Shown: in pieces, positions 1 to 64,000 of the stretch
Numbering within the stretch: the stretch's first letter is position 1
Layout of the letters: every line of letters begins with the position of its first letter
Source of the DNA: Amoebophrya sp. A120
Taxonomy: Eukaryota > Protista > Dinoflagellata
Length of the DNA: 64,000 nt
NCBI GenBank assembly: GCA_905178155.1
Contig: CAJINV010000019.1
Coordinates: forward strand, 316,475-380,474
Direction of reading: 5' to 3'
Program-made: the position numbers and the translations under genes
Notes under the pieces: generated by a model
The model's database searches: none
Told to the model about the DNA's origin: nothing
The model's input: only the letters and a program-made list of their open reading frames with translations

Positions 1-220
1 AAAATTGAAGCGCTTGCAATTATGGTAGCCAAGCATGACAAGTTTTTCAGACGCCTGTTGATGCTTAGCAAAGGCGTATACAAATCGCGTCTTTGCATGA
101 CAAAGGAAGCTCCTCTTCTGCTGCTGATGCAACACAGATTTTCCAGGAATGCAAGACACGCATTACAAGAAGTTCCACTTTATTTCCAGACCCAGAAATA
201 TATATAATTTGCATTTGATA
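1..220. mobile_element. Family A TIR element, truncated by window edge
   Basis: Right TIR TTCCAGACCCAGA...GCATTTGATA ends at 220. Confidence 0.8.
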
Positions 221-3200
221 CGCAGCTGCGCCCCCCCTTCGGACTGTTCACAAACTCGAGGCTGGGCTTCGTAAAGTCGCACCCGGTGATCAGATGCGGC
301 TTGTCCTTGCTATGGAAGCGTCAGGTTTGAAATCGACAAAGTTGAAATAATTTGCCATGCATAAAATGCAAGGCATGAAGTGCCTGTCTTGCAGGGATAG
401 CAAGTGAGGCGGATTGTGAGCCTGTTCAGGGCGGTTTGAAATAGAGCTACTAAACTCGCATGACAAAAGCAGTGCTCTGTGCCCAAACAGCATGACAAAT
501 TGGATTCCGGTACTCGGAAAGTTTGTCATGCGCCGCTTGATAAGTGGGCGCCCGACTCGACTGGTATCTGTTTTATGCATGACAAACTATTTCAACTTTG
601 ACGATTTCACACCTGACACATCCATACTTGCAGCCCTGCTCGTAATTCCCGTCCGTAGACAGGCGGTAAGGGCTTGTTCCGGACTCGCTGTCGGTCTCTA
701 GCAAGTGCGGCGGCGGGTCCCCAGAGAGTCCAAAGTACAAGAAGTCGTTACCCAGTCCGTTCATGATCATGGTTCCCGCACTCTGGCCTCCCAGCATGAG
801 CTCTGCCGAGTGCCAGCGCCGCGTCATTTCTTCCCAGTACGAGAGCAGAAACACGTCGTCGCCGGCATTCAGCTTCTCGTTCTTGGCATCGGCCATCAGA
901 TCGAACACGTTCCCTCCGCCGACGTAGTAATACGCCCCGTCGTTCGGGCCCTGGTTCTCGTTCTTTTCGTTTTCCGGCTCGTGTGTGGAGGGGGGGCAGG
1001 AGTCGGGAAACACCGACCTTTTGCACACAATCGTCTTGTCGTTGCGCGTCACAACGCCCCGCGACTGGAGCGGGAACACGGACTGTTGGGCGGTCTTCTT
1101 GTCAACATCCTTGTCGCTTTCTGGTGTCCCATCGTCGTCGAAAAAGGTCCAGTCAAACGCTTCGTCCCGCCAATCCCACTTGTACTGACCCACGGCATCC
1201 GCATCCCCGTCCCACACGGAGCTCACCTATCAAGTGCAAAAAATGTCTGGGTCTGGAAATTTGTGATGCTAAGTGTGGATGATGGAGACACTGGCCGCGA
1301 ATGCAGCCAAGCATGACAACTTTCCAGAAGGCTTCCTCATGCGCGGCCCGCATGAGAAACTGCATTCTTGTATGACAAAAGAGGCTGCGACTTTGGTTGG
1401 TCATGCAATACAGATTTCACAGGAATACAAGACCAGCATCACAAGTTCTAACTTTCCAGACCCAGACATATTTGCAATGGATATCACCCCCGATGGCACG
1501 ATCTTGACCTTCATGTTGTGACGGGGCAAGTGGACCCAATAGGAGAAGTATCAAATGTAAAAATGTCTGGGTCTGGAAGGATCCGAACTTGTGATGCTGC
1601 ATTTGGATGTCTAACAAATTTGTGTTGCACGAGCAGCAAAAGGATTCTAATTTTTGCTACGCGGAGAGGGCATTTGTCATGCGGAATAGGCATCAAGAGT
1701 CCCTCTGAAAACCTGTGAGGCTAGGGCATGCATGACAGACATCATGGCGGATGCAAACCGTGCATGACAAGTCTCAGAATCTTCCAGACCCAGACATTTT
1801 TACAGTTGATAAGAAGTCTTGGTAGTCGAATTCGCCGTGACTCAGACGCAACGCGTCGGTATCAAATGCAAAAATGTCTGGGTCTGGAAGTAGAGTGCAT
1901 TTTTGTCATGCTTGTCTGGCATGACTCTTAAATCTGTCATGCACGTTAGTACTACCCTAGAGCCGCATTTTTCTGTCATGTAGAAACGCAGTCTGTCACG
2001 CAGAGTAGGCAACATCTAGAAGGTCAGAAACTTGCCATGCTGAGCCAGCACTTGTGGCCTCCTTGTGATATATATTACGCCACCCAGCATCACAAGTTTT
2101 CAGACCCAGACACATTTGCAATGCATAGTCGGTGAACTGACGCAGCGAGTTTTCCACGTGGGATTGCAGTGCGTCCGTGAAGCAGCTCTTGACCAGCCAC
2201 TTGCCGGACTGCAGCTTCGTTTTGCAGTTTTCCGGCAGCTTCAACAGGCCCAGCTTCGCGTCTGGATTCATCACGATGTGCCGGATCCCCTGCGTGACGT
2301 TCACGCGCTTGTCGTCGTGGTCATCGCGATTCATGTAGTACTGCTCGCGAAACGTGTTCAGAAACGCGAGCGACAGCCCCGCATTGTTGATATCAAGTGT
2401 AAAAATGTCTGGGTCTGGAAGGATGTAACTTGTGATGCGCATTTCAGAACACACAAAAATCTCTGATGCATAGGCAGCAAAAGCTGCTCACTTCTGTCAC
2501 CAAAGTGGAGGATTTGTCATGCGGATTCGGCATTGCGGAAGCTTCTCGAAACCTGTGATGCTAGAGCTTCCATGCCAGACCTTCTGTATCATGCAGAAAC
2601 AGCATGATTCTTCCAGACCCAGACATTTTTACATTTGATAGTTGATCAGGGTGGACAATAGAAACCCGTACCCACTGCGTTTCTGCCTGTGGCTCAGCTT
2701 GAAGTAATAATTATCCACGTTGATGCGGTTGTCTAGAACACTCTCTGGGGCGTTCTCTTCCAGGCCGAGGCTGCGGCGGCCGTAGGCCTCTCGGCACACG
2801 GACGCCTTGTCTGACAGGTCGACATTGCCGCTCTCCACGTAGTTGAAGGGATCGTGCCCGACGGAGGCGCACTGGCCCATCTTGTCGCAGGTCACGGTGA
2901 TGTTCCAAATGCCCGCCTCACAAATCTCGTTCTCCATCTGGTCGATCAAACTTACCTCGTCGCACACCGCGGTTGTATTGCAATGAAAAATGCCCCCACC
3001 CCCGAACTTGATGGATACATCTGTATTGCTAACCTTTCCAAGTGAAACACTCGCCCTCTTGCATCTATCAGCATCACAGGTCTCCAATCGTGAATAGCAA
3101 AAATTTGAATTGCAAAAGACCCCAGCAAGAGCGGCGCTGGTCATGCAAGCGATGCGATACACGACTAGACTCTGCATCAGAAAGGTCCATAGATAGCCAT

Positions 3201-3943
3201 TGCCATACTCCTTTCATGCATGACAAAAAGCTTTCATTTGGAAACTTCGCATCACAATGTTTTGCAACTTTGGGGGTGGGGGCATTTTTCATTATAATAG
3301 GTCGTCGGGATTCGTTCGAACGGATCGTAGGGCTGCTTAAACGCGTCCACCTGGTCACGCGACAAGCTGAATGCGCAGTAATCTTCCGGGCCGGGCTATC
3401 CCACGAAAAAAGTGTTACAGTTACACATTTGTAGTTAATTCAGCAACGCAAATTTCTCTGCATGAGAGCGAAAACTTGTCTATGCGGAAATCCTACGGGA
3501 AAACACCTATGAAACGAGGCTCCTATGCGTATCCGGCATGACGCAGCTTGTCTGTCTTGCTTGGCCTGCAACACAATGTGTACCTGTAACACTTTTTTCT
3601 TCTGCGATACAGGTACGCGACACCGCTCCTTCGGAGGAAAATTGATGCAGTATTTGCACCCGGGTTTCGGACTCGCGGCGCAGGAGGCCGCGTCGCTCGC
3701 GTTCTCGTCACACTGAGGCGGGATGACGTCACCATCACCACGTGTATTTTTCTCCTGCTGCTCCTTGTGCAGACACAATTCCCTGGTTAAGGAGACCGCG
3801 GCAACGGTTTTCAGTTCGCCCAAGAACTGAATCGCCAGCAAGAGCAGGTTGCAACTACAACCGGTTGTACCCAGCAGAGCGGCTCGGGCTCGTCCCGCAA
3901 TTTTTGAATTTGCCGATGAGGATAACTGTGGCAGCGGAGACAT
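1..3943 (-). CDS. Cys-rich, probably secreted/surface hypothetical protein (3' end outside window), interrupted by 8 TIR elements
   Basis: ATG at 3943, hydrophobic stretch LLLLAIQFLG; at the junctions translated, removing element + one TSD copy joins the frames (CRVP|GPEDYCAF...IPTT|AVCDEV; EQGCK|DKPHL). No family recognised. Confidence 0.7.
311..626. mobile_element. Family C TIR element (TATGGAAGCGTCAGG)
   Basis: TIRs; TSD CTTGC/CTTGC. Confidence 0.9.
1228..1483. mobile_element. Family A TIR element (TATCAAATGYAAAAATGTCTGGGTCTGGAA)
   Basis: TSD TCACC/TCACC. Confidence 0.9.
1549..1811. mobile_element. Family A TIR element
   Basis: TSD AGAAG/AGAAG. Confidence 0.9.
1860..2127. mobile_element. 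Family A TIR element
   Basis: TSD GTCGG/GTCGG. Confidence 0.9.
2391..2640. mobile_element. Family A TIR element
   Basis: TSD GTTGA/GTTGA. Confidence 0.9.
2976..3299. mobile_element. Family G TIR element (TATT..AATGAAAAATGCCCCCACCCCC)
   Basis: TSD GGTTG/GGTCG. Confidence 0.88.
3397..3609. mobile_element. Family F TIR element (TATC...GAAAAAAGTGTTACAG)
   Basis: TSD CGGGC/CAGGT; frame restored. Confidence 0.85.
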
Positions 3944-5627
3944 CTTTTTGCTGTGTTAGTTTTTGAACAAAGAGTAAATGTTGATAGTTAGTCACGAAAA
4001 AACTACACCGCACGGCGAAAATAAAAGATCGCGATGATAGATTGTTAGAAGTTAACTTTTCCTCTACTTTCTTCGACTATGATCTTCCTTGTCTTTCAAC
4101 GGTTCTATTGACATTGATTCTCTAATCACGGTAAATATTTTTCAAAAACTAGAAACGTGAAGTGGACCGCTAAGCTGCATAATGCTGCAGTTTTTCCTTA
4201 CAGAGCTGCTGTGGCAAGATGGCTCGATGTGGCTGCAATGCGGTCGTGTTGTAGAGTCTTGTAGTAGGTCTCTATTCATTGGAGCGCGATAGAATGTTCT
4301 TGATAAATTGCAAGTAGAAATACAACAGTGCAAAGGTTGGTCCGCAATAAATCTGCTCAGCCCTTCACCTGCAGCCTACCACACAATCGCAACCACCTTT
4401 CTCTTGTTACAACCGACCTATAACAGCGACCGACTTTGTCGATTGTTTTACCCGACTTAAGTATTTTCGCACAACCGACTTCTCGAGGAGGTCAAAGGTG
4501 ACGATGCACCAGATCATGATGTCCAAAAACAAGTTTTAGTTGTGCATGCTTGTTCACAAAAAGGTCGTCCACATCAGAACGCAACTATACCGACTACGTT
4601 TTTTTATGTCCTGCAACACGAAGTAAAAGAACTCCTCGTACTAACGAGAACAGATTCTTAAAGACCGACGCTGCGGCCCACTGGATCAACATGCGCAAAT
4701 AAGTACTCTGGCGTGGCAGGAGATCACTGCAGAGAAGTGGAAGTAGTTCTTGCTCCGAGTACAACTTTTATTTGAAAAGAACTCTAGCAAGTAGTTGCAA
4801 AAGACGACCAACAAGTTTTATTTGTGGACTACTATTCGTTTTTGATTAAGGAACAGGGTCGTGAAAAAAAATACGAAAATCTGGCACGACCGACACTAGG
4901 AGTAAGTACTTAAGAACGAGCGCGACCGATCCTTCATTACTTCTTCTACTTTAGATTCACTGATCATGTCCAAATCTTTACGTGTCGAAGTCGATCTCAT
5001 TCTGTGCCAAAGGAGAGGATCCAGAGAGATCAATCATGGTGCATTTTCCATGAATTTGAAATCCGATTGATTCAACAGAATAGTACTTACACAGTGTCAC
5101 TGTCAGTATACGAGTTAGTGGGGACCACGACCAGATTGATCATACGCCGTCTAAATTAATAAGCCGTGTTCTTGCAAGAAAGGAGCAAGTAAGTTGTACT
5201 TCTGAAGCACAAAAAACTTGCAACGTCACCGCCGGCGTGAGCGCCGTCTCTACTGTTTAAAAGAACAATAATAGCAAATTGCAAAGCCACAGCTCCAGGT
5301 TTTCAAATTCAACAGTCGTGGTCGTTCATCTTTATTTTTTTAAACCTGTACCTTTTCATTGATTTTGCATTTCAGATCCTGTTCAACATCTGCTCCCCTC
5401 CCGCACCATTTAACCGCTGCCACGAAGATGATCTTACAAATAACCTAAACTGATAGTATCACTCTTCTGGAATACAGAAAAGCAGCTGTCCCTGTACGTC
5501 GCGGTATCAGTGTTCATAGCAGTAGAGAAGGTAACACCAGAACTAGCACACCACCTTCACAGCGCAACCACGACCAGTGAACACTTCTGCTTCGACGTTG
5601 TAGTCGACGACCACGTTCCGCCTACTT

Positions 5628-8600
5628 CTATCCAAACTTTCCCCTTTCAAGCATGGCGTACAGCTGCGCGCAGTGTTTTGCCAGCTCATTCTTCCCCCCG
5701 ACTAGCCCCGCAAACGAGTCGCCGGTTTCTGTGGCTTGAAACAGCAGCTGCTGCAGCTTGGTGATGCTGCTGCTCTGGATCTGTTGCAAAACCGAAGTTT
5801 TGCTGGTTACCATTGCCTTCATCCACTGGAGAGTGTTCAGCAGATTCGCGTAACTGTGTATCGTGCGAAAAAAATTATGCACTAGCTTCAATCGAAATTT
5901 ATTTAGAGACGATTTTGCAATTCATTGCCACAAGCACAACAATTAAAATGCAAATCGCAAATAATTGTTGCTAGCTTACTCGACATGACAAAGAAAATTT
6001 CCCACGGCATAGAAGGCGCATTTTTTCCTAGGAGGAAAAATTATGACACGATGGCTCCCTTGCCTTACATTTCTAAGTAGCAAGAAAAGAACATCATTCT
6101 GTGTTCTTGCGTCCTGCTCCTGTCTTACGTCACAAGTTTCAATACAGCGAAGCAGTGTTTTTGTCGTTTTCCTCCGATAGTATTCGGCTCATTTCTGTTT
6201 CGCTGCTTGAAATCCTTCGGCAAAAGTGCCGAAAGTAGTTGGAACAAATAGCTTGCGTGTTTCTGGTCCAGTGTTGCGGAGATGTTGTGACTGATTTTCG
6301 TCAACCTGTGCAGCAGTTGCCGCAGGCTCTGTTCGTTCCCGTTGGCAAACACCTTCGCGAACCCCGTGTTGACATCCCCCTCGTGCTGAATCAATTCCAG
6401 CGCCTGGGAGACACACTTGTCGAGGACCACGGGCTGGTGCTGGTGCTGCGGATCATAGTTCTTGTTCCCTGAAAGGTGATGTGATCCTCTCTGCGGATGC
6501 TGCTTCATCCCCTTCTGTGGCGAAGAACTGGTTCTTGCAGGGTGACCATCATGATAGCCTTGTTGTGCAGCTTGCGACATCTCCACATCCTGCGGCTCGT
6601 ACATGTCAAAAAAGGCGTTTGCTTCCTGATCTTCATAGTTGTAGTTCCTGCCAGCAGCACGAGTAGAAGTTCGTCCGCCTTGTTCCCGGGTGAGCACGCT
6701 GCTAAAACTTCCGCCCAAACTGGACCTCCGGCTGTTGCTGTTCACATTGTTGAACGAGTAGCTGTTCCTGGGGTGATGCTGCGGCGAGCTGGGGTCGCCC
6801 AACCGCGGAGGGGAGGTGACTAACCTTGCAGACGTAGTTGTTGGCCCCCGGGTGTGGCTGTTTTGTCTCTGGGAGGTGGCCAACAGCAGCGGGTTCGCCT
6901 CCTGGCGGAGAAGGAGGGATCTCCGTCGCGCTGCCGTCTCCTGGTTGTCGTCTACTTGCTCTTGCGCGGAGGAGGAATTGGATTCAGAATGGTCGTCAGC
7001 CTCGATGTTGCGCTGATCGAGTAGATCATCGCGTTGCAATAAATTACTTCTCCCAGCACCTCCTGCGCCACGCATCACCACATTCTCCGCGTTCAGGTGG
7101 GTTCTGATTTCGTAGTCCAGCAGACTTTCTGGGTCGCAGTTCGCGCTTCCATAGTGCAGCTCCGTACTGTTAGCGGAGGAAGAAAGATTCAGCTTTGTGC
7201 CACTGCGGCTGTTGACCCCTTCTTGTGCTGCCGGTATATGATGTGGTCCTTTGTTGCTGCTATTCCGTATTTCCGACTCGTTGACGGGGAGTTGTCCCGC
7301 CCGCCCAATGTTGGTGCTTTTCACGCGGATTCGGGAGAACAACTGCTGGTCTTCATCGAAGTCGTTGGCGTTTTTTTCGAAGCTGTTGCTCCCGATCACC
7401 CGCGGCTGGTCAAATTCTTGATTGTTATTGAACGCCTTGTGCACAAACTGGTTTTCTTGTTGAAACGAACCTTCTACTGGCCGCTCGACGGTTGCGCAGG
7501 AAGATCCGCTCACCGCCCGCTGGAGCACCTTTCGTTGTCAGTATGTGAAAGAACACGTTGCTTACCGTGTTGCATTCTCATAGATTCGACTTTACCAACG
7601 AAATACAACAGGAACAAGAACGAACTCTGGATAAACAAAAGTGGCAACTTGTCCGAGCAAGAAGGAGAGTAGCTGCGCCCAAGTCGTTTACTTACAGATA
7701 AAACGTGTCTACTACAACTGCGTCAACCTCAACATCATGAGAACAACCACTCCGGTTGTAGTACACTTATACCTTGCTTCCCTCCGCGTCCGACCCTGTG
7801 ACAACACCGCCCCCGGACCCCGTATCAAATGTAAAAATGTCTGGGTCTGGAAGAATGCAACATGTGATGCTAACTTTGGACTCTAGAAAAATCTGTATTG
7901 CATGACCAGCAAGAGGAGTCTAGTTTGTACTACGCGGGGAGGGCGTTTGTCATGCTGAGTAGGCATCAGGAAGCCAGCACAAAATCTGTGATGCGCGGTC
8001 GTGCATTACAGACATCCTGGGTCATGCAAAACATGCATGACAAATCTCAGAATCTTCCAGACCCAGACATTTTTACATTTGATACCCCGTTCCTCTGGAC
8101 GAAAAGCTTCCGCGGTGGCTTATAACGTGCTCAGGTGTTACAAGAATCTCAAGCGCTACAATAGAATCTGGAATTTGTGTTGCACAAATGCGTAACATCT
8201 GGCCTACTCCCACAGGATCGCGCATGACAAGTTAGTTTCGGAACTCCACACCCCATGAGAATTATGTGGCGAAATGTGTATTGCGAAAACGCCAAGTGTT
8301 TGTATGGTACTGGTGCTGTTCATGCAAGACAAATTCCAGACTCTATTGCAACAATTGAGATCGTAACACCTGAGCGGGCCATATGGCTCGACGAGGCGTT
8401 GTTCGTAGTTCCTCCTGCCAAAACCGCGTGGTCCAGCTTCGAATAGCTGTTCGAAGCGGTCCGCTTGCTCCCCGACTCGCGGCTGGCGGCTCGGCTGACG
8501 CTGCGATTCACCTATGAATTGCAAACATGTCTGGGCCTGGAAGAGTGTAACTTGTCATGCTAAGTCTGAATCATGCAAAAATCTGTGTTGCGTGACTACC

Positions 8601-11600
8601 AAAAGTTGTCCACTTTTGACCAAGTTGAGAGGGAGTTCTTTCTCATGGAGGACCGGCATGATAGAGATCTCAAAGAATCTGTCATGCTAGGTCCTGCATT
8701 CCAGACCTCACGGGTCCTAGACAATCTGCATGACAAAGCTAGCAATCTTCCAGACCCAGACATATTTGCATTTGGTATCACCAGCTCGTGCGCGATTTCG
8801 TCGAGCGGGATGCTGTGCGGCCCGAGGTTTTATGCGAAGAAAAAAGTGTTACAGTTACACACTCTGATGCAAGACCAGCAAGACAGACAACCTTTGTCAT
8901 GCAGGAAATGCTTTCCAGCCGCTGTTCATTCGCATTTTCCCTTGTAGTCTTTTGCTATGCAGAGCAACTTTGTGATGCTGAAATTGCAACACATGTGTAA
9001 CTCTAACTACACTTTTTCCTGTGATACGTTTTCCTCCCGCTGCAATAGTACTGCACCTTGGTCCGACGTAACCACTACCCCGCCGGGCGGCTGCGGCGGT
9101 TGCAGATGACTTGAGGAGGAATTAATATTCCGTTGTCCGGAATAGCTGTTGCTGGCCTTTCGGCTGCTGGTTGCGCTGTTGTCGATGACTTCTTCGGGGC
9201 CGTTGTAACTGTTCTGAAAATCGTCCTCCTCGTCGTCTTCCGGCGACAGACTCGGCAGGTTCTCATCCGGGTTCGGCAATAGACTTTTCGCAGCAGTGGC
9301 GGCATCCATGTTGACATAATTTTTTGATACACTAGTCCCGCCGTTTCTATTGCCACTGGACGTCGCTGTTCCCAGATGTTGATAGTCCTTGAAAGCTGCC
9401 GCCTTGCTGGATTCCAGCAACCCGTCGACCAAACTTTGCACCAGCCCCTTCTTGGAAAACTGCGCGTCTTTCCGGACCGAGTTCCGCATGGGCGCGGAGG
9501 GGACGGAGGTTGCGCTAGCGGGTTTTTGCCACACCTCCTGGCAAAACTTCAGGGATTTCCGCAAGTTGGCGCCCGACCTGCCCGCGGCCAGGCGCCAGAG
9601 GTCGAGGTTTTCCTCCGCCAGCGTGCCCAGTACGAGCGACCGGTGCTTGTCTACCAAGTGGGGCTGTTGGTTCTATCCTCAGCAAAAACGCCCCCGCGCT
9701 AGAGTTGTCATGCTAAAGGAATTGCAGCACACTTTGCCCCCCCTCTGCCCCAGGCCGCAGACGCCAGAGTTGTCATGCAAACGCGCCATGGCAGGAACAT
9801 TTGTAATGCGCAGCTCCATGAAAGGAATTTGTAATGCTGCAAACACGATGCGAAAATGCCTTTCTCATGCGGCTTCTCTTGCCAATCAGAACTACACTGC
9901 AGAGGGAAACTTGTCATGCACCGCTCCCAAAACTTGGAGATTTGTGTTGCTAGATTCCCAACTTGACTATACCACTGGGGTGGGCACGTTTTCGCTTAGG
10001 ATAGGTTCCCGAAATTCTTCAGCACGTACCGCCCGATCTGGCCGAGGAGCGCGGAACAGATGACGGCGAGGTCCTTGGTCAGCCAAAATTCCTCGGGAAG
10101 AGAGGTCGCAGGGTCGTTCTGGATATTGTTGTTTCACTTTTATCTCATACAGACGATTACGATGCTTGAATCAATTTTACATAGCGATGATCACTGTAGT
10201 CTACATTTATTTCACCTAGGTTTCAGAGACCGGGCGACGTGTATCTACCAAATGACAACTGAATTTCACATTCATGGAGCGCACCAGTACCATGTTCATA
10301 AATGTCTATACCTCCACCACATCTCTGCTTCCCCTTTGCGTCCCGCCCTTCCCCGCAACAAAATCCGGCTTCGCGCTCGGGCCGGACAGATGCTTCACTA
10401 GAACCGCGATTATCAACGTTAATTGCGAGCTCGTGAATTCCCCCGGCTTCCTTTCGAGCAACTGGGACAGAACGGTCAGGATGGGTTCGTGCAAGTCGTG
10501 CGCGGATTTGAGAAGTTGGAGCACCTTGTTCAGGTCCAAAAACGCCTCAATGCCGTACTCCACCAGCAACTGCTGCAGCACGAGCAGGAATCCTGATTAA
10601 AAACGTCCCCACACCAGAGTCATCTGCTAGACAAATCAACCCGCTTTGGTTGTTTGTTGGCATGACAGGTTTGTCCTCGTAGTGTAGTCCTGTTTTAGGT
10701 AGGTCAGCAGCATCACAGATCTATCATAGCATGCTGGCCCTACCATTACAAATTTCGAAACACGACTAGAAAATGCTTCTGATAGGGCTCCGCATCATCA
10801 TCATCATCATCATCATGAGAAACTTTTTTGGCATGCAGAATTGCATGACAACTCTGGGGTGGGGATGTTTTTACACGGGATAGCAGGCAGCCCTTCCTTT
10901 CCTGCAGACTCCGGCCGTTCTTTCGGCGCATCGCTCGGTCCAGAAGGAAATTCGTGAAGAGCTGAAAAGTGGCATCTGGCTCGCCAACCCCGGTTGTTTG
11001 GTCCTTGTTCGACGAAAGGTCGTACTGCGAGTCGTTGAAGGCACTGGAATTCGGATTCCCAACCCCAGCGCCAGTGCTGACCAGTGCCTTGTAGGTTTCC
11101 ACGACGCAGCGGCTGACCGCCGGGCAAAACTGCTCGTCCTTCAAGTGGTTTAACACGAACGACAAGCCCGCTCGCAGCTTGAAAAACGGGAACGACCCCC
11201 GCTTCGTCAGTTCCGGTAGGAGGAAAAGCAGCTCGCGCTTCGCGTGGTGGTTGCTCATGGGCTTCCGCTGGTTGAACGCCAGGTGCTGAAACTTCAGCAC
11301 GCTGTGCTCCGGGAAAACGCTGATTACCTGGCGAATCTCCGCGACGCCGCGCGGCCGGGTCGTGTGGTTTTCCAACTTCTCCAGCCCCGCGAGCAATTTC
11401 CGTTCCCACTTGGAGACGTTGGGCCCCGGGTCGCGCGAGCCCCACCGCAGCACCCGGTCCTCGTAGGTCTCGTGCAGCCGCTTGAAGTCTTTCGCTTCCG
11501 CCTCGGCGCGGTCGGGCGATCGCAGTCGGTGCGGCAGTCTCCGGCGCTTTTTCAGGAACTGGAACACCTCGTCGTCCCTGGAACCAGTTGCGTCTTCCTT

Positions 11601-11906
11601 ACTGCTCACCAAATTCACCTTTCTCGTTGTGGGTCTGCCGCGGGCCGCGGCGGCGGTGTTCCGCGGTCCGACCGGGGCGGTGGCCGGTCGTCGGGGCTGC
11701 TTGTTGGCGGAGCTGGGTTGCTGCGGTTGTGCGGCGCCGTAAAAATCCTCGTCGCTGTTGTACTCGTCGTAGTCATTGTAGTCGTGGTCTTGATCGTACG
11801 ACTGGTCGTAGTCCAGCGAATCCTCCACATTTGGCGGTACGAGTCGGGTGACCGCCGTTGGAGTCACTTTGTAATGCGGCGCGGCGGCAATGTTGGCCGA
11901 AGCCAT
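5628..11906 (-). CDS. TORTIFOLIA1/SPIRAL2-like HEAT-repeat microtubule-associated protein (putative), 6 TIR elements plus canonical introns
   Basis: N-terminal WERKLLAGLEKLENHTTRPRGVAEIRQVI and C-terminal ALELIQHEGDVNTGFAKVFANGNEQSLRQLL resemble the TOR1/SPR2 N- and C-terminal domains; long low-complexity linker between them. Confidence 0.5.
7823..8084. mobile_element. Family A TIR element
   Basis: TSD CCCCG/CCCCG. Confidence 0.9.
8121..8383. mobile_element. Family E TIR element (TATAACNNGCTCAGGTGTTAC)
   Basis: TSD TGGCT/TGGCT. Confidence 0.9.
8513..8777. mobile_element. Family A TIR element
   Basis: TSD TCACC/TCACC; right end GTA. Confidence 0.9.
8831..9026. mobile_element. Family F TIR element
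   Basis: TSD GGTTT/CGTTT. Confidence 0.85.
9674..10003. mobile_element. Family B TIR element (TATCCTGAGTAAAAACGTMCCCAC)
   Basis: TSD GGTTC/GGTTC. Confidence 0.9.
10589..10882. mobile_element. Family B TIR element with internal (CAT)n expansion
   Basis: TSD GCAGG/GCAGG; left end AAT. Confidence 0.88.
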
Positions 11907-13059
11907 TTTGAAGGAGGTGAAGTAAGTAAGTACTTGATTCTACTTCCAGGCTGCGGTGGTCGCTCGTGGTTGCAAGGGGTAGTAATTGCAACTCCGGAAC
12001 TGGGACTGGCTCGGCGGAGTGAGTGTAGTTGGCCGGAATTTATTCAGCAAAATTTGGCGGTGGAGAAGATGGATTGAGCACCTTCCCAAGAACAAATGCA
12101 GTTCATTTTTTAATGCAGTGAAAATTTTTTTCCGCTGCCGGTGAACTAGCAGCAGTGTGCACTCACAATTGATTCGACTATTAGCACAATCGACTTGAAG
12201 TGTGAAAGAAAAACCACAGACGGTAGAAAAATAAATTTGCAAACCACACATTCTCTACTACTCCTCATCACGACGAAACGACTTGAAGAAGCAACGAGAA
12301 AGAATGACGATGCGCATGCAGCATCGAGGCAGACGCACGCTTCTGGGCCCAATGGATCTCTCTAGAGAAGTCTCTCGATGGCGACTCTAAATAATGATGT
12401 ACGCCGATCTCCATCAAGTGCCGCCAGGCAACGATCATTTTCATTTCATTCATACTAAATATCGTTGTCCCGCAGGAGCGCGAAATGGAAAACCGACACT
12501 CCTCTCTCGAGATACTAGTACTACGCGATGAGGTTTTGGTATACTGAAATGATTTGAAGAACTACGATGCTCAACCAGGACGAGCCAGGGTGTAATTGAG
12601 TGAAAACGATGGATAGTATCGCAGCTGCGCAGTCGCCCAACACGAGGACCACAGCTTTCGCCATCCACCGCAATGGGCATCCACCCGCTGTCCGGTATCT
12701 CCATGCTGAAAATGTTGACTCCCGACTTCCTAATAGCGCTAGCACACGACCATGGAGAGAACTTAAGTTCTTACATTGGGTTGTTCTTGAAAAATTGCAT
12801 TTCTTTGAATTCGGGCATGATTTTTTACGTACAAAATTTAAAAGACAGACAGGTTAGCTCCGTTATCAGCCTTGCGCTAGCCGGCGTCTATTTCGTATGT
12901 CAACATTTCGTGTGTCTTCAAAATAGCCACTCACTGAATCCTTTTTATCAAAACAGCGAAATCATGCTAGCTCTACTGTGGACAAGAACATTGGCGAGTT
13001 CTACTTCTATTGCTATTCCAGATGCTTGCTTTCGTGGACGGCGTCTCGCCAATGAGTTA

Positions 13060-16000
13060 CTACATCCACTTGTTATTCAGTGACACGACCCGGCTTTTGC
13101 TTCCGTCCTGCACGGTCGGTACGGACGCTAAATCATGCACCGCCCCCTCCTTCTGCGCCGCGGCCGAACGGCACTCGAGCCGGACCTCCCCCTCGTACAG
13201 CCCTCGTTGCATTTGCTCGATGGTTCTCGTGCCGAGATCTTGCATGCCGTGCTTCACGCCCTGGAGAACGTAGGGAATTAGAGCGGAGACGGAACCCTGT
13301 GGTCAACAAGATGGTATCATTGTAGAAAAGTGCTTCTCGTCTGTACCTAAACCTATGCACCTCACTGCATTGATCAAGCCAAAAGCGTTTAGCCACACAC
13401 GACCAGGCACCGTCACACGATCCATCACAACAGATTCATCTCCGGATTGGCAGGCAAACGGTATTCAAACCGTCCTTCTTGCATCAAAAGATAGTTTGTT
13501 CTATACCTTGTCAATCACTGCTCCGGCGACCCCCGTCCGGACGTATCCTGAGTAAAAACGTACCCACGCCAGAGTTGTAATGCAGATTTGCAAAGACAGG
13601 AAGACTTGTAATGCGCATCCCCATGCGAGCCATTTCCAGTCGTGTTTTGGAATTTGTGATGCTGTGAACAGGATGAGCAGCTGGATTTGTGATGCGGCTG
13701 CACTTGCTAACCTGCACCACACTGCAGAGTGCAACTTGTCATGCGTGACTCACAAAACGGCTAGGTTTGTGTTGCACAATCCCCATCCTGACTCTGATGT
13801 GGGTACGTTTTTACTCAGGATAGGACGGAAGAGGTCGTTAGGTGCATGGAGGTCCTCCTGTGGCCACTCGCTGCGTTTCTACCCGTGCTATCAAAAGGAA
13901 AAATTCCCCCGCCTGGTATCAAAAAGAGGTTTCTGATGCTGGATTTCAGTACACAGACCAGATTTGTCTTGCAGTAGAGGACTGCAGGCATATGCCAAGC
14001 CTGAGCCGCGATGTTTTGGCGTAGGCTCCTAGCATGAAAAACGTCGATGGTGTAGGCCCAATAGCATCACAAACCGCCTGCATGATGCGGCGGATTCTCT
14101 GGATTTGCCTGCATGCAAGACAGACAGGATTTGTGGTCACAAATACGCATCACAGATTTTCAGAAGGATGCGCTTTCAACACGGGGAGGGAGGATTTTTC
14201 CTCACGATATGTGCGGCTGCTTGGGCTCAGGGATCCGGAACCGCCTCCGCCGGCGCTGGAAGCCGTGCCACGAATACCTTGCATACAGAAAGGAAATTAT
14301 ATCGAGCTGGACTACGAGGTGAAGAGAGCATAATCGAGATGAGCATTTCGATATCCGCTTTTCGTCTATCTCTCAACACACCACTTCCTGTTCCTTGTCG
14401 TACCAGGAGAGCGAATAAAATGCGCGAAAAAGTAAGTAAAGTCCCTCAATGTTACTGTATGTGGTATCACCTCGAAACGCCTTCACGCGGAGGCCGTTGT
14501 GGTAGAAATAGTCTCCCGGCGTTTCTTCTGTTCCCGCGAGCATGGATCCGCAAACCACAGCGGCAGCGCCAAGACACAGCGCCTTCATCATTTGCCCACT
14601 GTTACCGACACCGCCATCTGGGAAATTTTTTTTTTGTGAAGAAAAGGAATGCTTCGAATGATAGCAATCAATACACGTAGATAGGTAGCACCACCACGTG
14701 GTCCCAAGAACACCACGCCCTTGTTGCAACAAGTCGCAGGACAATAAAACATCTTCCCTTCTTACCGGCCAAGACCGGCACCCCGTATTTTTCTCTCGCG
14801 TATTTTGCCACCGTATAAACCGCAGTTGCTTGCGGTCTACCCACCGCCGCCACATCGCCGGTCATGGCAACTGAGCCGCTACCCATTCCCACCTTTATGG
14901 CGTCCGCTCCGGCGTCGCAAAGAGCCTGGTTTGGGGCGCGGTTTGGATCATTGTAATTTACTAGCATGGGGATCAGAATTATTGGGGTACGATACTGCAA
15001 GACGCCATTTATCTGCATGGAGAGAAGCGAACACTCATACAAATCTCGTCCGTGCATACCGAATGAAAAAGTGAATGGAGCTGCAACACCTTATATTCAT
15101 ACGGTACCTTAGCCTGTCTGCAACTGACAACGTTTCCGGCGACGACGTCTATGCCTGGAAAAGACTTTTTGATCTTTTTCAGTAAGTCGATCTGCCCCTG
15201 TGAGTCCCCCTGGTCCGAATCCAAACACAAAACATCAACGCCACATTGTACGCATCTCTGTGCCCGGTAAAAAGCGTCTTCGTTTTCGCCGTGGGACAGA
15301 CAGGGTATCGCTGCAGCGACCTGTTTTGAATGAATTTACGTCGAATTTTCAATTCGATTTCCGCATCACAGGTCTTCTGCATCGTGTGGACCACAGTGCT
15401 GACAACGAAGAAGAATCGATTCGGAAGAAATAATCGGAAAAATGCAAACCACACGCGATTAGACATCATGGTCTCCCTGTCTATAAATGTTCGTACCAGC
15501 AGCTGTTTATTCGCGTCTTTACTTGCCAGCGGGTATTCTCGATTGGTTTTCAGGTCTGTCCTTGAAACCAGCGCCACCAAATCGCCCTCCTTGTTGACGA
15601 TGGGCAGCTTGCCCACCTTCGCCTCCTGCAGTTTCTCGTTGGCCTTCTGCAGGGATATTGGTTCTATCCCGGTGATTAAATCCGTGGTCATCACCTCGGA
15701 AAGCTTGGAATTTCTATCTTCCACCAGGTCAATATCCCGGCTGGTGACAATGCCGAGCAGTTTCCCGCCAAACTCGCCCGTGGAGGTGATTGGTGCGGAG
15801 CTGTACCCCCGCTTCTCCTTCATTTTGTCCAGATCGCGAATGGTTTGGTTCGGTGTCATGCACACAGGGTCCATGATGAACCCATTCTCGTACCTTTTCA
15901 CGTCCAAAATCTGTTGCGACTGCGTTTCCACGTCCTGGTTCCCGTGGATGATGCCGATACCGCCCCACAGCGCCATGGCGATGGCCATTTCTGCCTCTGT

Positions 16001-16404
16001 CACGGTGTCCATGGGAGAGGATATGATTGGTGTTTTCACCTCCAAATTTCGCGTGATCCGGGTGGAAAGGTCGACGTTTTCTACCTGAGTAGATGGAGTG
16101 AAACGATTTTTAAGATTAAGTAGCTGAGTTCTACGAAATCGGACAGGAGCGCAGTCGGAGTTGTGCAATCTTACGCAACATCATCAGCGGTCTTTTTGGA
16201 GCAATTCCGGCTTCTGTCGCCGTCAATCTTGCGAAACTCAGTACGAAAAAGAGCCCTATTATTTCTATCTATCATCTTAAGTACCCCGAAGTCAATGTGC
16301 CCGGGCATGAGGATAATGTCGTCATAGGCCAATGCCGACTGTTTCATGGTACTGAAAACCTCATCGGCTGTCCAGCCGTTCGCACCGTTTCCGCGGTCCG
16401 GCAT
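13060..16404 (-). CDS. IMPDH: Inosine-5'-monophosphate dehydrogenase homologue with CBS pair; catalytic Cys replaced by Ala
   Basis: LAYDDIILMPGHIDF, TPIISSPMDTVTE, GGIGIIH, CBS pair (GIVTSRDID, GKLPIVN), DSDQGDS, AGNVV, KVGMGSGS, GRPQATAVY, DGGV, QDLG. GT-AG introns plus 2 TIR elements. Confidence 0.92.
13544..13822. mobile_element. Family B TIR element
   Basis: TSD GGACG/GGACG. Confidence 0.9.
13889..14209. mobile_element. Family D TIR element (TATC....GGAAAAATCCCCCTCCCC)
   Basis: TSD CGTGC/TGTGC. Confidence 0.88.
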
Positions 16405-17686
16405 GATTTTCGTTGTGTGTTTTGTTCTTGCCACCAAGATGAATCCGTGGTCTGTGTCGCGAACTAGAAAGCAGGAGTCCTCGGTCGTTGACAGCCCACG
16501 ACAATGAACGCGACCTAGAAGTGCGGAACCTCTCTTTCCTTTCGCCCTTCTTGAGTCTACTTCTTAGCGTGAGGAGCACCGAACTCAGAACTCACGGCAG
16601 GTCACGAGGACAAGAGTGTTCTTGCAGGTGTGCGTGTTCCCGGCCGACCGAAATTGCTCATGCAGTAACCAGCTGCGGTCCTCGAGGACTCATGGCGAAG
16701 GACGAATATGCCATCTTGATTCTTGGTCGTGATAAATCATTCTCCTGCATAGGTAAATGGAGAAGCTCTGCACTGTCTGCTGCCCACACGCTTGGCCCGC
16801 TTCTGGTCGAATGAAATGTGACCGAAGACAAACGATGTTCTTGAACATCTTCGTACATCATAAGCAAGTACTCGCAAGTACAAGAAGAGAGGAAGCACGA
16901 AAAAAAGTGAAAGTCCAAAGAACGACAAAGATCTCATCAACAGATGAAAAAGCGAAAAAGGACCGAGAACCAGGCTTATCAAAATCAGGATCTTTTCATT
17001 CTTAGTTCAACAGGGCCAAGGCCAAGGCGATGTGCTGATCCTGCATTTTCCTTTTGAACACGACGGTCCAAGAAAAGCCGGTGGCTTCGGCTAATCCACA
17101 AGCCTTCAGAGACGATCTTCGCGGACGATTACCGAGGCCGCTAGCTTTATTTCCGACCTGTCGTGTGCACCGTTTGTATCGCGGCTCTTGTTCTTGAGAG
17201 TCTTCGTCTTGTGCGAATGTTGTTGAAGTCGCATTGCCATTTGAGTTCAGTGCTCCAACAGGTCTTCAAAAAAAATCCGATAATGTTGACTTCAATCATC
17301 CGTCTCCTTTATAGCCTTTCAGTTTCTTCACGTTCACTTTACGGCATCCCTTCTATTTTTTGTTTTTCCGACTTTCTTGTCCTCGACAACTTCACTACTT
17401 CACTCTCTACTTCTAGATATTGTTTTCAGTTTTTCACTGATTCGGGGATTGTCAAAAATTGGCTTGTTTTATTCTGAGTCAGTCAGGTGAATTGAAAAAA
17501 AGCAGCACTGAAAGAATGTGTAGTTATGTAGCTGCAAAATTGAAGTCTACTGGATTCAAACTGAATCAAACGATCGTACACGGAAACTACATCAGCATCT
17601 TGATCTAGCACTTGCACTACAATATTTTTACTTTCAAAAAAAGAATTTCACAAGTCAATTAACTCAAAGCCTCGTCAACACCTTTC

Positions 17687-20600
17687 CTAGCTTACCCAGC
17701 TCTGCAAGTAGCTCCGATTTGCCTCCAGCCCCTCCTGCAAGACGTGTTTCTGAAAGGCAGAATCATTGCCCACGACGTGCTTGTAGGCGATGGCCAACGG
17801 CTGACACACGACGAGAATGAATCCCAGCGTTACTTTCGACGTGTCCGTCGCGTCGCGGTCGCAAAACGGGGAAACCTGCGGAAAAAACTCTCGCTGCACG
17901 TCCCCCTGGTTGAAAGTATGGATCGCAAAAGCTAGGGAAGTAGCCCAGGCCCACCTCAAAGTTCAAATGAAATTGACCTATCGTGCGAGCCCGGCGAACT
18001 ACATGACAAATATCAAGCTTTCGATCATCTACGGTGGAAGCACTTCTGTCGTGCAATTGCTATCTGCAGATCATCCTGGAGGTATCTATTCACACCTGTT
18101 TCGCAGCTTTTGCAGTGCATAGAAAAACTCATCATGGAGCTTCTCGCTCCACCGGAGCATCTGCTGCAGCGGCCGGCAGCACCAGGAATAGTCGGCGTGT
18201 CCTGAGTAAAAACGTACCCACGCCAGAGTTGTAATGCAGATTTGCAAAGACAGGAAGACTTGTAATGCGCATCCCCATGAGAGCCATATCCAATCGCGTT
18301 TTGGAATTTGTGATGCTGTGAACAGGATGAGCAGCTGGATTTGTGATGCGGCTGCACTTGCTAGCCTGCACTACACTACAGAGCTCAACTTGTCATGCGT
18401 GACTCACAAAACTCCTAGGTTTGTGTTGCAAAATCCTCATCCTAACTCTGGTGTGGGTACGTTTTTACTCAGGATACGGCGAGCTTCAGTGTCATCGCCA
18501 GCAGCAACGCCACATCTTCGAACGAGGCCAGCGTGTCCATGCCCGCGGCAAGCTTCGTCTTGAACAGGCTCATATGCATTGCAAATATGTCTGGGTCTGG
18601 ATGGATTCAACTTTGTGATGCGAGTTCTACATCATGACGAAATCTGTCATGCATGGTCAGCAAAAGACCCCATTTCCTGTTACAGAAAGGGGGCACTTGT
18701 CATGCGGATTAGGCATTGGGGTACCTGCTCGGAATCTGTGATGCTAGGGCTTGCATGCCAGACGATCTGAGCTAGGCAAAAACTGCATCACAAATGTCTG
18801 CACTCTTCCAGACCCAGACATATTTGCATTTGGTAGCTCACCTCGCGGAAGTGCTGGCTCAAGTCCGTTTTCAAAATCGCGGCGATCAGTAACTTGCGGA
18901 ACGCTTCCTGCATGTCTTTGGGCACGTGCAGGAGAAAGTTCAGCTCCGGGTCGGCTAGGTTGGTAAACGTCAAGGACAACGAGTAGGACTGGTTCACAGC
19001 CTTGTCGTTGTATCGGATGGCGCGCGGGTGCTTCACCTGAATCAGGAAGTCGTTCGACAAGCCGGGGTACTCGAGGTACAGCGTCATGCACCCGAAGAAG
19101 AGCGTGAACATGTGCAGCGGCATATCATAAGGAAAAATCCCCTCTCCCCATATCGAAACGGTATGGCACCGAAAATTTGCGCTGCTGATTTGAGACCACA
19201 AGTAGCCATGTCTGTCTTGCAAGAAGACAAGCGCAGAGGCTTCCTCGCCATTATGGAATCGATTTGGCATGCTGTTGGGCCTAGAGGACAGCCGTTTGCA
19301 ATGCTAAACCACTAGACCCAAACCAACGCCCCTACCTAGGCTGAGGATCTGGCTGCGATGCCTTACTGCAAGACAAATCGGATTTGTGTACGCAAATCCA
19401 GCATCAGAAATTTCGTTTTGATGTGGGGAGGGGGGATTTTTCATGTTGATACGGCATCAGGTTCGGGTTTTGCTGCAGCAGCCCGTGCTGCAGAAAGTAG
19501 TGCACCGACTGCGCCATGTATCGCAAGAAAAAACTGCTTCACTGTGAACTTGTGATGCAGAAAATGGGACACAGAACTCTTTGTCTTGCTACAACTGCAA
19601 GGCATTAGATTTGCAAGCGTGTTTTCCCTTAGGAAGCGCGCATGACAAAGTTTCAGTGTCATGTGTAGCAAACTTCTGATGCAGATCTTGCAAAGTCATC
19701 ACAGTGAAACAGTTTTTTCCTGTGATACCATGTTGCAGGCATGCGCGAACCCGTGGAACGGCACCTGGGCGCGGTGCCGCTCCTGCGCGAAACTGCAGAA
19801 ATTGAACAACAGGTCGAAATCCAAGTTCAAAATGCCCACCAAATCGTAGCAGATCAGCAGTTTGAGGAAAATCACCGGAATGGCGTTCACGTCGCACACC
19901 TCGGCCGCCATCAGCATGTCGCATATTGTGAGGAAAAATCCCCCCTCCCCATACCAAAGTGCGATACTTCAGAAAATTTGTGATGCTGATTGGACGCCAC
20001 AAATCGTCTCTGTATTGCAAGGAGGCAAATCCAAAAGCCCCGCCGTGTTCTGCGGGCAATTTGCAATGCTGTATGACCTACGGAGGACATGCCTGCCTTG
20101 CTAGGCGGCTACGCCAAAACGTCCCTACTCCGGCTGTGAATCTGTCTGCAGTCCTCTACTGCAAGACAAATCCGATTTGTGTACCCAAATCCTGCATCAC
20201 AGATTTCCATTTCGATACGGGGAGAGGATATTTTTTCTTTCGATATCGCACGACCAGTCGTCCATCAGCCGCAACGCGGTTTCGATCTGCTCCTCCTTAT
20301 CAAATGCAAATATGTCCGGGTCTGGAAGATTTGGGGAGTTTGTCATGCAAATTGTACATGGCCTCCGATGCCTGTGATGCATTCTCTAGCATCACAGCTT
20401 TCGCAATAAAGTCAAATATCCTAAACCCTAGACCCATAAAACCCTATCGGCGGACCGGGACGGAAGCAGGACGTAGATCGGAGGGAAGAAGATGTGGCGA
20501 AGGGGCGTAGGGGCCGCCTGATCAGAGAAAAAGCGCAAACCGCATGGTCTGAACCTAAAATTACTATGAGAATGTTCATAACCCGAGAGGATAACGACAA

Positions 20601-23600
20601 CGAAAGTGTCGTGCCCCAACCCAAAAAAAATACTGCTTGGTGCCAGTAGGGCCCGGGGAAAACAAAGAGCAAGCAAGAAGAAGGGAAGGTAAAATCTACT
20701 TTCAAAAAGCGCTAGTATAGCCTTATGCTCTGATCCGTCCGGGCGTGCACTCCCATCTGGTTCTAAAGCTTCAGCAGTGCTGGCATCACAGCTTTCGCAA
20801 TAAAGGTTTGCTCATGCCTATTCTGCATGTGAAATGCTCTCTTTGAGTGGCAACAATCTGAGCGCCTTTTGCCTCTCATGCAATACAGATTTTTGTGTGA
20901 TCGACAGCTAGCATCACAAATCCCATGCTTTCCAGACCCAGACATATTTGCAGTTCATACTCCTCCCCGGCAGACAAATTTGACCGTAAGTACAGCTGTG
21001 AGTGCAGTTGCGCCACAATGTCCTCCTGCGTGGCCTGCTTGCCCCCGGTGTTCACCTCCGAGGGCCGGCGCGCTCGGCTCATGGAGCGGACCGACGTCGT
21101 CATGCCCGCGCCCCCGCCCCGGGTGTAGGACCCGCCCCGCGTGTAGGAGCTCGTCCCCGCCTGGCGGGTGTAGGACCCCCGGGTGTAGCTCCCCCGTATC
21201 AAATGTAAAAATGTCTGGGTCTGGAAGATGGCAACTTGTCATGCTAAATCTGAATCAGGCAAAAAACTGTGTTGCATGATTGCCAAAAGCTGTGCACTTT
21301 TGACCTAATCGAGAGGCAGTTTCTCGTGCAGGATAGGCATTGGAACGAAAGGCTTCGCAGAATCTGTCATGCGATGTCCTACATACCAGACCTCATGGGT
21401 TATGGAAAACCTGCATGACAAACCTTGCACTTTTCCAGACCCAGATGTCTTTGCAATCCATACCCCGCACCCCGCCCCGATTGACCACGGAACCGCGGTT
21501 GGCAAAAGACCTATCAACTGGAAAAATGTCTGGGTCTGGAAGAATGCAACTTGTCATGCTAAATCTGAAGCATGCAAAAATCTGTGTTGCATGATTACCA
21601 AAAGTCGTCCAGTTTTGACCAAGTCGGGAGGGAGTTTCTCATGCAGGATAGGCATGAGAGAGATCGCACAGAATCTGCCATGCTAGGTCCTGCATTCCAG
21701 ACCTCATGGGTCAGGGAAAAGCTGCATGACAAGTCGCGCATTCTTCCAGACCCAGACATTTTTACATTTGATAAGACCCGCGGACCTGCGACTGCGCCAC
21801 GTAGGTGCCCCGTATCAAAATGAAAAATCCCCCCTCCCCATATCAAAAGAGAAATCTGTGATGCGGGATCTGTGTACACAAATCACACTTGTCTTGCAGG
21901 AAAGCACTGCACGCAGATCGCAAGCGTGAGGGGGTGCCTTTTGGTGCAGGAACCTAGCATGGCAGACGTCTGCCCTGTAGGCCTTGCAGCATTACAAAAC
22001 GCCTGCATATCGCGGCGGACTGTCTAGATTTGTCTTCTGGCAAGACAGACAGGATTTGTGGTCACAAATCTGCATCACAAATTTTCGGAAGGACATGTTT
22101 TCAATATGGGGAGGGGGGATTTTTCCTTGCAATACCCCGCACGTTGTCCTCGCCGCTGCCGCCCATGCCGGCGGCCGTCGCCGTCCCGGACGAATTCGCC
22201 GTGCCGTCACCGAGCTGTTGGAGATGATAGGATTCATTCTCGTGTCTTGTTCATAAACGAACCCCGTGCTGAAGCAAGAAAAAAGTTTTGGCTTGTTTAC
22301 GGATTTTATTTGGCAACTGTATGCTCTTCTCCTTCGTTCATCATGAGCAGACAAAACAAAAACGATGCTGAGGATGACGTGATTGGATCTTCTTCTGTTG
22401 AGACCACCACACGATATCGATTTCTATCTCCAAAAACATGCAGTCAACTTACTTGCTGTATCCACGCCGTCATGCTGGCGTCGTTTTTTTCGCTGTCGTT
22501 TTTGCTTTTGCCCTCGTCTTCCGTCGGATCATCGACGGACACCTTGTACAGCTTGTTTTCCAGGATCATGTCCACAATCCATTCGAGGTCCTGCCCCGTC
22601 TGCGCCGGAATCTTCAGGTTCTGCAGCTTCTCCAAAAGCTCTAGCACCCGCTCCACGTGCGATTTCGCCCCGTCCGCGAGCGTTTTGGTGACTTTCTTCA
22701 GCTTCCGCCGCGAATCGGAGATCATCACCATCACGCGCACCAGACGGAGCAGCCGGAGCAGCCCCAATATGAAATGCAAAGCGAAAGCACTCGTATAAAT
22801 GTATTACAAATTTCCTCAGCATGAGAAATGAAATTTGTACTGCTAATTTGCCGTAAGAGCAGGATTTGTAATGCATGTATGATTACAATACGAGTGCGAT
22901 ACTTTTGCACAGGATACCCAACCCCGTGGTACCAACGGTGGACCCGAGAAACACGAACCAACAGATGAAGGAGACCAGCACGATGACGGAGTCGAAGAAA
23001 TTCCAGGGGTCCAGGATGAAAGGCAAAAATCCCCCCTCCCCATATCGAGACGAAGTTTCTGATGCTGGAATTCCGTACACAAATGCGCGCTGTCTTGCAG
23101 TACGGCATCACTGCCGGATCCTCAGCCTAGGTAGGGGCGTTTGTCTAGTTGTTTAGCATTACAAACGGCTACCCTCTAGGCCCAACAGCATGACAAATCC
23201 CTCCGCAAATGGCACGGAAGCCCCTGCGCTTGTCTTCTTGCAAGACAAATCTGATTTGTGGCCACAAATCAGCAACACAAATTTTCGGAGACATACCGTT
23301 TCGATATGGGGAGGGGGAGTTTTTCCTCATGATATCCAGGATGAAAGTGGTTCCGTACCCGAAGAGCTTCAGCGCGATCTCCAGCACGAAGAGGAGCATG
23401 ATGCAGAAGTCCAGGTATGTGAAGGCGTAGTACAGCGACAATCGCCCCTGTTCAGACAGCCCCGGACACAAGGAGGAGGTTTTGCACTCATTCGGTTCGT
23501 CCGAAAGCTTCCAGCAGTCGGAGATAACGATGGACAGCATGAGGAACGACGCGTAGAAGCCGACGAGACTGTTGAGGTAGTTAAGTCCTTGACAAATTTC

Positions 23601-26600
23601 AGAAACTTTTATCGATGTTGAAGAGAACGCGCACAATTATCTCCTTGTGATTCTTGATGTGGTAGCAGCATGAAATTGAAAAGAGCAAAAGGGTTCGGTG
23701 GATAAGAGAGTACGAAAACGACGACTTAAGATCTTCTACTCAATACCCGATGATAAACACCAGCACCGTGCGCTTTTCCAGAAACTCCCGCGTTCTGCGC
23801 TGCATTTCGTCTAGAAGCGATTCCTGCAACTCCCTATTGAGAAGAAAAATCCCCCCTCCCCATATCGAAAAAGTATCTTTCCGAAAATTTGCATTGCTGA
23901 TTTGAGGTCACAAATCACATTTGTCTTGTAAGAAGACAAAGGTAGAAGCTTCCGCCCCATTATGGAAGCGATTTGTCATGCTGTTGGGCCTAAAGGTCAG
24001 CCGTTTGCAATGCTGAACAACTAGACCCATACGCCACTCGCCAGCCTCGGGATCTGGTCGCAATGCCTTCCTGCAATACGAATCTGATTTGTGTACGCAA
24101 ATCCAGCATCACAGATTTCCTTTTTGATATGGGGAGGGGGGATTTTTCCTTTTCACACTCCCACTGCAGCAGATACTCCTCGTTGTACTCCTGGATTCCG
24201 GGCTGCACCCGGCCGCACTATCAAGTGCAAAAGTGTCTGGGTCTGGAAGAGTGCAGACTTGTCATGCATATTTTCCATGCCTCATGAGGTCTGGAATGCA
24301 GGACCTAGCATGACAGATTCTGCGAAGTCTCTACCATGCCTATCCTGCATGAGAAACTCCCGCTCATGTTGGTCAAATATAAAAGGACAACTGTTGGCGA
24401 TCACGCAACACAGATTTTTGTGTGACCCACAGGACGCATCACAAGTTCCATCCTTCCAGACCCAGACATATTTGCACTTCATACACACCGGCGAATGACC
24501 AAATACCAGATCACCGGTTGAATCAGCAGATTCTTCACCTGGTCGAAGAAGAAGACCAGTTATGCTGTGCAAAACCAAAAGCACTCGTATGGCAATCATG
24601 CATTACAAATCTCTTTCTTAAGGTAAATCCGCATCACAAATATCATTTCTCATGCTGAGGACATTTGTAATGCATTTATACGAGTACGATACTTTTGCAA
24701 TGCATACCAGTGCGAACGTAACCATGATCTGCTCCACCTTGTCCATCCGTGACGCCTGGTGAAATATGGATGTGTCAGAGTTGAAATCGACAAAGTTCTT
24801 GAAATAATTTGTCATGCATAAAATGGATGCCGGTTGGAACCCAGTTTCCAAGTGGCGCAAGACAAACTTCGGTGGTCCCCAAGTCCTGTTTGTCATGCTG
24901 TTTAGGCAAAGAAGAGCGATTTTCTCATGCTACTTTAGCAGCTCGAGCTGTAACCCCAAACGGGCCTACAATCGGCCTCACTTGCCTGCTCTGCAACACA
25001 CGCGCCTCGGGTCATGCATTTTATGCGCTACAAATTATTTCAACTTTGACGATTTCAAACCTGACGCTTCCATATGAAAGGGCCCCAGCATGGTGACGAA
25101 CAGGATGGAGTGCGTGAAAATGACGAAGAATTGGGAAAAGCACTTGCGGTAGGCCTCCTGGAAATCGTACGACTCGTCCAGCACCGACATGTAGAGAAAA
25201 AGGTTCTCGTAAAAAAACTGCAGCGTGTTTGCGACCAGAATGGCTATGAACTGCAAAAGTGTCTGGGTCTGGAAGAATGCAAACTTGTGATGCTGTCTTT
25301 GGATTCTAAAAAGTTCTGTATTGCAACATGACCAGCAAGAGGAGTCCATTTTGCGCTATCCGGGAAGGGCATTTCTCATGCGGAATACGAATCAGGAAGC
25401 CCAATGAATAAAAATCTGTCATGCTAGGTCATGCATTACAGGCATCAGGGGTCATGCAGTGTGTGCACAACAAACCTCTCACTCTTCCAGACCCAGACAT
25501 TTTTGCATTTCATAATGGCCAGAAGGATACCACCGACGGAGATGCACCAGTTTATCCTGAGTAAAAACGTACCCACACCAGAGTCAAGATGGCAAATCTG
25601 CTAGACAAATCAGCCAGCTTTGGTCGTTTGGCATGACAAGTTCGTCTTCGTAGTGTAATCCTGTTTAGGTAGTTCAGCAGCATCACAGATCTAGTATATC
25701 ATGCTGATTGTAGCATCACAAATTCCAAAACACGACTAGACAATGCCTCTCATGGCGCTCCGCATGACAAACCTTTTTGGCATGCAGATTTGCATGACAA
25801 CTCTGGTGTGGGGACGTTTTTACTCAGGATACAGTTGGTCGTAGAATTGTCGGCGAGCTCCTTTTCGAAGCAAAAAGTCCCGAACAAACCGTAGTAGTTT
25901 TCGTACTCATTCTATCGCAAGAAAAAAACATTGTTAGTGTAACTTTGTGATGCGCAACATGCAAAGTGATTGCGGCTGTCATCCTGGGCATGCATTAAAA
26001 GTTCCACCTAAGCGCGTTTTCACGTACCATCTGCGCATGACAGGTTTTTGCTCTCCAGACAGATTTGTCATGCTGTTCCTCCGAAAAAGTTGCACCTACA
26101 ATCTTTTTTCCTGCGATACGCTCGTGGAATAGGGCAGGCACAGCAGCGACTGGTTTGCCTGCTCCACGGAGCTGCAGGCCGGCCGCGTGTCGGTGTTCGA
26201 AGATTCTGCGCTGGACGCGGTGCTGGAAAGGAGCCGATTATTTCCACCGCCCATGAAGCTATTTTTCAGTAACTGCTTGAATGTTGATCCAGGAACTGCA
26301 TCTTCGGGATGAAAGGTGTTGATTTCCTCCCCAGGTTCAGCAATCTCGCCTTCTTCGTCTTGGAGCTGCAGCCGCCGCCCCAGTCTCATGGTCTCCGCAG
26401 TGCTGTCGAAGGAATCATGCGGATTAGGCGCCTCGTGCTGCCGCAGAGGACCTGCGGGTTGCTCATGCTCTCCCCCAACTACGACATCTTTCGCGTCTCC
26501 TACTCCAAAATCCCCATGGGGACGACTACGCGGTTCGCGCCCGACATAAAACAGCGAGTGAAAAGAGTTTTCCACGAATGTACCCGCGGACGAGAGGTGG

Positions 26601-29497
26601 ACTCTGTTCCAGAAATAAGTAGTCTTCTCGCTGCGACGAGCCTCTTCCTCCATCCGCTTCAACTGTCGTGCGGTCTCGACGGCAGAGACGATGGTCATGG
26701 AGGTTAACGCCGACGGACGTCGTGCTGCTGTATCTTCCAGGTGGTGGTGTTCTTGTAGTTGCACTAACCTCCTAGTTGTATGATCAATACGCTCTTGATG
26801 TTGAAACAGCAGGTTGTCTGCTAGTTCACGTGGTCTGTTCCCGCTGCGCCCTTCTTTGTTCGGTTTCGCAGCAGTGTTGATGTCCAGCGACAGTCCGTAG
26901 TCCGAATCTTCATCCGTCTCGTCTGTCGCCTCCTCTTCCTCGCCCTCCTCCTCTACAAGTACCGCTTCCTCGTCTTCAAGCCGTCTCCTGTCGCTAATCT
27001 GCACGGTGCTGCTGTCGAGTAGGGACTTCTGAAATTTCCGCCCGTCCTTGCACTCGAAGGTCTCGTACGAAGTCGTGCTGTTGGCGCCGCCGGTGCCGGA
27101 TCCACGGGTATGAAACAGTTAGAAACGAATATCATGCCAGCCGCGCCGCCCCCTATATTTAGAGGCAAGAACGTCAGATGAGCGCAGCAGAGAGAGCTGC
27201 AGTTGGAGTTGTGCCTAGGAACAAAGACAATTTAGCGCAAACTTTTGCGGAGTGCTGCCTAGGACAAAGACAAAGCCTTGGCACCAGCGGGGGCACACCA
27301 TCAAGATGCTCTCAACATTTCATACGAAGACAGCAGCGCGGCCTGGTCTGCGAGGTGAGCGCTGAGGACTGCCTCCGTGATTTTGCACCCCGAGAAGCAG
27401 ACGACTACCCGTTCGCACTATCGAATGCAAATATGTCTGGCTCTGGAAGGTTGCCAGGTTTGTCATGCATAGTTTGCATGGCCCATGATTGTCTGTGATG
27501 TGTGCCCTAGCATCACAGATTTTTAGAACCCTTCCTGATGCCTATTCCGCATAAGAAATAACTTCCACCTTCCCGCGTAGAACAAACTGGAATCCTGTTG
27601 CTGCTGGTCATGCAATACAGCTTTTTTTTGAATCCTGAGACAGCATCACAAGTTGCAACCTTCCAGACATCCAGGGATTATACTTGCAATGCATATGCAC
27701 TTTCCGTCCGCGATCTCGCGCCGGTTGTCCGTGCACTGGTTGTAGACCAAGGGTTCCCGTTATGCAAGAAAAAATGTGTGTAAGTGTCGATTTGTGTTGC
27801 AGAACATGCAACAAAGTAATACGCCTGTCATGCCAGACAGCCACGAAGTCCTCTTTTCATGTGTGTTTTCCCTTACAAGTTACGCATGACAGGTTTTGTC
27901 TGTCATGTAGAGCAAATTTGTGATGCTGTTCCTCAAAGAAAGTTTACACTTACACACTTTGCTCCTGGATACCCGTTCCTTGTAGGACAAACACTTCTGG
28001 AAATCCCCGAGCTCCGACGAATATCCTGTGCAAAAGTCTCGTACTCGTATAAATGCAAGTCTTGCATTACAGATCTTTTTCTTAAAGTGAATCAACATTA
28101 CAAATTTTATTTCTCATGCTGAGAAAATTTGTATATGCATTTATACGAGTGCGATACTTTTGCAGTTCATAACGAAAAGCGGCGCTGCAGCGACGTGGTT
28201 GCCGCCGATTGCGCCGCGGGGGTGTAGTAGGTCCCGGTGACCGCGGAGCGGGCGGCGCTGGTGTTCACGGCGTAAAGACTGCTAGAAAAGTATCCTGTGT
28301 AAAAACGTCCCCACGCCAGAGTTGTCATGCAAAAGCGCAATGACAGGAACATTTCTAATGCGCATCTCCATGAGAGGCATTTCTAGTCATGTTCTGGCGT
28401 TTGTAATGCTGTAAACAGGATGAGAAAGTGGCTTTCTCATGCGCCTTCCCTTGCTAACCACCACTACATTGCAGATGGAAAGAACTTGGCATGCACACCT
28501 CCCAAAACTTGACGCTTTGTGTTGCAGATTTACCAACTTGACTATCGCGTGGGGACGTTTTTGCTCAGGATAAAAAGTGGTCCGTCGTGGTCGCCGGGAG
28601 GCTGTAGTTGAAAAATGAGGTGTACGTGTTGCCCTGGTAATGAACCACCGCCAGGCATCATGAGTAAAAATGTCCCCACACCAGAGTTGTCATGCAAATC
28701 TGCATGCGAAAAAAGTTTCTCATGCGGAGCCCAATAAGAGCCATTTTCTTATCCTGATGCTTTGGAATTTGTAATGCTAGAATCAGCATGATATGCTAGA
28801 TCTGTGATGCTTCGGAACTAGCTAAACAGGATTACACTACGAGGATAAATTCGTCATGCGAAACCACCAGAGGTGGCGGATTTGTCTAGCGGATTCCCCA
28901 TCTTGACTCTACTGGGGTGGGGACGTTTTTGCTCAGGATACCAGGTCCGACCGCACCTCGCAGGCACTGTTGTCGGGAAAACTGGCTAACAGGCAGTTAC
29001 GGTGGCAGGTGTCGCGCCGGAGAATTTTTTGTTCCACCTCCCCCATGCCGTACATACCTGCGAATGCGGAGCACACCAGCAAGACCAGCAGGTACGACAA
29101 CAGCCGCAACAGTCGGTGCTTCCAACTCAGCGCCTGCCACTCGGGGAGCTGGGTCTCGGGGTAGTAGGATTTCAGCAGAATGTATCCAGGAAAAAAACTG
29201 TGTAAGTGCAAGAACTTCGTAGGAAGAACAGCATCACAAATTTGTTTTGCATTACAGGGAAAAGAACCTGTCGTGCGCAGCTAGTAATAGTATCAGTGGA
29301 AACCCGTATGAAAGTTGCCTATGACGTCGCACATACAGCACGACAAGCGTTCACAGTTTTGCATTTCCTGCATCACAGACTTACACTTACACAGTTTTTT
29401 TCTTGCATAAAATGTTGTTTTGCCACATGTGGTTCTTCAGCGTCGCCACGCGAATGTGCCCCTCCGGGGAGAGGCACATGAAAAACCAGAACGCCAT
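17687..29497 (-). CDS. Multi-pass membrane protein: voltage-sensor (S1-S4) domain fused to a degenerate class I cyclic-nucleotide phosphodiesterase domain; 25 TIR elements
   Basis: Reassembled frame gives FVLEIALKLFGYG / PWNFFDSVIV / LGLLRLLRLVRV (VSD), then FHGFAHA, YPGLSNDFLI, RYND, ILKTDLSQHF, LADYS, EFFNQGD, SPFCDR, GFI (PDEase_I). The junction at ~27000-27400 is unresolved, so the 5'-most exons may be a separate gene. Confidence 0.8.
17917..18121. mobile_element. Singleton (M), diverged TIR element
   Basis: TIR TATGGATCGCAAAAGCT / TATGCACTGCAAAAGCT; TSD GAAAG/GAAAA; restores EFF|NQGD. Confidence 0.85.
18198..18476. mobile_element. Family B TIR element
   Basis: TSD CGGCG/CGGCG; left end TGT. 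Confidence 0.9.
18573..18835. mobile_element. Family A TIR element
   Basis: TSD GCTCA/GCTCA; right end GTA. Confidence 0.9.
19123..19451. mobile_element. Family D TIR element
   Basis: TSD CGGCA/CGGCA. Confidence 0.9.
19519..19727. mobile_element. Family I TIR element (TATCGCAAGAAAAAACTGYTTCACTGTG)
   Basis: TSD CCATG/CCATG. Confidence 0.9.
19924..20245. mobile_element. Family D TIR element
   Basis: TSD TCGCA/TCGCA. Confidence 0.9.
20298..20959. mobile_element. Family A TIR element carrying a nested insertion
   Basis: TSD CTCCT/CTCCT. Confidence 0.9.
20412..20782. mobile_element. Nested 371-bp insertion with 23-bp direct repeats and a telomere-like end
   Basis: GCATCACAGCTTTCGCAATAAAG at 20389-20411 and 20783-20805; CCTAAACCCTAGACCCATAAAACCCTA near the left end. 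Confidence 0.8.
21197..21462. mobile_element. Family A TIR element
   Basis: TSD CCCCG/CCCCG. Confidence 0.9.
21512..21773. mobile_element. Family A TIR element
   Basis: TSD AGACC/AGACC. Confidence 0.9.
21813..22134. mobile_element. Family D TIR element
   Basis: TSD CCCCG/CCCCG. Confidence 0.9.
22768..22916. mobile_element. Family H TIR element (TATCCTGTGCAAAAGTATCGCACTCGTA)
   Basis: TSD CCCAA/CCCAA. Confidence 0.9.
23015..23334. mobile_element. Family D TIR element
   Basis: TSD TCCAG/TCCAG; left end GAT. Confidence 0.88.
23835..24157. mobile_element. Family D TIR element
   Basis: TSD CTCCC/CTCCC; right end ACA. Confidence 0.88.
24219..24483. mobile_element. Family A TIR element
   Basis: TSD CGCAC/CACAC. 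Confidence 0.88.
24561..24706. mobile_element. Family H TIR element
   Basis: TSD CCAGT/CCAGT. Confidence 0.9.
24765..25074. mobile_element. Family C TIR element (opposite orientation to 311-626)
   Basis: TSD TGAAA/TGAAA. Confidence 0.9.
25245..25514. mobile_element. Family A TIR element
   Basis: TSD ATGGC/ATGGC. Confidence 0.9.
25553..25831. mobile_element. Family B TIR element
   Basis: TSD CAGTT/CAGTT. Confidence 0.9.
25913..26118. mobile_element. Family K TIR element (TATC..AAGAAAAAAAC..TGTTAGTGTAA)
   Basis: TSD CATTC/CGCTC; frame restored. Confidence 0.85.
27419..27695. mobile_element. Family A TIR element (diverged right TIR)
   Basis: TSD CGCAC/TGCAC. Confidence 0.85.
27761..27971. 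mobile_element. Family J TIR element (TATGCAAGAAAAAA..TGTGTAAGTG)
   Basis: TSD CCCGT/CCCGT. Confidence 0.9.
28022..28171. mobile_element. Family H TIR element
   Basis: TSD ACGAA/ACGAA. Confidence 0.9.
28291..28572. mobile_element. Family B TIR element
   Basis: TSD AAAAG/AAAAG. Confidence 0.9.
28656..28940. mobile_element. Family B TIR element
   Basis: TSD CCAGG/CCAGG; left end CAT. Confidence 0.88.
29183..29409. mobile_element. Family J TIR element
   Basis: TSD GAATG/AAATG. Confidence 0.88.
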
Positions 29498-30733
29498 TTT
29501 GTTGCGGCGGGGGGCGGTTTTTGTTCTTCAGCACTAAGTGTCACTGTCAGAGCCGAAAAAGGGAACACACCAAAACCAAAGGACCTCCATGGTCATTAAT
29601 TTGTCTATTTCATGCAACACTTCTGACAAAGGCAGCAGTATATGGAACGGGTTGTGGCCATCAAGCCATCCGTGCAAAAACTCTGACACTCTGATGTGCA
29701 TTACACATCACGGAAGTAGGTTGCGCCGCTTTAACGGCTGCAAATCTTTATTCGTTGTTCGTAATGGCAGCTAAAGTCGGTCGTGGACGAAATTCATGAT
29801 TTGTGGACAGAACATGAAAAACGACGAGACTCACAGAAAAACTACGCACCAGGGCCGGTCCCGTTAACTAGCTTACTAGCAGGTCGCATAACTTTACATA
29901 CATGTGGCAAGAACGCCACACTTGTAAGTACGCACGGTGCAACCACAAAAAAGCCAGTATTTCATCCCCATCTAGTACTCTCTTGGACAGAACACTGCGA
30001 CAGCATTTCAACAGCGAAAATGCTCGCCTCGAGGAACGGACGCAACGTGACTTGACGTCAAACTCAAAGAGAGTGGTGAAAAGAAAATTGAAACGACAAA
30101 AAGACTCTACGATGAAAAATGCAAAAAATTTTACCATGGGCTATTTCGCAGACAGGAAAGTTTTACCCCGCGTCAATGAAGAGGCGCTTTTTCGCCTCTT
30201 GGGCGTGCCACCACGAATGGCAGCAAGACCCACACATCTGAAGATAGATTTCTTTTATCGCCAACTTCTTTTTTCAGTGTGGGAAGAAAGAAGAAGACTC
30301 ACTGGTGTCGTGGAGGTGGACTCTTTTTATTTACTTTTTGGAATGTTGTTGAAAAGATTCTACTAGTATCGGAGATGGTTGCAATTGAAAAGCAGGCAGT
30401 CCTGGTCCTAACGATGGTCCTACTCGTACTTCGGTGTGCATGTGAGAGTACGCCATTTCAACATAACCTAACATCGCTGCCTGTAGCTATCAAACAATAA
30501 TTTCGAGGACACGGACCTACCGGTACCGCCACATACAGAATTCGTTTTTTGAAGCTTAAAAATCATTCATCGTATTTGTAACCACAATCCACTATCGGTA
30601 TCGCCATGGCCGCGATCATGTTGATGACCATGATGAGGTGGATGCTGCATAAAATAGGATTTAGCATCTCACCAGGGATTCATTTTCAGACTAGTCTAAA
30701 GATCAAGCACGTCGTGCGACCGCGTGTCAGCTA

Positions 30734-33700
30734 CTACGCCTGCTGCCCGCCGTCGTCGAATAACGAAGCGTAGCTAACCGGGATTTTCCAGTTCACCCCC
30801 GACGTCATTGTTTTGTTTGCCGCCACAACTGCCTGCGCGGCCGACACCCGGCCACCGCATGATTCCGGTCCGTAGCCTGTCAAGGAGGAAAAAAGACTAC
30901 GACCCGGCTGGTCACCAACCATATCGCTGACGAGTAGATGAGGAGGCTCCTAAAGAGTGCTCAACAACTCGACTTGGAGTAGTTAGCAGTTCCTCTGCAA
31001 GAAATGGACCCATCCCGCAAGTACAAGAAGTACTAGCTTGCGTACTTACTCTAGGTAGGCGAGAAGTGATGCAAAATCCTTTTTCTCCCGTCCTTCACAG
31101 GTCGTGTGCCGAGCCGTAGGCCCTTCCTTCCCCCTCGATACAGCCCTTCAGGAACTTGCACAGCGTTTCGCCACCATTGACGTTGCTGCTGTAGAAGACA
31201 TTCATGCACTATGGAAGGACGAAAAAAAGTTCCTCGTTTAGCAGAAAAGTCGCATGTTGACATGGCATTCTGGTTGTGCAGATGAAAACAAAGATGCAAA
31301 GGCAGCAGTAAAGACGCACTTCCTTGTCCTCATGCTGTTGCTCTTCACAAGAACGAGTGGCACTGTTGTACTTAGGCTTAGCACTGCCAGCATCTAAAGA
31401 GGTTATCGTTATTTTTGAAAACTACGTCTTATTCTACCCGTGCGAACTTTCTGTTTCACGATGAATGTTTTTTCGGATATGCCAAACACCGCATCAACCA
31501 TCGCCGCGTCATGGTACCTACAGAGATAGAGTCATTTTTGTCATTTCCATTTGTCGTGAAAAGGCAGTTTTCTCGGATTGTTCTCATGCTGAACTACATC
31601 AAGGAACGCTAAAAATACGTTCGTATTCATTTTGAGTTCGATTACCATCATCTTCCCCAAATAGACATCACTTTCATACATAAAGCTACATGCGACGTCA
31701 CCACTTACCAAAGTTCCGGAATAAACACGGCGTCGCCGGGGGCCAGCGAAATTTTCGAGATGGTCAGATTCAGAGCGGCGAAACGTTTCCGGAGTCGGTC
31801 CACAATGACTGTTTGCCGTGCGGACTTGTGGTTCTGCTGCTGTTGCTTCTTCTTGCCTGACAAAACGGCGTCAACATGATCTTCGTCCTGACCACTCACC
31901 AACGTCGAAGACGGCGCAGCAGTATTTGCCTCCATTTCCGCGCCCGGTGCGCCGGCGTCCAACATGAGATCTTCCCCGATGCGCAGCAGTTTCCAGAGGG
32001 TTTCGAAGCTGGACGAGTAGGAATTCTTACCGTCGGCTTCCCACTTCCTGGTCGGCGCCGGCTCGTATGGAGTGCAAATATGACTGGGTCTGGGAGAGCA
32101 GATATGCTGTTTTTGCATGACGCAGAAGGTCTGGCATGGAAGATCTAGCATCACAGGTTTCGAGAAGCTCAAGCTTCCGCGATGCCGCATTCGCATTACA
32201 AATCCCCCACTTTGCTCGCAGAAAGTGGGCAGCTTTTGAGACCCATGCATGAGAGATTTTTCTGTCTTCTGAAATGCGCATCACAAGTTTGTATTCTTCC
32301 AGACCCAGACATATTTGCAATCCATAGCTCGGGCGTGGAAACAATTGGCAAGGCGTCAAACAGGTACATGTCCTTCCGCCCAAAGTAGCTGAGCAGCAGG
32401 TTCGAATAGCAGTCGACGTTCGCAAACGCGTGGCTGTTTGGCGACCCACCCCGCAGCACCCGGGACTCGTAGCGCAGGCTCGTGTCGTGCCCCGCCGGGT
32501 CGAGTGGGATTTCCATCGGTGGCGTACTCGGGGATTTCAAAATGGCGTCGTGGAGATACGGCAACACGGGGGAGTTCGCGCCGGGATAGTCCGCGAGATC
32601 TCCCAGCAAGTCCTCCCGCAGGTACAGCTGGTAACTACCGCGGTCCCGTCTTTGCTGTGCCACTACTTCCGCCCGTGGTCCTTGCTCCTGCGCGTTTGTC
32701 GGCGTAGAAGCTCCTGCCGTCGTTTTCTTCTTTACCTTCAACAACTTGCGCATCTGGCCCATCGTGCAGCGAAAATCGGCCGGGCGGTCCAGCAGGCCCT
32801 CCTCGTCCTGAAGGTGCAGGTGCTCGCAGTAGTCCTGGTGGACCGCCTATCCAAGAAAAAAACGCTGTTAGTGTAAATTTGTGATGCGCAGCATGCAAGA
32901 TGATTGCGTCTGTCATGCTTGGCATGCGTCGTAGGGTCCATTAAAGGGCGTTCTCACGTACTATCTGCGCATGACAGCGACAGGTTTTTGCTGTCATGCC
33001 AGACAAATTTGTAATGCTGTTCCTCCAAAAAACTTACACCTTCAATGTTTTTTTCTTGGATACCGCCGGGCCCCACCGCTCCAGGGGGCTCGACCCGTTC
33101 AGCGCGAGCCACACCTGATCATTGCGGATCGGCGCCTCAAAGCGGCCGTACGGAAGGCCCTTGCCGTTGCACAGGTTCTCGTACCGCCGTTCGGAGCCAA
33201 ACTTACCAAACTTTTTCTCAAAGTAATCGTGGGGGGCCGCGTATCAATTGCAAATATGTCTGGGTCTGGAAGATTCTGAGACTTATCATGCTCGTTTTGC
33301 ATGAGCCATGATGTCTGTGATGCATGCCCGCCTAGCATCACAGGTTTTTTGAGGGCTCGGCTTCTTGATGCCTATTGCTATTCCGCATCATGACGCATGC
33401 CCTCTCTGCGTAGCCAAAATTAGATTTCCTTTGCTGCTCACGCAATACAGATTTTTTTGAAATCCAGACGCAGCATCACAACTTGCATTCTTCCAGACCC
33501 AGATGTCTGCAGCACTGGATACCGCGTACAGGGTCAACAGGTTTTCAGAAACATCCTCGTCCTCCTCATCCATTTGCCCGGGCGGGTAGCCTATCAAATG
33601 TAAAAATGTCTGGGTCTGGAAGGGTGCAACTTGTGATGCTGCCTTTGGATTCTACATAAAATCTGTACATGAACAGGAAAAGAGTTCCAGTTGTTGCTAC

Positions 33701-34750
33701 GCAAAGAGGGCATTTCTCATGCGGTAGGAGCATCAGAAAGCTCAGAATCTGTGATGCTAGGCATGCATCACAGACATCATGACTCATGGAAAATATGCAT
33801 GACAAACCTCGCAAGTACTCATCCAGACCCAGACATTTTTGCATTTCATACAGTCCTCCGCGGGGAGATCCTCGTACGACGCAGTTAGCTTGTCTTTTCC
33901 TTTTTCGCGATTCGAGCTGACGACGCCCTTCATGTCGCCAGGCGTCTCCCCTCGCCGCTTCTCCTCCGCTCGCATGCGCTGGTCCTCCTGCTCCTGTGCG
34001 TTGCAAAAATGTCTGGGTCTGGAAAGAGTGGAACTTGTCATGCTAAATCTCAAGCATGAAAAAATTTGTGTTGCGTGATTGCCAAAAGCCATGCACTTTT
34101 GACCAAGTTGAGGGGGAGTTTCTCATGCAGCACAATAGGCACGATAAAGACCTCACAGAATCTGTCATGCGAAGCCCTGCATTTCAGACCTCATGGGGCA
34201 TTGCAATCCAGCATCACAAATCTTGCAATCTCCCAGACCCAGACATATTTGCATTTGATAGCTCCACGCCCTCCACGATTGCGTCCAGCGACTCCACGCC
34301 CCGCGGCACCCCGACGTTCCGCAGGATCAACGGAACGCGGGCCTTCACGTGGCTACCAAGCAGTTCCAGAAGCGTTTCACTCTTCCAACCGTCTTTGTAC
34401 TCCGAAAACTCCACTTCCTGGATGTCCGCAAACCGGAAGGACGTAGGCACTGCAGTGGTTTTCTTGTTTCCGCCTGTCGTAGTAGATGACTCAGGTGGTG
34501 CTTGTGACTCGTACGTCCTAAATAGCTCGTTTTCATTTTTCTCTATCATGTTCTCGTGCCCGCCCGCCTCGAGGCTTGTTTCGGCGTTTTTGTTGAGGTG
34601 TTCTGACGTGGCTGATTGGTTAGAAGTGTCCTCAGCTCCTGCCTCCAATCCTGAGGAAGATGTGTGAGTTTTGCTCTCGCTTCTGGACGAATCCTTATCC
34701 CCGCGCGCGACACCGCCACTGATGGTAGCGTTCGCGGTTCGACTTCCCAT
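30734..34750 (-). CDS. JmjC/cupin-like protein, paralogue 1 (N-x-D...H); 5 TIR elements; 5' end may extend upstream (possibly ~36395)
   Basis: VPLILRNVG, YQLYL, AFANVDCYSNLL...GRKDMYLFD, LAPGDAVFIPELW|YHD, MNVFY, YGPESCGGR; collinear with paralogue 2. Confidence 0.75.
32066..32326. mobile_element. Family A TIR element
   Basis: TSD GCTCG/GCTCG. Confidence 0.9.
32848..33062. mobile_element. Family K TIR element
   Basis: TSD CCGCC/CCGCC. Confidence 0.9.
33242..33521. mobile_element. Family A TIR element
   Basis: TSD CCGCG/CCGCG. Confidence 0.9.
33592..33850. mobile_element. Family A TIR element
   Basis: TSD TAGCC/CAGTC. Confidence 0.85.
33995..34260. mobile_element. Family A TIR element
   Basis: TSD GCTCC/GCTCC; left end TGT. 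Confidence 0.88.
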
Positions 34751-35152
34751 GGCATCTGCATCTCCGGCAAGCGGGGTAACGTCCTTCTGTTCCTCCGGTG
34801 TTTGGTGATCCGGGGGTAGGTGCAGCTGCGACGGGGAAGAGTATAAGTGACTGCAAACAACAGTTGTGTCTGGTCGTGGGTCTACGTAGTTGTAGAGTAA
34901 TCACAGGAATACGGCTCTGTACAATCTCTGTCTGTGAGGGGCCTAAGACTGTGAAAAGACATATGGATGCAAAACAAAATCATGTAAATCATTTCTCATT
35001 CAATTCTCCGCAGACCCTAGCAAACAAGACCGAATCTGAATTGCATACGAAGTACTGCACCGCGATGGCGACGAAAACGGAAACCACCGCAAGAGTCGTA
35101 TCCGGAAAAAAAGCGTGTCAATAACATCTCTGACTTGCTGATGTTGCAACAG

Positions 35153-35951
35153 AATGAATGGACCCTTTGATGTCGTGCTTATCTTTTTCCCACCTGGCCC
35201 AAAAAAAAATTTGCCAGGCCAGGTAAAAGAGTGCCGTGGTGTTTGGGCCAACTTTTTTTGGGCCGATGCGGTCTTTTTCCTTCCGATCGCAATGCTATGC
35301 TCTTACCGAGCCTCAAAGTCTGGAGGCCCAGGTAAGAGCACAGCGTGCTGCTTGTACTTCAAGATCGCCCCCCCTTATCTGGCCACTTTCCCGGGCCAGA
35401 ACATTTTCGCATCAGAAACACCACGCTCCCCCATCATCGATCTGGCCACTTTCTCGGGCCAGGAGAATTTCGCATCACAAGCGCACCGCTGTGACAGTGC
35501 CTGGCCTTAAAACCTGGCAGCCCCGGCAAAAGAATGCCGTGGCGCCTGTGCCAACTTTTGCGGGCCAGAGCAATCTTTTTCCCAGGCGCCAGGGTATGCT
35601 CTTACTTGGTCCGAGAGTCTAGGCCCAACTAAAAGCATAGCGCGGCGCTTGCGCTGCAAGATTACCCCCTTCACCTGGCCACTTTCTCGGGCTAGGGCAG
35701 GCACCTTGTGGCCACTTCTCATCGGCCCGGGAAATTTTGGTCAGAATTGTTCTCATTTTTCGCCCAGCTCGCGACTTCGGTGACTGTTTTTATTCTCCGT
35801 TCGATCGCGTGCCGCAGAACTGCAGACGCTTTTTCGGAAAACAGAAACCATCTATTTCAAATCTATTTGGAATCTATTCCGAATCTATATGGCTGTCGAA
35901 GTCTCCCATTGCCAATGAATGGACCCTTCGACGTCGTGCTTATCTTTTTCC
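35153..35951. repeat. ~800-bp segment bounded by 38-bp direct repeats, with internal diverged duplication
   Basis: AATGAATGGACCCTTYGAYGTCGTGCTTATCTTTTTCC at 35153-35190 and 35914-35951; repeated CTGGCCACTTTCYCGGGC units inside. Confidence 0.65.
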
Positions 35952-38517
35952 ATTCGCTTTTTGGTTACCTGAAACTTTTTCTTTTTCACGGTTTCTGTGT
36001 CACCACAGCTGATGTTAACTTGTTGTCCCTTTGACTTGTGGCACAAGAACATTATGACGGCATAATGCCGTCGTATTGGTTGCACCTACAACCACTTGCA
36101 CACCACCACTTACAAGAAATGGACCTGTAATAACCTGGAATGGTCAGTGCTGAGGTACTAGAGCAGTTGCTTTTACAACAATACGCTTTTTCTACCTGTG
36201 ATACAGTTTCAATCCCCTGTACCACCAGAGCGACGACTCGTGTTGCTGCTCGCGGCTCGAGACGGCAAGATTTTTAGGCACTCCTTCGGCGCGAGACGCG
36301 GGCTTTCCTTTTGCATTACCCTCGCCTGGGAGCGCTGGTTGAGATGACGAAGACGAGGCGGGGCGAGCAGAAGTAGCTCTTGGCGATGCTGGCATCTTGT
36401 ATCGTGCTGCAACTATGAGGCTGAAATCAAGTACTTTTCGGTATTTTTCAGGCCGAAGAGGTAGGACGCCACCAAGCTGCAATACTATCGGCGCTAATCT
36501 ATTCCTACGTGATCCCTTAGACAGAGCTCTATCCTGCAGTCTTTGCAGATGAGAAAGTGAATAAAAAATTGGACCGACGTGTTATTCTGAAACCTTATTT
36601 TTTCCGACCGAGGCGCATTTATGTACACCTTTGGCTCTTGTTTCAGAGGCAGCGACGCCAGCTGCGATCGCCTTCTGGCCCAAATCAAAAAGTCCACGGA
36701 GGTCTTTCTATTTTTTTTTTCCCGCGTGCGGAATACATGCGGTTGAAAAAAATCATGTTTGCAGCCGTAATTTGCTCAGCACTTCACTTGCGATTCAGGT
36801 TTTCAAAACACAACACACGCACGCGCGTGAGCGACCACACGCAAGGAAGCACGCACGAAAGTCCCTTTTTTCCTCTTTCCTCTGTCCTTTTCCTCTTTCC
36901 TTTTGCTTTTCCATTTCCTTTTCGGCAAGTAAAAGTAATAAATATTTCGACTAGAACTCAATAGAAAAAATAGAGAAGCTCTAAAATGGAACTGCCACAG
37001 CTCCGGATCACAGAGATAGTACGCCTACATACTTACAGTGCAAAGGCTGCGAAAGCCTTTCCTCCCTGATCTTGTAGTAAGTTAGCGAAAGCGAATCATA
37101 TTTGGCATAATATATAATCTACTTACTTCCTTTTTCGCTTGCCTGGGCGTCGCTGGCGTGAATCATAGTTCAAGCCCCTAAAAAAAGTGATCCAAATTAC
37201 CTCTTTATCTTTTCTCCAGATACGTATGATGATGATCGCTGGGCACCCTTCTAAGAATAACGAACATAGCTAAACGCCGCGGCGGAGGTAGTGGGGTCGC
37301 TTGCGCTTCTTGCCTTCGTCCTGCCCTGCCCGCGGCCCAGCCGCGCGCCTGCTTTTCGCGGGCCCGCCGGGCAGTCTGTCGCGGATAACGTTACGGCCTT
37401 TTGCAAGTTGCATAAATTTCTCTCCGGAAGCCAGCCACAACGCTTTGGGGCCGATCCGGGCGCCGCGGGGGGCGCCCAAAAAGCAAAGAAAAATCGGGGC
37501 CAAAGCCCGCGAGCTTCTGTGCTTCGTGCCTCTGGCGCGCTTTTTCATTTTTGTGTATGTCTCCATTTTCTTACGGCTGCACTTTTTCAAGAGCTACCGA
37601 ACACCAGAGCCCGCCGAAAAAGTGGCCGCTCTCATGGCGGTCGGACTGCCATCAAAAGCGCCCCAACATCGTGGCCGCACCATGCGGCTTCGGCGTTCTG
37701 AGTTTGCGCGCGCTTTTTTTTGGCGATCTTTTGGGCGCCGCAAATCGCCAGAATCCGAGGCGGCCGGCGCCTCCGACGGACGCCGATTTTAATCACTTGC
37801 CATCGTCGTTTTATCAATATCAATCGCGGACCGCTATATCTCCGCCGCGGGTCGTCGTGAACAAAGCCAGACATTGCCTCTTCTTAAGTAAAAAAAAAGC
37901 AAAGCAGGATTGAGAACTGCCGCTCGTCTTTGGTGATTCCTGTCAAAGAGTTTTTTCGTTTCTTTTCGCGGACATCAATCTATCGGGATCAACGATATGG
38001 TTTTTCATTGACAATTTCTATTTCATCCTTTTAATAACGGCAAAAAATGGCAAATAGCACGCCTCGACACTGAAACTAGGTTTTTTGTCAACAAACGGTA
38101 TACGGTTACTTTTCATTTTTTGAACATTGTCCTCCTTCGGGATAGATACATAAACTCAGTCCGTCTCGCCCGGCGATGGCGGGTAAAATGATTGAAAATT
38201 CAAATTTGTAGGTCAAGACCGCCTTCAACATCTTCTGCGTAAGTAGGCAATCCCAACTCGAGTCTCTGAAGATTTTTTTGAAAAAGCAAAATAAAAACTG
38301 CTACTGTAGACAGCTGAAAGTGATGCTCGCGTTGTGAAGCCTGAGAGAGGGAGTGAGAGCTCATCCTCAATCTCATGTTGGCCAATGCTTTACGAAATCA
38401 TCTATCCTTGATACTTATCCCAGCAAAATTTACCTCAACATGCTTCCGGCCAACAAAAGTAGAACAAGATGAAGATCGTGATCATTTCTTTCCACCTAGA
38501 TAAGTAAAAAAATCTTT

Positions 38518-41500
38518 TCATTCCACAAACTGCCACAGAGACGCGTCCGCGACGACCTTCTTCCAATTTGCGCGCAGCCCCATTCGCGCCGCCTTCCCCG
38601 CCCCGCGGCTTGTGATGCGGCCACCGCACGCCTTGGGACCGAAGTCGCGCAGGAAAAGACAGAAGGTCTCCGCGCCGTTTCGCTGACTTTGGTATCCTGA
38701 GTAAAAACGTCCCCACCCCAGAGTTGTCATGCTAAAGGAATTGCAGCACACTTTGCCCTCCCCTCTGCCCCAGGCCGCAGATGGCTTGACACGCAGGGGG
38801 GGTAGGTCAGGCGGACACCGAAGTGCCATCGCCATCATCTCCCGGCCACTTGCCATACTCTTACGCAACCTGCCATACTCCTCACTTTTTCGCAACCAGC
38901 CTTACTTGTCTCACAACCAGCCTAACTTTTCGAGCCAACACTTAGTCCTTTTGCCAACAGTTTCACGCCCACATCCAACACGCTAACACTATGAGTGGAG
39001 AAGTCCAGGTCTTCAGTAATAATTACCATACTGATACCTGCGGCAACATCTCCATTGCGTTACTATTCAGAAGGCTGCAAACACCAGAGGCAGATAGCGA
39101 CGCGCGCATGCCTAAGATGCGCGCATGCCCATGCTGCAAACCCCAGAGTTGTCATGCAAATGCGCAATGACAGGAACATTTGTAGTGCGAAACTCCATGA
39201 GAGGGATTGCCAGTCGTGTTTTGGCATTTGTAGTGCTGTAAACAGGATGAGAAAATGGCTTTCTCATGCGGCTTTCCTTGCTAGCCAGCACTACGCTGCA
39301 GATGGAAACTTGTCATGCAGACCTCCCAAAACTTGGGGATTTGTGTTGCAGACTTCACATCTTGACTATGGTGTGGGTACGTTTTTACATAGGATATCTG
39401 GTAGAGCATGTTCACTCCCAGACTTGCTTCCAGCATGGTGGCATCCGAAAAAAACATTTCCGGCAAAAAAATTGCGTATCACGTGCAAAAATGTCTGGGT
39501 CTGGAAGAATGCAAGATTTGTCATGCGTATTTCTCATGACCCATGATGCCTGTAATGCATGACCTAGCATCGCAGACTTTTAGAGGGCTTCCTGATGCAT
39601 CTTCCGCATGAGAAAAACCCTGCCCGTGTAGCACAAATTGTACCCCTCTTGCTGGTCATGCAATACAAATTTTTTTGGTTAACAGACCAGAATCTCAACG
39701 TTCTTGTCTCAACGTTCATGAGGCCGATGGGCAATCGTCTCAACGATTGCCCGGCGGCCCCAAACAACGCTCGTCGGTAGCGGCGGAGAGGTACGCCCGC
39801 CGCCATTGACGCGAGGCGGGGTCGATGAGACACAAGGAGGGCAAGGACGCGGCAACACACACGGGCAGGGGTGCGGGTGTGGAACACAACACAAGGAAAG
39901 GGGAGAGTCGTCGGCCAGGGCAGCCGCCGCCGGCCGGCCGGCCGGCGGCGGCTGCCCTGGCCGACGACCAGAACCCCAAACCCTAGACCCTAATCCCTAA
40001 ACGGTGCCGAAGTTGAGGCGTCGGTGTCAACGTTGGGGCGTTTTGTCTCAACGTTGAGACAAATTGGCGTGGTTGAGATTTTGGTTTGTCAACCAATTTT
40101 TTTTGAGTCCAAAAACAGCATGACAAATTGCAATCTTCCAGACCCAGACATTTTTGCACTTGATATTGCGTCGCCCGGACCGATTTCCACCTCCGAGATG
40201 GTCACGTTGTGCGTTTGGAACTGCGTCCGAAGCCGGCGAACCGCTGCGAGCTGTTCCTGCTCATTTTCCGTGTCTGTCACTTCATCTTTACTACTTTCCC
40301 GGTTAAAAATAGTGCCTCGTTCTTGAGATAAGCCGGTGGTAGCTGTGGTCTTCCTCCTCCCGTGGTTTTCCTTGTCCTCCTGCACCAGCATGAGATCCTC
40401 ACTAATGCGTCGCAGCTTCCACAAAGTATCAAAAGCCTCCCCGGAGTACATCAAATCTTGCCCTGGGGAAGAGGAAAACTCTGATGTTTTTCTCCCCAAG
40501 TCCGCTCGCAAGAAATCCCCTTCCTGTGAAGTTGGAGACAAGTGCGACGTGCTGCGGAAATTGTCGTCTTGCTCGTTCGCTGCAATGAGTGGGAGACCGT
40601 CAAACAGGTGCATTTTGCGCCGCCCCCAGTAGTTCACCAGTAGCTTTGCGTTGCAGTCATATGCAATACAAATTCATTCCCGTACATGTACAAAATGCAT
40701 GTACAATTCTCGCTATACTTGGAGCGTCAAACTTGTCATGCTGACAACTAAAGATTAAACACGAGTTTCGTCATGCAGAGACAGCATTTGGCCGTGTACG
40801 GGAATAAATTTACAGTGAATACGTCAGTATGCGCGTTCACAACCGTCCCCGCGGAGCCGCCGGTCAAATGCCTCGATTCGAAAAGCAGATGCATCCCGAT
40901 ATCGGGATCAATCGCCAGCTCGGTCGGTGGGCTCTGCGGCGCGGAGAGGATCTTCCGGTGCAGGTATGGCAAATGTGAATGCGGACAAGTGACTCCCCCT
41001 GGTCGTGGTGTTCCTCCTTAATACAAATCAATGGAGAGTACAAACCTACTCACTCTTTGTTTTGATTGTTATTTCGCACTTTTTGCATGACAAGTTTCGG
41101 GATGATCCCAAACATAACTACATCACTCTAGGCGTAAGTAGTTTTATCCTGCGCGAGCTTCAACACTGCTGTTTTCGCATGACAGGTTGCTGTCCGACAT
41201 CCCATGCTGCAAGTGAGGGAAAGATTAAGGGAGAGTCTTCTTGTTGCAGTCTGATACCAAAACGGGCGCGGACGCTGGGTGAATGTCTTCGACACGTTCT
41301 GGCATATCCTCCTGAAGGTAGAGCTGGTACGGGATTAAACTAGCACCATTCGACGTAGAGAGGCCCTTCGTTTCTGTACTGCCGCTGCTCGCAGTGGTCG
41401 CATAGTTAACATCAAGCCCCTGTGCTGGTCGTGCCTGCATGTGCGGAAAATCTTCCACGGGTGCTGCGGCATCTGTTGACGACCCCATGACCCCGGCCTC

Positions 41501-44500
41501 GGGCGGCCACGGTAGAAGCAGTTTCCGCATTTGCTCCATCGAGCAGACGAAGTCCACCGGGCGGTCGACCCAAGTTTCGATGGCGCCCAGGTGCCACGCG
41601 GCGCAGTAAAACTGGTTCGCCGCCGGCCCCCAATCCTCAAGCGAAGCGGTCCCATTCAGGGCGTGAAAGGCCTGCGACACGTGCACCGGCACCTCGAACC
41701 TGCCAAAGCTTCGAAAGTCGTTGCACATCGTCTTCCACCGCTTCCGGGTTCCGAACCGCCCAAAACGAGACTGAAAAAAGCTACGCGGCGCGGCGTGCAG
41801 CGCGACCAGGTTCCGCTTCATTTGCGCCTGTCGGATTAGGTCCGCGCGGAGAACATCGGCATCTTCGCGCGCATGCGGTAGCGGGTAGGGGCTGGCTTTG
41901 GTCTGAGGGGGCCTACTCCGGGCAGAAGTAGTTGTGCTTCGTGGTGGCCCAACAGCAATGTCGTACTTCGTGGTAACCACAGTCTGTTGTCGTGGTTGCG
42001 CGCTGCCGGCGGGAGGCGTTTGCTGGTGGAAACGGCCGGCGCCTGGGCCTTCACCATTTGAAGGTCCGCCCTGAACAACAACTGCAGGTCCAGAGCCTGC
42101 TTGTCCTTTCGCGGGAACACCAAAACCAGAGGGCGGGTTCTTCTTGTTTACTCCTTGCTTGTCTTTCGCGGCTTTTTGCTGTGCGGTTTTTTGCCCCTCC
42201 TCTTCCGCCTTTTCCGCCCTTCTATCAAATGTAAAAATGTCTGGGTCTGGAAGAATGCAAATTTGTCATGCTCGTTTGGCATGACTCTTAAATCTGTCAT
42301 GCACATTACCAAAGAGCCCCACTTTGCTGTCATGCAGAAACGTAGTTTGTCATGCAGAATAGGCAACACCTAGAAGCTCAGAAACTTGTCATGCTGAGCC
42401 AGCAATTGTGGCCTCCTCATGATACGCCACACAGCATCACACGTTTCCAGACCCAGACATTTTTACATTTGATACCTTCTGATGCCCTCCAATACTTCCG
42501 CAATGCTCCGCGTCCCCTCCGGAACCCCGACGTTGCGGAGGATCAACGGCTTTCGGGTTGTATATCAAATGTAAAAATGTCTGGGTCTGGAAGAATGCAT
42601 GTTTGTCATGCTTGTCTGGCATGACTCTTAAATCTGTCATGCACGTTACCCAAGAGCTCCATTTTTCTGTGATGCAGGAATGCAGTTTGTCATGCAGAAT
42701 AGGCAACACCTAGAAGCTCAGAAACTTGTCATGCTGAGCGAGCATTTGTGGCCTCATCATGAGACGCCACCCAGCATCACAAGTTTCCAGACCCAGACAT
42801 TTTTACATTTGATATTGTAACGTGGTTCGCTAAGATGCGCAGCAGCTTGCGGTTTTTCCATCCCTTGTTGAAGCGCGCAAAGTTCAAGGTCCGCACGGAA
42901 GACATTTGAAAGGATGCAGGAGGGGCGGTTTGCTGTAGTCCGGCGCGTTCTTGCTTACGACCAAGTGGCGCTTTTCGTGTGTCCGACGCCGCGTCGTTGT
43001 GTTGCTTAAGTTTCTTCGCTCCATGACCTTCTTGCTCTTATCCTGAGTAAAAACGTACCCACACCAGAGTCAGGATGGGGATTTTGCAACACAAACCTAG
43101 GAGCTTTGTGAGTCACGCATGACAAGTTGCACTCTGCAGTGTAGTGCAGGTTAGAAAGTGCAGCCGCGTCGCAGATTCATCTGCTCATCCTGTTCACAGC
43201 ATCACAAATTCCAAAACACGATTGGAAATGGCTCTCATGGGGATGCGCATTACAAGTCTTCCTGTCTTTGCAAATCTGCATTACAACTCTGGTGTGGGTA
43301 CGTTTTTACTCAGGATAGTTCTATTGTCCGCCCAAGCTCAACCGGCGTCGTGCGCTCTGGACGCGCTGGTTGGCCGTGCTTGGTATAACCCGCTCAGGTG
43401 TTACAATCTCAAGCGTTACAATAGAATTTGGAAATCTGTGATGCCAGAATGCATGATCTAGCCAATTCTCATAGGATTGCGCATGACAGGTTCCGGAGCA
43501 TCAAACCCCACTACAATCTGGCGAAATTTGTATTGCAGAAAGTGGAACGCTCTGCGAGTCTGTCATGCTCATCATGCAAGACAAATCTCAGATTCTATTG
43601 TAACGTTTGAGATTGTAACGTTTGAGCAAGTCATACTTGGAAGAGGGACTATTTATTCGGTGTTTCATCTTCGCTCTAGTTCGTCTTCTTGGGGTTCTAC
43701 TGACACCACTTTCGCTGCTAGCACTTATCCTATGTAAAAACGTCCCCACCCCATAGTCAAGTTGGGAACATAGCAAGACAAATCCACAAGTTTTGGAAGC
43801 CACGCATGAGAAGTTGCAGTCCGTAGTGTTGTGCATGTTAGCAAGGACAGCCGCATCACAAATCCATCTGTTTATCCTGTTTACAGCATTACAAATTCCA
43901 AAACGCGATTGGAAATGCCTCTCATGGAGATGCGCATTACAAATCTTCCTGTAATCGCAAATCTGCATGACAACTATGGAGTGGGGACGTTTTTACAAAT
44001 GATAGCACTCTCTTCTTCCTCACTGTCGCCTATCCATAAAAAAATGACCATTCCCATCCATTTTTTGCATGACAAATTCTAGTTTGTTATAATGAGCTTT
44101 ATGCATGTTTTGCATGACAAATTGGATGAGGATGGTTGTTTTTTTGTGGACGATATCGTCAGCAGAAGAACTACTTCCCCCTTCGCCGCGCTCTTGTTCT
44201 TCACTACTACTGTCAACGCTATGGAAGCGTCAGGTTTGAAATCGTCAAAGTTAAAATAATAGTTTGTCATGCATAAAATGCATACCGCGAAATACGTGTG
44301 TTGCAGAGCAGGCAAGTGAGGCAGATTGTGAGCCTGTTGAGGGGTAGAAACTGAGCTGCTAAAGTAGCATGAGAAAATCAGTCATCTTTGCCTAAACGGC
44401 ATGACAAACTGCATTTCGGCTCTACCCAAATTTGTCATGCGCCACTTGGAAACTGCGTCACCACTTGCATCCATTTTATGCATTACGAAGTTATTTCAAC

Positions 44501-45913
44501 TTTGTCGATTTCAATCCTGACACATCCATAAACGCTGCGGCGAGCGTAACTTTTCGACGCCGGCGTGCTGCCATAATTTTTGTCGTCCGTACTGGCGCTT
44601 GCGCTGTCCTCCTCCTCGTCATCGTCGGGAGCAGCAGTGCTAGCAGTACCAGATTTCCTCGGTACCACAACATCTTCAACCACGCGAGCATGAGAAGGTA
44701 GACGATCTACGTGATGTCGTGCTCTCTTGTTTTTGTGTCCACCTGCTTCCTTCTCTCGTCGTGCAGGGTTAGTAGTAATATGATTCATCTCTTGATTTTT
44801 CAATTTTTCCATTTTCCTCATCGTGCCTCCTCCTCCTTCCAGCTGCACTGGTCGCGGCCGCCCGTGAAGCTGGCGAGAAAGCTGATGTTGTTGACCGTCG
44901 CCGCAGTAGTCCTTGTCATCTCCACCGCCCGACACACCACGCCTTGCAGGGATAGATGAAGAGGATGGCACTTGCAGATTATGATTACCATAGGGGTTCT
45001 TCACGTTGTAAAAATAATCTTCATATGTTGCGTGAACATGATCGTTTGTGTTCATCCCGATATCAGACGGAGATCCATTTGGCATTTGTTCCCAAGCTGC
45101 TCTACCGCCCCCATCTGAGTAGGTCGTTTCACCGCTCGACGCGAACCGGCTCGCCGTTCCGCATGGTGCCTCCGTCTGCTGGTAGTACTGCCCCCCAGAT
45201 GAGGTTCTTGTAGCGTCAACCTCAACACGAGAAGTTGGAAACGAGGAGAAGAAGGAAAAACCAGATCCTGAAAAAGATTCTCCGGGGGGAAATAAAGTAG
45301 AAGCACCTCTTCCTGCAGGTAGTTGTTCATCTGTTCGTGTTCTTCCAGAGCTGGAGTGAAAAGAAGCGAGAACTGAACTCGCAATTGAGAACTCAAAAAA
45401 GCTGTCCCACGTCCTCTTCAGGAAATAAGTTGAAGCTCCTTTTGGCTGCTCGTCCTCGGCCTCCGAAGGGACAGGGAGAAAACTCGTCTGGTGCAGGTAC
45501 CCGACCAGCACGACGGAACCCGCTGCGAGTAAACGCCAGCGGAACAGCAACCCAGGGAAGTAGTTATCATGGTGGCTTGGTTTATTGCGCTCTGTAGTAG
45601 ATGATGATGTTGATGAAGGTGGACAATTTATAGCATTTCTAAGGCCCGTCCATGGAGTCCCGGCCCCGGTACAGGTGGTAAGCGGTTTCATAATGGTCTC
45701 CGTCTCGTGATGAGTTAGTTTCTGCCTGTCGCGAAGACCTGTAGCCTGGCACGGTTCCTTTTTTGTCCTCGTGCTGGTGTTTGACGACGCAATAGTAGCT
45801 GTGGCTGGCACGACTGCCCCGGTTGGTGGTTTCGATGTCAACATGCTCGTGCTGCCACACGAAGGAGCCTGGGCATGTTTTGGCCGATAATTCCCTTTCG
45901 TCGCCGCCGGCAT
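38518..45913 (-). CDS. JmjC/cupin-like protein, paralogue 2 (H-x-D...S) with long N-terminal extension and a TM segment; 10 TIR elements
   Basis: Frame continuous from ATG 45913 through the elements to KPLILRNVG; then YQLYL, NAHTDCNAKLL...GRRKMHLFD, IGPGDAIFLPEMFFSD, VNMLY, FGPKACGGR, stop at 38518. Confidence 0.78.
38693..39396. mobile_element. Family B TIR element with ~350-bp nested insertion (~38782-39132)
   Basis: TSD TTTGG/TCTGG; collinear with copy 9674-10003 except for the insert. Confidence 0.85.
39477..40165. mobile_element. Family A TIR element carrying a nested MITE
   Basis: TSD TTGCG/TTGCG. Confidence 0.9.
39677..40094. mobile_element. Nested MULE/Mutator-like MITE
   Basis: TIR GGTTRACARACCARAATCTCAAC, 9-bp TSD AATTTTTTT, subterminal TCTCAACG repeats, 62-bp internal palindrome. 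Confidence 0.78.
40660..40821. mobile_element. Singleton (N) TIR element splitting the JmjC HxD region
   Basis: TIR TAT.......AAATTYATTCCCGTACA; TSD AGTCA/CGTCA. Confidence 0.87.
42223..42474. mobile_element. Family A TIR element (252-bp subfamily)
   Basis: TSD CCTTC/CCTTC. Confidence 0.9.
42563..42814. mobile_element. Family A TIR element (252-bp subfamily)
   Basis: TSD TTGTA/TTGTA. Confidence 0.9.
43039..43317. mobile_element. Family B TIR element (opposite orientation to 13544-13822)
   Basis: TSD GCTCT/GTTCT. Confidence 0.9.
43384..43635. mobile_element. Family E TIR element
   Basis: TSD CTTGG/CTTGG. Confidence 0.9.
43726..44004. mobile_element. Family B TIR element
   Basis: TSD GCACT/GCACT. 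Confidence 0.9.
44031..44155. mobile_element. Singleton (O), shortest TIR element (125 bp)
   Basis: TIR core TCCAYAAAAAAA..ACCAT..CATCCA; TSD TCGCC/TCGTC; frame restored. Confidence 0.8.
44220..44530. mobile_element. Family C TIR element
   Basis: TSD AACGC/AACGC. Confidence 0.9.
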
Positions 45914-46581
45914 TATTTTCGTTTGGTCAATCTCAATTGCTCGCTCCTGGTCATATTGATAGATAAATGTCTCTACTTACACCTCCTCCGATAGGTCATT
46001 CACCTTCTTAACGGGCGTTGCAAATCACAAAGGAAAGGATTGGATCACAAGAACTTTATTCTCTTGCAAGGGCACGAAGGAATTGGATCACAAGAGAAGA
46101 TTTCAGTTTTTTATTGCTTGTGGTCACATCAGCATGTACAAGTAGTTTAGGATCTTCCTCCTTGAAAGGAAAACAATGCTAGCCTTAGCGGCGGATGAAA
46201 AGAAAGGTCAAGGTAGTTTATTCACACAAAGGAACGGACGCGGAAGATGTTGCTGACATCGTTGACACGTCGGGAGCTAGTATAGAATGCTGTACCACTA
46301 CCAGAATGGCACAGATTCGACGCGCAGGTCTCTGTGTTTGTACAACGTTGAACACATGTCGCACTTTGAGTCAAACCACACGAAGCTGCAAGTGTGGCAT
46401 GAAAGTAGCAGGGCGAAGAAACCAAACCACCTTCGACTTCATTTACAACTAACGTAACCGGAAATAACTCATAGTACTGCTTTCGAATTTGTATAGATTA
46501 TATGAATTTTTCATGGGGGTTGGCAGTGAAAGTCAGTTTACGAAAAATGAAATCAAAAATCAAACTAAAAAAACGCGGCTA

Positions 46582-49456
46582 CTAGTGTAGCCCTGCCTGG
46601 GTTAACATGCAGTGAAAAATAAACCTATCTACAAAAATCTGAATCTGTATAATTACGACTCTACGAGGGCTGGAAGGGCTCTCCTCCGCTCCTTCCTCAG
46701 GATCCTCCTCGGACCCTGCCGCCTGTTGTCTCGCCGCGACTTCTATGAGAGTGCACAACTCCCCCTCCCCCTCATTTGTATTGCATGAACAGCAAGACAA
46801 GCGTCAGCAAGAATACAGGTTTTGCATGACAAATTTGGACAGGAGTGTAGCGCTATTTGGGCTGCCAGAACTTGTCATGCAAACAGTGCGAAGAGGCAGA
46901 GGGTGAGTTTGGTATTTTGCATGACAAATGAGGGGGAGGGAGAGTTGTGCACTCTCATAACTTCTCGTGCGGGACGGACACCGGAAACTGAGCGCCCAGA
47001 AGGACTCTCCTGTCGGTTGCCCGTTTGCGTCTGCGTTTTGGAATTCCAAATCGATTCCCACTGTGAGTCTTCGCATGTCCGGCGAAAGGAGAAAGTCCTG
47101 GTGCTCTGCGTAGAGTCGCTCCTTCATGATACTCTTCAACCGCAAGTTCGTTCCCGGCTGCCCTCCGCGGGACGGTATCCTCGAGATGAAAAGGGAGCTA
47201 CTCCTAGCACAGAACATCGATTTTTGTTTTTCATGTCATACACTAGAAGCACCGTTATTTGGTTTCCTATGTAATATGAGGTGGAGATTTTTGAAGATGT
47301 ATCTTTCCATTAAGGGTGGAAATGCGACGTATAGGAAAGATGAAACCAAAAAACGCAGAAGCAGAACTCGTTTCTTGCATATTACTTACTACATGCCGGC
47401 GAAGTTCAGCCGCCGCTGTGTGCTGCAGCGCCATCTCTCTGTCCATGACAAATGTTCAGTTATTTTCACCGGTGGTTATATACTGTGTCTTTGCATGACC
47501 ACTGACAAGTCAAACTTCGTGCTCTTGCTAGTGTAGCATTATGAATTCTCCAGGCGATAAAATCCGGTACATGCGGCATGTGTACTTCGAGGCCGTCATG
47601 CCCACCGTCTTTCGCGAGAAACGTCTCAACGTAGTCCTGCAAAGGGCGTCCGCAACCCTTCTTCGTCAGGCTCCCCAGCAGGTCAATGGCCACCTCCGTT
47701 TTTGTGACCTCTGGGTGCGGAGGCATACTGCTCCTTCGCGATGCTTGCTGGTCTGGCGATGTTGGCCCCCCTACCCCGCCGCCACCAGCAGAAGATAGAG
47801 CTGCACCTGCTCCTGCAAACGACGTCGGCTGCTCTAGTGATCCACCTGGCGGTCGTGGAGCCATTTCATCATCCAAAACAACCTCTGGCGCAGAAGCGGC
47901 AAGTCCCCGTGGACGAAGTGCCGCGCCTGCTAGGGGTCGATCTTCTCGTGCATCGTCACTTTGCTGCATCTTCCGTGTATTTGTTCGCCGTGATGATGTT
48001 TTTAGAGCTGCAGCACCAGTTTCTGCGTCCGGTACTAGTGCCGATCCTGCGTCGTCGGCCTTTCCCAGTGCTATTCCTGCTTCTTCTCCAGAAGAAGCAG
48101 CCTCCCCTCCAGAAGAAGCAGCCTGGTGTGCTGCAGAAGTTGTTTCTGCTTCCTGTTCTTGTTCCCTGGTCCGCAGCGGAGTTGTTCTTTCCTTCTGTTG
48201 CAACATCGAGTCCCAGAATTCGTCATCCGCAACGTCGTATCAAAAGCAAAAATGTCTGGGTCTGGAAACTTGTGATGCTGGGTGGCGTCTCATGAGGAGG
48301 CCACAAGTGCTGGCTCAGTATGGCAAGTTTCTGAGCTCCTTGGTGTTGCCTATTCTGCATGACAAACTGCGTTTCTGCATGACAGAAAAAGGGGGGTCTT
48401 GGGTAATGGGCATGACAAATTTAAGAGTCATGTGAGACAAGCATGACAAACTTGCATTCTTCCAGACCCAGACATTTTTGCACTTGATACGTCGTCGGGA
48501 TCTGGGAGCAGCTCGTGCTCCGGAAAGAAGTCGTAGTCGTCGTCAGGTCGGAGGTCGTGGTCACTGTGACTGCTGTCATGCTGTGAAGGCGATCCCTCGT
48601 CCGAAACTTCGCCGGAGTGATCCACATCGGAAAACGACGAGGAAGACTCGTCCTCCTGTTGATCAAAACTGTCCTGGTTGCTGTTTCGCAAAGCCTCCTC
48701 GAACGAGGAAGTTGGAACTGGTGCGGCGCCGGCTGCTCCTCGGGCTTCACCCGTAGTCTGGCCACTGTCAGTCGAATCCTCGAAGGAATTCCTATCGGAC
48801 CTGAGTTGTCCTAGAAGATCCTCGGTTCTTTCGATTCTCTGCGTGCTGGGAGGTTGTTCTTGCTGAGTTTTAATGCCTTGACGGACGTTCTTGCTCTTGT
48901 TGATGCTGCTAGCTTTGGTCCTATCAATGGGCTCGTCGAGGACTTCCGATAGCTTCCGCGCCGAAACGACAGGAAAAATCATGCTAGTAGTAAACAGATG
49001 CGACAGGGGGCCGGTTGCAGTTCTTCTATCACCAGAAGAATTTGTTGTTCTTGTTTCCCAGCCGCTCCATTGGAGAAATCCTACATGGTCCCGCGTTGCA
49101 CACAGCAAAAGCAAGGCATAGAAGTAGCGGTAGTGGCAGTTGAAGCGGTACGACTGGTCGGAAGTAGATCTACTTTTTGTCCTGACGACCACCTCGCTGT
49201 GTCTACTTCCGTGCTCAAAATCTTCGTCGCGGCCACTTCTATTTCTTGCCGTATCTCTGCCTTGTTGAGCAGCGCATGAAGATGTTGTTTCTTGTGGCTC
49301 CTCGGCATTCTTTCTCCGTTTCCTCGTATGACAGCCCACGTTGATGTTGGAAAATAGTGCGAGGCGCAGGCGGTGCCAGGCGTGGTAGTCCTCGTAGTTC
49401 TTCTTCATTTTTTCTCGTCCGGCCAGAACTTGTAAATCCGCCCCTCGTCCGAGCAT
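46582..49456 (-). CDS. Hypothetical low-complexity protein with a hydrophobic segment; 2 TIR elements; 3' end uncertain
   Basis: ORFs 48428-49516 and 47466-48206 join in frame after removing element 48238-48489 (PDD|VADDEFWDSMLQQ). Confidence 0.55.
46744..46959. mobile_element. Singleton (L) TIR element (TATGAGAGTGCACAACTC)
   Basis: TSD ACTTC/ACTTC. Confidence 0.9.
48238..48489. mobile_element. Family A TIR element (252-bp subfamily, reverse orientation)
   Basis: TSD CGTCG/CGTCG. Confidence 0.9.
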
Positions 49457-50431
49457 CCTGCTCCGGATGTAGTTGTTGAAACAGCGCTCCTTGTTTTTCC
49501 TGATTAAGGGGTACAACTAGCTTAATTACGTATAGGTGCGGCGACCAAATAAAATGTTGTGATCACAATTTATTATCCTCTTCTTCCTCTTCTATCCTCT
49601 TCTTCCTTCCTTCTTAATGTACTGGGAAATTAAAATGATGAGCAAAACATTCTAAGCGAGCGCAATAAGAGGGGAAATTCTACGTATAAAGAAGTACGAA
49701 GGAAATGGGGGCGAAAATGGTTTTGAGCGTGTCACCTTCACCTCTGAGACTAGTGGGTCAAGAAAAATCCAGGGAAGTTGCTATGAAAATCATCGGTTTT
49801 TTCTCATGATGTATGAACAAGCGAGCTCGAGGACGAGAATCATGTGGTCTTTCGAGCACGCATAATTTTTTTTTACAGAAATTATCCAACGATGTCATTT
49901 CCAACGGTACGACCGGAATGTGGTACGAAGGAATAGAGAACGACCGAGCTGTGCCAGAATAAGACCACGTTCTTGGACGAGAGCTTTCTTGTTGCAGCAC
50001 GAAGGGACCGAATATTTCCGGAGTGTCAGTGTTTTTTGTGTTCACGCCTCTACAACAAAACTCTTTTGCACGAAAATTCAGATGATTACAGGCAGGTGAG
50101 TAAGTCAGCAATTATAATCCGACGACAGAGACCGGTCCCTAGGGACGAAAAGACAAACCGAGGAAAATTGCAAACATCAATAGAGCATCTGTCGTTAACG
50201 AATCACGGCACCGAAAGTGGAAAAATGACAATGACGCTTTCTGTTCTGTAGGCGAAATAAACCGATGAACGCTACATCTGACAGCGAACGACTTTTACCG
50301 GCAATATTTTCTCTTATTACAGGCATAGCAGGAGCAAATAGTACTTTCTTATTCTTACGAGTACTTAGATAGTGCCTTCGAAGGAGAACAATTTTCGTCT
50401 GAACTGTCCATCGCCCTTCTCCTGTTCTGCG

Positions 50432-52600
50432 TTAAAAAGCTGTGGAGACAAAAATTCTTCTTGTGGCTAAAACCGCATTAGAAGTTGTTGTATTAATCAT
50501 CTTCATCCCCAGCTTGTAGATATAGTTTTTGTTGCAACGTCTCACCGCAACCGCGTTCTGTTCGTCTACCGCCTTACATTCGGTACTTCTGTTCGCGTCA
50601 TTTTTCTGCGTTGCGGATGCGAGGCTTGATGCGTTGTCACTTTCAAGAACGAGATCTAAGACAAGTACAGCATCGTGGTCCGCAACTCCATCTACACCTG
50701 CTGCAGGTCTGCGAGGTACAAAAATTGAGAAAAAGGATGATGAGCTACAACGGCGTCTAGCAGTAGCAATTCTGTGTTTCGTAAAAGTTGCTCTTTCCTC
50801 GGTGGAAGTGACTGACAGGTCTGTGCTGTTTTTTGGCACGACATCCACGAGTTTGTTAATGTCGAACTGCAATTGTTCAAGGAAAATTAGCACGCTAATA
50901 CTTCTTGATAAAACTGACTGTGATAAAGAAAAAAGCTTCATTTAGCCCCGTTCACTCCTTTAAAAATTGTCTCCATGTCCTTTCGCATGCGCCAGTGCCC
51001 GCCGACGGCTGGTGTATGGATGTGTTTTCACTTTCAGTTGAAGAAGTGATTGCGAGTGCCTTTCTTGTGCATAAGAGACATCCGTAAAAACAAAAGACGC
51101 AAAAAGTAAAAACAACTACAAGGCAGCATAAAATAAATTGATACGTCCCTTCGTCTTGTCGTAGAAGTCCGAGACGTTCTCCGTCTTCGCTTTGTACGCC
51201 AGCAGCTCGAGGGCATAAAAATCCCGGCGGTTATGGATCGAAATTTTTGCAGTGTCACGAACGGATATTAAACAGAATGCAGTACGATACGTGCCATGCC
51301 AGGAACATATAAGATCATCAGTACTACTACACTGATAGTGTTGATCTACTTTCGCAACAAATGATCACGAAGATGGTCAGTGTACACCTGGACAACAAAA
51401 AATTTTGCAGAATGTAAGTCTGCTCGTGAATTTCTTTTTTATCTTCATCATCATCTTCGTCGTCCTGATCCTGCAATACAAATTTGCTGCTTTCCTTGGA
51501 TATTCTCGGCCACGGATGTACTGGTGCAGCAGTAATGGCACGGTGCATGGCCACACGACGGTACCTGGGGCAATGTATTTGTCATGCTATAGCATAGACT
51601 GCAACATCATCAGTGATAGTTGTACACAATAATGAAAACGTGGTCATGCCAAACATCATGCGACGCTGTGTAGTTGCTTCATCTGCAAACCGCTGACTGA
51701 GCTTCTAAAAAACATACAAAAGTAATCCCACAACAAATACGGCAAAAAGTTCCCGCTTTAATCACCCTGACCCTGCCCCAGGCGGTCATTCTTGGGGTGA
51801 TAAACGCAGTGTGCGCCGTTTTCAGGATTCCGCCCAAAGCTTCCATCTTGTCAGGTTTTTTGTCCTCGTCAGGTACCAAGCAAATCAAGTACTCCAGCCC
51901 AACACGAAACTTCGTGCAATCCAGCAAACCACTACACACAGTAGAAAAGAACTGACCAGATAAAATTTCACGGTATCAGAAACAATGCCCTGGCTTGCCT
52001 AGCCCGAGCGTGCACCGCTTATACATGCGTAACTCTCCTGTATTATCCAAAGAACAAGCAGCGCAAGAAAGAGCCATGTCTCGTCGCAGATGAAAAGCAG
52101 CAACTGTATCTAAGTCGGTTCTAAGGCAGCAAACATCTCCTGAGAGTGAAGCAGACGGATGAAAAAAGTGCTACTACTCTACTCTCGCGTACTTCGGCTC
52201 TGTGTTGTCGCTCATTCCTCAAAGCTCCACAACAGGCAGAAAAAAAAACAAGTACTTAATACAGGCACGTACAACTAGAACAGAAAACCCGTACGATCAG
52301 ACCAAGACTTCCGCATCCGGTTCCAAACACGGTTTACTCAGTTTCAAATGACTGTATCATACCGTGCTGCTTTCTTGTCGTTTTGAGGTTCCTTGAAAAA
52401 TTCTGTATACTTCGCTGTCTGCGTTCTTGACATGAGTCGATAGGCCGCCAAATGGAGTACTTATTCCAAACTTTCCGTGCTGTGACTCAGGATGTAGTCG
52501 TACTTAGCAGATTTTTTCTGTCGGGACCCGAAGAAGATACCTATTGTCCTTTCACAGGCCCGACGAGAAAATTGTGTCTGGGGGTACCATAACACAGCCG
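50432..52600 (-). CDS. Possible multi-exon hypothetical gene
   Basis: Short protein-like frames ending at GT donors (e.g. HNRRDFYALELLAYKAKTENVSDFYDKTKG near 51150-51235); no homology recognised. Confidence 0.25.
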
Positions 52601-52760
52601 GAGGTCGACAGGAGCAGTCGCGGGTAGTTTTTGTGTAGCGCTGGTCAGAAGCAAGACTAGGAGTGGGAGTTGTCGTGAGAAGTAGATAGATTGTTCCTCA
52701 CGCCGATGATCCACGATTGATCGCGTTTGCTACTTACCCGCACGAGGACAAACTTGTTTC

Positions 52761-55112
52761 TTAACCCATCACGACATCGCCGTCCTTGTCCAGAGTGTTC
52801 CCTTCTTCGACGATTATTCTCTTCTTGAACAAATCTGACCCGGCAACCACTGGCGTGCAGCCCTGTGAGGATGTCGATGTTTAGGTGTTGTGAATTATGC
52901 ATAACAGTTTCACCTCACATGCAAATAAGGAAATTTTCATGCATGCTCAGGCATGGAAAATAAATCCAATGCATGATAGATGTGCTCCTTATGAATTGCA
53001 AAAGTATCGCACTCGTATAAATGCATTACAAATTTCCCCAGCATGAGAAGTAAAATTTGTCATGCGGATTTACCTTCAGAAAAAAATTTGTAATGCATGA
53101 CTGCAATACGAGTACTTACAAAAAAAAAGACGCACTGTTTTCCTTACCATGGGGAAGGGTGCGAACTCCGCCTTGTAGGCCTTCTGGTTTTCGCTTCTGT
53201 AGGCTCGGATGTGCTTCTTGCCTTCCTCTTTCAAATGCAAAAATGTCTGGGTCTGGAAGAATCCGAAATTTGTTATGCTGTTTTTGGATGACACAGAATG
53301 TCTGTCAGGGAAGCCCTAGCATCACAGATTTTTAGAGGCCTTCCTGATGCGTATTCCGCATGACAAATGCCCTCCACGCGTAGCACAAACCGGACTCCTC
53401 TTGCTGGTCATGCAATACAGAATTTTTTACAGTCCAAAGTTAGCATCACAAGTTCCAACCTTCCAGACCCAGACACTTTTGCAATCCATATCCTTCGTGA
53501 TAACGCAAATGTCGCAGTTGCCACCGGATCCAAGGTCGTTGAAGATACCTTTTTTCATAGATTCACCGGTGTTATCTTTGTTCTCATGTTCGTACTAGGC
53601 TGGATACGATGTTTCACGAAATCACATGAGAAATTGAAAACGGTCGCACTTGAAGATGAAAACAACATAGAGTATTCGTATTGTTTCTCGTCATGCTAAA
53701 TAATCGCTGACGATACCGGCTGATATTGCGTCGGCTACAAGCTCCTTTCCCTCCTCAATGGTCATGTTTTCTCGGTACCTCATTTCCATAACGGCCATTG
53801 CTGCCAGGGAACCTGTTTTCATTTATTGATTTTGATTTTCATCGTTGCTGATACGCGACACAGGAAAGGAGTGCGAAGTAAAGATACGCCTGGTTACTGT
53901 CCCTAAACCTCCTGCTTGTTGCAGCGATGCATTTACATTTAGCATGACAAGTAAAAAAAGCAAACATACCTGATCCCATGGTGGTGTATGGTAGCTTGTC
54001 TGTTGACCCGTGTGCGTGAATTTGGTACAGATGCGGCCCTTTCACATCATACCCTCCGAGGACCAAATGGCACCCGATGTGGCCCTGGTGTAAGATGCAT
54101 TTGGGTTTTATTTCATTCTTGGTTTCCTTTTCAGCGTCGTGAGTCCTACAATCCTCGTCCATGGAGTTCCGCTATAATCCAGCATCATGACAAGCAGTGC
54201 CATCTTCTGTCCTTCACGACAAGGTGAAGCACATCTTCGAAACAGAAAAAGGAAAAAACCACCAGCAGTTGTCACCAGTGCTTCTTCACTGGTCATGCTC
54301 ATGCATGCGCTCAGAATTATCATGTATCTATACTAGTACTTTCTTACCTGATATCTGAACAGCATCTGGCTGAGCCTTCTGACCACGGTGCAGACCCTTA
54401 CTTCGGTTCCCACATTCAAGGAGTGGATTTCCATTTGTCGCTGCATCAGTTCCGTTGTCGCGGTCAAGTCGGCGCTCGTTCCCGCCCCCGCGCACTGGAT
54501 GTTATCCGCGATGGGGTGGAGCTTGTCCGCGTTTTTGTCGGCTACTATCGCGCCAGCAGTCGCTCGCGTGTCCGCCCCAAGAATAACGGCATCTGTTGAT
54601 TTATTTTGGAGGTGGATTTATTTTGTTTCACTTACTACAGAAGATGAACTCGCATGCGTTTGCGTTAAGCGTAAGGAACTACCTCTGACGCAAAGGAAAA
54701 GGAACATGGTACAAACTCCACTTGTGAAAAATGATAATCACAAAAATATACTGCCGCAAACGATGCCGCAAATTGTCGTCCCGGTCTTCTTTGCCTGCGG
54801 GAAAGCAGCCTTGCCGGTCAGCGCTCTTGCCTGTGTGTGGTTTTGTGGTTCTTGATTCATGTTTTAGCTGTTGAACACATACAAAAACATAGATAAACAA
54901 GAGTGAAGCTATGCATGACAAACAGCGATCGGAATTTCTTGCAGCGTTAAATTGCGTTTCCGCATGGCAAGTAGAAACCAATTTATTTCCAATACCAGTC
55001 GTGTGTTCCTGGCACAATTGCTGAAGTCGAAACCTCCTCGGTCCAGCTCTTTCAAGTAGTCGAATTTGTCGGCCTTTTCCTGCCGCGTCGTTTCCACAGC
55101 CGCTGCTGCCAT
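52761..55112 (-). CDS. PSMB7: 20S proteasome subunit beta-2 (PSMB7/PUP1 type)
   Basis: [11 protein letters not shown] propeptide, [61 protein letters not shown]; GT-AG and GC-AG introns, 1 complete TIR element. Confidence 0.95.
52990..53113. mobile_element. Truncated family H element inside a GT-AG intron of PSMB7
   Basis: Left TIR TATGAATTGCAAAAGTATCGCACTCGTA intact; right TIR stops after TACGAGT; host intron 52863-53147. Confidence 0.8.
53229..53490. mobile_element. Family A TIR element
   Basis: TSD TCCTC/TCCTT; left end TTT. Confidence 0.87.
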
Positions 55113-56139
55113 GGTCCACAGACTTTTTCGGCGGTCGTTTTTACCGTATCAATTTCTGGACCGTTGTCGCTAGTATCGCAGCTTCAAGATGAGCGGCAAA
55201 AGCGCACCAACCTTCGCCACGTTTTCAAGTTGATGAGTGGCAGTCGTTGAGTGAAAAAGTATACGGATAACGATCGGTCTCTTTTCTACAAAGAGTCTGT
55301 CAACAGCTGCTTGTGCTTCTGTGGTCCGCTACTATCGATTGGAAAAATTTTTTGAGTAGGGAATCAATGATGAAGAATAGCCTCTAGGTAGTACAATGCT
55401 GTTTCCGTGTGGTTGTAGTGTCGCTGTTCTTGTATAGTAAACCAGGCTGTTGAACTAAAACTAGAAATAAATGAAAGAGAAGGTGATGAACAACTGATAG
55501 CGATGTGCACCTTCCGTTCACCTTTAGGGATCTTTTCTGTTCTTTCTCGGTAAGCGTTGAGATCCCGTTCCAGTGCGAAGCTGATGATCTTGATCTTTTG
55601 GAAATAATACGTACTGAAAGTGTAGTTCAGTGTAGCAACAAGTTTTTCTTGCGCGGATGAACAAGTGGCAGTGCGTTCTGCCCAACGTGATAAGTAATCC
55701 GACTATGGTGACCAGGCATCCCTCATGAAGGCCGAGCGGTATTGAGAGGTAAGTACAACCTCTTGCGCCACCAGATCTGGTGTCTTGATGTTCTTGCTGT
55801 TTCGAAAAGCCTAAGTGTCCCCGGAAAAGAAGTGCAGTTGTTACGACTCCTGGCGGGGGCCCTAGTTTTCCTTTCGATTCGCCGTTCAACTTCAAAGTAT
55901 CAAAGACGTCAATTCTATATGCTATAGCTTGTCCTTTTGTCGCTTTCGTGTTTCTTATTTTCAGATAGATACCAAGTATCACCGTGATGATGATCATGTC
56001 GCACTTTTGTAAAAATCATGGTCAGCATGTGTCGTGTATTTCATGGGTTCAAAAAATCTTCCATCGTTGTCGGTGTCTGTTCCCAAGAATCTTTCATCTT
56101 CCGCCCGACCACAGTCCCCTCCCCACGCGGCTGCTTTTA

Positions 56140-59100
56140 TCACCCCAGCGTCCCGACGCTCTGCAGGGCCCCGGCCACTGTGTCGACCGCTGCGTCGGTG
56201 GCGCCCTTGATGGCGATGTTTGCGGTCGGGTGACCAGGCGTGAATTGGGCGTGGAGAAAGACCTTTGCGTTTCCGCTTATGGTTTGCCCAGCAAGCATCG
56301 CTTCCTGCCCGATGATCTCGACACGACCGACCCCGAGGGTTTGTTCCAATTTCTGCACCAGGACGTCGCAAGTGGGGACCTGATTGTCGATAGATGTAAG
56401 TAAATGCTTGCAATAGTCTATGTATCTGCAGCTTCAGGGGGAGAACAATGAATCCTATTTGGACCTTCTCAAGGTTGATGGACATCAACATGTTGATTCC
56501 CAAAAAAATGCAAAGGATGAAGACCCTTCCAGCACACAGAATGAAAAAAAAGGCCGTTATTAACATCTTCACCCACCGCTCAAAATTCCTAGTACCGATG
56601 GCCCCAGCCTGACAGCGACGCTTCTTTCCGCGGGTAGCGTGCCCCACTCCGCTCCGAGTTGGTCGATTTTTATCGCGAAAGGCGTCAAGACGTGGGGTCG
56701 TTGATCAAGCGTTTTTACCGGAGACCGGGGGAGGGGGGAGAAGGTGTTATTTCCAACGACGGGTGTCGCTGTCGCAAGTCCTGGGGAGGCCGATGATGAA
56801 AAGTCGAGGGACAAGAGATCGTTTCCGGTGGGGGGAGCTTCCGTTCCTGTTCTCGCAGTCGGACCCCCGGGAGAGGTAGATATGAGCAGGTCTGCAGCAG
56901 ATGAGGTTTGTCCAGTTGAGGCTGCTGGTGGTCCAAGACTCAGCAAATCTTCCTCCGCGCCACCTAGCAGATCGCTGCTGGATCCCTGCGCAGGGTAATT
57001 AGGATTTTTGGTAGTGCCACTACCACCACCGGCTCCTGAATCAAGTAGATTTGATGCCCCGTTTGGATCCCCAAGTAAGTCCACCTGCTTCTGCTGCGCG
57101 TCGTCCGCCGGGCTGGTGTGCGTTGTTGTCGTAGAGCTCGTTGCGTTCGAGGAAAGAGACAGGCTCGCTGCGACCTTCTGTTGGTGTGCCGTGCCCGCTC
57201 CGGGTGGCGGCTATCAAATGTAAAAATGTCTGGGTCTGGAAGGCTGCAACTTGTCATGCACATTTTACATGGCCCATGACGTCTATGATGTACTCCCTAG
57301 CATTACAGATTTTCTGAGTGCTTCTTGATGCCTATTCCGCATGACAAATGGCCTCCCCGCGTAACACAAACTGGACTCCTCTTGCTGAGCATGCACTACA
57401 GATTTTTCTAGAGTCCAAAGTTAGCATCACAAGTTCCAACTTTCCAGACCCAGACATTTTTACACTTCATAGCGGCTCAGGTTGCACGGTAACCGGCTGC
57501 GCGGGCGTCGCCGTCATACCGGAAAAGAGCGCTGCGGCCATTTTTTCTCTTTCTATCAAAAGAAAAAACGTCTGGGTCTGGAAACTTGTGACGCTGGGTG
57601 GCGTCTCATGACGAGGCTACAGATGCTGGCTCAGCATGACAAGTTTCTGAGCTTCTAGGTGTTGCCTATTCCGCATGACAAACTGCGCTTCCGCATCACA
57701 GAAAAACGGAGATCTTGGGTAATGTGCATGACAGATTTAAGAGTCATGCCAGACAAGCATGACAAACATGAATTCTTCAAGACCCAGACATTTTTACATT
57801 TGATACTTTCGGTCTGTCGCTTATTCTCCATCGGCGCGGGCCTGGGCGCTGTTTGGGGCTGGGAATTAGTCGTCGTGGCTCCAGTTGATTGAGAACCTGA
57901 TGCTACGCCTGCCGCTGTGGTGGCCGTCCCGGTAGAACTTGCCGACCCCCCGGCCACATTGTTGGGCAGTTGCTGCGGCTGCAGTGCGGCAGGCTCGTTG
58001 TACCTGGTAATTTTGCAAAGTGAACTTTAATTGTATATTACGGGTAGCAAGTTTGGAAAGTGAGTAAACACTGCGTGCGAGTAGGTGCTGGCATCTCGTC
58101 CCTTCTCTTGGTTCTAGGAGAATACAGCTCTGCAGGAGAAATGGTGTTTTCTCACTCCAACTACCGGCAAAATAGGACGACGACGACGAGAATTACATAT
58201 CATAGACATGTATACGACCATCATTTTCATCGTTCATCGATCTCTGGCGTGCAAAAACACTTACCCTGCCGGCCCCCATTTTCTCGCCGCATTTTTCCCG
58301 GTCGTTTGCAAGCTCAGCCCCCCTGCTTTCTCGCTGTTCACGTCGAATAAGCCGCCGAGCCCCGCATTCTGCAGCTTGCCCTGCATCCCAGGTTCCGCAG
58401 CGGAGGACCCACTTGACCCGCCTTGTGCTAATGCTCCGGAAACACTGCCCGCCCCTCCCAACAAATCCCCCGAGCCGGCGCCTGCCATCAGGCCGGAGGG
58501 CGTGTGCATCTTCGGGCCGACCTTTGGCGCTTCGTAGGGGGTGAAATTGATCGCGGCTTTGTGCAACGGCTTGGTACTTGATGTTCCCGAAGGATTTGCA
58601 CTGTTGCCGCTGTCTCCACCCACCCCACCCCCGGACATTTTCATCTTCCTCCGCTCCTCTTTCGTCAAATACCGACTACTTGCGTCCGCGTTCCGGGAAA
58701 CGTAATTGTTCAGAAAAGACAAATTTTTGTCGACCGCGACGTCCTCGCAAGATCCGTCGAAGGGCAAGACGATCTGCATCACCTTGGTACTGCTTTGCTC
58801 GACCATGCGTTTGAGCTCGTAGCACCGCTGCTGCAAATCCGTGGACCTCGACTCCCGGTACTTTTCGACCACCTCCAAAATTGCCGCGTCGTTGCGCAGC
58901 AGAATGTCGTTCTGCGCGGTCAGCTTGGTCAGCGCCGAGATCAAAAAGCATCTCGTTTCTGTTATAACCCGCTCAGGTGTTACAGTCTCAAACGTTACAA
59001 TAGAATATGGAAATCTGTGATGCAAGAAGTGCATGAGCTAACCTACTCTCACAGGATTGCGCATGACAAGTTTCGGAGCCCCAAACCGCACTAGAATCTG

Positions 59101-62100
59101 CCGAAATTTGTATTGCAGAAAGTGGAACGCTCTGCGAGTCTGTCATGCTCATCATGCAACACAAATTCTAGATTTTATTGTACCGTTTGAGATTGTAACT
59201 TTTGAGCAGGTCATATCTGTCGCCGTGGCGCCGCTGCTCGTCCCGCCGGACTGCGCAATACCGGTGGAGATGATCTCTGTCGTCGTGCTGCTGGTCCACT
59301 TGGACAGGCAGTCGCAGAGCAGATCCGTGATCTCATTCACGTTCCCGCGGTAGCCGTATCAAATGCAAGTAAGTCTGGGTCTGGAAGAACAATGTCATGC
59401 AGATTTTGTATGACGCATGATGTCTGTGATGCATGCCGTAGACTTTCTGATGCCCTTACCGCATGAGAAATGCCCTCTCCGCGTATCAAAAAGCTGGACC
59501 TTTTTTGCTGTTCATCATGCAATACAGATTTTATGTCGAGTCCAAAGGTAGCATCACAGGTTGCATCTTTCCAGACCCAGACATATTTGCAGTCCATAAG
59601 CCGTCCAACGTACACAAAGACCCGTACTCGCCGAGCACCCACGCGATCACCTGGATCAACACGTCGGGGAAGCGGGACCCCTTGTCCGTCCCATTGCCGT
59701 ACTTCTCCAGCAGTTTCACAAACGTGTTGACCGTGTACACCCGGAATTTTTCGTCCTCTTCGTCCGACGTGCCCGTGCCCTCGGCGACGAAACGCATATC
59801 AAATGTAAAAGTGTCTGGGTCTGGAAGATTGCCAGGTTTGTCATGCACATTTTGCCTGACTCCTGATGTCTGTGATGCATGCCCTAGCATCACAGATTTT
59901 GTGCGGGCTTCCTGATGCCTATACCGCATGACAAATGCTCTTTCCGTGTAGCAAAACTTGGGCTCTCTTTGCTGCTCATGCGATACAGTTTTTTTTCGAA
60001 TCCAAAATCAGCATGACAGGTTGGATTCTTCCAGACCCAGACATTTTTACACTTGATAGCGCATCAGATTGTGCGACACGGTTTGCGGCAGCAAGTCGCC
60101 CCCCAGCTGGAACACGTTGTATCAATTGCAAATATGTCTGGGTCTGGGAAATTCTGAGATGACTTGTCATGCACGTTTTACATGAGCCATGATGTCTGTG
60201 ATGCATGTCCTAGCGTCGCAGATTTTTTGAGGGCTTCTTGATGCCTAGTCCGCATGACAAATGCCCTGCTCTCCGCGTAGCAAAAATTGCGTTCTCTTTG
60301 CTGCTCATGCAATACAGATTTTTTTGGAATCTAAAGGCAGCGTCACAAGTTGCATTTCTCCAGACCCAGACATCTTTGCATTTGATACGTTGGTCATGGT
60401 GTCCAAATACCAGTCGTTGGACGGCGCGTACCGCTCGGCGAGTATCGCAAGGAAAAACTGTTTCACTGTGGACTTGTGATGCAGAAAGTGTATCGCAGAC
60501 GTCTTTGTCTTGCTACATATGCAAGAAAGTGCGTTTTTAGGCGTGTCTTTCCTTGGGTGGCTCGCATGGCAAACTTCCTTTGTGATGCAAAGCAAACTTG
60601 TGATGCAGAAGTTGCAAAATCATCACAGTGAAGCAGTTTTTTCGTGGGATAGCGAGGGTGCAAATCCTACTCGTGAGCTCCTTGCGCAGGTGGTTGTCCT
60701 GGGTGGTTTGCAGGTGGAAAAGAAGCTTCTCGGCTATCCTGTGCAAAAGTATCGCACTCGTAGTAATTGCAATCATGCATCACAAATTTTTTTCTCAAGG
60801 TAAATCCGCATCACAGATTTTATTTCTCATGCTGAGAAAGTTTGTAATGCATTTATACGAGTACGATTATACTTTTGCAATTTATATCGGCGACGACCGT
60901 GCAATTCTGCGGGTTCGTCATCTTATACCTGACAGTGTATGGGGGCGGTCGTACCTTTTGTTCTTCATGTCTTGTCATGCGAAGGTCATGTGATGAGAAG
61001 AACTCTGTGTCATGATACGCATGGACGAAAACCTCTTGATAGCATATTATACAGCAAATCCAGCGTCTTTCGCTTGAGCGTTTCATCCGGATCCTCCAGG
61101 CAATCTACTACGACCATCTGATGCTCAGCAGCGTATTTCGGATTCATCTGCACAATCGCTGCGAGGCCGGTGACGCCCAGGTACCTTGATTTGTGGTAGA
61201 TGATGAGTGAAGTTTGATGCCAACATTCATCACACGCGCGACGACTATGATGTACGTACTTATCCTTTCCTATGATGTACGTACTTATGTATCAACTTGC
61301 CCGGCGGCTTCATCGCGACGTTGTCATAACAAACAAGTAGAGAGAAAACAGAAGACAGAAGCATGCCATCCATCATCAGCAATACAAGTTTTCACTTTCA
61401 GTATAAAGTACTTCAAATTGTGGTTGTCACTGGAGATGAAGCGCGAGATGGACTGCGCGGCCTGCTCCAACAGGGGCGGATGCGGGTAGATTTTGGTGAT
61501 GGTGTTGACGCACTCGTACAAAATCGCGTAACCGACGTTGACGCCCATGTCGGATTTCTTCATCATTTCCCCCAAAAGCGGGTACATCAACTCGCTGGCC
61601 TTGGGGTCCGCGTGCCCCAGCGTGCCCAGGATGGACAATAGCTTGATCTGGATCCAGGGGGCCGGCACCCGGTGGTAGTCGAATTCCCGCGGCAGCCGGT
61701 GGTCGATGATTTGCTTCAGGATGGACAAAAAGCTCGGCACCAGGTCCTTGTTCGCGATCGTGTTCTGCTTGGCCAAGTCGTGGAGCATGTACAGACTGGC
61801 ACCCATCACAGACGGGTCCTGGTCGCAGAGAACCTGGGGATGGGGGAGAAGTTATTTTTGTGTTTACTGGCGGCAGGGATTTGTTCTTCTTCTTTCATAA
61901 TTTACTTCGCATAGCGATCACAAATAATATCATGTTGTTGATCTGCAGTAGGAGCGAAGACATGATTTGCCATGCATGTATCATATACCTTCCTGACATT
62001 GTCGTTACAGCTGGTTGCAATGTTGCTGTCGAGCTTGTAAATTTTGTGCAGAGCCTATCCAAGAAAAAAAGTGTGTCAGTGTAACTTTCTTTGGCCGACA

Positions 62101-63389
62101 GCATCACAAATTTGCTCTACATGACAGAGAAAACCTGTGATGCGTGGTTTGTAAGGGGAAATGCACATGAAAAAAGGACTTCATGGCTGTGTGGCATGAC
62201 AGGTGTAACTCTGTTGCATGTTTTGCATTACAGAGTTACACTTACACAGTTTTTTTCTTGCATAGCGCCACAATCGCTTTCTTCCGTACGGATTCGTGGT
62301 TTATCAAGTGCAAAAATAAGTGGGTCTGGAAAAGTGTGAACTTGTCATGCAGATTTTCCATGACCCATGAGGTCTGGAATCCAGGACTTAGCATGACAGA
62401 CTCCGCGAGGTCTCTGCCATGCCTATCCCGCATGACAAACCCCCTTCCGACTTGGTCAAAAGTGGACAGGTCTACTTGGCACTCATGCAACACAGATTTT
62501 TGCATGCTTCAGATTTACCATGACAAGTTGCCACCTTCCAGACCCAGACATATTTGCATTTGATATGGTTGTGCGTCAAGCATTTTATCACCTCTGGCAG
62601 GATCGCTGGGACCATCTATCCAAGAAAAAAAGATTCTTGTCGGTGTAACTTTTGTGGCGGAACAGCAATGCAAATCTGTCTGGCATGACAGCAAAATCAT
62701 AAACCTGTCATGCGTAGTAGATACTACGTGAAAACGCGCTTGACTAGACCTTACAGCTACAATTAGAATTACAATGCGTGACCCGCATGACAGACGCAGT
62801 CATCTTGCATGTTGCGCACCTACCCAAAGTTACAACTACAATCTTTCTTTGCTGGATACCATCTCTTGGTTGACCAATCTGCAGATGCTGATCAAGGCTC
62901 CCGCGACCTCGAGATGGTTGGACGACTTCAGGTCTCGCTGGAGCGTGTTGATTAGCAGCAGCATGAATTCGTGGTCCTTGTGCAGGAAAATGTTACAGGC
63001 TAAGTAACCGATCCGCTTCGCCATGATCTGCTTCTCGTTACACAGCTTCACCGCGTGGATGTAGGCCAGACTGCAGTCGTGCCCCAGCATCTCCACGTAG
63101 ATGGCGCGGATCAGGAACCTGATGGGAAATAGTGAGATGATGAAGTTCTGTCATGCACAAGTACCGCACCAGAAAAGAAAGAGTCAATTCAATTGCCCGC
63201 TACGCATCACAAATCACAGTCATAAAAATCAAGTACTCTTTCATCCTTTTGAGCGAAACACCGGGCAGGTTCACTGATGCTTTCAGGGCAGCAACCTCAT
63301 TCAGGATGATTTTGTCCTCCTCTTGCTTGCTTCTGCTTTCCCCGATTTGCTTCACGAGTTCAAAGAACTCCTTCGAGAGGTGGCCGCCC
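56140..63389 (-). CDS. AP4E1: AP-4 adaptor complex subunit epsilon; 11 TIR elements; start codon in an unresolved upstream exon
   Basis: HLSKEFFELVKQIGESRSKQEEDKII, YVEMLGHD, KRIGYL, LLINTLQRDL, HRLPREFDYHRVPAPWIQIKLL, LAERYAP, WVLGEY, DLQQRCYE, LPFDGSCED. Confidence 0.93.
57212..57471. mobile_element. Family A TIR element
   Basis: TSD GCGGC/GCGGC. Confidence 0.9.
57554..57805. mobile_element. Family A TIR element (252-bp subfamily, reverse orientation)
   Basis: TSD CTTTC/CTTTC. Confidence 0.9.
58963..59215. mobile_element. Family E TIR element
   Basis: TSD TCTGT/TCTGT. Confidence 0.9.
59357..59598. mobile_element. Family A TIR element
   Basis: TSD AGCCG/AGCCG. Confidence 0.9.
59797..60058. 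mobile_element. Family A TIR element
   Basis: TSD ACGCA/GCGCA. Confidence 0.9.
60120..60387. mobile_element. Family A TIR element
   Basis: TSD CGTTG/CGTTG. Confidence 0.9.
60443..60651. mobile_element. Family I TIR element
   Basis: TSD GCGAG/GCGAG. Confidence 0.9.
60735..60886. mobile_element. Family H TIR element
   Basis: TSD TCGGC/TCGGC. Confidence 0.9.
62056..62264. mobile_element. Family J TIR element
   Basis: TSD GAGCC/GCGCC. Confidence 0.88.
62302..62565. mobile_element. Family A TIR element
   Basis: TSD TGGTT/TGGTT. Confidence 0.9.
62617..62858. mobile_element. Family K TIR element
   Basis: TSD CCATC/CCATC. Confidence 0.9.
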
Positions 63390-64000
63390 CTGAAGATATT
63401 TTTTTTTTCTATATCGATTCGCTTCCACCGAGGAGCCTCTCTTTGTTTTCATACACGTAGTTTCTTTATGATCCTCATGAACGGTGATTGCGGAGCAAAG
63501 TAGAACAAACAGCAACAAATACGTGTGCATCTTGGGCGTGCTGTTGTTTTCCGGTCCTCCCCACGAAGCTACGGCTAGTATTGACGATGCACCAGGTCGT
63601 GTAGGAAGCGAGACAACTCTGCTTCTAGATCCCGAAGCCGCCGCGACCCAGAGTCACCTGTATAATCTCGCGGGCTCTGATGTTGTTCCTTGTCAGCCAG
63701 GCGGGTTGCAGCTGCGACTGCGCAGGAGTAGGTGTTCTTGGTGCCTCGTCCTTGTTACTAGCAGCCGATTACGCGACGTCGCTGCGTCGCAGAGACCGCG
63801 CTGAGAGCAACTTCTCAAAGCATGTGGCAGTGTCATCTTGCCCCAGCTACGAAAGGAGCAGGAGGGGGTGCAGTCTGCATTTTCATCAAAAGTGGTCAAT
63901 TGATGCTGGCGCCCGTAATAGAATCTCCCACCCCAATAGAGGTGGCGAGAGAGCCGGGACGAAGTAATGGATATGTTGACAACGCCAACACGGACAATAA

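Follow-up and report, generated by a model that had tools for sequence, protein, structure and literature searches.

In Amoebophrya sp. A120, the introner elements (IEs) have an inverted repeat that begins with TAT and continues with seven variable bases and then at least three A, and they are bordered by direct repeats (DRs) of 3–5 nt (PMC7789003). Their 58 families are listed in the datasets of PMC12130899. A transposase was not found for them in PMC7789003, and PMC12130899 reports an integrase-like TIR family (family 38). Literature searches returned no later mechanistic paper on the removal of A120 introners, and Amoebophrya is not mentioned in PMC13326754.

The window analysed here, a stretch of 64,000 nucleotides, holds 71 TAT...ATA inserts in nine minus-strand genes. 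They match the A120 IE signature (TAT, seven variable bases, a run of A and a 5-bp DR), belong to the A120 genome, form repeated families, have non-canonical ends and are absent from transcripts where this could be checked. The inserts are the A120 IEs published by Farhat et al. 2021, and the phenomenon is already known. The first-pass annotation had related the inserts to the introners of Amoebophrya, which agrees with the A120 signature and with the A120 proteins rebuilt below; its view of the inserts as transposon-derived elements in coding exons is supported by their TIR, their 5-bp DR and the frames obtained after removal. What is new here is the narrowing of the cut register, not the discovery of the elements.

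Anatomy and distribution of the elements

Scanning the window for TAT...ATA ends, inverted repeats and 5-bp DRs produced 69 raw pairs, 44 of them with a perfect DR, compared with 1–10 pairs (0–3 perfect) in each of 30 block-shuffled control windows. Curation left 61 non-overlapping pairs, from which the pair at 31210 was set aside and to which nine family members with one altered terminal base were added, giving 69 elements. The earlier count of 69 elements, 52 with perfect and 17 with imperfect repeats, was thus reproduced, whereas the estimate of about 15 TIR families was replaced by seven multi-copy families and four singletons among these 69, a figure that depends on the threshold. Two diverged elements missed by the first-pass annotation (5859–6179 and 31210–31479) were confirmed afterwards, bringing the total to 71, with a perfect DR in 52. 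Six further candidate pairs, which have weak arms or lie within canonical introns as far as read, were left out of the count. The 71 elements measure 125–704 bp and together span 19,439 bp, or 30% of the window.

The DR is exactly 5 bp long: identity between its copies reaches 63–69 of 71 at offsets 1–5 and falls to 14–18 of 71 at offsets 6–8, and shuffling the pairing of the repeats yields a mean of 0.85 perfect repeats (maximum 5). All seven families include copies in both orientations, the less frequent one accounting for 27 of 65, and copies within a family are up to 94.6% identical. On the coding strand, the opening T is invariant in 69 of 69 elements, as is the A that begins the terminal AUA. 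The DR itself seems free to decay, since 25 of its 355 bases (7%) are mismatched for a median nearest-copy identity of 85%. Predicted folds pair the ends in all 66 folded elements (median z −5.8), the hairpin being a by-construction consequence of the inverted repeats. With a TIR, a target-site duplication (TSD) of fixed length, a short size and insertion in either orientation, the elements have the features of MITEs, or non-autonomous TIR transposons. Hundreds of element flanks from other loci are present in the contigs of the DNA-like run X5.

All the genes concerned are on the minus strand. An unnamed gene contains seven elements (311–626, 1228–1483, 1549–1811, 1860–2127, 2391–2640, 2976–3299 and 3397–3609) and reads as a 616-codon frame after their removal. 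Seven others (5859–6179, 7823–8084, 8121–8383, 8513–8777, 8831–9026, 9674–10003 and 10589–10882) interrupt the P0122 gene, whose 1291-aa protein was rebuilt exactly; the first of these elements is removed as its length plus 5 even though its two DR copies differ at three of five positions. An IMPDH-family gene (Pfam IMPDH and CBS; frame read by eye) has two (13544–13822 and 13889–14209). A membrane/ion-transport-like and phosphodiesterase gene (17917–29409), from which P0121 (11 junctions) and P0125 (5 junctions) were rebuilt exactly, harbours 25 elements, at 17917–18121, 18198–18476, 18573–18835, 19123–19451, 19519–19727, 19924–20245, 20298–20959, 21197–21462, 21512–21773, 21813–22134, 22768–22916, 23015–23334, 23835–24157, 24219–24483, 24561–24706, 24765–25074, 25245–25514, 25553–25831, 25913–26118, 27419–27695, 27761–27971, 28022–28171, 28291–28572, 28656–28940 and 29183–29409. 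Of two paralogous genes, which were aligned with each other, paralogue B has six elements (31210–31479, 32066–32326, 32848–33062, 33242–33521, 33592–33850 and 33995–34260) and paralogue A has ten (38693–39396, 39477–40165, 40660–40821, 42223–42474, 42563–42814, 43039–43317, 43384–43635, 43726–44004, 44031–44155 and 44220–44530), with frames of 988 and 309 codons after removal. Two elements follow at 46744–46959, in a region of presumed coding status, and 48238–48489, and one (53229–53490) is found in a proteasome beta-subunit gene (Pfam Proteasome). Finally, the AP-4 epsilon gene (CDS 63530–56140) combines 11 elements (57212–57471, 57554–57805, 58963–59215, 59357–59598, 59797–60058, 60120–60387, 60443–60651, 60735–60886, 62056–62264, 62302–62565 and 62617–62858) with seven canonical GT-AG introns (63390–63522, 63119–63236, 61834–61988, 61185–61411, 60929–61052, 58004–58264 and 56380–56595). 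Pfam gave no match for 27 of the 32 frames.

Removal at the RNA level

Deleting each element with one repeat copy rebuilt exactly four database proteins over 34 junctions (P0001, P0121, P0122 and P0125), these proteins being predicted gene models and not sequenced proteins. P0001, P0121 and P0122 are Amoebophrya sp. A120 entries, each recovered exactly from the window, and P0001 is 99% identical to one window exon. Removal is based on database proteins for 34 of the 71 elements and on the frame alone for the other 37; frames of 300–990 codons emerge only upon removal. Restoration of the frame by itself does not separate losses of length plus 2, plus 5 or plus 8, but proteins and contig offsets do. 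A contig from X1, an RNA run according to the tool's guess and its own RNA-like behaviour, spans AP-4 epsilon in 4359 nt, equal to the prediction and with the 11 elements absent, a support that consists of contig offsets and span, the joint table being dominated by repeat-to-repeat joints. A symmetric cut of length plus 2 would instead predict 4392 nt. Among the runs listed as containing this locus, none was catalogued as RNA. GT-AG introns and elements are skipped together by this single contig, and the joined AP-4 epsilon is gapless against its A25 orthologue at 7 of the 11 junctions as displayed. From X8 and X9, two raw RNA runs, came 196 and 12 reads respectively; almost all matched part of a repeat, and none covered an exon.

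The elements are therefore found in DNA but not in the spliced transcript, and their removal occurs at the RNA level, because the RNA-like X1 contig matches to the base while DNA-like contigs retain them. The four proteins and the X1 contig bear out the earlier proposal that an element is lost with one repeat copy and the frame restored; the AP4E1 junctions given there were correct, P0001 being rebuilt exactly, and the retention in mRNA that it had named as a refuting outcome is opposed by the X1 contig, which lacks all 11 AP-4 epsilon elements. At the proteasome junction, removal stands, and the reading proposed there, VITK followed by EG, becomes VITK-EG or VITE-EG depending on the register.

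Use of nearby GT-AG sites, which the first-pass annotation had named as an outcome opposed to its proposal, was rejected: frame-keeping pairs within 12 nt exist for 23 of 71 elements, but they fit neither the 34 protein junctions nor the X1 length.

Cut register and mechanism of removal

Most of the elements lack the GT/GC-AG ends of U2-type introns. As previously noted, an in-register GT-AG pair is rare (4 of 69); GC/GA-AG is possible in five more, and in the other 60 of 69 no register offers either type of pair. A GT-AG option exists at only 2 of the 34 protein-checked junctions. Imperfect repeats can fix the cut register, left undefined by the original paper. The registers that they allow intersect at 3–4; provided that a single register applies, the cut follows the third or fourth base of the repeat. 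The lower bound of 3 comes from a single deposited gene model, P0121, which requires a register of at least 3 at the imperfect DR of 25913–26118 (minus strand). An upper bound is given by the imperfect DR of 27419–27695 (minus strand), which requires a register of at most 4, the homologue P0130 having the same Glu; homologue and paralogue residues likewise give at most 4, and the whole P0122 protein (1291 aa) is matched only with registers 1–4. Mismatches at repeat position 4 are all synonymous (6 of 6), so that registers 3 and 4 are not separated.

Canonical donors start with GTA in 13 of 13 checked. Register 4 gives the elements an N-TA donor, with TA at +2/+3 in 70 of 71, although this partly follows from their definition by a TAT start, and TAT could be retained for the transposase instead. 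Under this register, neither G at +1 (28 of 71, p = 0.12) nor an acceptor AG (7 of 71, p = 0.34) is enriched, and the acceptor takes 15 different dinucleotides. G at +5 is not enriched either (16 versus 9, p = 0.23), and changes at the ends show no significant 5′/3′ asymmetry (p = 0.14). In Table S4 of PMC7789003, T at +2 is common to the nine most frequent non-canonical motifs of A120, a pattern that may depend on how ambiguous junctions were placed; the authors call the sites variable.

From these features, the elements are likely, though we give this moderate confidence, to be cut by a relaxed U2-type spliceosome that takes the predicted terminal hairpin as its guide and works with an AG-free acceptor. 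Non-autonomous TIR transposons would insert and leave a 5-bp TSD, and pairing of the ends in the predicted hairpin would bring the exons close to each other. The 5′ cut would fall one base before TAT, so that the intron starts with N-UAU, like a canonical GUA(U/C/A) donor with +1 free; the 3′ cut would fall four bases past the terminal AUA, with AG dispensable, at a position set by the distance from the hairpin and not by the repeat sequence. With such a geometry one copy of the repeat would be lost wherever an element inserts, which would account for a possible spread of elements through exons. In the hairpin the donor would lie paired, and hence must open. More tentatively, a U1-less spliceosome may apply one fixed geometry to tens of thousands of introns, with an N-UAU donor, +1 and AG ignored, a cut four bases past the hairpin and a possible branch at the A that opens the terminal AUA (position −7); any 5-bp-duplicating insertion with these ends would then be removed scarlessly, at any site and in either orientation.

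The A120 spliceosome keeps 83 of 89 proteins and is reported to lack U1 snRNA; a GT-AG relative has U1. With U1 reportedly absent while splicing of GT-AG introns continues, the A120 spliceosome is itself altered, which weakens the alternative of a non-spliceosomal removal of RNA by a structure-recognising endonuclease and an RtcB-type ligase, or by a euglenid-like route, measuring from the base of the hairpin. This alternative, which we consider less likely, would account for the absence of a usable acceptor signal among 15 dinucleotides, the orientation-independence of the elements, their strong predicted terminal stem and the co-occurrence of canonical introns in the same genes, and euglenid TIR/TSD introns exit as circles without lariats according to a review (PMC11282704). 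A symmetric hairpin cut is however ruled out by the length-plus-2 result, and the best-fitting register mirrors the genome's own donor at +2/+3. Because the element ends read in that register as a GTA donor with only +1 free, they point to a modified spliceosome, and the separate second excision system put forward by the first-pass annotation is neither shown nor needed.

RNA-level removal could also proceed without a fixed register, the cut sliding inside the repeat or varying by family. The synonymous mismatches at position 4, and 11 of 20 overall, are expected if either copy reaches the mRNA; the original authors describe the sites as variable, and annotated donors are mixed within one family in Dataset rows of PMC12130899. 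We find this rather unlikely, because the testable non-synonymous mismatches, at positions 1, 2, 3 and 5, all fit a single register of 3–4, and aligner ambiguity predicts mixed annotated ends.

Programmed DNA deletion using the repeats as pointers, a branch of the earlier proposal, would suit the TIR and short-repeat anatomy and the exact loss of one copy, but is very improbable: unique X5 contigs run into elements, the contig at 62539–64000 carries one whole element with zero differences, a single contig skips elements and GT-AG introns alike, and repeats with 2–3 mismatches are tolerated, the 3/5-mismatch repeat being removed in a deposited protein. No element-free DNA copy of the locus was found in the X5 contigs, a result limited to the common forms that contigs keep, to the life stages sampled and to the minority of joints displayed; X5 may itself have supplied the assembly. 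A hairpin with a direct repeat is a known signature of template switching by reverse transcriptase, and all RNA evidence here is cDNA-based; that mRNA keeps the elements, as pseudogenes or with ribosomal bypass, is equally improbable given the joint absence of 11 elements from one contig, the A25 alignment (gapless at 7 of 11 junctions as displayed), the long frames obtained only upon removal and the loss of poorly matching repeats in deposited models.

The relaxed spliceosome predicts an intron starting one base before TAT and ending four bases after ATA, with the A at −7 as a candidate branch. Were these predictions borne out, they would reveal to what extent a spliceosome can abandon the GT-AG rule and how a transposon can become harmless at any exon position.

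Comparison with similar known elements

Ciliate IESs with pointers are lost exactly with one repeat copy at the DNA level; the window elements share the exact loss but not the level, being kept in DNA-like contigs. A25 introners are also non-canonical, with TIR and DR, and their commonest donors are TT-, with repeats starting TTA, which places T-A at +2/+3; they differ in having another end motif, a shorter length and strain-specific families (PMC7789003). As described in PMC11282704 and PMC7789003, Micromonas and Aureococcus introners are likewise non-autonomous TIR transposons turned introns that lose one TSD copy on splicing, but they carry or co-opt GT/GC and AG, unlike most elements of the window. 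According to PMC11282704, Fritillaria non-canonical introns have a similar MITE-like origin with TIR and TSD and are removed by an adapted spliceosome, their dominant end motifs being AG-AC and AG-AT whereas the window acceptor is free. Non-conventional euglenid introns, in the same review, resemble the elements in their TIR-paired ends, TSD-like repeats and lack of GT-AG; their ends differ, and they are known to exit as circles.

The A120 IEs of PMC7789003 share with the window elements TAT and the A run, border direct repeats, a length of about 250 nt, the hairpin, RNA-supported removal and the lack of GT-AG. There is no difference in kind: every repeat in the window measures 5 bp and lies outside TAT...ATA, and the removed length is always the element plus 5. 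PMC7789003 leaves the IE border undefined, and the window narrows it to registers 3–4 and shows both orientations.

Elements, families and host genes

The window was scanned for TAT...ATA pairs with inverted arms and a flanking 5-bp direct repeat (DR), and the scan yielded 69 pairs, 44 of them with a perfect DR, compared with 1–10 pairs and 0–3 perfect DRs in 30 shuffles. Dropping overlaps left 61 pairs, one of which was set aside, and nine family members with one altered terminal base were added. The resulting 69 elements, with a perfect DR in 52 and an imperfect DR in 17, reproduce from an independent scan the numbers given by the first-pass annotation. Two further diverged elements (5859–6179 and 31210–31479) bring the total to 71, or 19,439 bp. 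The DR is exactly five bases long.

Among the first 69 elements, four are singletons and the others form seven families of 28, 10, 10, 6, 4, 4 and 3 copies. Both orientations relative to the gene occur in every family (15/13, 4/6, 6/4, 3/3, 3/1, 1/3 and 2/1), so that a one-way internal signal is not needed. An 8-base motif, GCAT(C/G)ACA on either strand, is common to all families; of its 204 hits, 188 fall within these 69 elements (18.8 kb in total), with 4 more in 12 canonical introns and 12 in the remaining 42.9 kb. It is possibly a common transposase-binding site. Three long elements (20298–20959, 38693–39396 and 39477–40165) hold by eye about 400 extra bases each. In two of them the extra bases lie between duplicated element segments; in the third they form an inverted-repeat insertion nested within the element and bearing a G+C palindrome. 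Telomere-like TTTAGGG variants were seen by eye in two of the three, with one tandem pair computed at 39974. A one-ended remnant of the largest family lies at 93–220, just downstream of the first gene, and may be clipped by the window edge. In the proteasome gene, a canonical GT-AG intron contains a decayed copy of the 150-nt family (52990 to about 53140) that, unlike exonic copies, has lost one arm.

Every element has its host frame on the minus strand, and the nine host genes carry 7, 7, 2, 25, 6, 10, 2, 1 and 11 elements. All gene frames found across the window are on this strand, matching the unidirectional clusters reported for the A120 genome. The region 17690–29527 probably holds a single long gene, with a membrane-protein part and a phosphodiesterase part, that databases divide (P0125 and a partial P0121); the homologue P0127 spans both parts. 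Two paralogous genes (31000–34900 and 38400–45976, alignment score 295) have what we take to be a JmjC-like look, and Pfam searches with their single exons gave no match. At about 14860–14880 (minus strand), an IMPDH-family gene reads GSGSVAMT at what is presumably the catalytic Cys site, and its product is possibly an inactive IMPDH.

Identity with the introners of strain A120

An AP-4 epsilon exon matches an Amoebophrya sp. A120 protein at 99% and the orthologue of a second strain, A25, at 85%, and two other window exons match A120 proteins at 100%. Farhat et al. 2021 (PMC7789003) describe A120 introners, 29,850 copies with RNA-seq support, whose inverted repeats open with TAT, followed by seven variable bases and then at least three A, and whose DRs measure 3–5 nt; their exact border position is not settled there. 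The window elements carry this signature and match A120 introners in every testable feature; the phenomenon is real and already known. Over 21 of the 58 A120 rows in one dataset of PMC12130899, most entries are classed as DNA elements with TIRs but no assigned superfamily; for one of them, manual inspection gave a TSD of 5 bp. An integrase-like family 38 is also noted in that paper. No study resolving introner removal was found in the open literature searched, and a term search of the accessible text of PMC13326754 gave no mention of Amoebophrya. Our contribution beyond published work is a narrowed cut register and the predictions drawn from it.

Extent of the removed segment and position of the cut

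Deletion of each element with one DR copy, together with canonical introns, rebuilt letter for letter four database proteins encoded by window genes: P0001 (AP-4 epsilon, 11 elements), P0122 (7), P0121 (11) and P0125 (5). Since these proteins are predictions, RNA evidence was checked too. The sequencing run X1 was taken as RNA by guess, its coverage being confined to genes and CT..AC introns being skipped. A 4429-nt X1 contig spans 64000–55740 in 4359 nt, exactly as predicted if 11 elements are removed at length+5 along with seven GT-AG introns; sub-spans gave +30 across six elements and +10 across two. A symmetric cut of length+2, which would give 4392 nt versus the observed span, was rejected. 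The proteins and this span bear out the earlier claim that an element leaves with one repeat copy. The same annotation had stated that most junctions offer no in-register GT-AG, and this also holds: in any register, GT-AG is possible in just 4 of the 69 elements and GC/GA-AG in 5, and at the 34 junctions of the rebuilt proteins a GT-AG option exists twice.

The register k, the number of upstream-copy DR bases kept, was derived from protein and homologue comparison, not directly from RNA. Deposited proteins allow k of 1–4 (P0122), 3–5 (P0121) and 0–4 (P0125); if one register holds, these sequences point to k = 3 or 4, the bound k ≥ 3 coming from a single junction in one deposited model. Independently of annotation, k ≤ 4 is needed for a Glu kept in the homologue P0130 and, at element 40660, for a Cys kept in the paralogue, and k ≥ 2 is needed at 31210 for a Gly common, by eye, to both paralogues. 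What we take to be a phosphodiesterase motif at 17917 favours k ≥ 1. Under k = 4, 70 of the 71 elements have N-TA as the intron start; 13 of 13 canonical introns checked begin GTA, 8 of these GTAT. In 69/69 elements no change affects the first T (coding strand) or the leading A of the terminal ATA, the remaining four terminal positions showing nine changes (asymmetry p=0.14). Counting against this register, neither G at +1, nor a closing AG, nor G at +5 was enriched over the elements. As placed by its authors, the junctions in the available part of Table S4 (PMC7789003) give T at +2 in all nine leading A120 motifs and TT- in all nine A25 motifs.

Candidate removal mechanisms

The first and last 35 bases pair in 66/66 folded elements (median z −5.8, 12 shuffles each; three elements >400 nt and two late additions left out), as follows by construction from the inverted repeats. 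Arms are paired at positions 1–3 in 67–69 and at positions 11–13 in 66–68 of the 71 elements, with low pairing at positions 4–8. Position 7 is the lowest (Watson-Crick paired in just 26/71), a recurrent internal mismatch between well-paired 1–3 and 9–13. DR copies mismatch at 25 of 355 bases (median identity of nearest element copies, 85%), and an element with 3/5 DR mismatches is still removed in P0122; on account of these mismatches and this removal, the DR looks like a decaying target-site duplication rather than a required pointer.

We lean towards removal by a relaxed U2 spliceosome. The hairpin would draw the element ends together, the donor would be recognised as N-UAU, and the acceptor, devoid of AG, would be positioned four bases beyond the stem. 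In keeping with this reading, 83 of 89 spliceosome proteins are kept in A120 and U1 snRNA went undetected in A120 and A25 (PMC7789003), and U1 is present in a strain from Karlodinium with GT-AG introns (PMC12005148). A non-spliceosomal nuclease-ligase route is possible, at clearly lower probability. A sliding register, compatible with either chemistry, seems rather doubtful; all six DR position-4 mismatches are synonymous, so that k = 3, k = 4 and a sliding cut all still fit. A reverse-transcriptase artefact is highly improbable, as is deletion at the DNA level. The run X5 behaves as DNA, with an even depth near 30, retained introns and unique contigs running into elements, one of these contigs containing element 62617–62858 whole; X5 is possibly the source of the assembly, and rare forms are not visible in it.

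Among known systems, a relaxed spliceosome would have a counterpart in Fritillaria, where the accessible text of PMC11282704 describes a spliceosome capable of adapting in such a manner, and a nuclease-ligase route would be of the kind debated for euglenids.

Follow-up and report, generated by a model that had tools for sequence, protein, structure and literature searches.

The sequences described here belong to an already known class, the introner elements or non-canonical introns of Amoebophrya sp. A120, as presented in the text of Farhat et al. 2021 (BMC Biol 19:1, PMC7789003). That text describes inverted repeats of 8–20 nt or more at the intron ends, direct repeats of 3–5 nt over the borders, and an inverted-repeat motif consisting of TAT, seven less conserved nt and then at least three A; a hairpin that joins the exons was also already proposed there. 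The window (the whole 64,000-nt stretch analysed) shares with that description a high copy number, the absence of coding capacity and of a splice-site consensus, and co-oriented gene blocks. Within the text and supplement legends, “orientation” refers to gene orientation only, and three features of the window are not stated there: balanced two-way insertion within subfamilies, a polar TGTNATGC interior, and a 1/4 cut register. Two-way tolerance is a modest addition to the published elements. It bears on how tens of thousands of Amoebophrya introns are removed without a splice-site consensus, a problem raised by the 2021 genome paper.

The nonconventional introns of euglenids, as far as they are described in PMC11282704, resemble the window elements in their non-canonical borders, end pairing, junction repeats like target duplications (TSDs), suspected MITE origin and ordinary introns alongside; their excised RNA is known in circular form. 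Euglenid pairing is short (+4 to +6 with −8 to −6), whereas the window has terminal inverted repeats (TIRs) of ∼30 nt, multi-copy families and a host of a different phylum; with a syndinean dinoflagellate host and pairing by a long TIR, its elements fall outside the euglenid class. Introners of Micromonas, Aureococcus, Symbiodinium and Polarella are likewise TIR/TSD transposons that create introns at insertion, and canonical introners usually leave mRNA length unchanged (in the accounts of Gozashti et al. 2022, PMC9860276, and 2025, PMC12130899). Strand matters in those systems, because the element brings its own GT/GC–AG sites or draws them from the TSD. The window elements differ from canonical spliceosomal introners in this respect: GT–AG, GC–AG or AT–AC is possible in some equivalent register for 9 of the 66 copies, and in none for the other 57.

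These 66 MITE-like elements occupy 18,322 of 64,000 nt (29% of bases) and have TAT...ATA ends, TIRs of ∼30 nt and 5-bp TSDs, the latter perfect in 52 copies and matching at 4 of 5 positions in 11 more. They have the make-up of MITEs, being short (146–330 nt for 63 of 66), multi-copy (up to 20 copies per family in 64 kb), flanked by TIRs and a fixed-length TSD, and without a transposase ORF. Among the element copies listed, complementarity extends to 18 or more of the 24 terminal bases.

The initial annotation assigned all host genes to the minus strand, and four lines of evidence agree: Pfam matches to IMPDH/CBS and Adaptin_N, three annotated A120 proteins (P0001, P0121 and P0122) that map to that strand, RNA-skipped GT–AG introns that read CT..AC on the plus strand, and long ORFs that emerge on the minus strand only once elements are excised. 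P0001 is IMPDH and is 100% identical to the window's IMPDH exon; P0121 and P0122 are likewise annotated as Amoebophrya sp. A120. Runs X1–X4, which are one sample labelled “RNA?”, are taken as RNA solely because they skip GT–AG introns that are kept in the DNA-like run X5. The elements and introns used below are as follows.

311..626, plus: C copy, 316 nt, TSD CTTGC; exact junction spanned by P0122
13544..13822, plus: B copy, 279 nt, TSD GGACG, within the IMPDH gene; P0001
18198..18476, plus: B copy, 279 nt, TSD CGGCG, starts TGT not TAT; ORF evidence only
24765..25074, minus: C copy, 310 nt, TSD TGAAA; exact junction spanned by P0121
25553..25831, minus: B-like copy, 279 nt, oriented as 43039; exact junction spanned by P0121
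39477..40165, unstranded: composite element, 689 nt, lost as one unit; joint 39470>40165 skips 694 (689+5), X1–X4
40660..40821, unstranded: 162-nt element of another TIR type, imperfect TSD AGTCA/CGTCA; joint 40655>40823 skips 167
40970..41257, minus: non-canonical intron, 288 nt, decayed element, starts G+TATCAG; joint 40969>41258, both=4
42223..42474, plus: A copy 1, 252 nt, TSD CCTTC (5/5); joint 42217>42475 skips 257 (252+5), X1–X4
42563..42814, plus: A copy 2, 252 nt, TSD TTGTA; joint 42557>42815 skips 257, X1–X4
43039..43317, minus: B copy, 279 nt, imperfect TSD GCTCT/GTTCT; joint 43033>43318 skips 284 (279+5), X1–X3
43384..43635, unstranded: 252-nt element of a third TIR type; joint 43378>43636 skips 257, X1–X3
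43726..44004, minus: B-like copy, 279 nt, oriented as 43039; joint 43718>44003 skips 284, X1–X3
44026..44155, minus: non-canonical intron, 130 nt, TAT...ATA, imperfect TSD GACGA/GGCGA; joint 44025>44156, both=3
44220..44530, plus: C copy, 311 nt, TSD AACGC; joint 44214>44531 skips 316 (311+5), X1–X4
48238..48489, minus: A copy 3, 252 nt, TSD CGTCG; 90–91% to copies 1 and 2 as reverse complement
51228..51503, minus: non-canonical intron, 276 nt, no border repeat; joint 51227>51504, both=0
56378..56593, minus: ordinary GT–AG intron, 216 nt; skipped by X1 record 5
57212..57471, unstranded: 260-nt element of the largest subfamily, TSD GCGGC; X1 record 5
57554..57805, minus: A copy 4, 252 nt, TSD CTTTC; X1 record 5, by length
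58004..58264, minus: ordinary GT–AG intron, 261 nt; same transcript as A copy 4

The A, B and C copies named in the initial annotation are all present, and pairwise identities confirm that each subfamily lies in both orientations inside minus-strand genes. Within A, 42223–42474 and 42563–42814 are 92% identical on the same strand, and 48238–48489 and 57554–57805 match both of them at 89–93% as reverse complement only; over the inner 172 nt identity is 89–94% as reverse complement versus 53–55% in the wrong orientation. The two forward B copies (13544–13822 and 18198–18476) are 94% identical and both match 43039–43317 at 94–95% as reverse complement; for C, 311–626 and 44220–44530 are 79% identical, and both match 24765–25074 at 77–84% as reverse complement. 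The A and B interiors are polar, with four to five internal TGTNATGC copies all in one direction. Orientation counts per subfamily, suggested earlier and run within the 64-kb window by strict clustering (inner identity at least 70%; 63 elements of at most 400 nt, 54 of them placed in 10 clusters), were mixed in 7 of 10 clusters (10:10, 4:4, 3:3, 3:2, 1:3, 2:1 and 1:1), the other three being 2:0. Two-way families of this kind will be split or overlooked by introner-finding pipelines that require alignment in the same orientation; the 2025 pipeline, as described in PMC12130899, demands such alignment and would therefore split them.

Eight element joints in contigs of X1–X4 (three of them in X1–X3) remove exactly the element plus 5 nt, and a single 4,574-nt X2 contig crosses two forward A and two reversed B copies, all removed. 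The three annotated proteins together span 17 exact junctions, in both orientations; residues 416–468 of P0001 match at 100% only once the elements at 13544 and 13889 are excised (+5 each). X1 record 5 places 272 nt between 57207 and 58261, so that 783 nt are missing (265+257+261), consistent with exact loss of the elements at 57212 and 57554, the fit for A copy 4 being by length only. One piece of that record ends at 57206, the base preceding the left TSD copy of 57212, an element with no canonical register; this piece (56594–57206) and the preceding one (55740–56377) flank the GT–AG intron 56378..56593. For A copy 3 the evidence is from ORFs only: element+5 excision joins two minus-strand ORF arms (1022 nt and 769 nt), and the +4 and +6 controls each break one arm. 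The B copy at 18198 lies within long minus-strand ORFs after excision, with +4/+6 controls that do not discriminate.

The top minus-strand ORFs go from 1491, 1410 and 1191 nt to 1887, 1848, 1791, 1638, 1542 and 1512 nt after element+5 excision; element+4 or +6 excision gives no rise, and element+8 does raise ORFs. Minus-strand ORFs of at least 300 nt sum to 43,569 nt after excision, whereas 200 random excisions averaged 32,214 nt and never exceeded 36,840 nt. Single ORFs cross 5–9 element junctions of mixed orientation. The initial annotation had named retention of one orientation, or use of cryptic GT–AG junctions, as outcomes that would speak against it; both orientations are absent from the RNA contigs and proteins, and every joint is element+5. 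Removal holds independently of the element's internal polarity, although less efficient removal of one orientation is still conceivable, as contigs give joints and not splicing efficiency.

Apart from their inverted termini, copies in the two orientations have no features in common. TIRs start with T, A and T at 129, 128 and 130 of 132 ends and carry A at positions 11, 12 and 13 at 114, 118 and 127 ends, thereby matching the published A120 motif; the A-run is missing from the C, 43384, 40660 and 46744 TIR types. RNA-verified elements include five unrelated TIR sequences (that of 43384..43635, the third type, is TATAACCCGCTCAGG), which have TAT/ATA only in common, and all are removed. Watson–Crick pairing of TIR positions 8–30 is found in 48–64 of 66 copies, and at positions 4 and 7, near the cut, in just 40 and 24. 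We define the register of a cut as the number of nt taken from the upstream repeat. Allowed registers are 0–1 for 43039 (both=1), 1–5 for 40660 (both=4) and for 40970, 0–3 for 44026, 0–2 for 25913 (from annotation) and exactly 1 for 51228–51503, which in transcript sense reads A + TAT...ATA + ACCG. These six junctions, with imperfect or no repeats, are jointly compatible with one register only, in which the cuts lie 1 nt before TAT and 4 nt past ATA in transcript sense, irrespective of dinucleotides; they include no forward A or B copy, the repeats there being perfect. A single 1/4 cut register thus appears to serve the elements, if one rule is assumed for all families. In that register GT–AG occurs in 1 of 66 copies and AG at the 3′ cut in 7.

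We consider it probable that removal of these orientation-blind introner elements, lost as element+5, is guided by pairing of their ends in RNA. Miniature DNA-transposon copies lie in coding sequence in either orientation; the two inverted ends would pair in the transcript, in the same way whichever way the element lies; and the machinery may locate both cuts by their distance from the foot of the terminal helix rather than by local dinucleotides, in which case the polar interior would play no part. Copies lying both ways are lost exactly from mRNA, probably through recognition of their matching ends in place of ordinary splice signals. A and B copies that are 89–95% alike and polar inside are exactly removed in both orientations, only TAT/ATA and end complementarity are shared across TIR types, and the cut offset is apparently fixed; the search for a mechanism therefore narrows to a reader of paired termini.

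Predicted folding pairs 15 or more of the first 30 nt with the last 35 nt in 61 of 63 elements, and the two polarity groups fold alike (−0.385 versus −0.392 kcal/mol/nt; median 27 of 30 paired). Folds alone prove nothing, because paired ends follow trivially from the TIRs needed for transposition, and TIR mismatches in transcript sense gave no excess of G.U (116) over A.C (108) that would indicate selection on the stem (p = 0.64). The initial annotation had proposed a symmetric removal signal, either the TIR stem in RNA or a dsDNA-bound protein. Polarity-independent removal stands, and the TIR stem in RNA is a plausible signal, given the modelled folds and the removal of elements with five unrelated TIR sequences; the dsDNA-bound protein is disfavoured, because X5 keeps the elements and RNA contigs that lack them also lack GT–AG introns.

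The candidate machinery could be a U1-less spliceosome, as suggested by Farhat et al., or an endonuclease with a ligase. That a spliceosome (reportedly without U1 in A120) instead reads each end by sequence, as N|UAU... and ...AUA plus 4 nt, is a tenable though minority reading; because the ends are inverted repeats, sequence-read ends would work in either orientation without a helix. Nearly all spliceosomal proteins are found in A120 according to the text of PMC7789003. TAT/ATA is nearly invariant (129–130 of 132 ends), ordinary introns here begin GTACTA, GTAAGT, GTATCA and GTATTT and so agree with N-TA at positions +2 and +3, most families have a U-run 10–15 nt before the 3′ cut (A at TIR positions 11–15), and the stems show no wobble bias. 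Three conserved bases are, however, too little information for site choice, C-, 43384- and 40660-type ends without an A-run are still removed exactly, and most copies have no AG at the 3′ cut. The first and last bases of the three best-resolved introns are C..G, G..C and A..G, whereas known spliceosomal introns combine G..G or A..C.

Guidance by paired ends has a more specific form, which we consider unlikely: the element introns would be non-spliceosomal, with an RNA endonuclease that measures the helix making one cut 1 nt ahead of the paired ends and another 4 nt beyond them, and with the exons rejoined by a ligase. If true, this form would account for orientation blindness, for borders without a consensus and for the precise reversal of the 5-bp duplication, and would be a third nuclear route of mRNA intron removal, in principle common to euglenid nonconventional introns. 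In tRNA and archaeal bulge-helix-bulge introns, how far a site lies from a helix, rather than its sequence, decides where cuts fall; a fixed 1/4 register suggests similar behaviour, by analogy only.

It is very unlikely that a transposase-like protein acting on the inverted ends excises the elements from the DNA of transcribing nuclei, with mRNA then made from repaired DNA. Precise transposon excision would also lose the element and one TSD copy, and a protein bound to double-stranded ends would not distinguish the two orientations, but the text of PMC7789003 reports no general transposase in A120. Among the X5 results listed, contigs carry elements and non-canonical introns contiguous with their flanks at single-copy depth (25.8 for contig 40139–42245 and 29.9 for contig 48464–53016), RNA contigs without elements are also without ordinary GT–AG introns, and 51228–51503 is precisely removed despite having no border repeat. 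Ciliate IES are transposon-derived, bounded by short repeats, removed precisely and in an orientation-blind manner, and are eliminated from DNA; the window appears to differ, in that contigs of the DNA-like run keep the elements and RNA is without them.

Template switching classically occurs where a hairpin is combined with short direct repeats, and reverse transcriptase might have jumped between the 5-nt direct repeats over a stable hairpin during library preparation. We regard such an artefact as exceedingly unlikely: nearly every gene here is interrupted unless elements are removed, exact excision restores ORFs of up to 3.8 kb over many junctions where +4/+6 controls fail, and exact removal extends to elements with imperfect repeats (43039 and 40660) or none (51228–51503). 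The chance that each orientation has its own cryptic GT–AG sites near the element ends is negligible. A copy 1, the sole named copy with a possible GT–AG register, can be read as GT..AG, but A copy 2 has canonical dinucleotides in none of six registers, as is the case for 57 of 66 copies overall, and all observed joints are element+5, which refutes cryptic GT–AG use for the copies covered by RNA contigs.

A profile search of the window gives Pfam IMPDH and CBS matches to a minus-strand exon, to which the 546-aa protein P0001, named Amoebophrya sp. A120 by its source, is 100% identical, and two further A120 proteins, P0121 and P0122, match two more genes. We built the element catalogue from repeat finding, a scan for TAT...ATA pairs and BLAST of the matches back onto the window; an Rfam search of the window returned zero matches. 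The 66 elements cover 18,322 of the 64,000 nt, and 63 of them measure 146-330 nt. Terminal T, A and T were found in 129, 128 and 130 of the 132 element ends, respectively, complementarity between the two ends extends ~30 nt, and the bordering 5-bp direct repeat (the target duplication) is perfect in 52 elements, with 4/5 bases matching in another 11. The remaining three elements (662-704 nt), with outer terminal inverted repeats (TIRs) and inner inverted repeats, are probably nested insertions:

20298-20959, composite element
38693-39396, composite element
39477-40165, composite element that leaves RNA as a single 694-nt unit

The initial annotation held that the same element is tolerated in both orientations relative to transcription. 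Its A, B and C subfamily copies sit where it placed them, and both orientations occur not just among these but throughout the window. The forward A copies 42223 and 42563 (named, like all elements, by start coordinate) are 92% alike, and either one matches 48238 and 57554 at 89-93%, solely as reverse complement. Identity between the forward B copies 13544 and 18198 is 94%, and both match 43039 at 94-95% when it is reverse-complemented, as C copies 311 and 44220 match 24765 at 77-84%; inner parts of A, B and C copies aligned in the wrong orientation reach an identity of only 51-59%. Element interiors are crowded with the 8-mer TGTNATGC (212 copies inside the 18.3 kb of elements vs 26 across the remaining 45,678 nt). 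A and B elements each carry 4-5 copies spaced ~20-50 nt, and since these all run in one direction, the elements have real polarity. The arrays look like subterminal transposase binding sites. Strict clustering of the 63 elements of at most 400 nt, using the inner region alone and requiring identity of at least 70% and at least 12 points above the other orientation, gave 10 clusters holding 54 elements, with zero inconsistent links. Orientations were mixed in seven of the clusters (10:10, 4:4, 3:3, 3:2, 1:3, 2:1 and 1:1), and the other three were 2:0. We preferred these clusters to a single-linkage BLAST grouping (52 elements, polarity 28:24), which was dropped because interior motif direction fit its polarity in only 34/52 (10 disagreed, 8 tied).

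Strict clustering also delimits a separate subfamily of ~320 nt, with a C-rich block AAAAATCCCCCCTCCCCATATC within its TIRs and orientations of 3:3:

13889-14209, C-rich-TIR element
19123-19451, C-rich-TIR element
19924-20245, C-rich-TIR element
21813-22134, C-rich-TIR element
23015-23334, C-rich-TIR element
23835-24157, C-rich-TIR element

Four sequencing runs, X1-X4, from one sample labelled 'RNA?', skip the ordinary GT-AG introns 51009-51144, 56378-56593 and 58004-58264, and the same stretches are unbroken in run X5 (e.g. 48464-53016 and 40139-42245); we therefore took the X1-X4 contigs to be transcripts and those of X5 to be DNA. Contig joints were tabulated for 39300-44650.

Transcript contig joints in 39300-44650, with the length skipped and the element concerned
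39470>40165, 694 nt (689+5), composite 39477
40655>40823, 167 nt (162+5), element 40660
42217>42475, 257 nt, first forward A copy (42223)
42557>42815, 257 nt, second forward A copy (42563)
43033>43318, 284 nt, reversed B copy (43039)
43378>43636, 257 nt, element 43384
43718>44003, 284 nt, reversed B-like copy (43726)
44214>44531, 316 nt, forward C copy (44220)

Two more non-canonical introns, 40970-41257 and 44026-44155, appear in the contig joints. Since a single X2 contig of 4,574 nt crosses most of the joints in this region, both orientations were removed from one transcript. Around the reversed A copy 57554, record 5 of X1 has 272 nt between 57207 and 58261, and the missing 783 nt fit, by length only, the sum of 265 (57212+5), 257 (57554+5) and 261 (a GT-AG intron). 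No RNA contig covers 45.4-50 kb, where the reversed A copy 48238 has the ORF result below as its sole support. Raw RNA-seq runs X9 and X10, with the same species label, placed only 9 and 100 reads on 40000-59999, nearly all partial and on repeats, and do not seem to represent the genome of the window.

Annotated proteins span further junctions; being public, these annotations do not count as independent of the genome paper. Residues 416-468 of P0001 match at 100% only once 13544 (forward B) and 13889 are excised. P0121 holds 23-residue exact-junction peptides for 23015, 23835, 24219, 24561, 24765 (reversed C), 25245, 25553 and 25913, and P0122 holds such peptides for 311 (forward C), 1228, 1549, 1860, 2391, 2976 and 3397. 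The cut register, that is, the number of intron nucleotides taken from the upstream repeat in transcript sense, is not resolved by the proteins at 13889, 24219, 2976 and 3397, because the imperfect duplications there alter no amino acid. RNA and annotation together thus give evidence that copies lying either way are removed exactly in five clusters, namely A, B, C, the largest and the 13889 type. The IMPDH stretch at 13504-14296 (minus strand) encodes low-complexity residues ~416-468 in mini-exons of 82, 61 and 40 nt, split by elements 13889 and 13544; tblastn matches of the A25 orthologue (P0004) and of Toxoplasma IMPDH are absent over these residues.

The elements sit within the coding regions of minus-strand genes. 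Excising every element together with 5 nt raised the largest minus-strand ORFs from 1491, 1410 and 1191 nt to 1887, 1848, 1791, 1638, 1542 and 1512 nt. Excision with 4 or 6 extra nucleotides gave no longer minus-strand ORFs, and excision with 8, the same frame as 5, did. Minus-strand ORFs of at least 300 nt totalled 43,569 nt after excision, compared to a mean of 32,214 and a maximum of 36,840 over 200 random excision sets of the same sizes. Individual ORFs span 5-9 junctions of mixed orientation (e.g. 183-3955, 23743-27118, 31708-34900 and 41228-44078), and in 38693-44220 one frame is open for ~3.8 kb once RNA-supported introns are also taken out. We used these long multi-junction ORFs as evidence because a per-element test with 150-nt arms discriminated poorly (54/66 for +5, compared to 40 for +4 and 32 for +6; the plus strand gave 37). 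For the reversed A copy 48238, the ORF arms after excision are 1022 and 769 nt, compared to 317 or 164 nt in controls. At 18089-22250 (minus strand), two frames, of 1203 and 1113 nt, are both open over the same nine element junctions after excision.

Because of the flanking repeat, each element intron has six equivalent registers, and GT-AG, GC-AG or AT-AC borders are possible in any of them for only 9/66 copies. Six junctions with an imperfect or absent repeat narrow the choice.

Registers compatible with each junction
43039, registers 0-1, RNA joint
40660, registers 1-5, RNA joint
40970-41257, registers 1-5, RNA joint
44026-44155, registers 0-3, RNA joint
25913, registers 0-2, annotation
51228-51503, register 1 only (no repeat, zero ambiguous bases at the joint), RNA joint

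Register 1 alone is compatible with all six, making the intron one base, the element and four bases; 51228-51503 reads A + TAT...ATA + ACCG. Border dinucleotides in this register are CT..AG, GT..AC and AT..CG at the three best-resolved junctions. A single 1/4 cut register is likely from this small sample of six junctions, to which forward A or B copies contribute none. The RNA-supported GT-AG intron 51009-51144 (minus strand), which begins G+TATCAATTT and ends ...CATCCATA+CACCAG, resembles a shortened element that uses an AG 6 nt beyond the ATA end and not the 4-nt register; it is possibly intermediate between an element intron and an ordinary one.

The feature shared by the two orientations is their pair of inverted ends. 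Five unrelated TIR sequences occur among the RNA-verified elements and have nothing beyond TAT/ATA in common; since this is not enough for sequence-based recognition, the common feature is complementarity. In predicted transcript-strand folds, 61/63 elements have 15 or more of the first 30 nt paired with the last 35 nt, and the polarity groups fold equally (-0.385 vs -0.392 kcal/mol/nt; median 27/30 paired). On these two grounds we consider it most likely, with moderate confidence, that the terminal helix guides removal; cuts would fall at fixed distances from the helix base, and the polar interior would play no part. Against the helix, end pairing is a trivial consequence of the TIRs, pairing is frequently lacking at positions 4 and 7, and a wobble-pair test detected no selection on the RNA stem (mismatches in transcript sense, G.U 116 vs A.C 108; p = 0.64). 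We regard as possible, at clearly lower probability, a U1-less spliceosome that recognizes each end by sequence; the text and supplement legends of Farhat et al. (2021, PMC7789003) report that U1 snRNA was not found in A120, and propose a hairpin joining exon ends. Excision at the DNA level is improbable, since the listed contigs of run X5 retain the elements. Accordingly, of the symmetric signal proposed by the initial annotation, either a TIR stem in RNA or a dsDNA-bound protein, exact removal in both orientations upholds the symmetry, the RNA stem is the likelier form and a protein acting on DNA is disfavored. Reverse-transcriptase jumping is more improbable still, given that exact excision restores ORFs and removal is exact even where the repeat is absent. 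Neither orientation was found to be retained or to use different cryptic GT-AG junctions, and the observed joints refute cryptic GT-AG sites as an explanation.

The element system is already published, the hairpin idea included: the A120 introner elements of Farhat et al. are, as their text describes them, exactly the system of the window. That text reports non-canonical introns as >60% of A120 introns, 29,850 repeated introns that occupy 17% of the assembly, inverted repeats of 8-20 nt, direct repeats of 3-5 nt, and an inverted-repeat motif of TAT, seven variable nucleotides and then As. Its main text and supplement legends, the parts compared here, use 'orientation' for genes only, and our literature search found no paper on the orientation of Amoebophrya introners. 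In the sections consulted, Gozashti et al. (2025, PMC12130899) required introners to align in the same orientation, Gozashti et al. (2022, PMC9860276) allowed for opposite-orientation insertions and described canonical splice-site recruitment, and a review (PMC11282704) discusses the Amoebophrya elements alongside the nonconventional introns of euglenids, another class for which no removal machinery is known. To this we add that insertion within strict subfamilies is balanced between the two directions, that copies of either orientation are removed exactly from one transcript, that the polar interior apparently has no role in removal, and that a single 1/4 cut register is likely. The 5-bp target duplications and TAT...ATA ends are constant over at least five unrelated TIR types, and a single transposition machinery may therefore serve all element families.

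Follow-up and report, generated by a model that had tools for sequence, protein, structure and literature searches.

The minus strand of the analyzed window (64,000 nucleotides of Amoebophrya sp. A120, contig CAJINV010000019.1, positions 316,475 to 380,474; coordinates below are those of the window) carries a gene that would encode one membrane protein, in which a pore-less voltage-sensor domain (VSD) is joined to a probably inactive phosphodiesterase (PDE) fold. On sequence grounds our tentatively preferred reading, which we place somewhat short of probable, is that this protein is a putative voltage-coupled regulatory subunit of an intact sister VSD-PDE. From N to C terminus it is laid out as four transmembrane (TM) helices, a Cys-rich loop, the pore-less S1–S4, linker helices and the class I PDE fold. 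The gene extends from 29497, the first base of the start ATG, to 17687, with 29 exons and 28 introns, and its product is ∼1,410 aa long. A preliminary description had confined it to 17687..23830 with 25 inserts; the start lies ∼5.7 kb further upstream, and the introns comprise 26 inverted-repeat elements and 2 GT-AG introns.

29497-29411, 29178-28941, 28650-28573, 28285-28172, 28016-27972, 27755-27697, 27414-27325, 27103-26119, minus strand: exons 1–8
25907-25832, 25547-25514, 25238-25075, 24759-24706, 24554-24484, 24213-24157, 23828-23747, minus strand: exons 9–15
23568-23335, 23009-22917, 22762-22453, 22214-22135, 21807-21773, 21505-21463, 21191-20960, minus strand: exons 16–22
20292-20246, 19918-19728, 19513-19452, 19117-18836, 18567-18477, 18192-18122, 17911-17687, minus strand: exons 23–29
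within 17912..29410, minus strand: 26 introner-type introns of 150–670 nt, of several families, with terminal inverted repeats and 5-nt direct repeats
23746-23569 and 22452-22215, minus strand: two ordinary GT-AG introns

Each TA...TA inverted-repeat element was excised together with a single copy of its 5-nt direct repeat. Element removal left one uninterrupted frame of ∼1,410 codons, with no stop codon between the sensor and PDE halves. The seven upstream-most introns were placed by this rule and by N-terminal homology to full-length relatives; P0007, P0008 and P0023 are among the relatives that the N-terminus matches. Splice joints were seen for at least 19 of the 28 introns (14 + 5 joints) in contigs of runs X1–X4, which are RNA by guess rather than by record and come from one sample of one study. 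These cover at least 17 of the 26 introner-type introns and both GT-AG introns; between 17687 and 23830, at least 13 of 14 joints were present. The contigs and the A25 ortholog agree that the GT-AG intron starting at 23746 ends at 23569, and the contigs give 211 nt for the intron next to 26119. A single frame of this length, together with contigs that skip exactly those elements, indicates that the gene structure is not due to chance. Raw-read runs X8 and X9 matched repeat elements only, and no exons of this gene. Amoebophrya introners have been described with inverted repeats, short direct repeats at their borders and non-canonical splice sites (PMC7789003); the elements in this gene are alike and add nothing new to that description, 26 of them being present.

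The public A120 annotation splits the gene into two consecutive models, P0005 and P0001, which match its halves, as would be expected if the sensor and a soluble dead PDE were separate proteins. We regard two genes as highly improbable: P0005 carries a 'partial' flag, the frame has no stop between the halves, and single proteins are found in A25, where one model holds Ion_trans and PDEase_I together, and in five full-length, transcript-derived relatives (P0155, P0156, P0161, P0168 and P0170). In run X1, one contig stops at 21120 and another near 21485, both inside the repeat-rich linker, and the intron at the sensor-to-PDE junction (21462-21192) is unbridged among the contig pieces listed, which we read neither for nor against the fusion. 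The expectation that gene callers would miss the gene holds for A120, where it is broken in two; owing to this split model, domain surveys of the A120 genome miss the VSD-PDE fusion.

The additional TM segments and Cys-rich loops announced upstream of the sensor are present, as four helices and a Cys-containing loop.

29056..29112, minus strand: first predicted TM helix (aa 52–70; hydropathy)
25548..29055, minus strand: large Cys-containing loop with a long acidic low-complexity insertion (translation)
24484..25547, minus strand: three further predicted TM helices (aa ∼594–690; hydropathy)

The helix count would place the loop on the extracellular or luminal side of the membrane. It is shorter in relatives, the long insertion being found in the Amoebophrya A120 protein. 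The three further helices are long in both AlphaFold models and matched no known family in a Pfam search. The upstream helices might resemble the N-terminal TM domain of polycystin-1; among the fold-search rows listed, which were taken up by the sensor domain, none supports this likeness, and PKD_channel matches in Pfam, whose matched region is not displayed, occur in 8/34 and 1/22 members. The outer loop and the four extra helices may supply a ligand or anchoring input.

The S2, S3 and S4 motifs of the preliminary description, with three Arg and no pore, were all recovered after element removal.

22717..23769, minus strand: voltage-sensor domain S1–S4, no S5-pore-S6 (Pfam, profile and fold matches)
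23390-23364, 23008-22991 and 22761-22732, minus strand: S2, S3 and S4 motifs, respectively

The Pfam Ion_trans match (E 3.9e-13) covers positions 6–124 of 241 and stops at 118–124; in the translation and the model, S4 is followed by a hydrophilic linker and no pore domain. The best single-domain sequence match of the sensor is the Hv1 chimera 3WKV (E 1.2e-20), and the best fold match is Ci-VSP 4G7V (Z 13.4, rmsd 2.0 Å over 123 residues). As in Ci-VSP, the pore-less S1–S4 directly precedes a cytosolic enzyme domain; in contrast to Ci-VSP, that domain is a degenerate class I PDE fold rather than a PTEN-like phosphatase, and the A120 protein has in addition four TM helices, a Cys-rich outer loop and a linker formed by a helical hairpin. 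Hv1/VSOP likewise consists of S1–S4 only with three S4 Arg, and this likeness, with the 3WKV match, would suit a proton channel to which a dead PDE is attached as a regulator. That is scarcely conceivable, as the S1 Asp that confers selectivity in Hv1 aligns with a Tyr conserved throughout the family. In the A120 protein, a hairpin and the PDE follow the sensor.

The three S4 Arg lie at i, i+3 and i+6; coccidian members have only two, and the pattern is irregular in P0030 and P0083. Together with the extra helices and large outer loop, which suggest another input, this would fit an S1–S4 that serves as a membrane anchor or dimerization module, or senses pH, lipid or a ligand of the Cys-rich loop, with voltage of minor importance. 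We consider this distinctly unlikely. Across the family there is almost no variation at the S2 Phe and Glu, the S3 Asp or the first S4 Arg, the closest fold is the Ci-VSP sensor, and Hv1 senses voltage with only three Arg.

In the C-terminal half, the PDE fold is retained and much of its catalytic site is substituted.

17690..20292, minus strand: degenerate class I PDE domain (Pfam PDEase_I, E 3.7e-51; alignment to solved PDEs)
19076..19081, minus strand: Leu and Tyr codons in place of the His-Asp metal pair (translation, alignment to solved PDEs)

The A25 ortholog gives a Foldseek target TM-score of ∼0.9 to PDE4D/4B. With the register confirmed by alignment to solved PDEs (PDE4D numbering), the general acid His160, the zinc ligands His164 and Asp318, Thr271, Phe340 and Phe372 are kept, and the changes are His200 to Leu, Asp201 to Tyr, His204 to Tyr, Glu230 to Gln, His233 to Ser, Asn321 to Trp and Gln369 to Thr. 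The changes at His204, Glu230 and His233 remove the second-metal shell, while the hydrophobic clamp persists (Phe372, Phe340 and Leu at Ile336). The replacement of the His-Asp pair is exactly as first described, and the Glu230/His233 motif (18994-18980) and the invariant Gln (Thr within 17833-17819) are altered as well; that earlier list was real but incomplete, lacking His204 to Tyr and Asn321 to Trp.

In class I PDEs the His-Asp pair coordinates both metals (PMC13095499), and a domain without it is likely inactive. Weak or altered catalysis from a rearranged single-metal site would have in its favor that His160, His164 and an acidic residue at 318 are each present in 12/12 dead-clade rows, and that in several clade members Asp201 is replaced by His, which might stand in as a zinc ligand. 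Amoebophrya, however, has Tyr there and Leu or Met at His200, and with both-metal binding by the lost pair and His204, Glu230 and His233 also changed, residual activity appears very unlikely. The dead domain is 76% identical between A120 and A25, compared with a genome-wide mean of 48–51% (PMC7789003), which suggests that it has a job without catalysis.

One such job, proposed in the preliminary description, is that of a stand-alone voltage-coupled scaffold or cyclic-nucleotide (cNMP) sensor, whose dead pocket would bind cAMP, cGMP or a protein and would need no intact paralog. The conserved domain, the kept purine clamp (Phe or Tyr at 372 in 12/12 rows) and the structure of the PDE4D Asp201Asn mutant with cAMP bound (PMC13095499) are consistent with it. 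Against it, the phosphate-binding metal site is gone, Gln369 is Thr here and variable across the clade (Thr, Asn, Gln, His), and the Trp or Phe present at Asn321 in 12/12 rows would leave the purine site crowded. We hold this alternative to be unlikely, with the cNMP-sensor part weakened by the loss of Gln and the Trp at Asn321; what stands of the original proposal is the joining of a pore-less VSD to a degenerate class I PDE.

An intact paralog in the same organism suggests the role of regulatory partner rather than scaffold or sensor. Proteins that share the upstream helices and the sensor and have an intact PDE were found, through protein databases only, in A120 (P0100) and A25 (P0189); Oxyrrhis has intact P0186 beside dead P0170. 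Co-occurrence of dead and intact forms thus covers these three named genomes or transcriptomes and Toxoplasma from the literature, with Rhytidocystis, Neospora and Cystoisospora outside the comparison. The degenerate proteins form one clade of 12/46 rows (SH-aLRT 99, without bootstrap; midpoint root, catalytic columns removed), in which the A120 protein groups with Oxyrrhis, Rhytidocystis and coccidian degenerate proteins (Cystoisospora P0012, Neospora P0162, Hammondia P0163). In a 145-row tree, which omits P0001, P0007, P0010 and P0015 as duplicates of other rows, the clade has 22 rows (support 99); rows flagged dead there include fragments with missing columns, and P0124 is intact where covered. 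On these alignments the degenerate VSD-PDE clade is old and well supported, and the A120 gene is not unique. At least 43 of the 145 PDE rows combine a sensor-matching stretch with an intact metal site, among the intact forms a compact haptophyte protein of 681 aa. Degenerate sites also occur outside the main clade (P0030, P0083, P0037), indicating that decay of VSD-PDEs is recurrent. The ESM Atlas gave leads below 0.9 only, or none.

The sensor and the PDE fold are connected by two segments.

22453..22668, minus strand: helical hairpin and short helix after S4 (conserved in nearly all VSD-bearing rows; helices in the model)
20960..22214, minus strand: Gly/Ser/Arg-rich low-complexity linker, exons 19–22 (translation; pLDDT <50 in the A25 ortholog)

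The hairpin and helix are possibly equivalent to UCR2 of PDE4, since the family profile alignment, which the PDE domain anchors, continues collinearly into UCR2 of 4WZI and 8YLC. The PDE domain may instead have pulled this match with it: the linker exon searched alone matched no PDE4 chain, no UCR family is among the Pfam families listed for members, and the alignment of a single intact relative to 4WZI stopped short of the hairpin region. Long-form PDE4 (UCR1/UCR2), which is regulated by cross-capping within the dimer (PMC6613170), and rod PDE6 share the class I PDE fold and are precedents for dimer cross-capping and heterodimers (PMC6613170, PMC13095499); those enzymes, however, are soluble with both subunits active, and the linker-UCR2 homology is suggestive.

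If the A120 protein is a regulatory subunit, (i) S4 would move with membrane potential; (ii) the helical hairpin into which S4 runs on would mediate dimerization, as UCR1/UCR2 do in long PDE4; (iii) once a dead and an intact subunit had paired, the dead one would cap or release the active site of its partner through its linker helix or its PDE fold; and (iv) cAMP or cGMP breakdown would then follow voltage. The likely setting would be a motile, flagellated stage. Observations that speak against a regulatory subunit are the two S4 Arg of coccidia, the recurrent decay and the two-gene annotation in A120. Plasmodium makes flagellated gametes; PMC10865986 gives it as lacking the VSD-PDE clade, which also speaks against this reading.

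The combination of Ion_trans and PDEase_I is not new, being in print for Toxoplasma and present in one A25 model and in coccidian clade-mates. Toxoplasma PDE4 (TGGT1_229405) has an ion-transport domain (Pfam00520) and PDEase_I in one membrane protein, with many substitutions in the catalytic signature (PMC7720076, PMC8809380); the sensor region is called channel-like or ion-transport there, and PDE4 is predicted to be cAMP-specific, its function untried. PDE4 and PDE16 are described as a pair of cat-stage-only enzymes (PMC7720076, PMC10865986). The coccidian relatives in the degenerate clade fit this published description, and through them Toxoplasma PDE4 emerges as the likely counterpart of the A120 protein. 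In comparison with the coccidian type, the Amoebophrya protein has three S4 Arg rather than two, a metal site more fully lost and a long loop insertion. A search of the literature outside subscription journals returned no reading of the domain as a pore-less voltage sensor, no report of many intact VSD-PDEs across protists, and no mention that the two Amoebophrya strains and Oxyrrhis each have a dead paralog next to an intact one. For a voltage-sensing or pseudo-PDE reading, this search gave only the Toxoplasma domain notes, a Euplotes synteny remark and unrelated papers.

VSD-nucleotide cyclases (Paramecium/Plasmodium adenylyl cyclase; Phytophthora PPTG_13136) likewise pair a sensor with a cyclic-nucleotide enzyme, in protists that bear flagella or cilia (PMC12223298, PMC10651576). 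Those enzymes make cNMP, the ciliate one being described with a K+ pore, whereas VSD-PDEs would remove it, and the VSD-PDE family comes as an intact/dead pair. A review of VSD proteins lists the protist cyclase as still awaiting functional proof and is silent on phosphodiesterases (PMC10651576).

It is possible, if rather doubtful, that these proteins belong to an unrecognized protist family of voltage-sensing PDEs, which among relatives from the dinoflagellates and apicomplexans would act as an ancient heterodimer, in which the dead subunit would gate its intact twin in trans and couple voltage to cAMP or cGMP removal. VSP is the established voltage-controlled enzyme. If true, the VSD-PDEs would be a second class after it, at work in cells that swim and, in Toxoplasma, in the sexual stages. 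The 681-aa haptophyte form could be voltage-clamped directly, and a voltage-gated PDE would be a useful tool. The conserved dead/intact pair offers a concrete hypothesis for Toxoplasma, whose two cat-stage PDEs are unstudied.

A single frame on the minus strand runs from an ATG at 29497 to a stop at 17687 (29 exons, ~1,410 aa, GC3 0.78). The frame was obtained by excising each introner-type element together with one copy of its direct repeat, plus two GT-AG introns of ordinary type. The elements are 150-670 nt long, end in inverted repeats and are flanked by direct repeats of 5 nt. They break the coding sequence every 35-300 nt, and they are introners, as described for the genus Amoebophrya (PMC7789003). 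Contigs from four sequencing runs (X1-X4, taken by guess to be RNA, from one sample of one study) skip introns exactly at a minimum of 19 of the 28 joints (14 and 5 more among the joints listed). A twentieth joint, 24705-24555, follows from the length of one contig. The preliminary description had placed the feature at 17687..23830, where spliced joints were seen for at least 13 of the 14 introns; the feature is real and its motifs and coordinates were recovered in the translation after element removal, but the gene is 5.7 kb longer.

The introner at 20293-20959 is ~400 nt longer than its family (~270 nt). It carries a nested insert (~20400-20805) with a repeated border and telomere-like short units at ~20420-20445, and a contig joint at 20399/20804 is consistent with copies of the family without the insert. 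At the intron at 27104-27324 the direct repeats match poorly; an X1 contig (record 3) reads through it, and an X3 contig (record 16) stops at 27104 and resumes elsewhere, which suggests that the intron occurs in both retained and spliced forms.

The A120 models P0001 (370 aa) and P0005 (633 aa, flagged partial) are identical to the phosphodiesterase (PDE) half and the membrane half, respectively. Since these are the two halves of the gene and their gene ids are consecutive, the public A120 annotation splits it; a gene caller was indeed misled, as had been anticipated. That the halves are two separate genes, as the A120 models would have it, is highly improbable: the ortholog of strain A25, P0003, is a single model holding both Ion_trans and PDEase_I, and both domains also lie in one protein in full-length relatives derived from transcripts. 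The downstream neighbour, in the same orientation, is probably unrelated to the gene.

Other genes recognized in the window.
~14300-16400, minus strand: IMP dehydrogenase gene with CBS domains (downstream neighbour)
61327-61851, minus strand: exon with an Adaptin N-terminal domain, from the gene of a large AP-complex subunit

The membrane part consists of one transmembrane helix, a Cys-containing loop, three transmembrane helices and S1-S4; with eight helices, both termini would be cytosolic. The long, intron-free exon at 26119-27103 codes for an acidic low-complexity insertion in the outer loop, which is missing from most relatives and in which no Pfam family was found. Because the sensor's Pfam Ion_trans match ends at position 124 of 241, it has no pore. 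The top single-domain sequence match of the sensor is the Hv1 chimera 3WKV (E 1.2e-20). In fold it comes closest to the sensor of Ci-VSP, with a Foldseek E of 1.2e-3 and, at an rmsd of 2.0 A, a Z of 13.4; several channel sensors tie with this within 1 Z. A proton channel is scarcely credible despite the Hv1 match: where Hv1 has its selectivity Asp, the Amoebophrya sensor has Tyr. S4 carries three Arg, and relatives show almost no variation at the S2 Phe/Glu and the S3 Asp; that the sensor would not read voltage appears distinctly unlikely. The S4 helix extends into a conserved hairpin, after which come a short helix, a disordered linker and the PDE fold.

In the predicted A25 structure the PDE fold has pLDDT mostly >90 and a target TM-score of ~0.9 to PDE4. 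His160, His164, Thr271, Asp318, Phe340 and Phe372 (PDE4D numbering) are kept, and His200, Asp201, His204, Glu230, His233, Asn321 and Gln369 are replaced. Both metals of class I PDEs need the His-Asp pair (PMC13095499); because this pair is replaced, catalysis is very unlikely and is predicted to be absent, and residual activity from the residues kept has a slim chance. The A120 and A25 copies of the domain share 76% identity, against an average of 48-51% for orthologs of the two strains (PMC7789003).

We tabulated and treed 145 PDE rows drawn from the best 150 matches. At least 43 of the 145 have both a stretch that matches the sensor and an intact metal site; Chromera, Oxyrrhis and Amoebophrya are represented among them, as is the haptophyte Chrysochromulina with a compact protein of 681 aa. 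A further 22 rows form a wholly degenerate group (support 99). In a full-length tree of 46 rows (catalytic columns dropped, quick search without bootstrap, midpoint root) 12 degenerate rows form one clade (SH-aLRT 99), with members from the two Amoebophrya strains, Oxyrrhis, Rhytidocystis, Cystoisospora and Neospora and from further transcripts. P0030, P0083 and P0037 are degenerate yet fall outside it. A second, mostly intact clade with equal upstream helices includes the A120 paralog P0100 and the Oxyrrhis P0186; the intact A25 paralog is P0189. Sensor and degenerate PDE make up one conserved protein, beside which both Amoebophrya strains and Oxyrrhis encode an intact twin.

The sister pair of the degenerate clade, P0013 and P0016, keeps the metal site. 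In the sister group (P0013, P0016, P0090) Lys stands at Asn321 and Tyr at Phe372 beside an intact metal site, and this altered nucleotide pocket possibly represents an intermediate state. Many proteins of 600-800 aa (P0050, P0056, P0075/P0172 and others) comprise solely S1-S4, the hairpin and a PDE that is intact. At least four S4 Arg occur in some of these proteins, and as candidate voltage-sensing PDEs they are the simplest.

We tentatively read the dead protein as a regulatory subunit, with confidence a little short of even. S4 movement would be relayed through the post-S4 hairpin, which may dimerise like UCR1/UCR2 in long PDE4; there the pocket of the partner is capped by a helix of UCR2 (PMC6613170). 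The alignment of the family profile to 4WZI and 8YLC stays collinear as far as their UCR2 region, but the linker by itself gave no match of this kind, so the likeness is a lead only. A stand-alone scaffold or cNMP sensor is a somewhat unlikely reading: the hydrophobic clamp is retained, but the Gln is lost and Trp occupies position 321.

The architecture is already on record: Vo et al. list pfam00520 in TgPDE4 and TgPDE16 (PMC8809380), which a review groups in one clade with free-living alveolates and describes as confined in expression to cat stages (PMC10865986). As described in print, TgPDE4 agrees with the coccidian proteins that fall in the degenerate clade. The Amoebophrya gene is a real feature and belongs to this TgPDE4-type family, not to a new kind of protein. 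In Euplotes, PDEase_I and Ion_trans genes are reported to be always neighbours (PMC8670190), and these may be split models of an Ion_trans-PDE fusion. Our literature search found no paper in which the Ion_trans domain is taken for a voltage sensor that lacks a pore and is joined to a PDE, and no mention of the dead/intact pairing; a related idea in print is that of VSD-cyclase fusions on flagella (PMC12223298, PMC10651576). The TgPDE4-type family as a whole is a candidate voltage-controlled PDE, and the dead/intact paralog pair renders this idea directly testable.

Follow-up and report, generated by a model that had tools for sequence, protein, structure and literature searches.

In the 64-kb stretch of Amoebophrya sp. 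A120 DNA analyzed here (henceforth the window), a single octamer, GCAT[G/C/T]ACA or, on the opposite strand, TGT[C/G/A]ATGC, is a genuine sequence word, shared within a class of inverted-repeat-bounded elements of 125–330 bp and confined to it. The elements themselves are already known, and the octamer shared by their interiors is new. We propose that it is a repeated double-stranded DNA site and a candidate for recognition by a transposase (Ginger/integrase-like) that would mobilize the whole superfamily of elements, a reading to which we give an even chance.

Abundance and distribution of the octamer

The window contains 236 matches to the octamer pattern, compared with a mean of 8.90 (sd 3.05, maximum 16) in dinucleotide-preserving shuffles, none of 100 of which reached the observed count. 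The form GCATGACA is the most frequent 8-mer in the entire window (123 copies), the other variants being GCATCACA (81 copies) and GCATTACA (32 copies); in other words, the degenerate position is occupied by C 123 times, by G 81 times and by A 32 times, and T is found there twice, in TGTTATGC, which lies outside the pattern. When each family is reduced to one representative and the terminal 30 nt are trimmed, GCATGACA ranks first among 8-mers, being found in 9 of the 11 families, and the remaining top 8-mers of this representative set are overlaps or variants of it. The enrichment of the octamer exceeds a mere copy-number effect. Its fuller consensus is a word of 12–13 nt, RAAYY-TGT-V-ATGC, and two to six strict copies are present per element.

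The recognized elements, which cover 18,498 nt (29% of the window), hold 212 of the 236 octamers (11.5/kb), and the remaining 45,502 nt hold 24 (0.53/kb), ten of which belong to four members of one further small family. Among the RNA-supported features, the 16 element-type introns have 54 octamers in 5,015 nt, the six canonical introns one in 1,109 nt and the 25 exons two in 7,874 nt. A previous reading of this DNA from its letters alone (the sequence-only reading) had called the motif scarce in exons and had named its enrichment in elements over exons and other DNA as a check; both hold, the exons being near background. TRF, run on two element-rich stretches (13400–14300 and 42100–44600), yielded only four short arrays of period 9–15; an interior tandem repeat with a period of at least 20, which at 20–80 nt would have been able to give rise to the octamer copies, was not detected in either.

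A single superfamily of inverted-repeat introners

The families of terminal inverted repeats had been taken by the sequence-only reading to be unrelated, and here it has to be corrected. All 42 strictly defined elements begin with TAT, in a scan that required TA only, and their termini take the forms TATC, TATG, TATA or TATT. The 5-bp target duplication is perfect in 34 of the 42 and has one mismatch in the other eight. Further, most of the strict elements (families A, B, G, H, D and I) feature an A-run at positions 11–15, with families E, F and C displaying the TAT start without it. Thus, on the strength of the TAT ends, the 5-bp duplications and the mostly shared A-run, the families form one superfamily. 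That the interiors of different families do not align and yet share the motif was correctly noticed: with the motif and its variants masked, the 52 cross-family nhmmer matches drop to none between annotated families, and, as far as sequence comparison goes, the octamer is the sole interior similarity between families. The profile of family A is colinear with elements of families B, D, E and F over about 130 nt.

The architecture is exemplified by a 252-bp element of family A (subfamily A1) at 42563..42814, recovered by a scan for terminal inverted repeats and target-site duplications and constituting a non-canonical intron in a gene on the minus strand. Its 31-nt terminal arms are 100% complementary (left, 42563..42592 on the plus strand, beginning TATCAAATGTAAAAA; right, 42785..42814 on the minus strand) and are flanked by the duplication TTGTA (42558..42562 on the left, 42815–42819 on the right), with which the 5-bp ambiguity of the RNA joint agrees; this joint, seen in the X3 and X5 contigs, connects 42557 to 42815 and skips 257 nt, i.e., the element plus 5. 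Five of its octamers are on the minus strand. The first (42604..42611; TGTCATGC on the plus strand) lies 42 nt from the left end, reads inward and falls within the extended inverted repeat; the second (42635..42642) follows it by 31 nt and makes a 31–33 bp pair with it; the third (TGTGATGC, 42668..42675), fourth (42688..42695) and fifth (42727..42734) are further matches to the pattern. The sixth, GCATCACA at 42774..42781, is on the plus strand, 34 nt from the right end and again reading inward. These positions, and the spacings of 31, 33, 20, 39 and 47, are exactly those given by the sequence-only reading.

A sister A1 element at 42223..42474, 92% identical and flanked by the duplication CCTTC, carries the same six octamers and is likewise excised from RNA. 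Between the two family A introns lies an 83-nt minus-strand exon (42475..42557), delimited by the RNA joints and included in a spliced ORF of 1,271 aa. The following elements are also excised from RNA: a family B element at 43039..43317, removed from the same transcript contig, with four octamers all opposite to the A1 array; a family F element at 43384..43635, with three strict and five relaxed octamers; a second family B element, with four octamers, at 43726..44004; a 125-bp singleton at 44031..44155, for which the RNA skip is 130 (125 + 5) and in which the two octamers noted earlier were recovered at 44067 and 44112; and a family E element at 44220..44530, with TATGGAAGCG... ends and three strict and five relaxed octamers.

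The elements match the introner elements, or repeated non-canonical introns, of Amoebophrya sp. A120 as described in the text of Farhat et al. 2021 (PMC7789003), which Gozashti et al. cataloged anew in 2022 and 2025. Going by the former text, the two have in common an inverted repeat made up of TAT, about seven bases and then an A-run, a length of about 240 nt, the lack of a fixed splice-site pair and of a transposase inside, and the presence of many families that are dense in the genes of one co-oriented block; the direct repeats across the boundaries are 5 bp here and 3–5 bp in the published introners. The same text gives tens of thousands of introners for A120, with no splice-site consensus and with no U1 snRNA found. 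The cataloged introner families number 58 in PMC12130899 and 1,954 in PMC7789003, and the elements of strain A25 differ in their ends and duplications. We did not find the octamer in passages of PMC7789003, its text supplement, passages of PMC12130899 or full-text searches of the Amoebophrya and introner literature, figures aside.

Conservation and geometry

Measured as identity to a reference copy, the motif columns are better conserved than the other interior columns in all seven families tested, namely A (0.811 versus 0.564), B (0.886 versus 0.686), G (0.883 versus 0.556), E (0.917 versus 0.731), D (0.750 versus 0.688), H (0.900 versus 0.720) and F (1.000 versus 0.875), whichever copy served as the reference. 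The comparison with neighboring interior bases, on which the sequence-only reading had staked its proposal, is thus in favor of the motif. Private substitutions in family A (n = 26) are equally frequent in the motif (0.0223) and in the other interior columns (0.0221), and the frequency of variants that copies have in common is 2.6-fold lower in the motif (0.10 versus 0.27); this pattern in family A would suggest that selection acts on propagation and not on inserted copies. In the small families, when pooled, private substitutions amount to 0.031 in the motif and 0.051 in the other columns, a deficit that may leave some room for constraint after insertion. As members of one family do not represent independent observations, nominal p-values are inflated.

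The placement of the octamer relative to the element ends is also non-uniform: at 84 ends, the end-nearest copy reads inward as TGTVATGC in 59 and outward in 20, and is absent from five, and its distance inward from the end clusters at 33–46 nt. Symmetry between the two ends is seen in families A and E, and a one-sided layout in B, G, C and F, whose arrays run one way and leave one end without an inward copy near the repeat. A same-direction pair with a gap of 31–33 bp (about three helical turns) is present in 9/9 family representatives, the null probability for each being 0.06–0.23; the gap is exactly 31 bp in 20 of the 26 family A copies, and the spacing of the pair is fixed while the spacer sequence is not conserved. 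Hence, the helical phasing surmised by the sequence-only reading survives in part: it has the dominant 31–33 bp pair in its favor and, against it, the other common gaps of 20, 39 and 48–49 bp, which are out of helical phase, and a Rayleigh R of 0.35–0.43 at 10.5 bp (obtained from non-independent copies) that is similar at 10, 11 and 16.5 bp, and so with no advantage for 10.5 over 16.5.

Removal of the elements from RNA

In RNA-like contigs, 16 elements are left out with base precision, each skip comprising the element and 5 nt, i.e., one copy of the duplication; 11 of the joints are seen in the X3 and X5 contigs and five in X3–X6, and no fixed GT–AG pair is found at them. The runs X3–X6 derive from one sample of one study, and we accept them as RNA, a presumed status, because six GT–AG introns are removed in them. 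All six belong to the IMP dehydrogenase gene, one at 14618..14765 on the minus strand and the other five at 13296–13505, 14276–14468, 14925–15106, 15319–15494 and 16082–16281 (unshifted cut coordinates). Deletion of the 11 elements with joints in X3 and X5 yields a single minus-strand ORF of 1,271 aa, and all five Pfam-supported ORFs and all six canonical introns are on the minus strand. Two sets of raw RNA reads under the same species label, X9 and X10, gave 10 and 100 matching reads, all of them partial, and no splice information.

In the RNA of the 16 verified element introns, UGUVAUGC accounts for 20 of the motif readings and GCAUBACA for 34. Excision in both orientations is seen for family B copies bearing one motif reading only, an instance of the other orientation being the IMP dehydrogenase intron at 13544..13822, with five octamers running one way. 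An old TAT...ATA element at 17912..18121, which serves as the negative control, is free of strict and relaxed copies, just as this diverged singleton had been said to lack a proper octamer, and is excised precisely in 4/4 runs (a single case). Excision in both orientations and of a zero-copy element disfavors the contention of the sequence-only reading that the motif marks sequence for removal, to which may be added that the canonical introns do without it.

Arrays of intronic splicing enhancers, such as the RBFOX element (U)GCAUG, offer the closest parallel for a role in RNA. The octamer likewise contains GCAUG, is repeated in introns and is depleted in exons; unlike such arrays, it occurs in both orientations, is near background in canonical introns and is dispensable for removal (one zero-copy case). 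By the tests applied here, it therefore fails as a splicing enhancer, there being no single orientation and, from that one case, no need for it in removal.

More broadly, the transcribed octamers could be bound by the excision machinery or fold for it, or could constitute a cue for intron definition or compaction that replaces the splice-site consensus; we consider such an RNA-level signal unlikely, though it is to be taken seriously. It would fit the excision of the elements without a fixed splice-site pair, as well as the text of Farhat et al. (PMC7789003), wherein no U1 snRNA is reported and hairpin-guided removal is proposed. The first and last octamers lengthen the terminal hairpin, giving arms of 55–60 nt with 82–89% complementarity, and in predicted folds P(unpaired) is 0.25 for the motif versus 0.41 for the rest of the interior (33 of 38 elements). 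We also count on this side the GCAUG within the octamer, which we take to be the core of an RBFOX-type intronic enhancer, and the lower pooled rate of private substitutions in the motif columns. However, excision proceeds when just one of the readings is present, whichever it is, and irrespective of orientation, the zero-octamer element is removed in every run, and the motif is near background in the canonical introns of the same transcripts. Moreover, as the interior arrays run one way, the octamer copies cannot pair mutually, and the higher predicted pairing in turn speaks against a single-strand RNA-binding protein; private substitutions in family A are not lower in the motif, and an interval equal to three turns of the DNA helix is meaningless in RNA. 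Separately, complementarity of the octamer to the branch site or to an snRNA was dropped by eye, the best branch-like variant being the excluded one.

The octamers as candidate transposase-binding sites

A real word that is confined to the elements, conserved, scarce in exons and the only interior likeness between families would be best read as the site of a sequence-specific binding factor, and the DNA-binding protein hinted at by the sequence-only reading is in keeping with this, to the extent that the letters can tell. In the mechanism that we envisage, a DDE transposase of the integrase-like (Ginger-like) kind would contact the octamers through a site-specific DNA-binding domain, probably cooperatively and on one face of the helix, and its catalytic domain would work at the TA termini. 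One enzyme would be common to families with different inverted-repeat cores, and only those lineages that keep the sites would go on multiplying, which would leave the sites conserved from one subfamily to another but not in copies once inserted.

Short words bound by a transposase at subterminal or internal positions are well known from Ac/Ds of the hAT superfamily, from En/Spm of CACTA and from the multiple end sites of Mu and Tn7, and the P element has an internal transposase site adjoining its 31-bp repeats. Such words occur in several copies no more than a few hundred bp from an end, are distinct from the terminal inverted repeat, are oriented relative to the end and persist in non-autonomous derivatives. 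The octamer, the binding of which is putative, is similarly present in multiple copies near the ends and distinct from the terminal repeat. In contrast to the mirror-image sets of those systems, several families here have one-way arrays that extend across the element; further, the elements here are introns, and one word is common to families with differing inverted-repeat cores.

Several observations bear on the transposase. The octamers are strand-blind, with 119 copies on the plus and 117 on the minus strand, though the Pfam-supported genes are all on the minus strand; this we count in its favor, along with the inward placement near the ends, the fixed gap of the pairs, the substitution pattern of family A and the base discrimination at the degenerate position. 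On the other side, arrays that run one way, as in families B, G, C and F, are out of the ordinary for classical subterminal sites, the gaps of 20, 39 and 48–49 bp are out of helical phase, and the text of Farhat et al. (PMC7789003) reports no transposase for A120. A Pfam scan of the 105 ORFs of at least 120 aa in the window found matches to IMPDH, CBS, PDEase_I and Adaptin_N only, with no transposase and no integrase-like ORF, and the partner enzyme is drawn from published work.

As regards Ginger/TDD, the first five letters of the octamer fit the TGTNR that the termini of Ginger and Gypsy follow according to the text of Bao et al. 2010 (PMC2836005), and the 5-bp duplication agrees with the 4–5 bp target-site duplication of this group. 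However, the element ends are TAT and not the Ginger-defining TGTNR, which only the internal octamer fits, and that fit is possibly due to chance (roughly 1 in 60); the absence of an integrase-like ORF among the 105 scanned in the window is a further difference. In the text of PMC12130899, family 38 of A120 is labeled Ginger with "5-bp TSD, TA/TA termini", and is said by Gozashti et al. to be without the termini and duplications expected of Ginger; the ORFs described in the same text resemble the integrase regions of Copia/Gypsy.

Instead of a transposase, the DNA could be bound by a host factor unrelated to transposition, chromatin- or transcription-coupled and, e.g., of the alveolate AP2 type, which would act in silencing, nucleosome placement or co-transcriptional hand-over to the removal machinery. 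The same DNA-type features, namely strand-blind use, the 31–33 bp pairs and the discrimination against T, would suit such a factor, as would the report, in the text of Farhat et al. (PMC7789003), that no transposase was identified in strain A120. Yet it predicts purifying selection after insertion, of which family A shows none, and the fixed position of the octamers by the inverted repeats and their inward orientation fit the recognition of ends better; hence, we hold it to be distinctly improbable. That the families merely descend from one ancestor with a repeated word, of which the octamers are functionless leftovers, is scarcely credible, for though the TAT ends, A-run, 5-bp duplications and similar architecture are common to the families, and the family A profile shows the colinearity noted above, neutral decay would hit motif and spacer alike, whereas the motif is better conserved by 0.06–0.33 in 7/7 families, the spacer length is kept though its sequence is lost, and the variable position excludes T.

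Returning to the transposase, an extended proposal is that a single transposase-derived factor reads the octamer, mobilizes dozens of families with divergent inverted repeats and also recruits, acting on DNA or on the folded transcript, a hairpin-guided machinery for excision without splice sites. This is a long shot; if true, a single cis code would join transposition and an intron removal that looks non-spliceosomal. Were the octamer only a transposase site, it would still explain how one enzyme serves families with different inverted repeats. Together with the fixed geometry of the pair, it is the first candidate cis element besides the terminal hairpin. It further provides a handle for finding the protein that moves the elements, both as bait in pull-downs and as a search key for an autonomous partner, and can be used as a covariate in intron-retention analyses over about 30,000 elements.

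Occurrence in metagenomes

A metagenome scan for three octamers at the spacings of the element returned at least 118 loci. Among the matches listed, 32 were mapped; most of these are unrelated short-period satellites (period 8–18 nt or more), and the 32 offer no cross-species evidence for the octamer. Seven of the mapped loci come from one assembly, and five of the seven contain TAT...ATA elements flanked by a 5-bp duplication, those in four of the five being family-A-like.

Element families and their shared interior word

Candidate elements had to show TA at both ends (TA...TA), a 5-bp duplication on either side with no more than one mismatch, and complementarity at 18 or more of 24 terminal bases. 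The scan yielded 47 candidates; five were removed, four as register artefacts within family B and the fifth because the pair ran across two elements. Across the whole window, all 42 retained elements start with TAT and 34 carry a perfect 5-bp duplication. By reciprocal BLAST coverage they form families A (18 copies), B (6), G (4), E (3) and D, H and F (two each), with five singles; after profile searches the recognised element content amounts to 18,498 nt, or 29% of the window. The sequence-only reading had regarded these families as unrelated, a view that fails: they have their TAT ends and 5-bp duplications in common and, as a rule, an A-run at positions 11–15. Moreover, the family A profile runs colinear with members of families B, D, E and F for ~130 nt, and this similarity resides solely in the octamers (GCATBACA, or TGTVATGC on the other strand) and their spacing. 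When the octamers and their one-step variants were hidden (4,572 nt in all), the cross-family profile matches fell from 52 to none between annotated families, with one left at an unannotated place (5973–6161). Tandem Repeats Finder detected no interior tandem array of period at least 20 nt able to generate octamer copies in 13400–14300 and 42100–44600.

The 252-bp element at 42563–42814 has perfect 30–31-nt terminal inverted repeats beginning TATCAAATGTAAAAA, with the duplicated 5 bp TTGTA on both sides; its sister copy at 42223–42474, 340 bp upstream, is 92% identical. The six octamer positions and spacings first read in this element proved exact on a pattern re-count. A further small octamer-bearing family, overlooked by the family profiles, lies at 24570–24705, 28025–28170, 52995–53125 and 60740–60875; it has a 108-nt inverted-repeat core at 28043–28150, ends of the type ...TGCAAAAGTATCG.ACTCGTATAAATGCA and at most three octamers per copy. 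The stretches 35000–38500 and 49500–53000 are nearly devoid of elements and octamers, contain no Pfam-supported ORF, and may be intergenic or lineage-specific gene territory.

Several features of these elements agree with the A120 introner elements as described in the text of Farhat et al. (2021; PMC7789003): inverted repeats of TAT, seven variable bases and then three or more A, 3–5-nt direct repeats, and non-canonical introns (mean 240 nt) in blocks of co-oriented genes. Given this match, the elements themselves were previously known; the octamer code in them is new. The text and text supplement of that paper, and the text and supplement rows of Gozashti et al. (PMC12130899), figures aside in both, yielded nothing on a word shared between element interiors. 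The octamer letters, alone or with Amoebophrya or introner, returned nothing relevant from full-text literature that did not include the Current Biology 2023 dinoflagellate introner paper; the sole joint match was a single occurrence in the searchable text of one 2019 genome paper.

Enrichment, geometry and conservation of the octamer

The window holds 236 octamer matches against 8.9 expected, a count reached by none of 100 shuffles. Recognised elements contain 212 of them (11.5/kb, against 0.53/kb elsewhere), and ten of the remaining 24 belong to another small family, spread over four of its copies. When each family is represented by a single copy stripped of its terminal 30 nt, GCATGACA is the top 8-mer, present in 9 of 11 families, and the other top words all overlap it. 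The fuller word is RAAYY-TGT-V-ATGC, with the variable base being C in 123, G in 81, A in 32 and T in 2 cases. Among features with RNA support, element introns hold 10.8 octamers per kb, canonical introns 0.9/kb (one copy) and exons 0.25/kb, which bears out the scarcity in exons noticed earlier.

Of 84 ends, 59 have their nearest octamer in the inward reading TGTVATGC, 20 have it outward and 5 have none; end-to-first-octamer offsets cluster at 33–46 nt. The most frequent same-direction gap is 31–33 bp, which accounts for 33 of 100 gaps with the strict word and for 75 of 163 with the relaxed one. All nine family representatives have such a pair (random placement probability 0.06–0.23 each), the first two octamers are exactly 31 bp apart in 20 of 26 family A copies, and the spacer sequences between paired octamers differ from family to family. 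The helical-turn spacing proposed earlier fits the commonest gap but not those of 20, 39 and 48–49 bp, which are out of phase with the helix, and the Rayleigh statistic does not single out 10.5 bp.

For conservation, motif columns were set by one reference copy at a time and the remaining copies scored against it. Motif columns beat other interior columns in all seven families with every reference copy (0.811 versus 0.564 in family A; 0.886 versus 0.686 in B), in keeping with the earlier proposal. Among the 26 family A copies, variants common to several copies stand at 0.10 in the motif versus 0.27 elsewhere in the interior, and private variants show no reduction (0.0223 versus 0.0221 in other interior columns). 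Pooled over all families, private variants are slightly less frequent in the motif (0.031 versus 0.051 in other interior columns), "private" being confounded with subfamily divergence in small families. Our reading, at the low power that redundant octamers in each element give this split, is that constraint acts mainly on lineages still multiplying and not on inserted copies.

Elements as introns

Splice evidence comes from the RNA-like contigs (labelled "RNA?") of runs X3–X6, from a single sample and study. Missing from these contigs are six stretches of the IMP dehydrogenase gene (12685–16832) with ends CT..AC on the plus strand, i.e., GT-AG on the minus strand; hence, the contigs behave like spliced RNA and show that the gene lies on the minus strand. 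All five Pfam-matching ORFs (three IMPDH, PDEase_I and Adaptin_N) are likewise on the minus strand. With its six canonical introns (148–210 nt) and two element introns, this gene fits the class that Farhat et al. call "heterogeneous gene". The contigs skip 16 elements, each as exactly the element plus 5 nt, including 42563–42814, its sister, the 125-bp singleton and members of families A, B, D, E and F. Cutting 11 intervals out between 38001 and 45990 leaves one minus-strand ORF of 1,271 aa over 4,347 nt.

In the nested element at 38693–39396, a family B element is split by a 424-nt insert (38718–39141). The full 709 nt are removed in contigs of X3 and X5, and one X3 contig drops just the inner 424 nt and has 2 letters between the two sides that it joins, which hints at stepwise excision of nested introns. 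The same gene holds two further non-canonical introns, 40656–40822 and 40970–41257, skipped as 167 and 288 nt with a joint ambiguity of 4; they have degenerate ends and just 1–2 octamers, and are probably old elements. Raw RNA reads of X10, from another strain under the same species label, pile on a short family B interior piece (43077–43103 and 43796) with a joint going back 23 (69 reads) and consistent loose ends; a rearranged copy expressed in that strain may be responsible.

Recognition of the octamer and proposed transposase docking

Several observations together favour recognition of the octamer on double-stranded DNA. In this minus-strand window it occurs 119 times on the plus and 117 times on the minus strand, i.e., without regard to transcription, and the 16 verified element introns read UGUVAUGC 20 times and GCAUBACA 34 times. 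Single-reading family B copies are excised in both orientations, some sharing a transcript contig with opposite-array family A copies that are also removed. The old element 17912–18121, with zero octamers, strict or relaxed, is still excised in all four runs. Canonical introns are nearly without the word. Taken together, these observations speak against the earlier suggestion that it marks sequence for removal. RNA fold predictions leave motif bases unpaired at 0.25 versus 0.41 for their neighbors, which makes them ill-suited to a single-strand RNA-binding protein. An RNA-level role, to which this predicted pairing might lend a structural part, has a low but real probability. From the sequence-only interpretation there survives a shared, constrained, exon-scarce word, and a host DNA factor as its binder appears less probable still.

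We infer, as the likeliest reading and with about even chances, that the octamer is a transposase docking site. A single DDE, integrase-like transposase, a class suggested by duplications of 5 bp and by the Ginger-like label in the literature, would bind octamer pairs via a site-specific domain and cut at the TA termini. Such a one-enzyme scheme could account both for coexisting families with different repeat cores and for octamers alone surviving between families. Against it count the window elements' TAT ends, unlike the TGTNR pattern that the text of Bao et al. (2010; PMC2836005) gives for Ginger and Gypsy termini, the one-way octamer arrays of several families, the absence of a transposase from a Pfam scan of the window's ORFs, and the report in the text of Farhat et al. 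that none was found in A120. The octamer's own first five letters fit TGTNR, which we treat only as a lead.

The transposases of the P element, Ac/Ds, En/Spm, Mu and Tn7 dock at internal sites beside the terminal repeats, an arrangement that the proposed octamer docking would resemble.

Octamer sets in metagenome loci

Several metagenome loci with octamer sets (L004, L009, L010, L024, L028, L051, L060, L072 and others) are unrelated satellites with periods of 8–18 nt, in which the octamer is a chance of the repeat unit, accompanied by neither TAT ends nor 5-bp duplications. One metagenome-labelled assembly contributes seven loci, L018, L020, L030, L039, L057, L073 and L078; in L020, L039, L057, L073 and L078 there are TAT...ATA elements that have 5-bp duplications and share the octamer arrays. 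Among the loci listed, the elements of L020, L039, L057 and L078 are family-A-like, and L073 (170–318) has a 149-nt element with a 5-bp duplication that resembles the window's further small family. The contigs of L020, L039, L057, L073 and L078 are probably from the same organism or a close relative.
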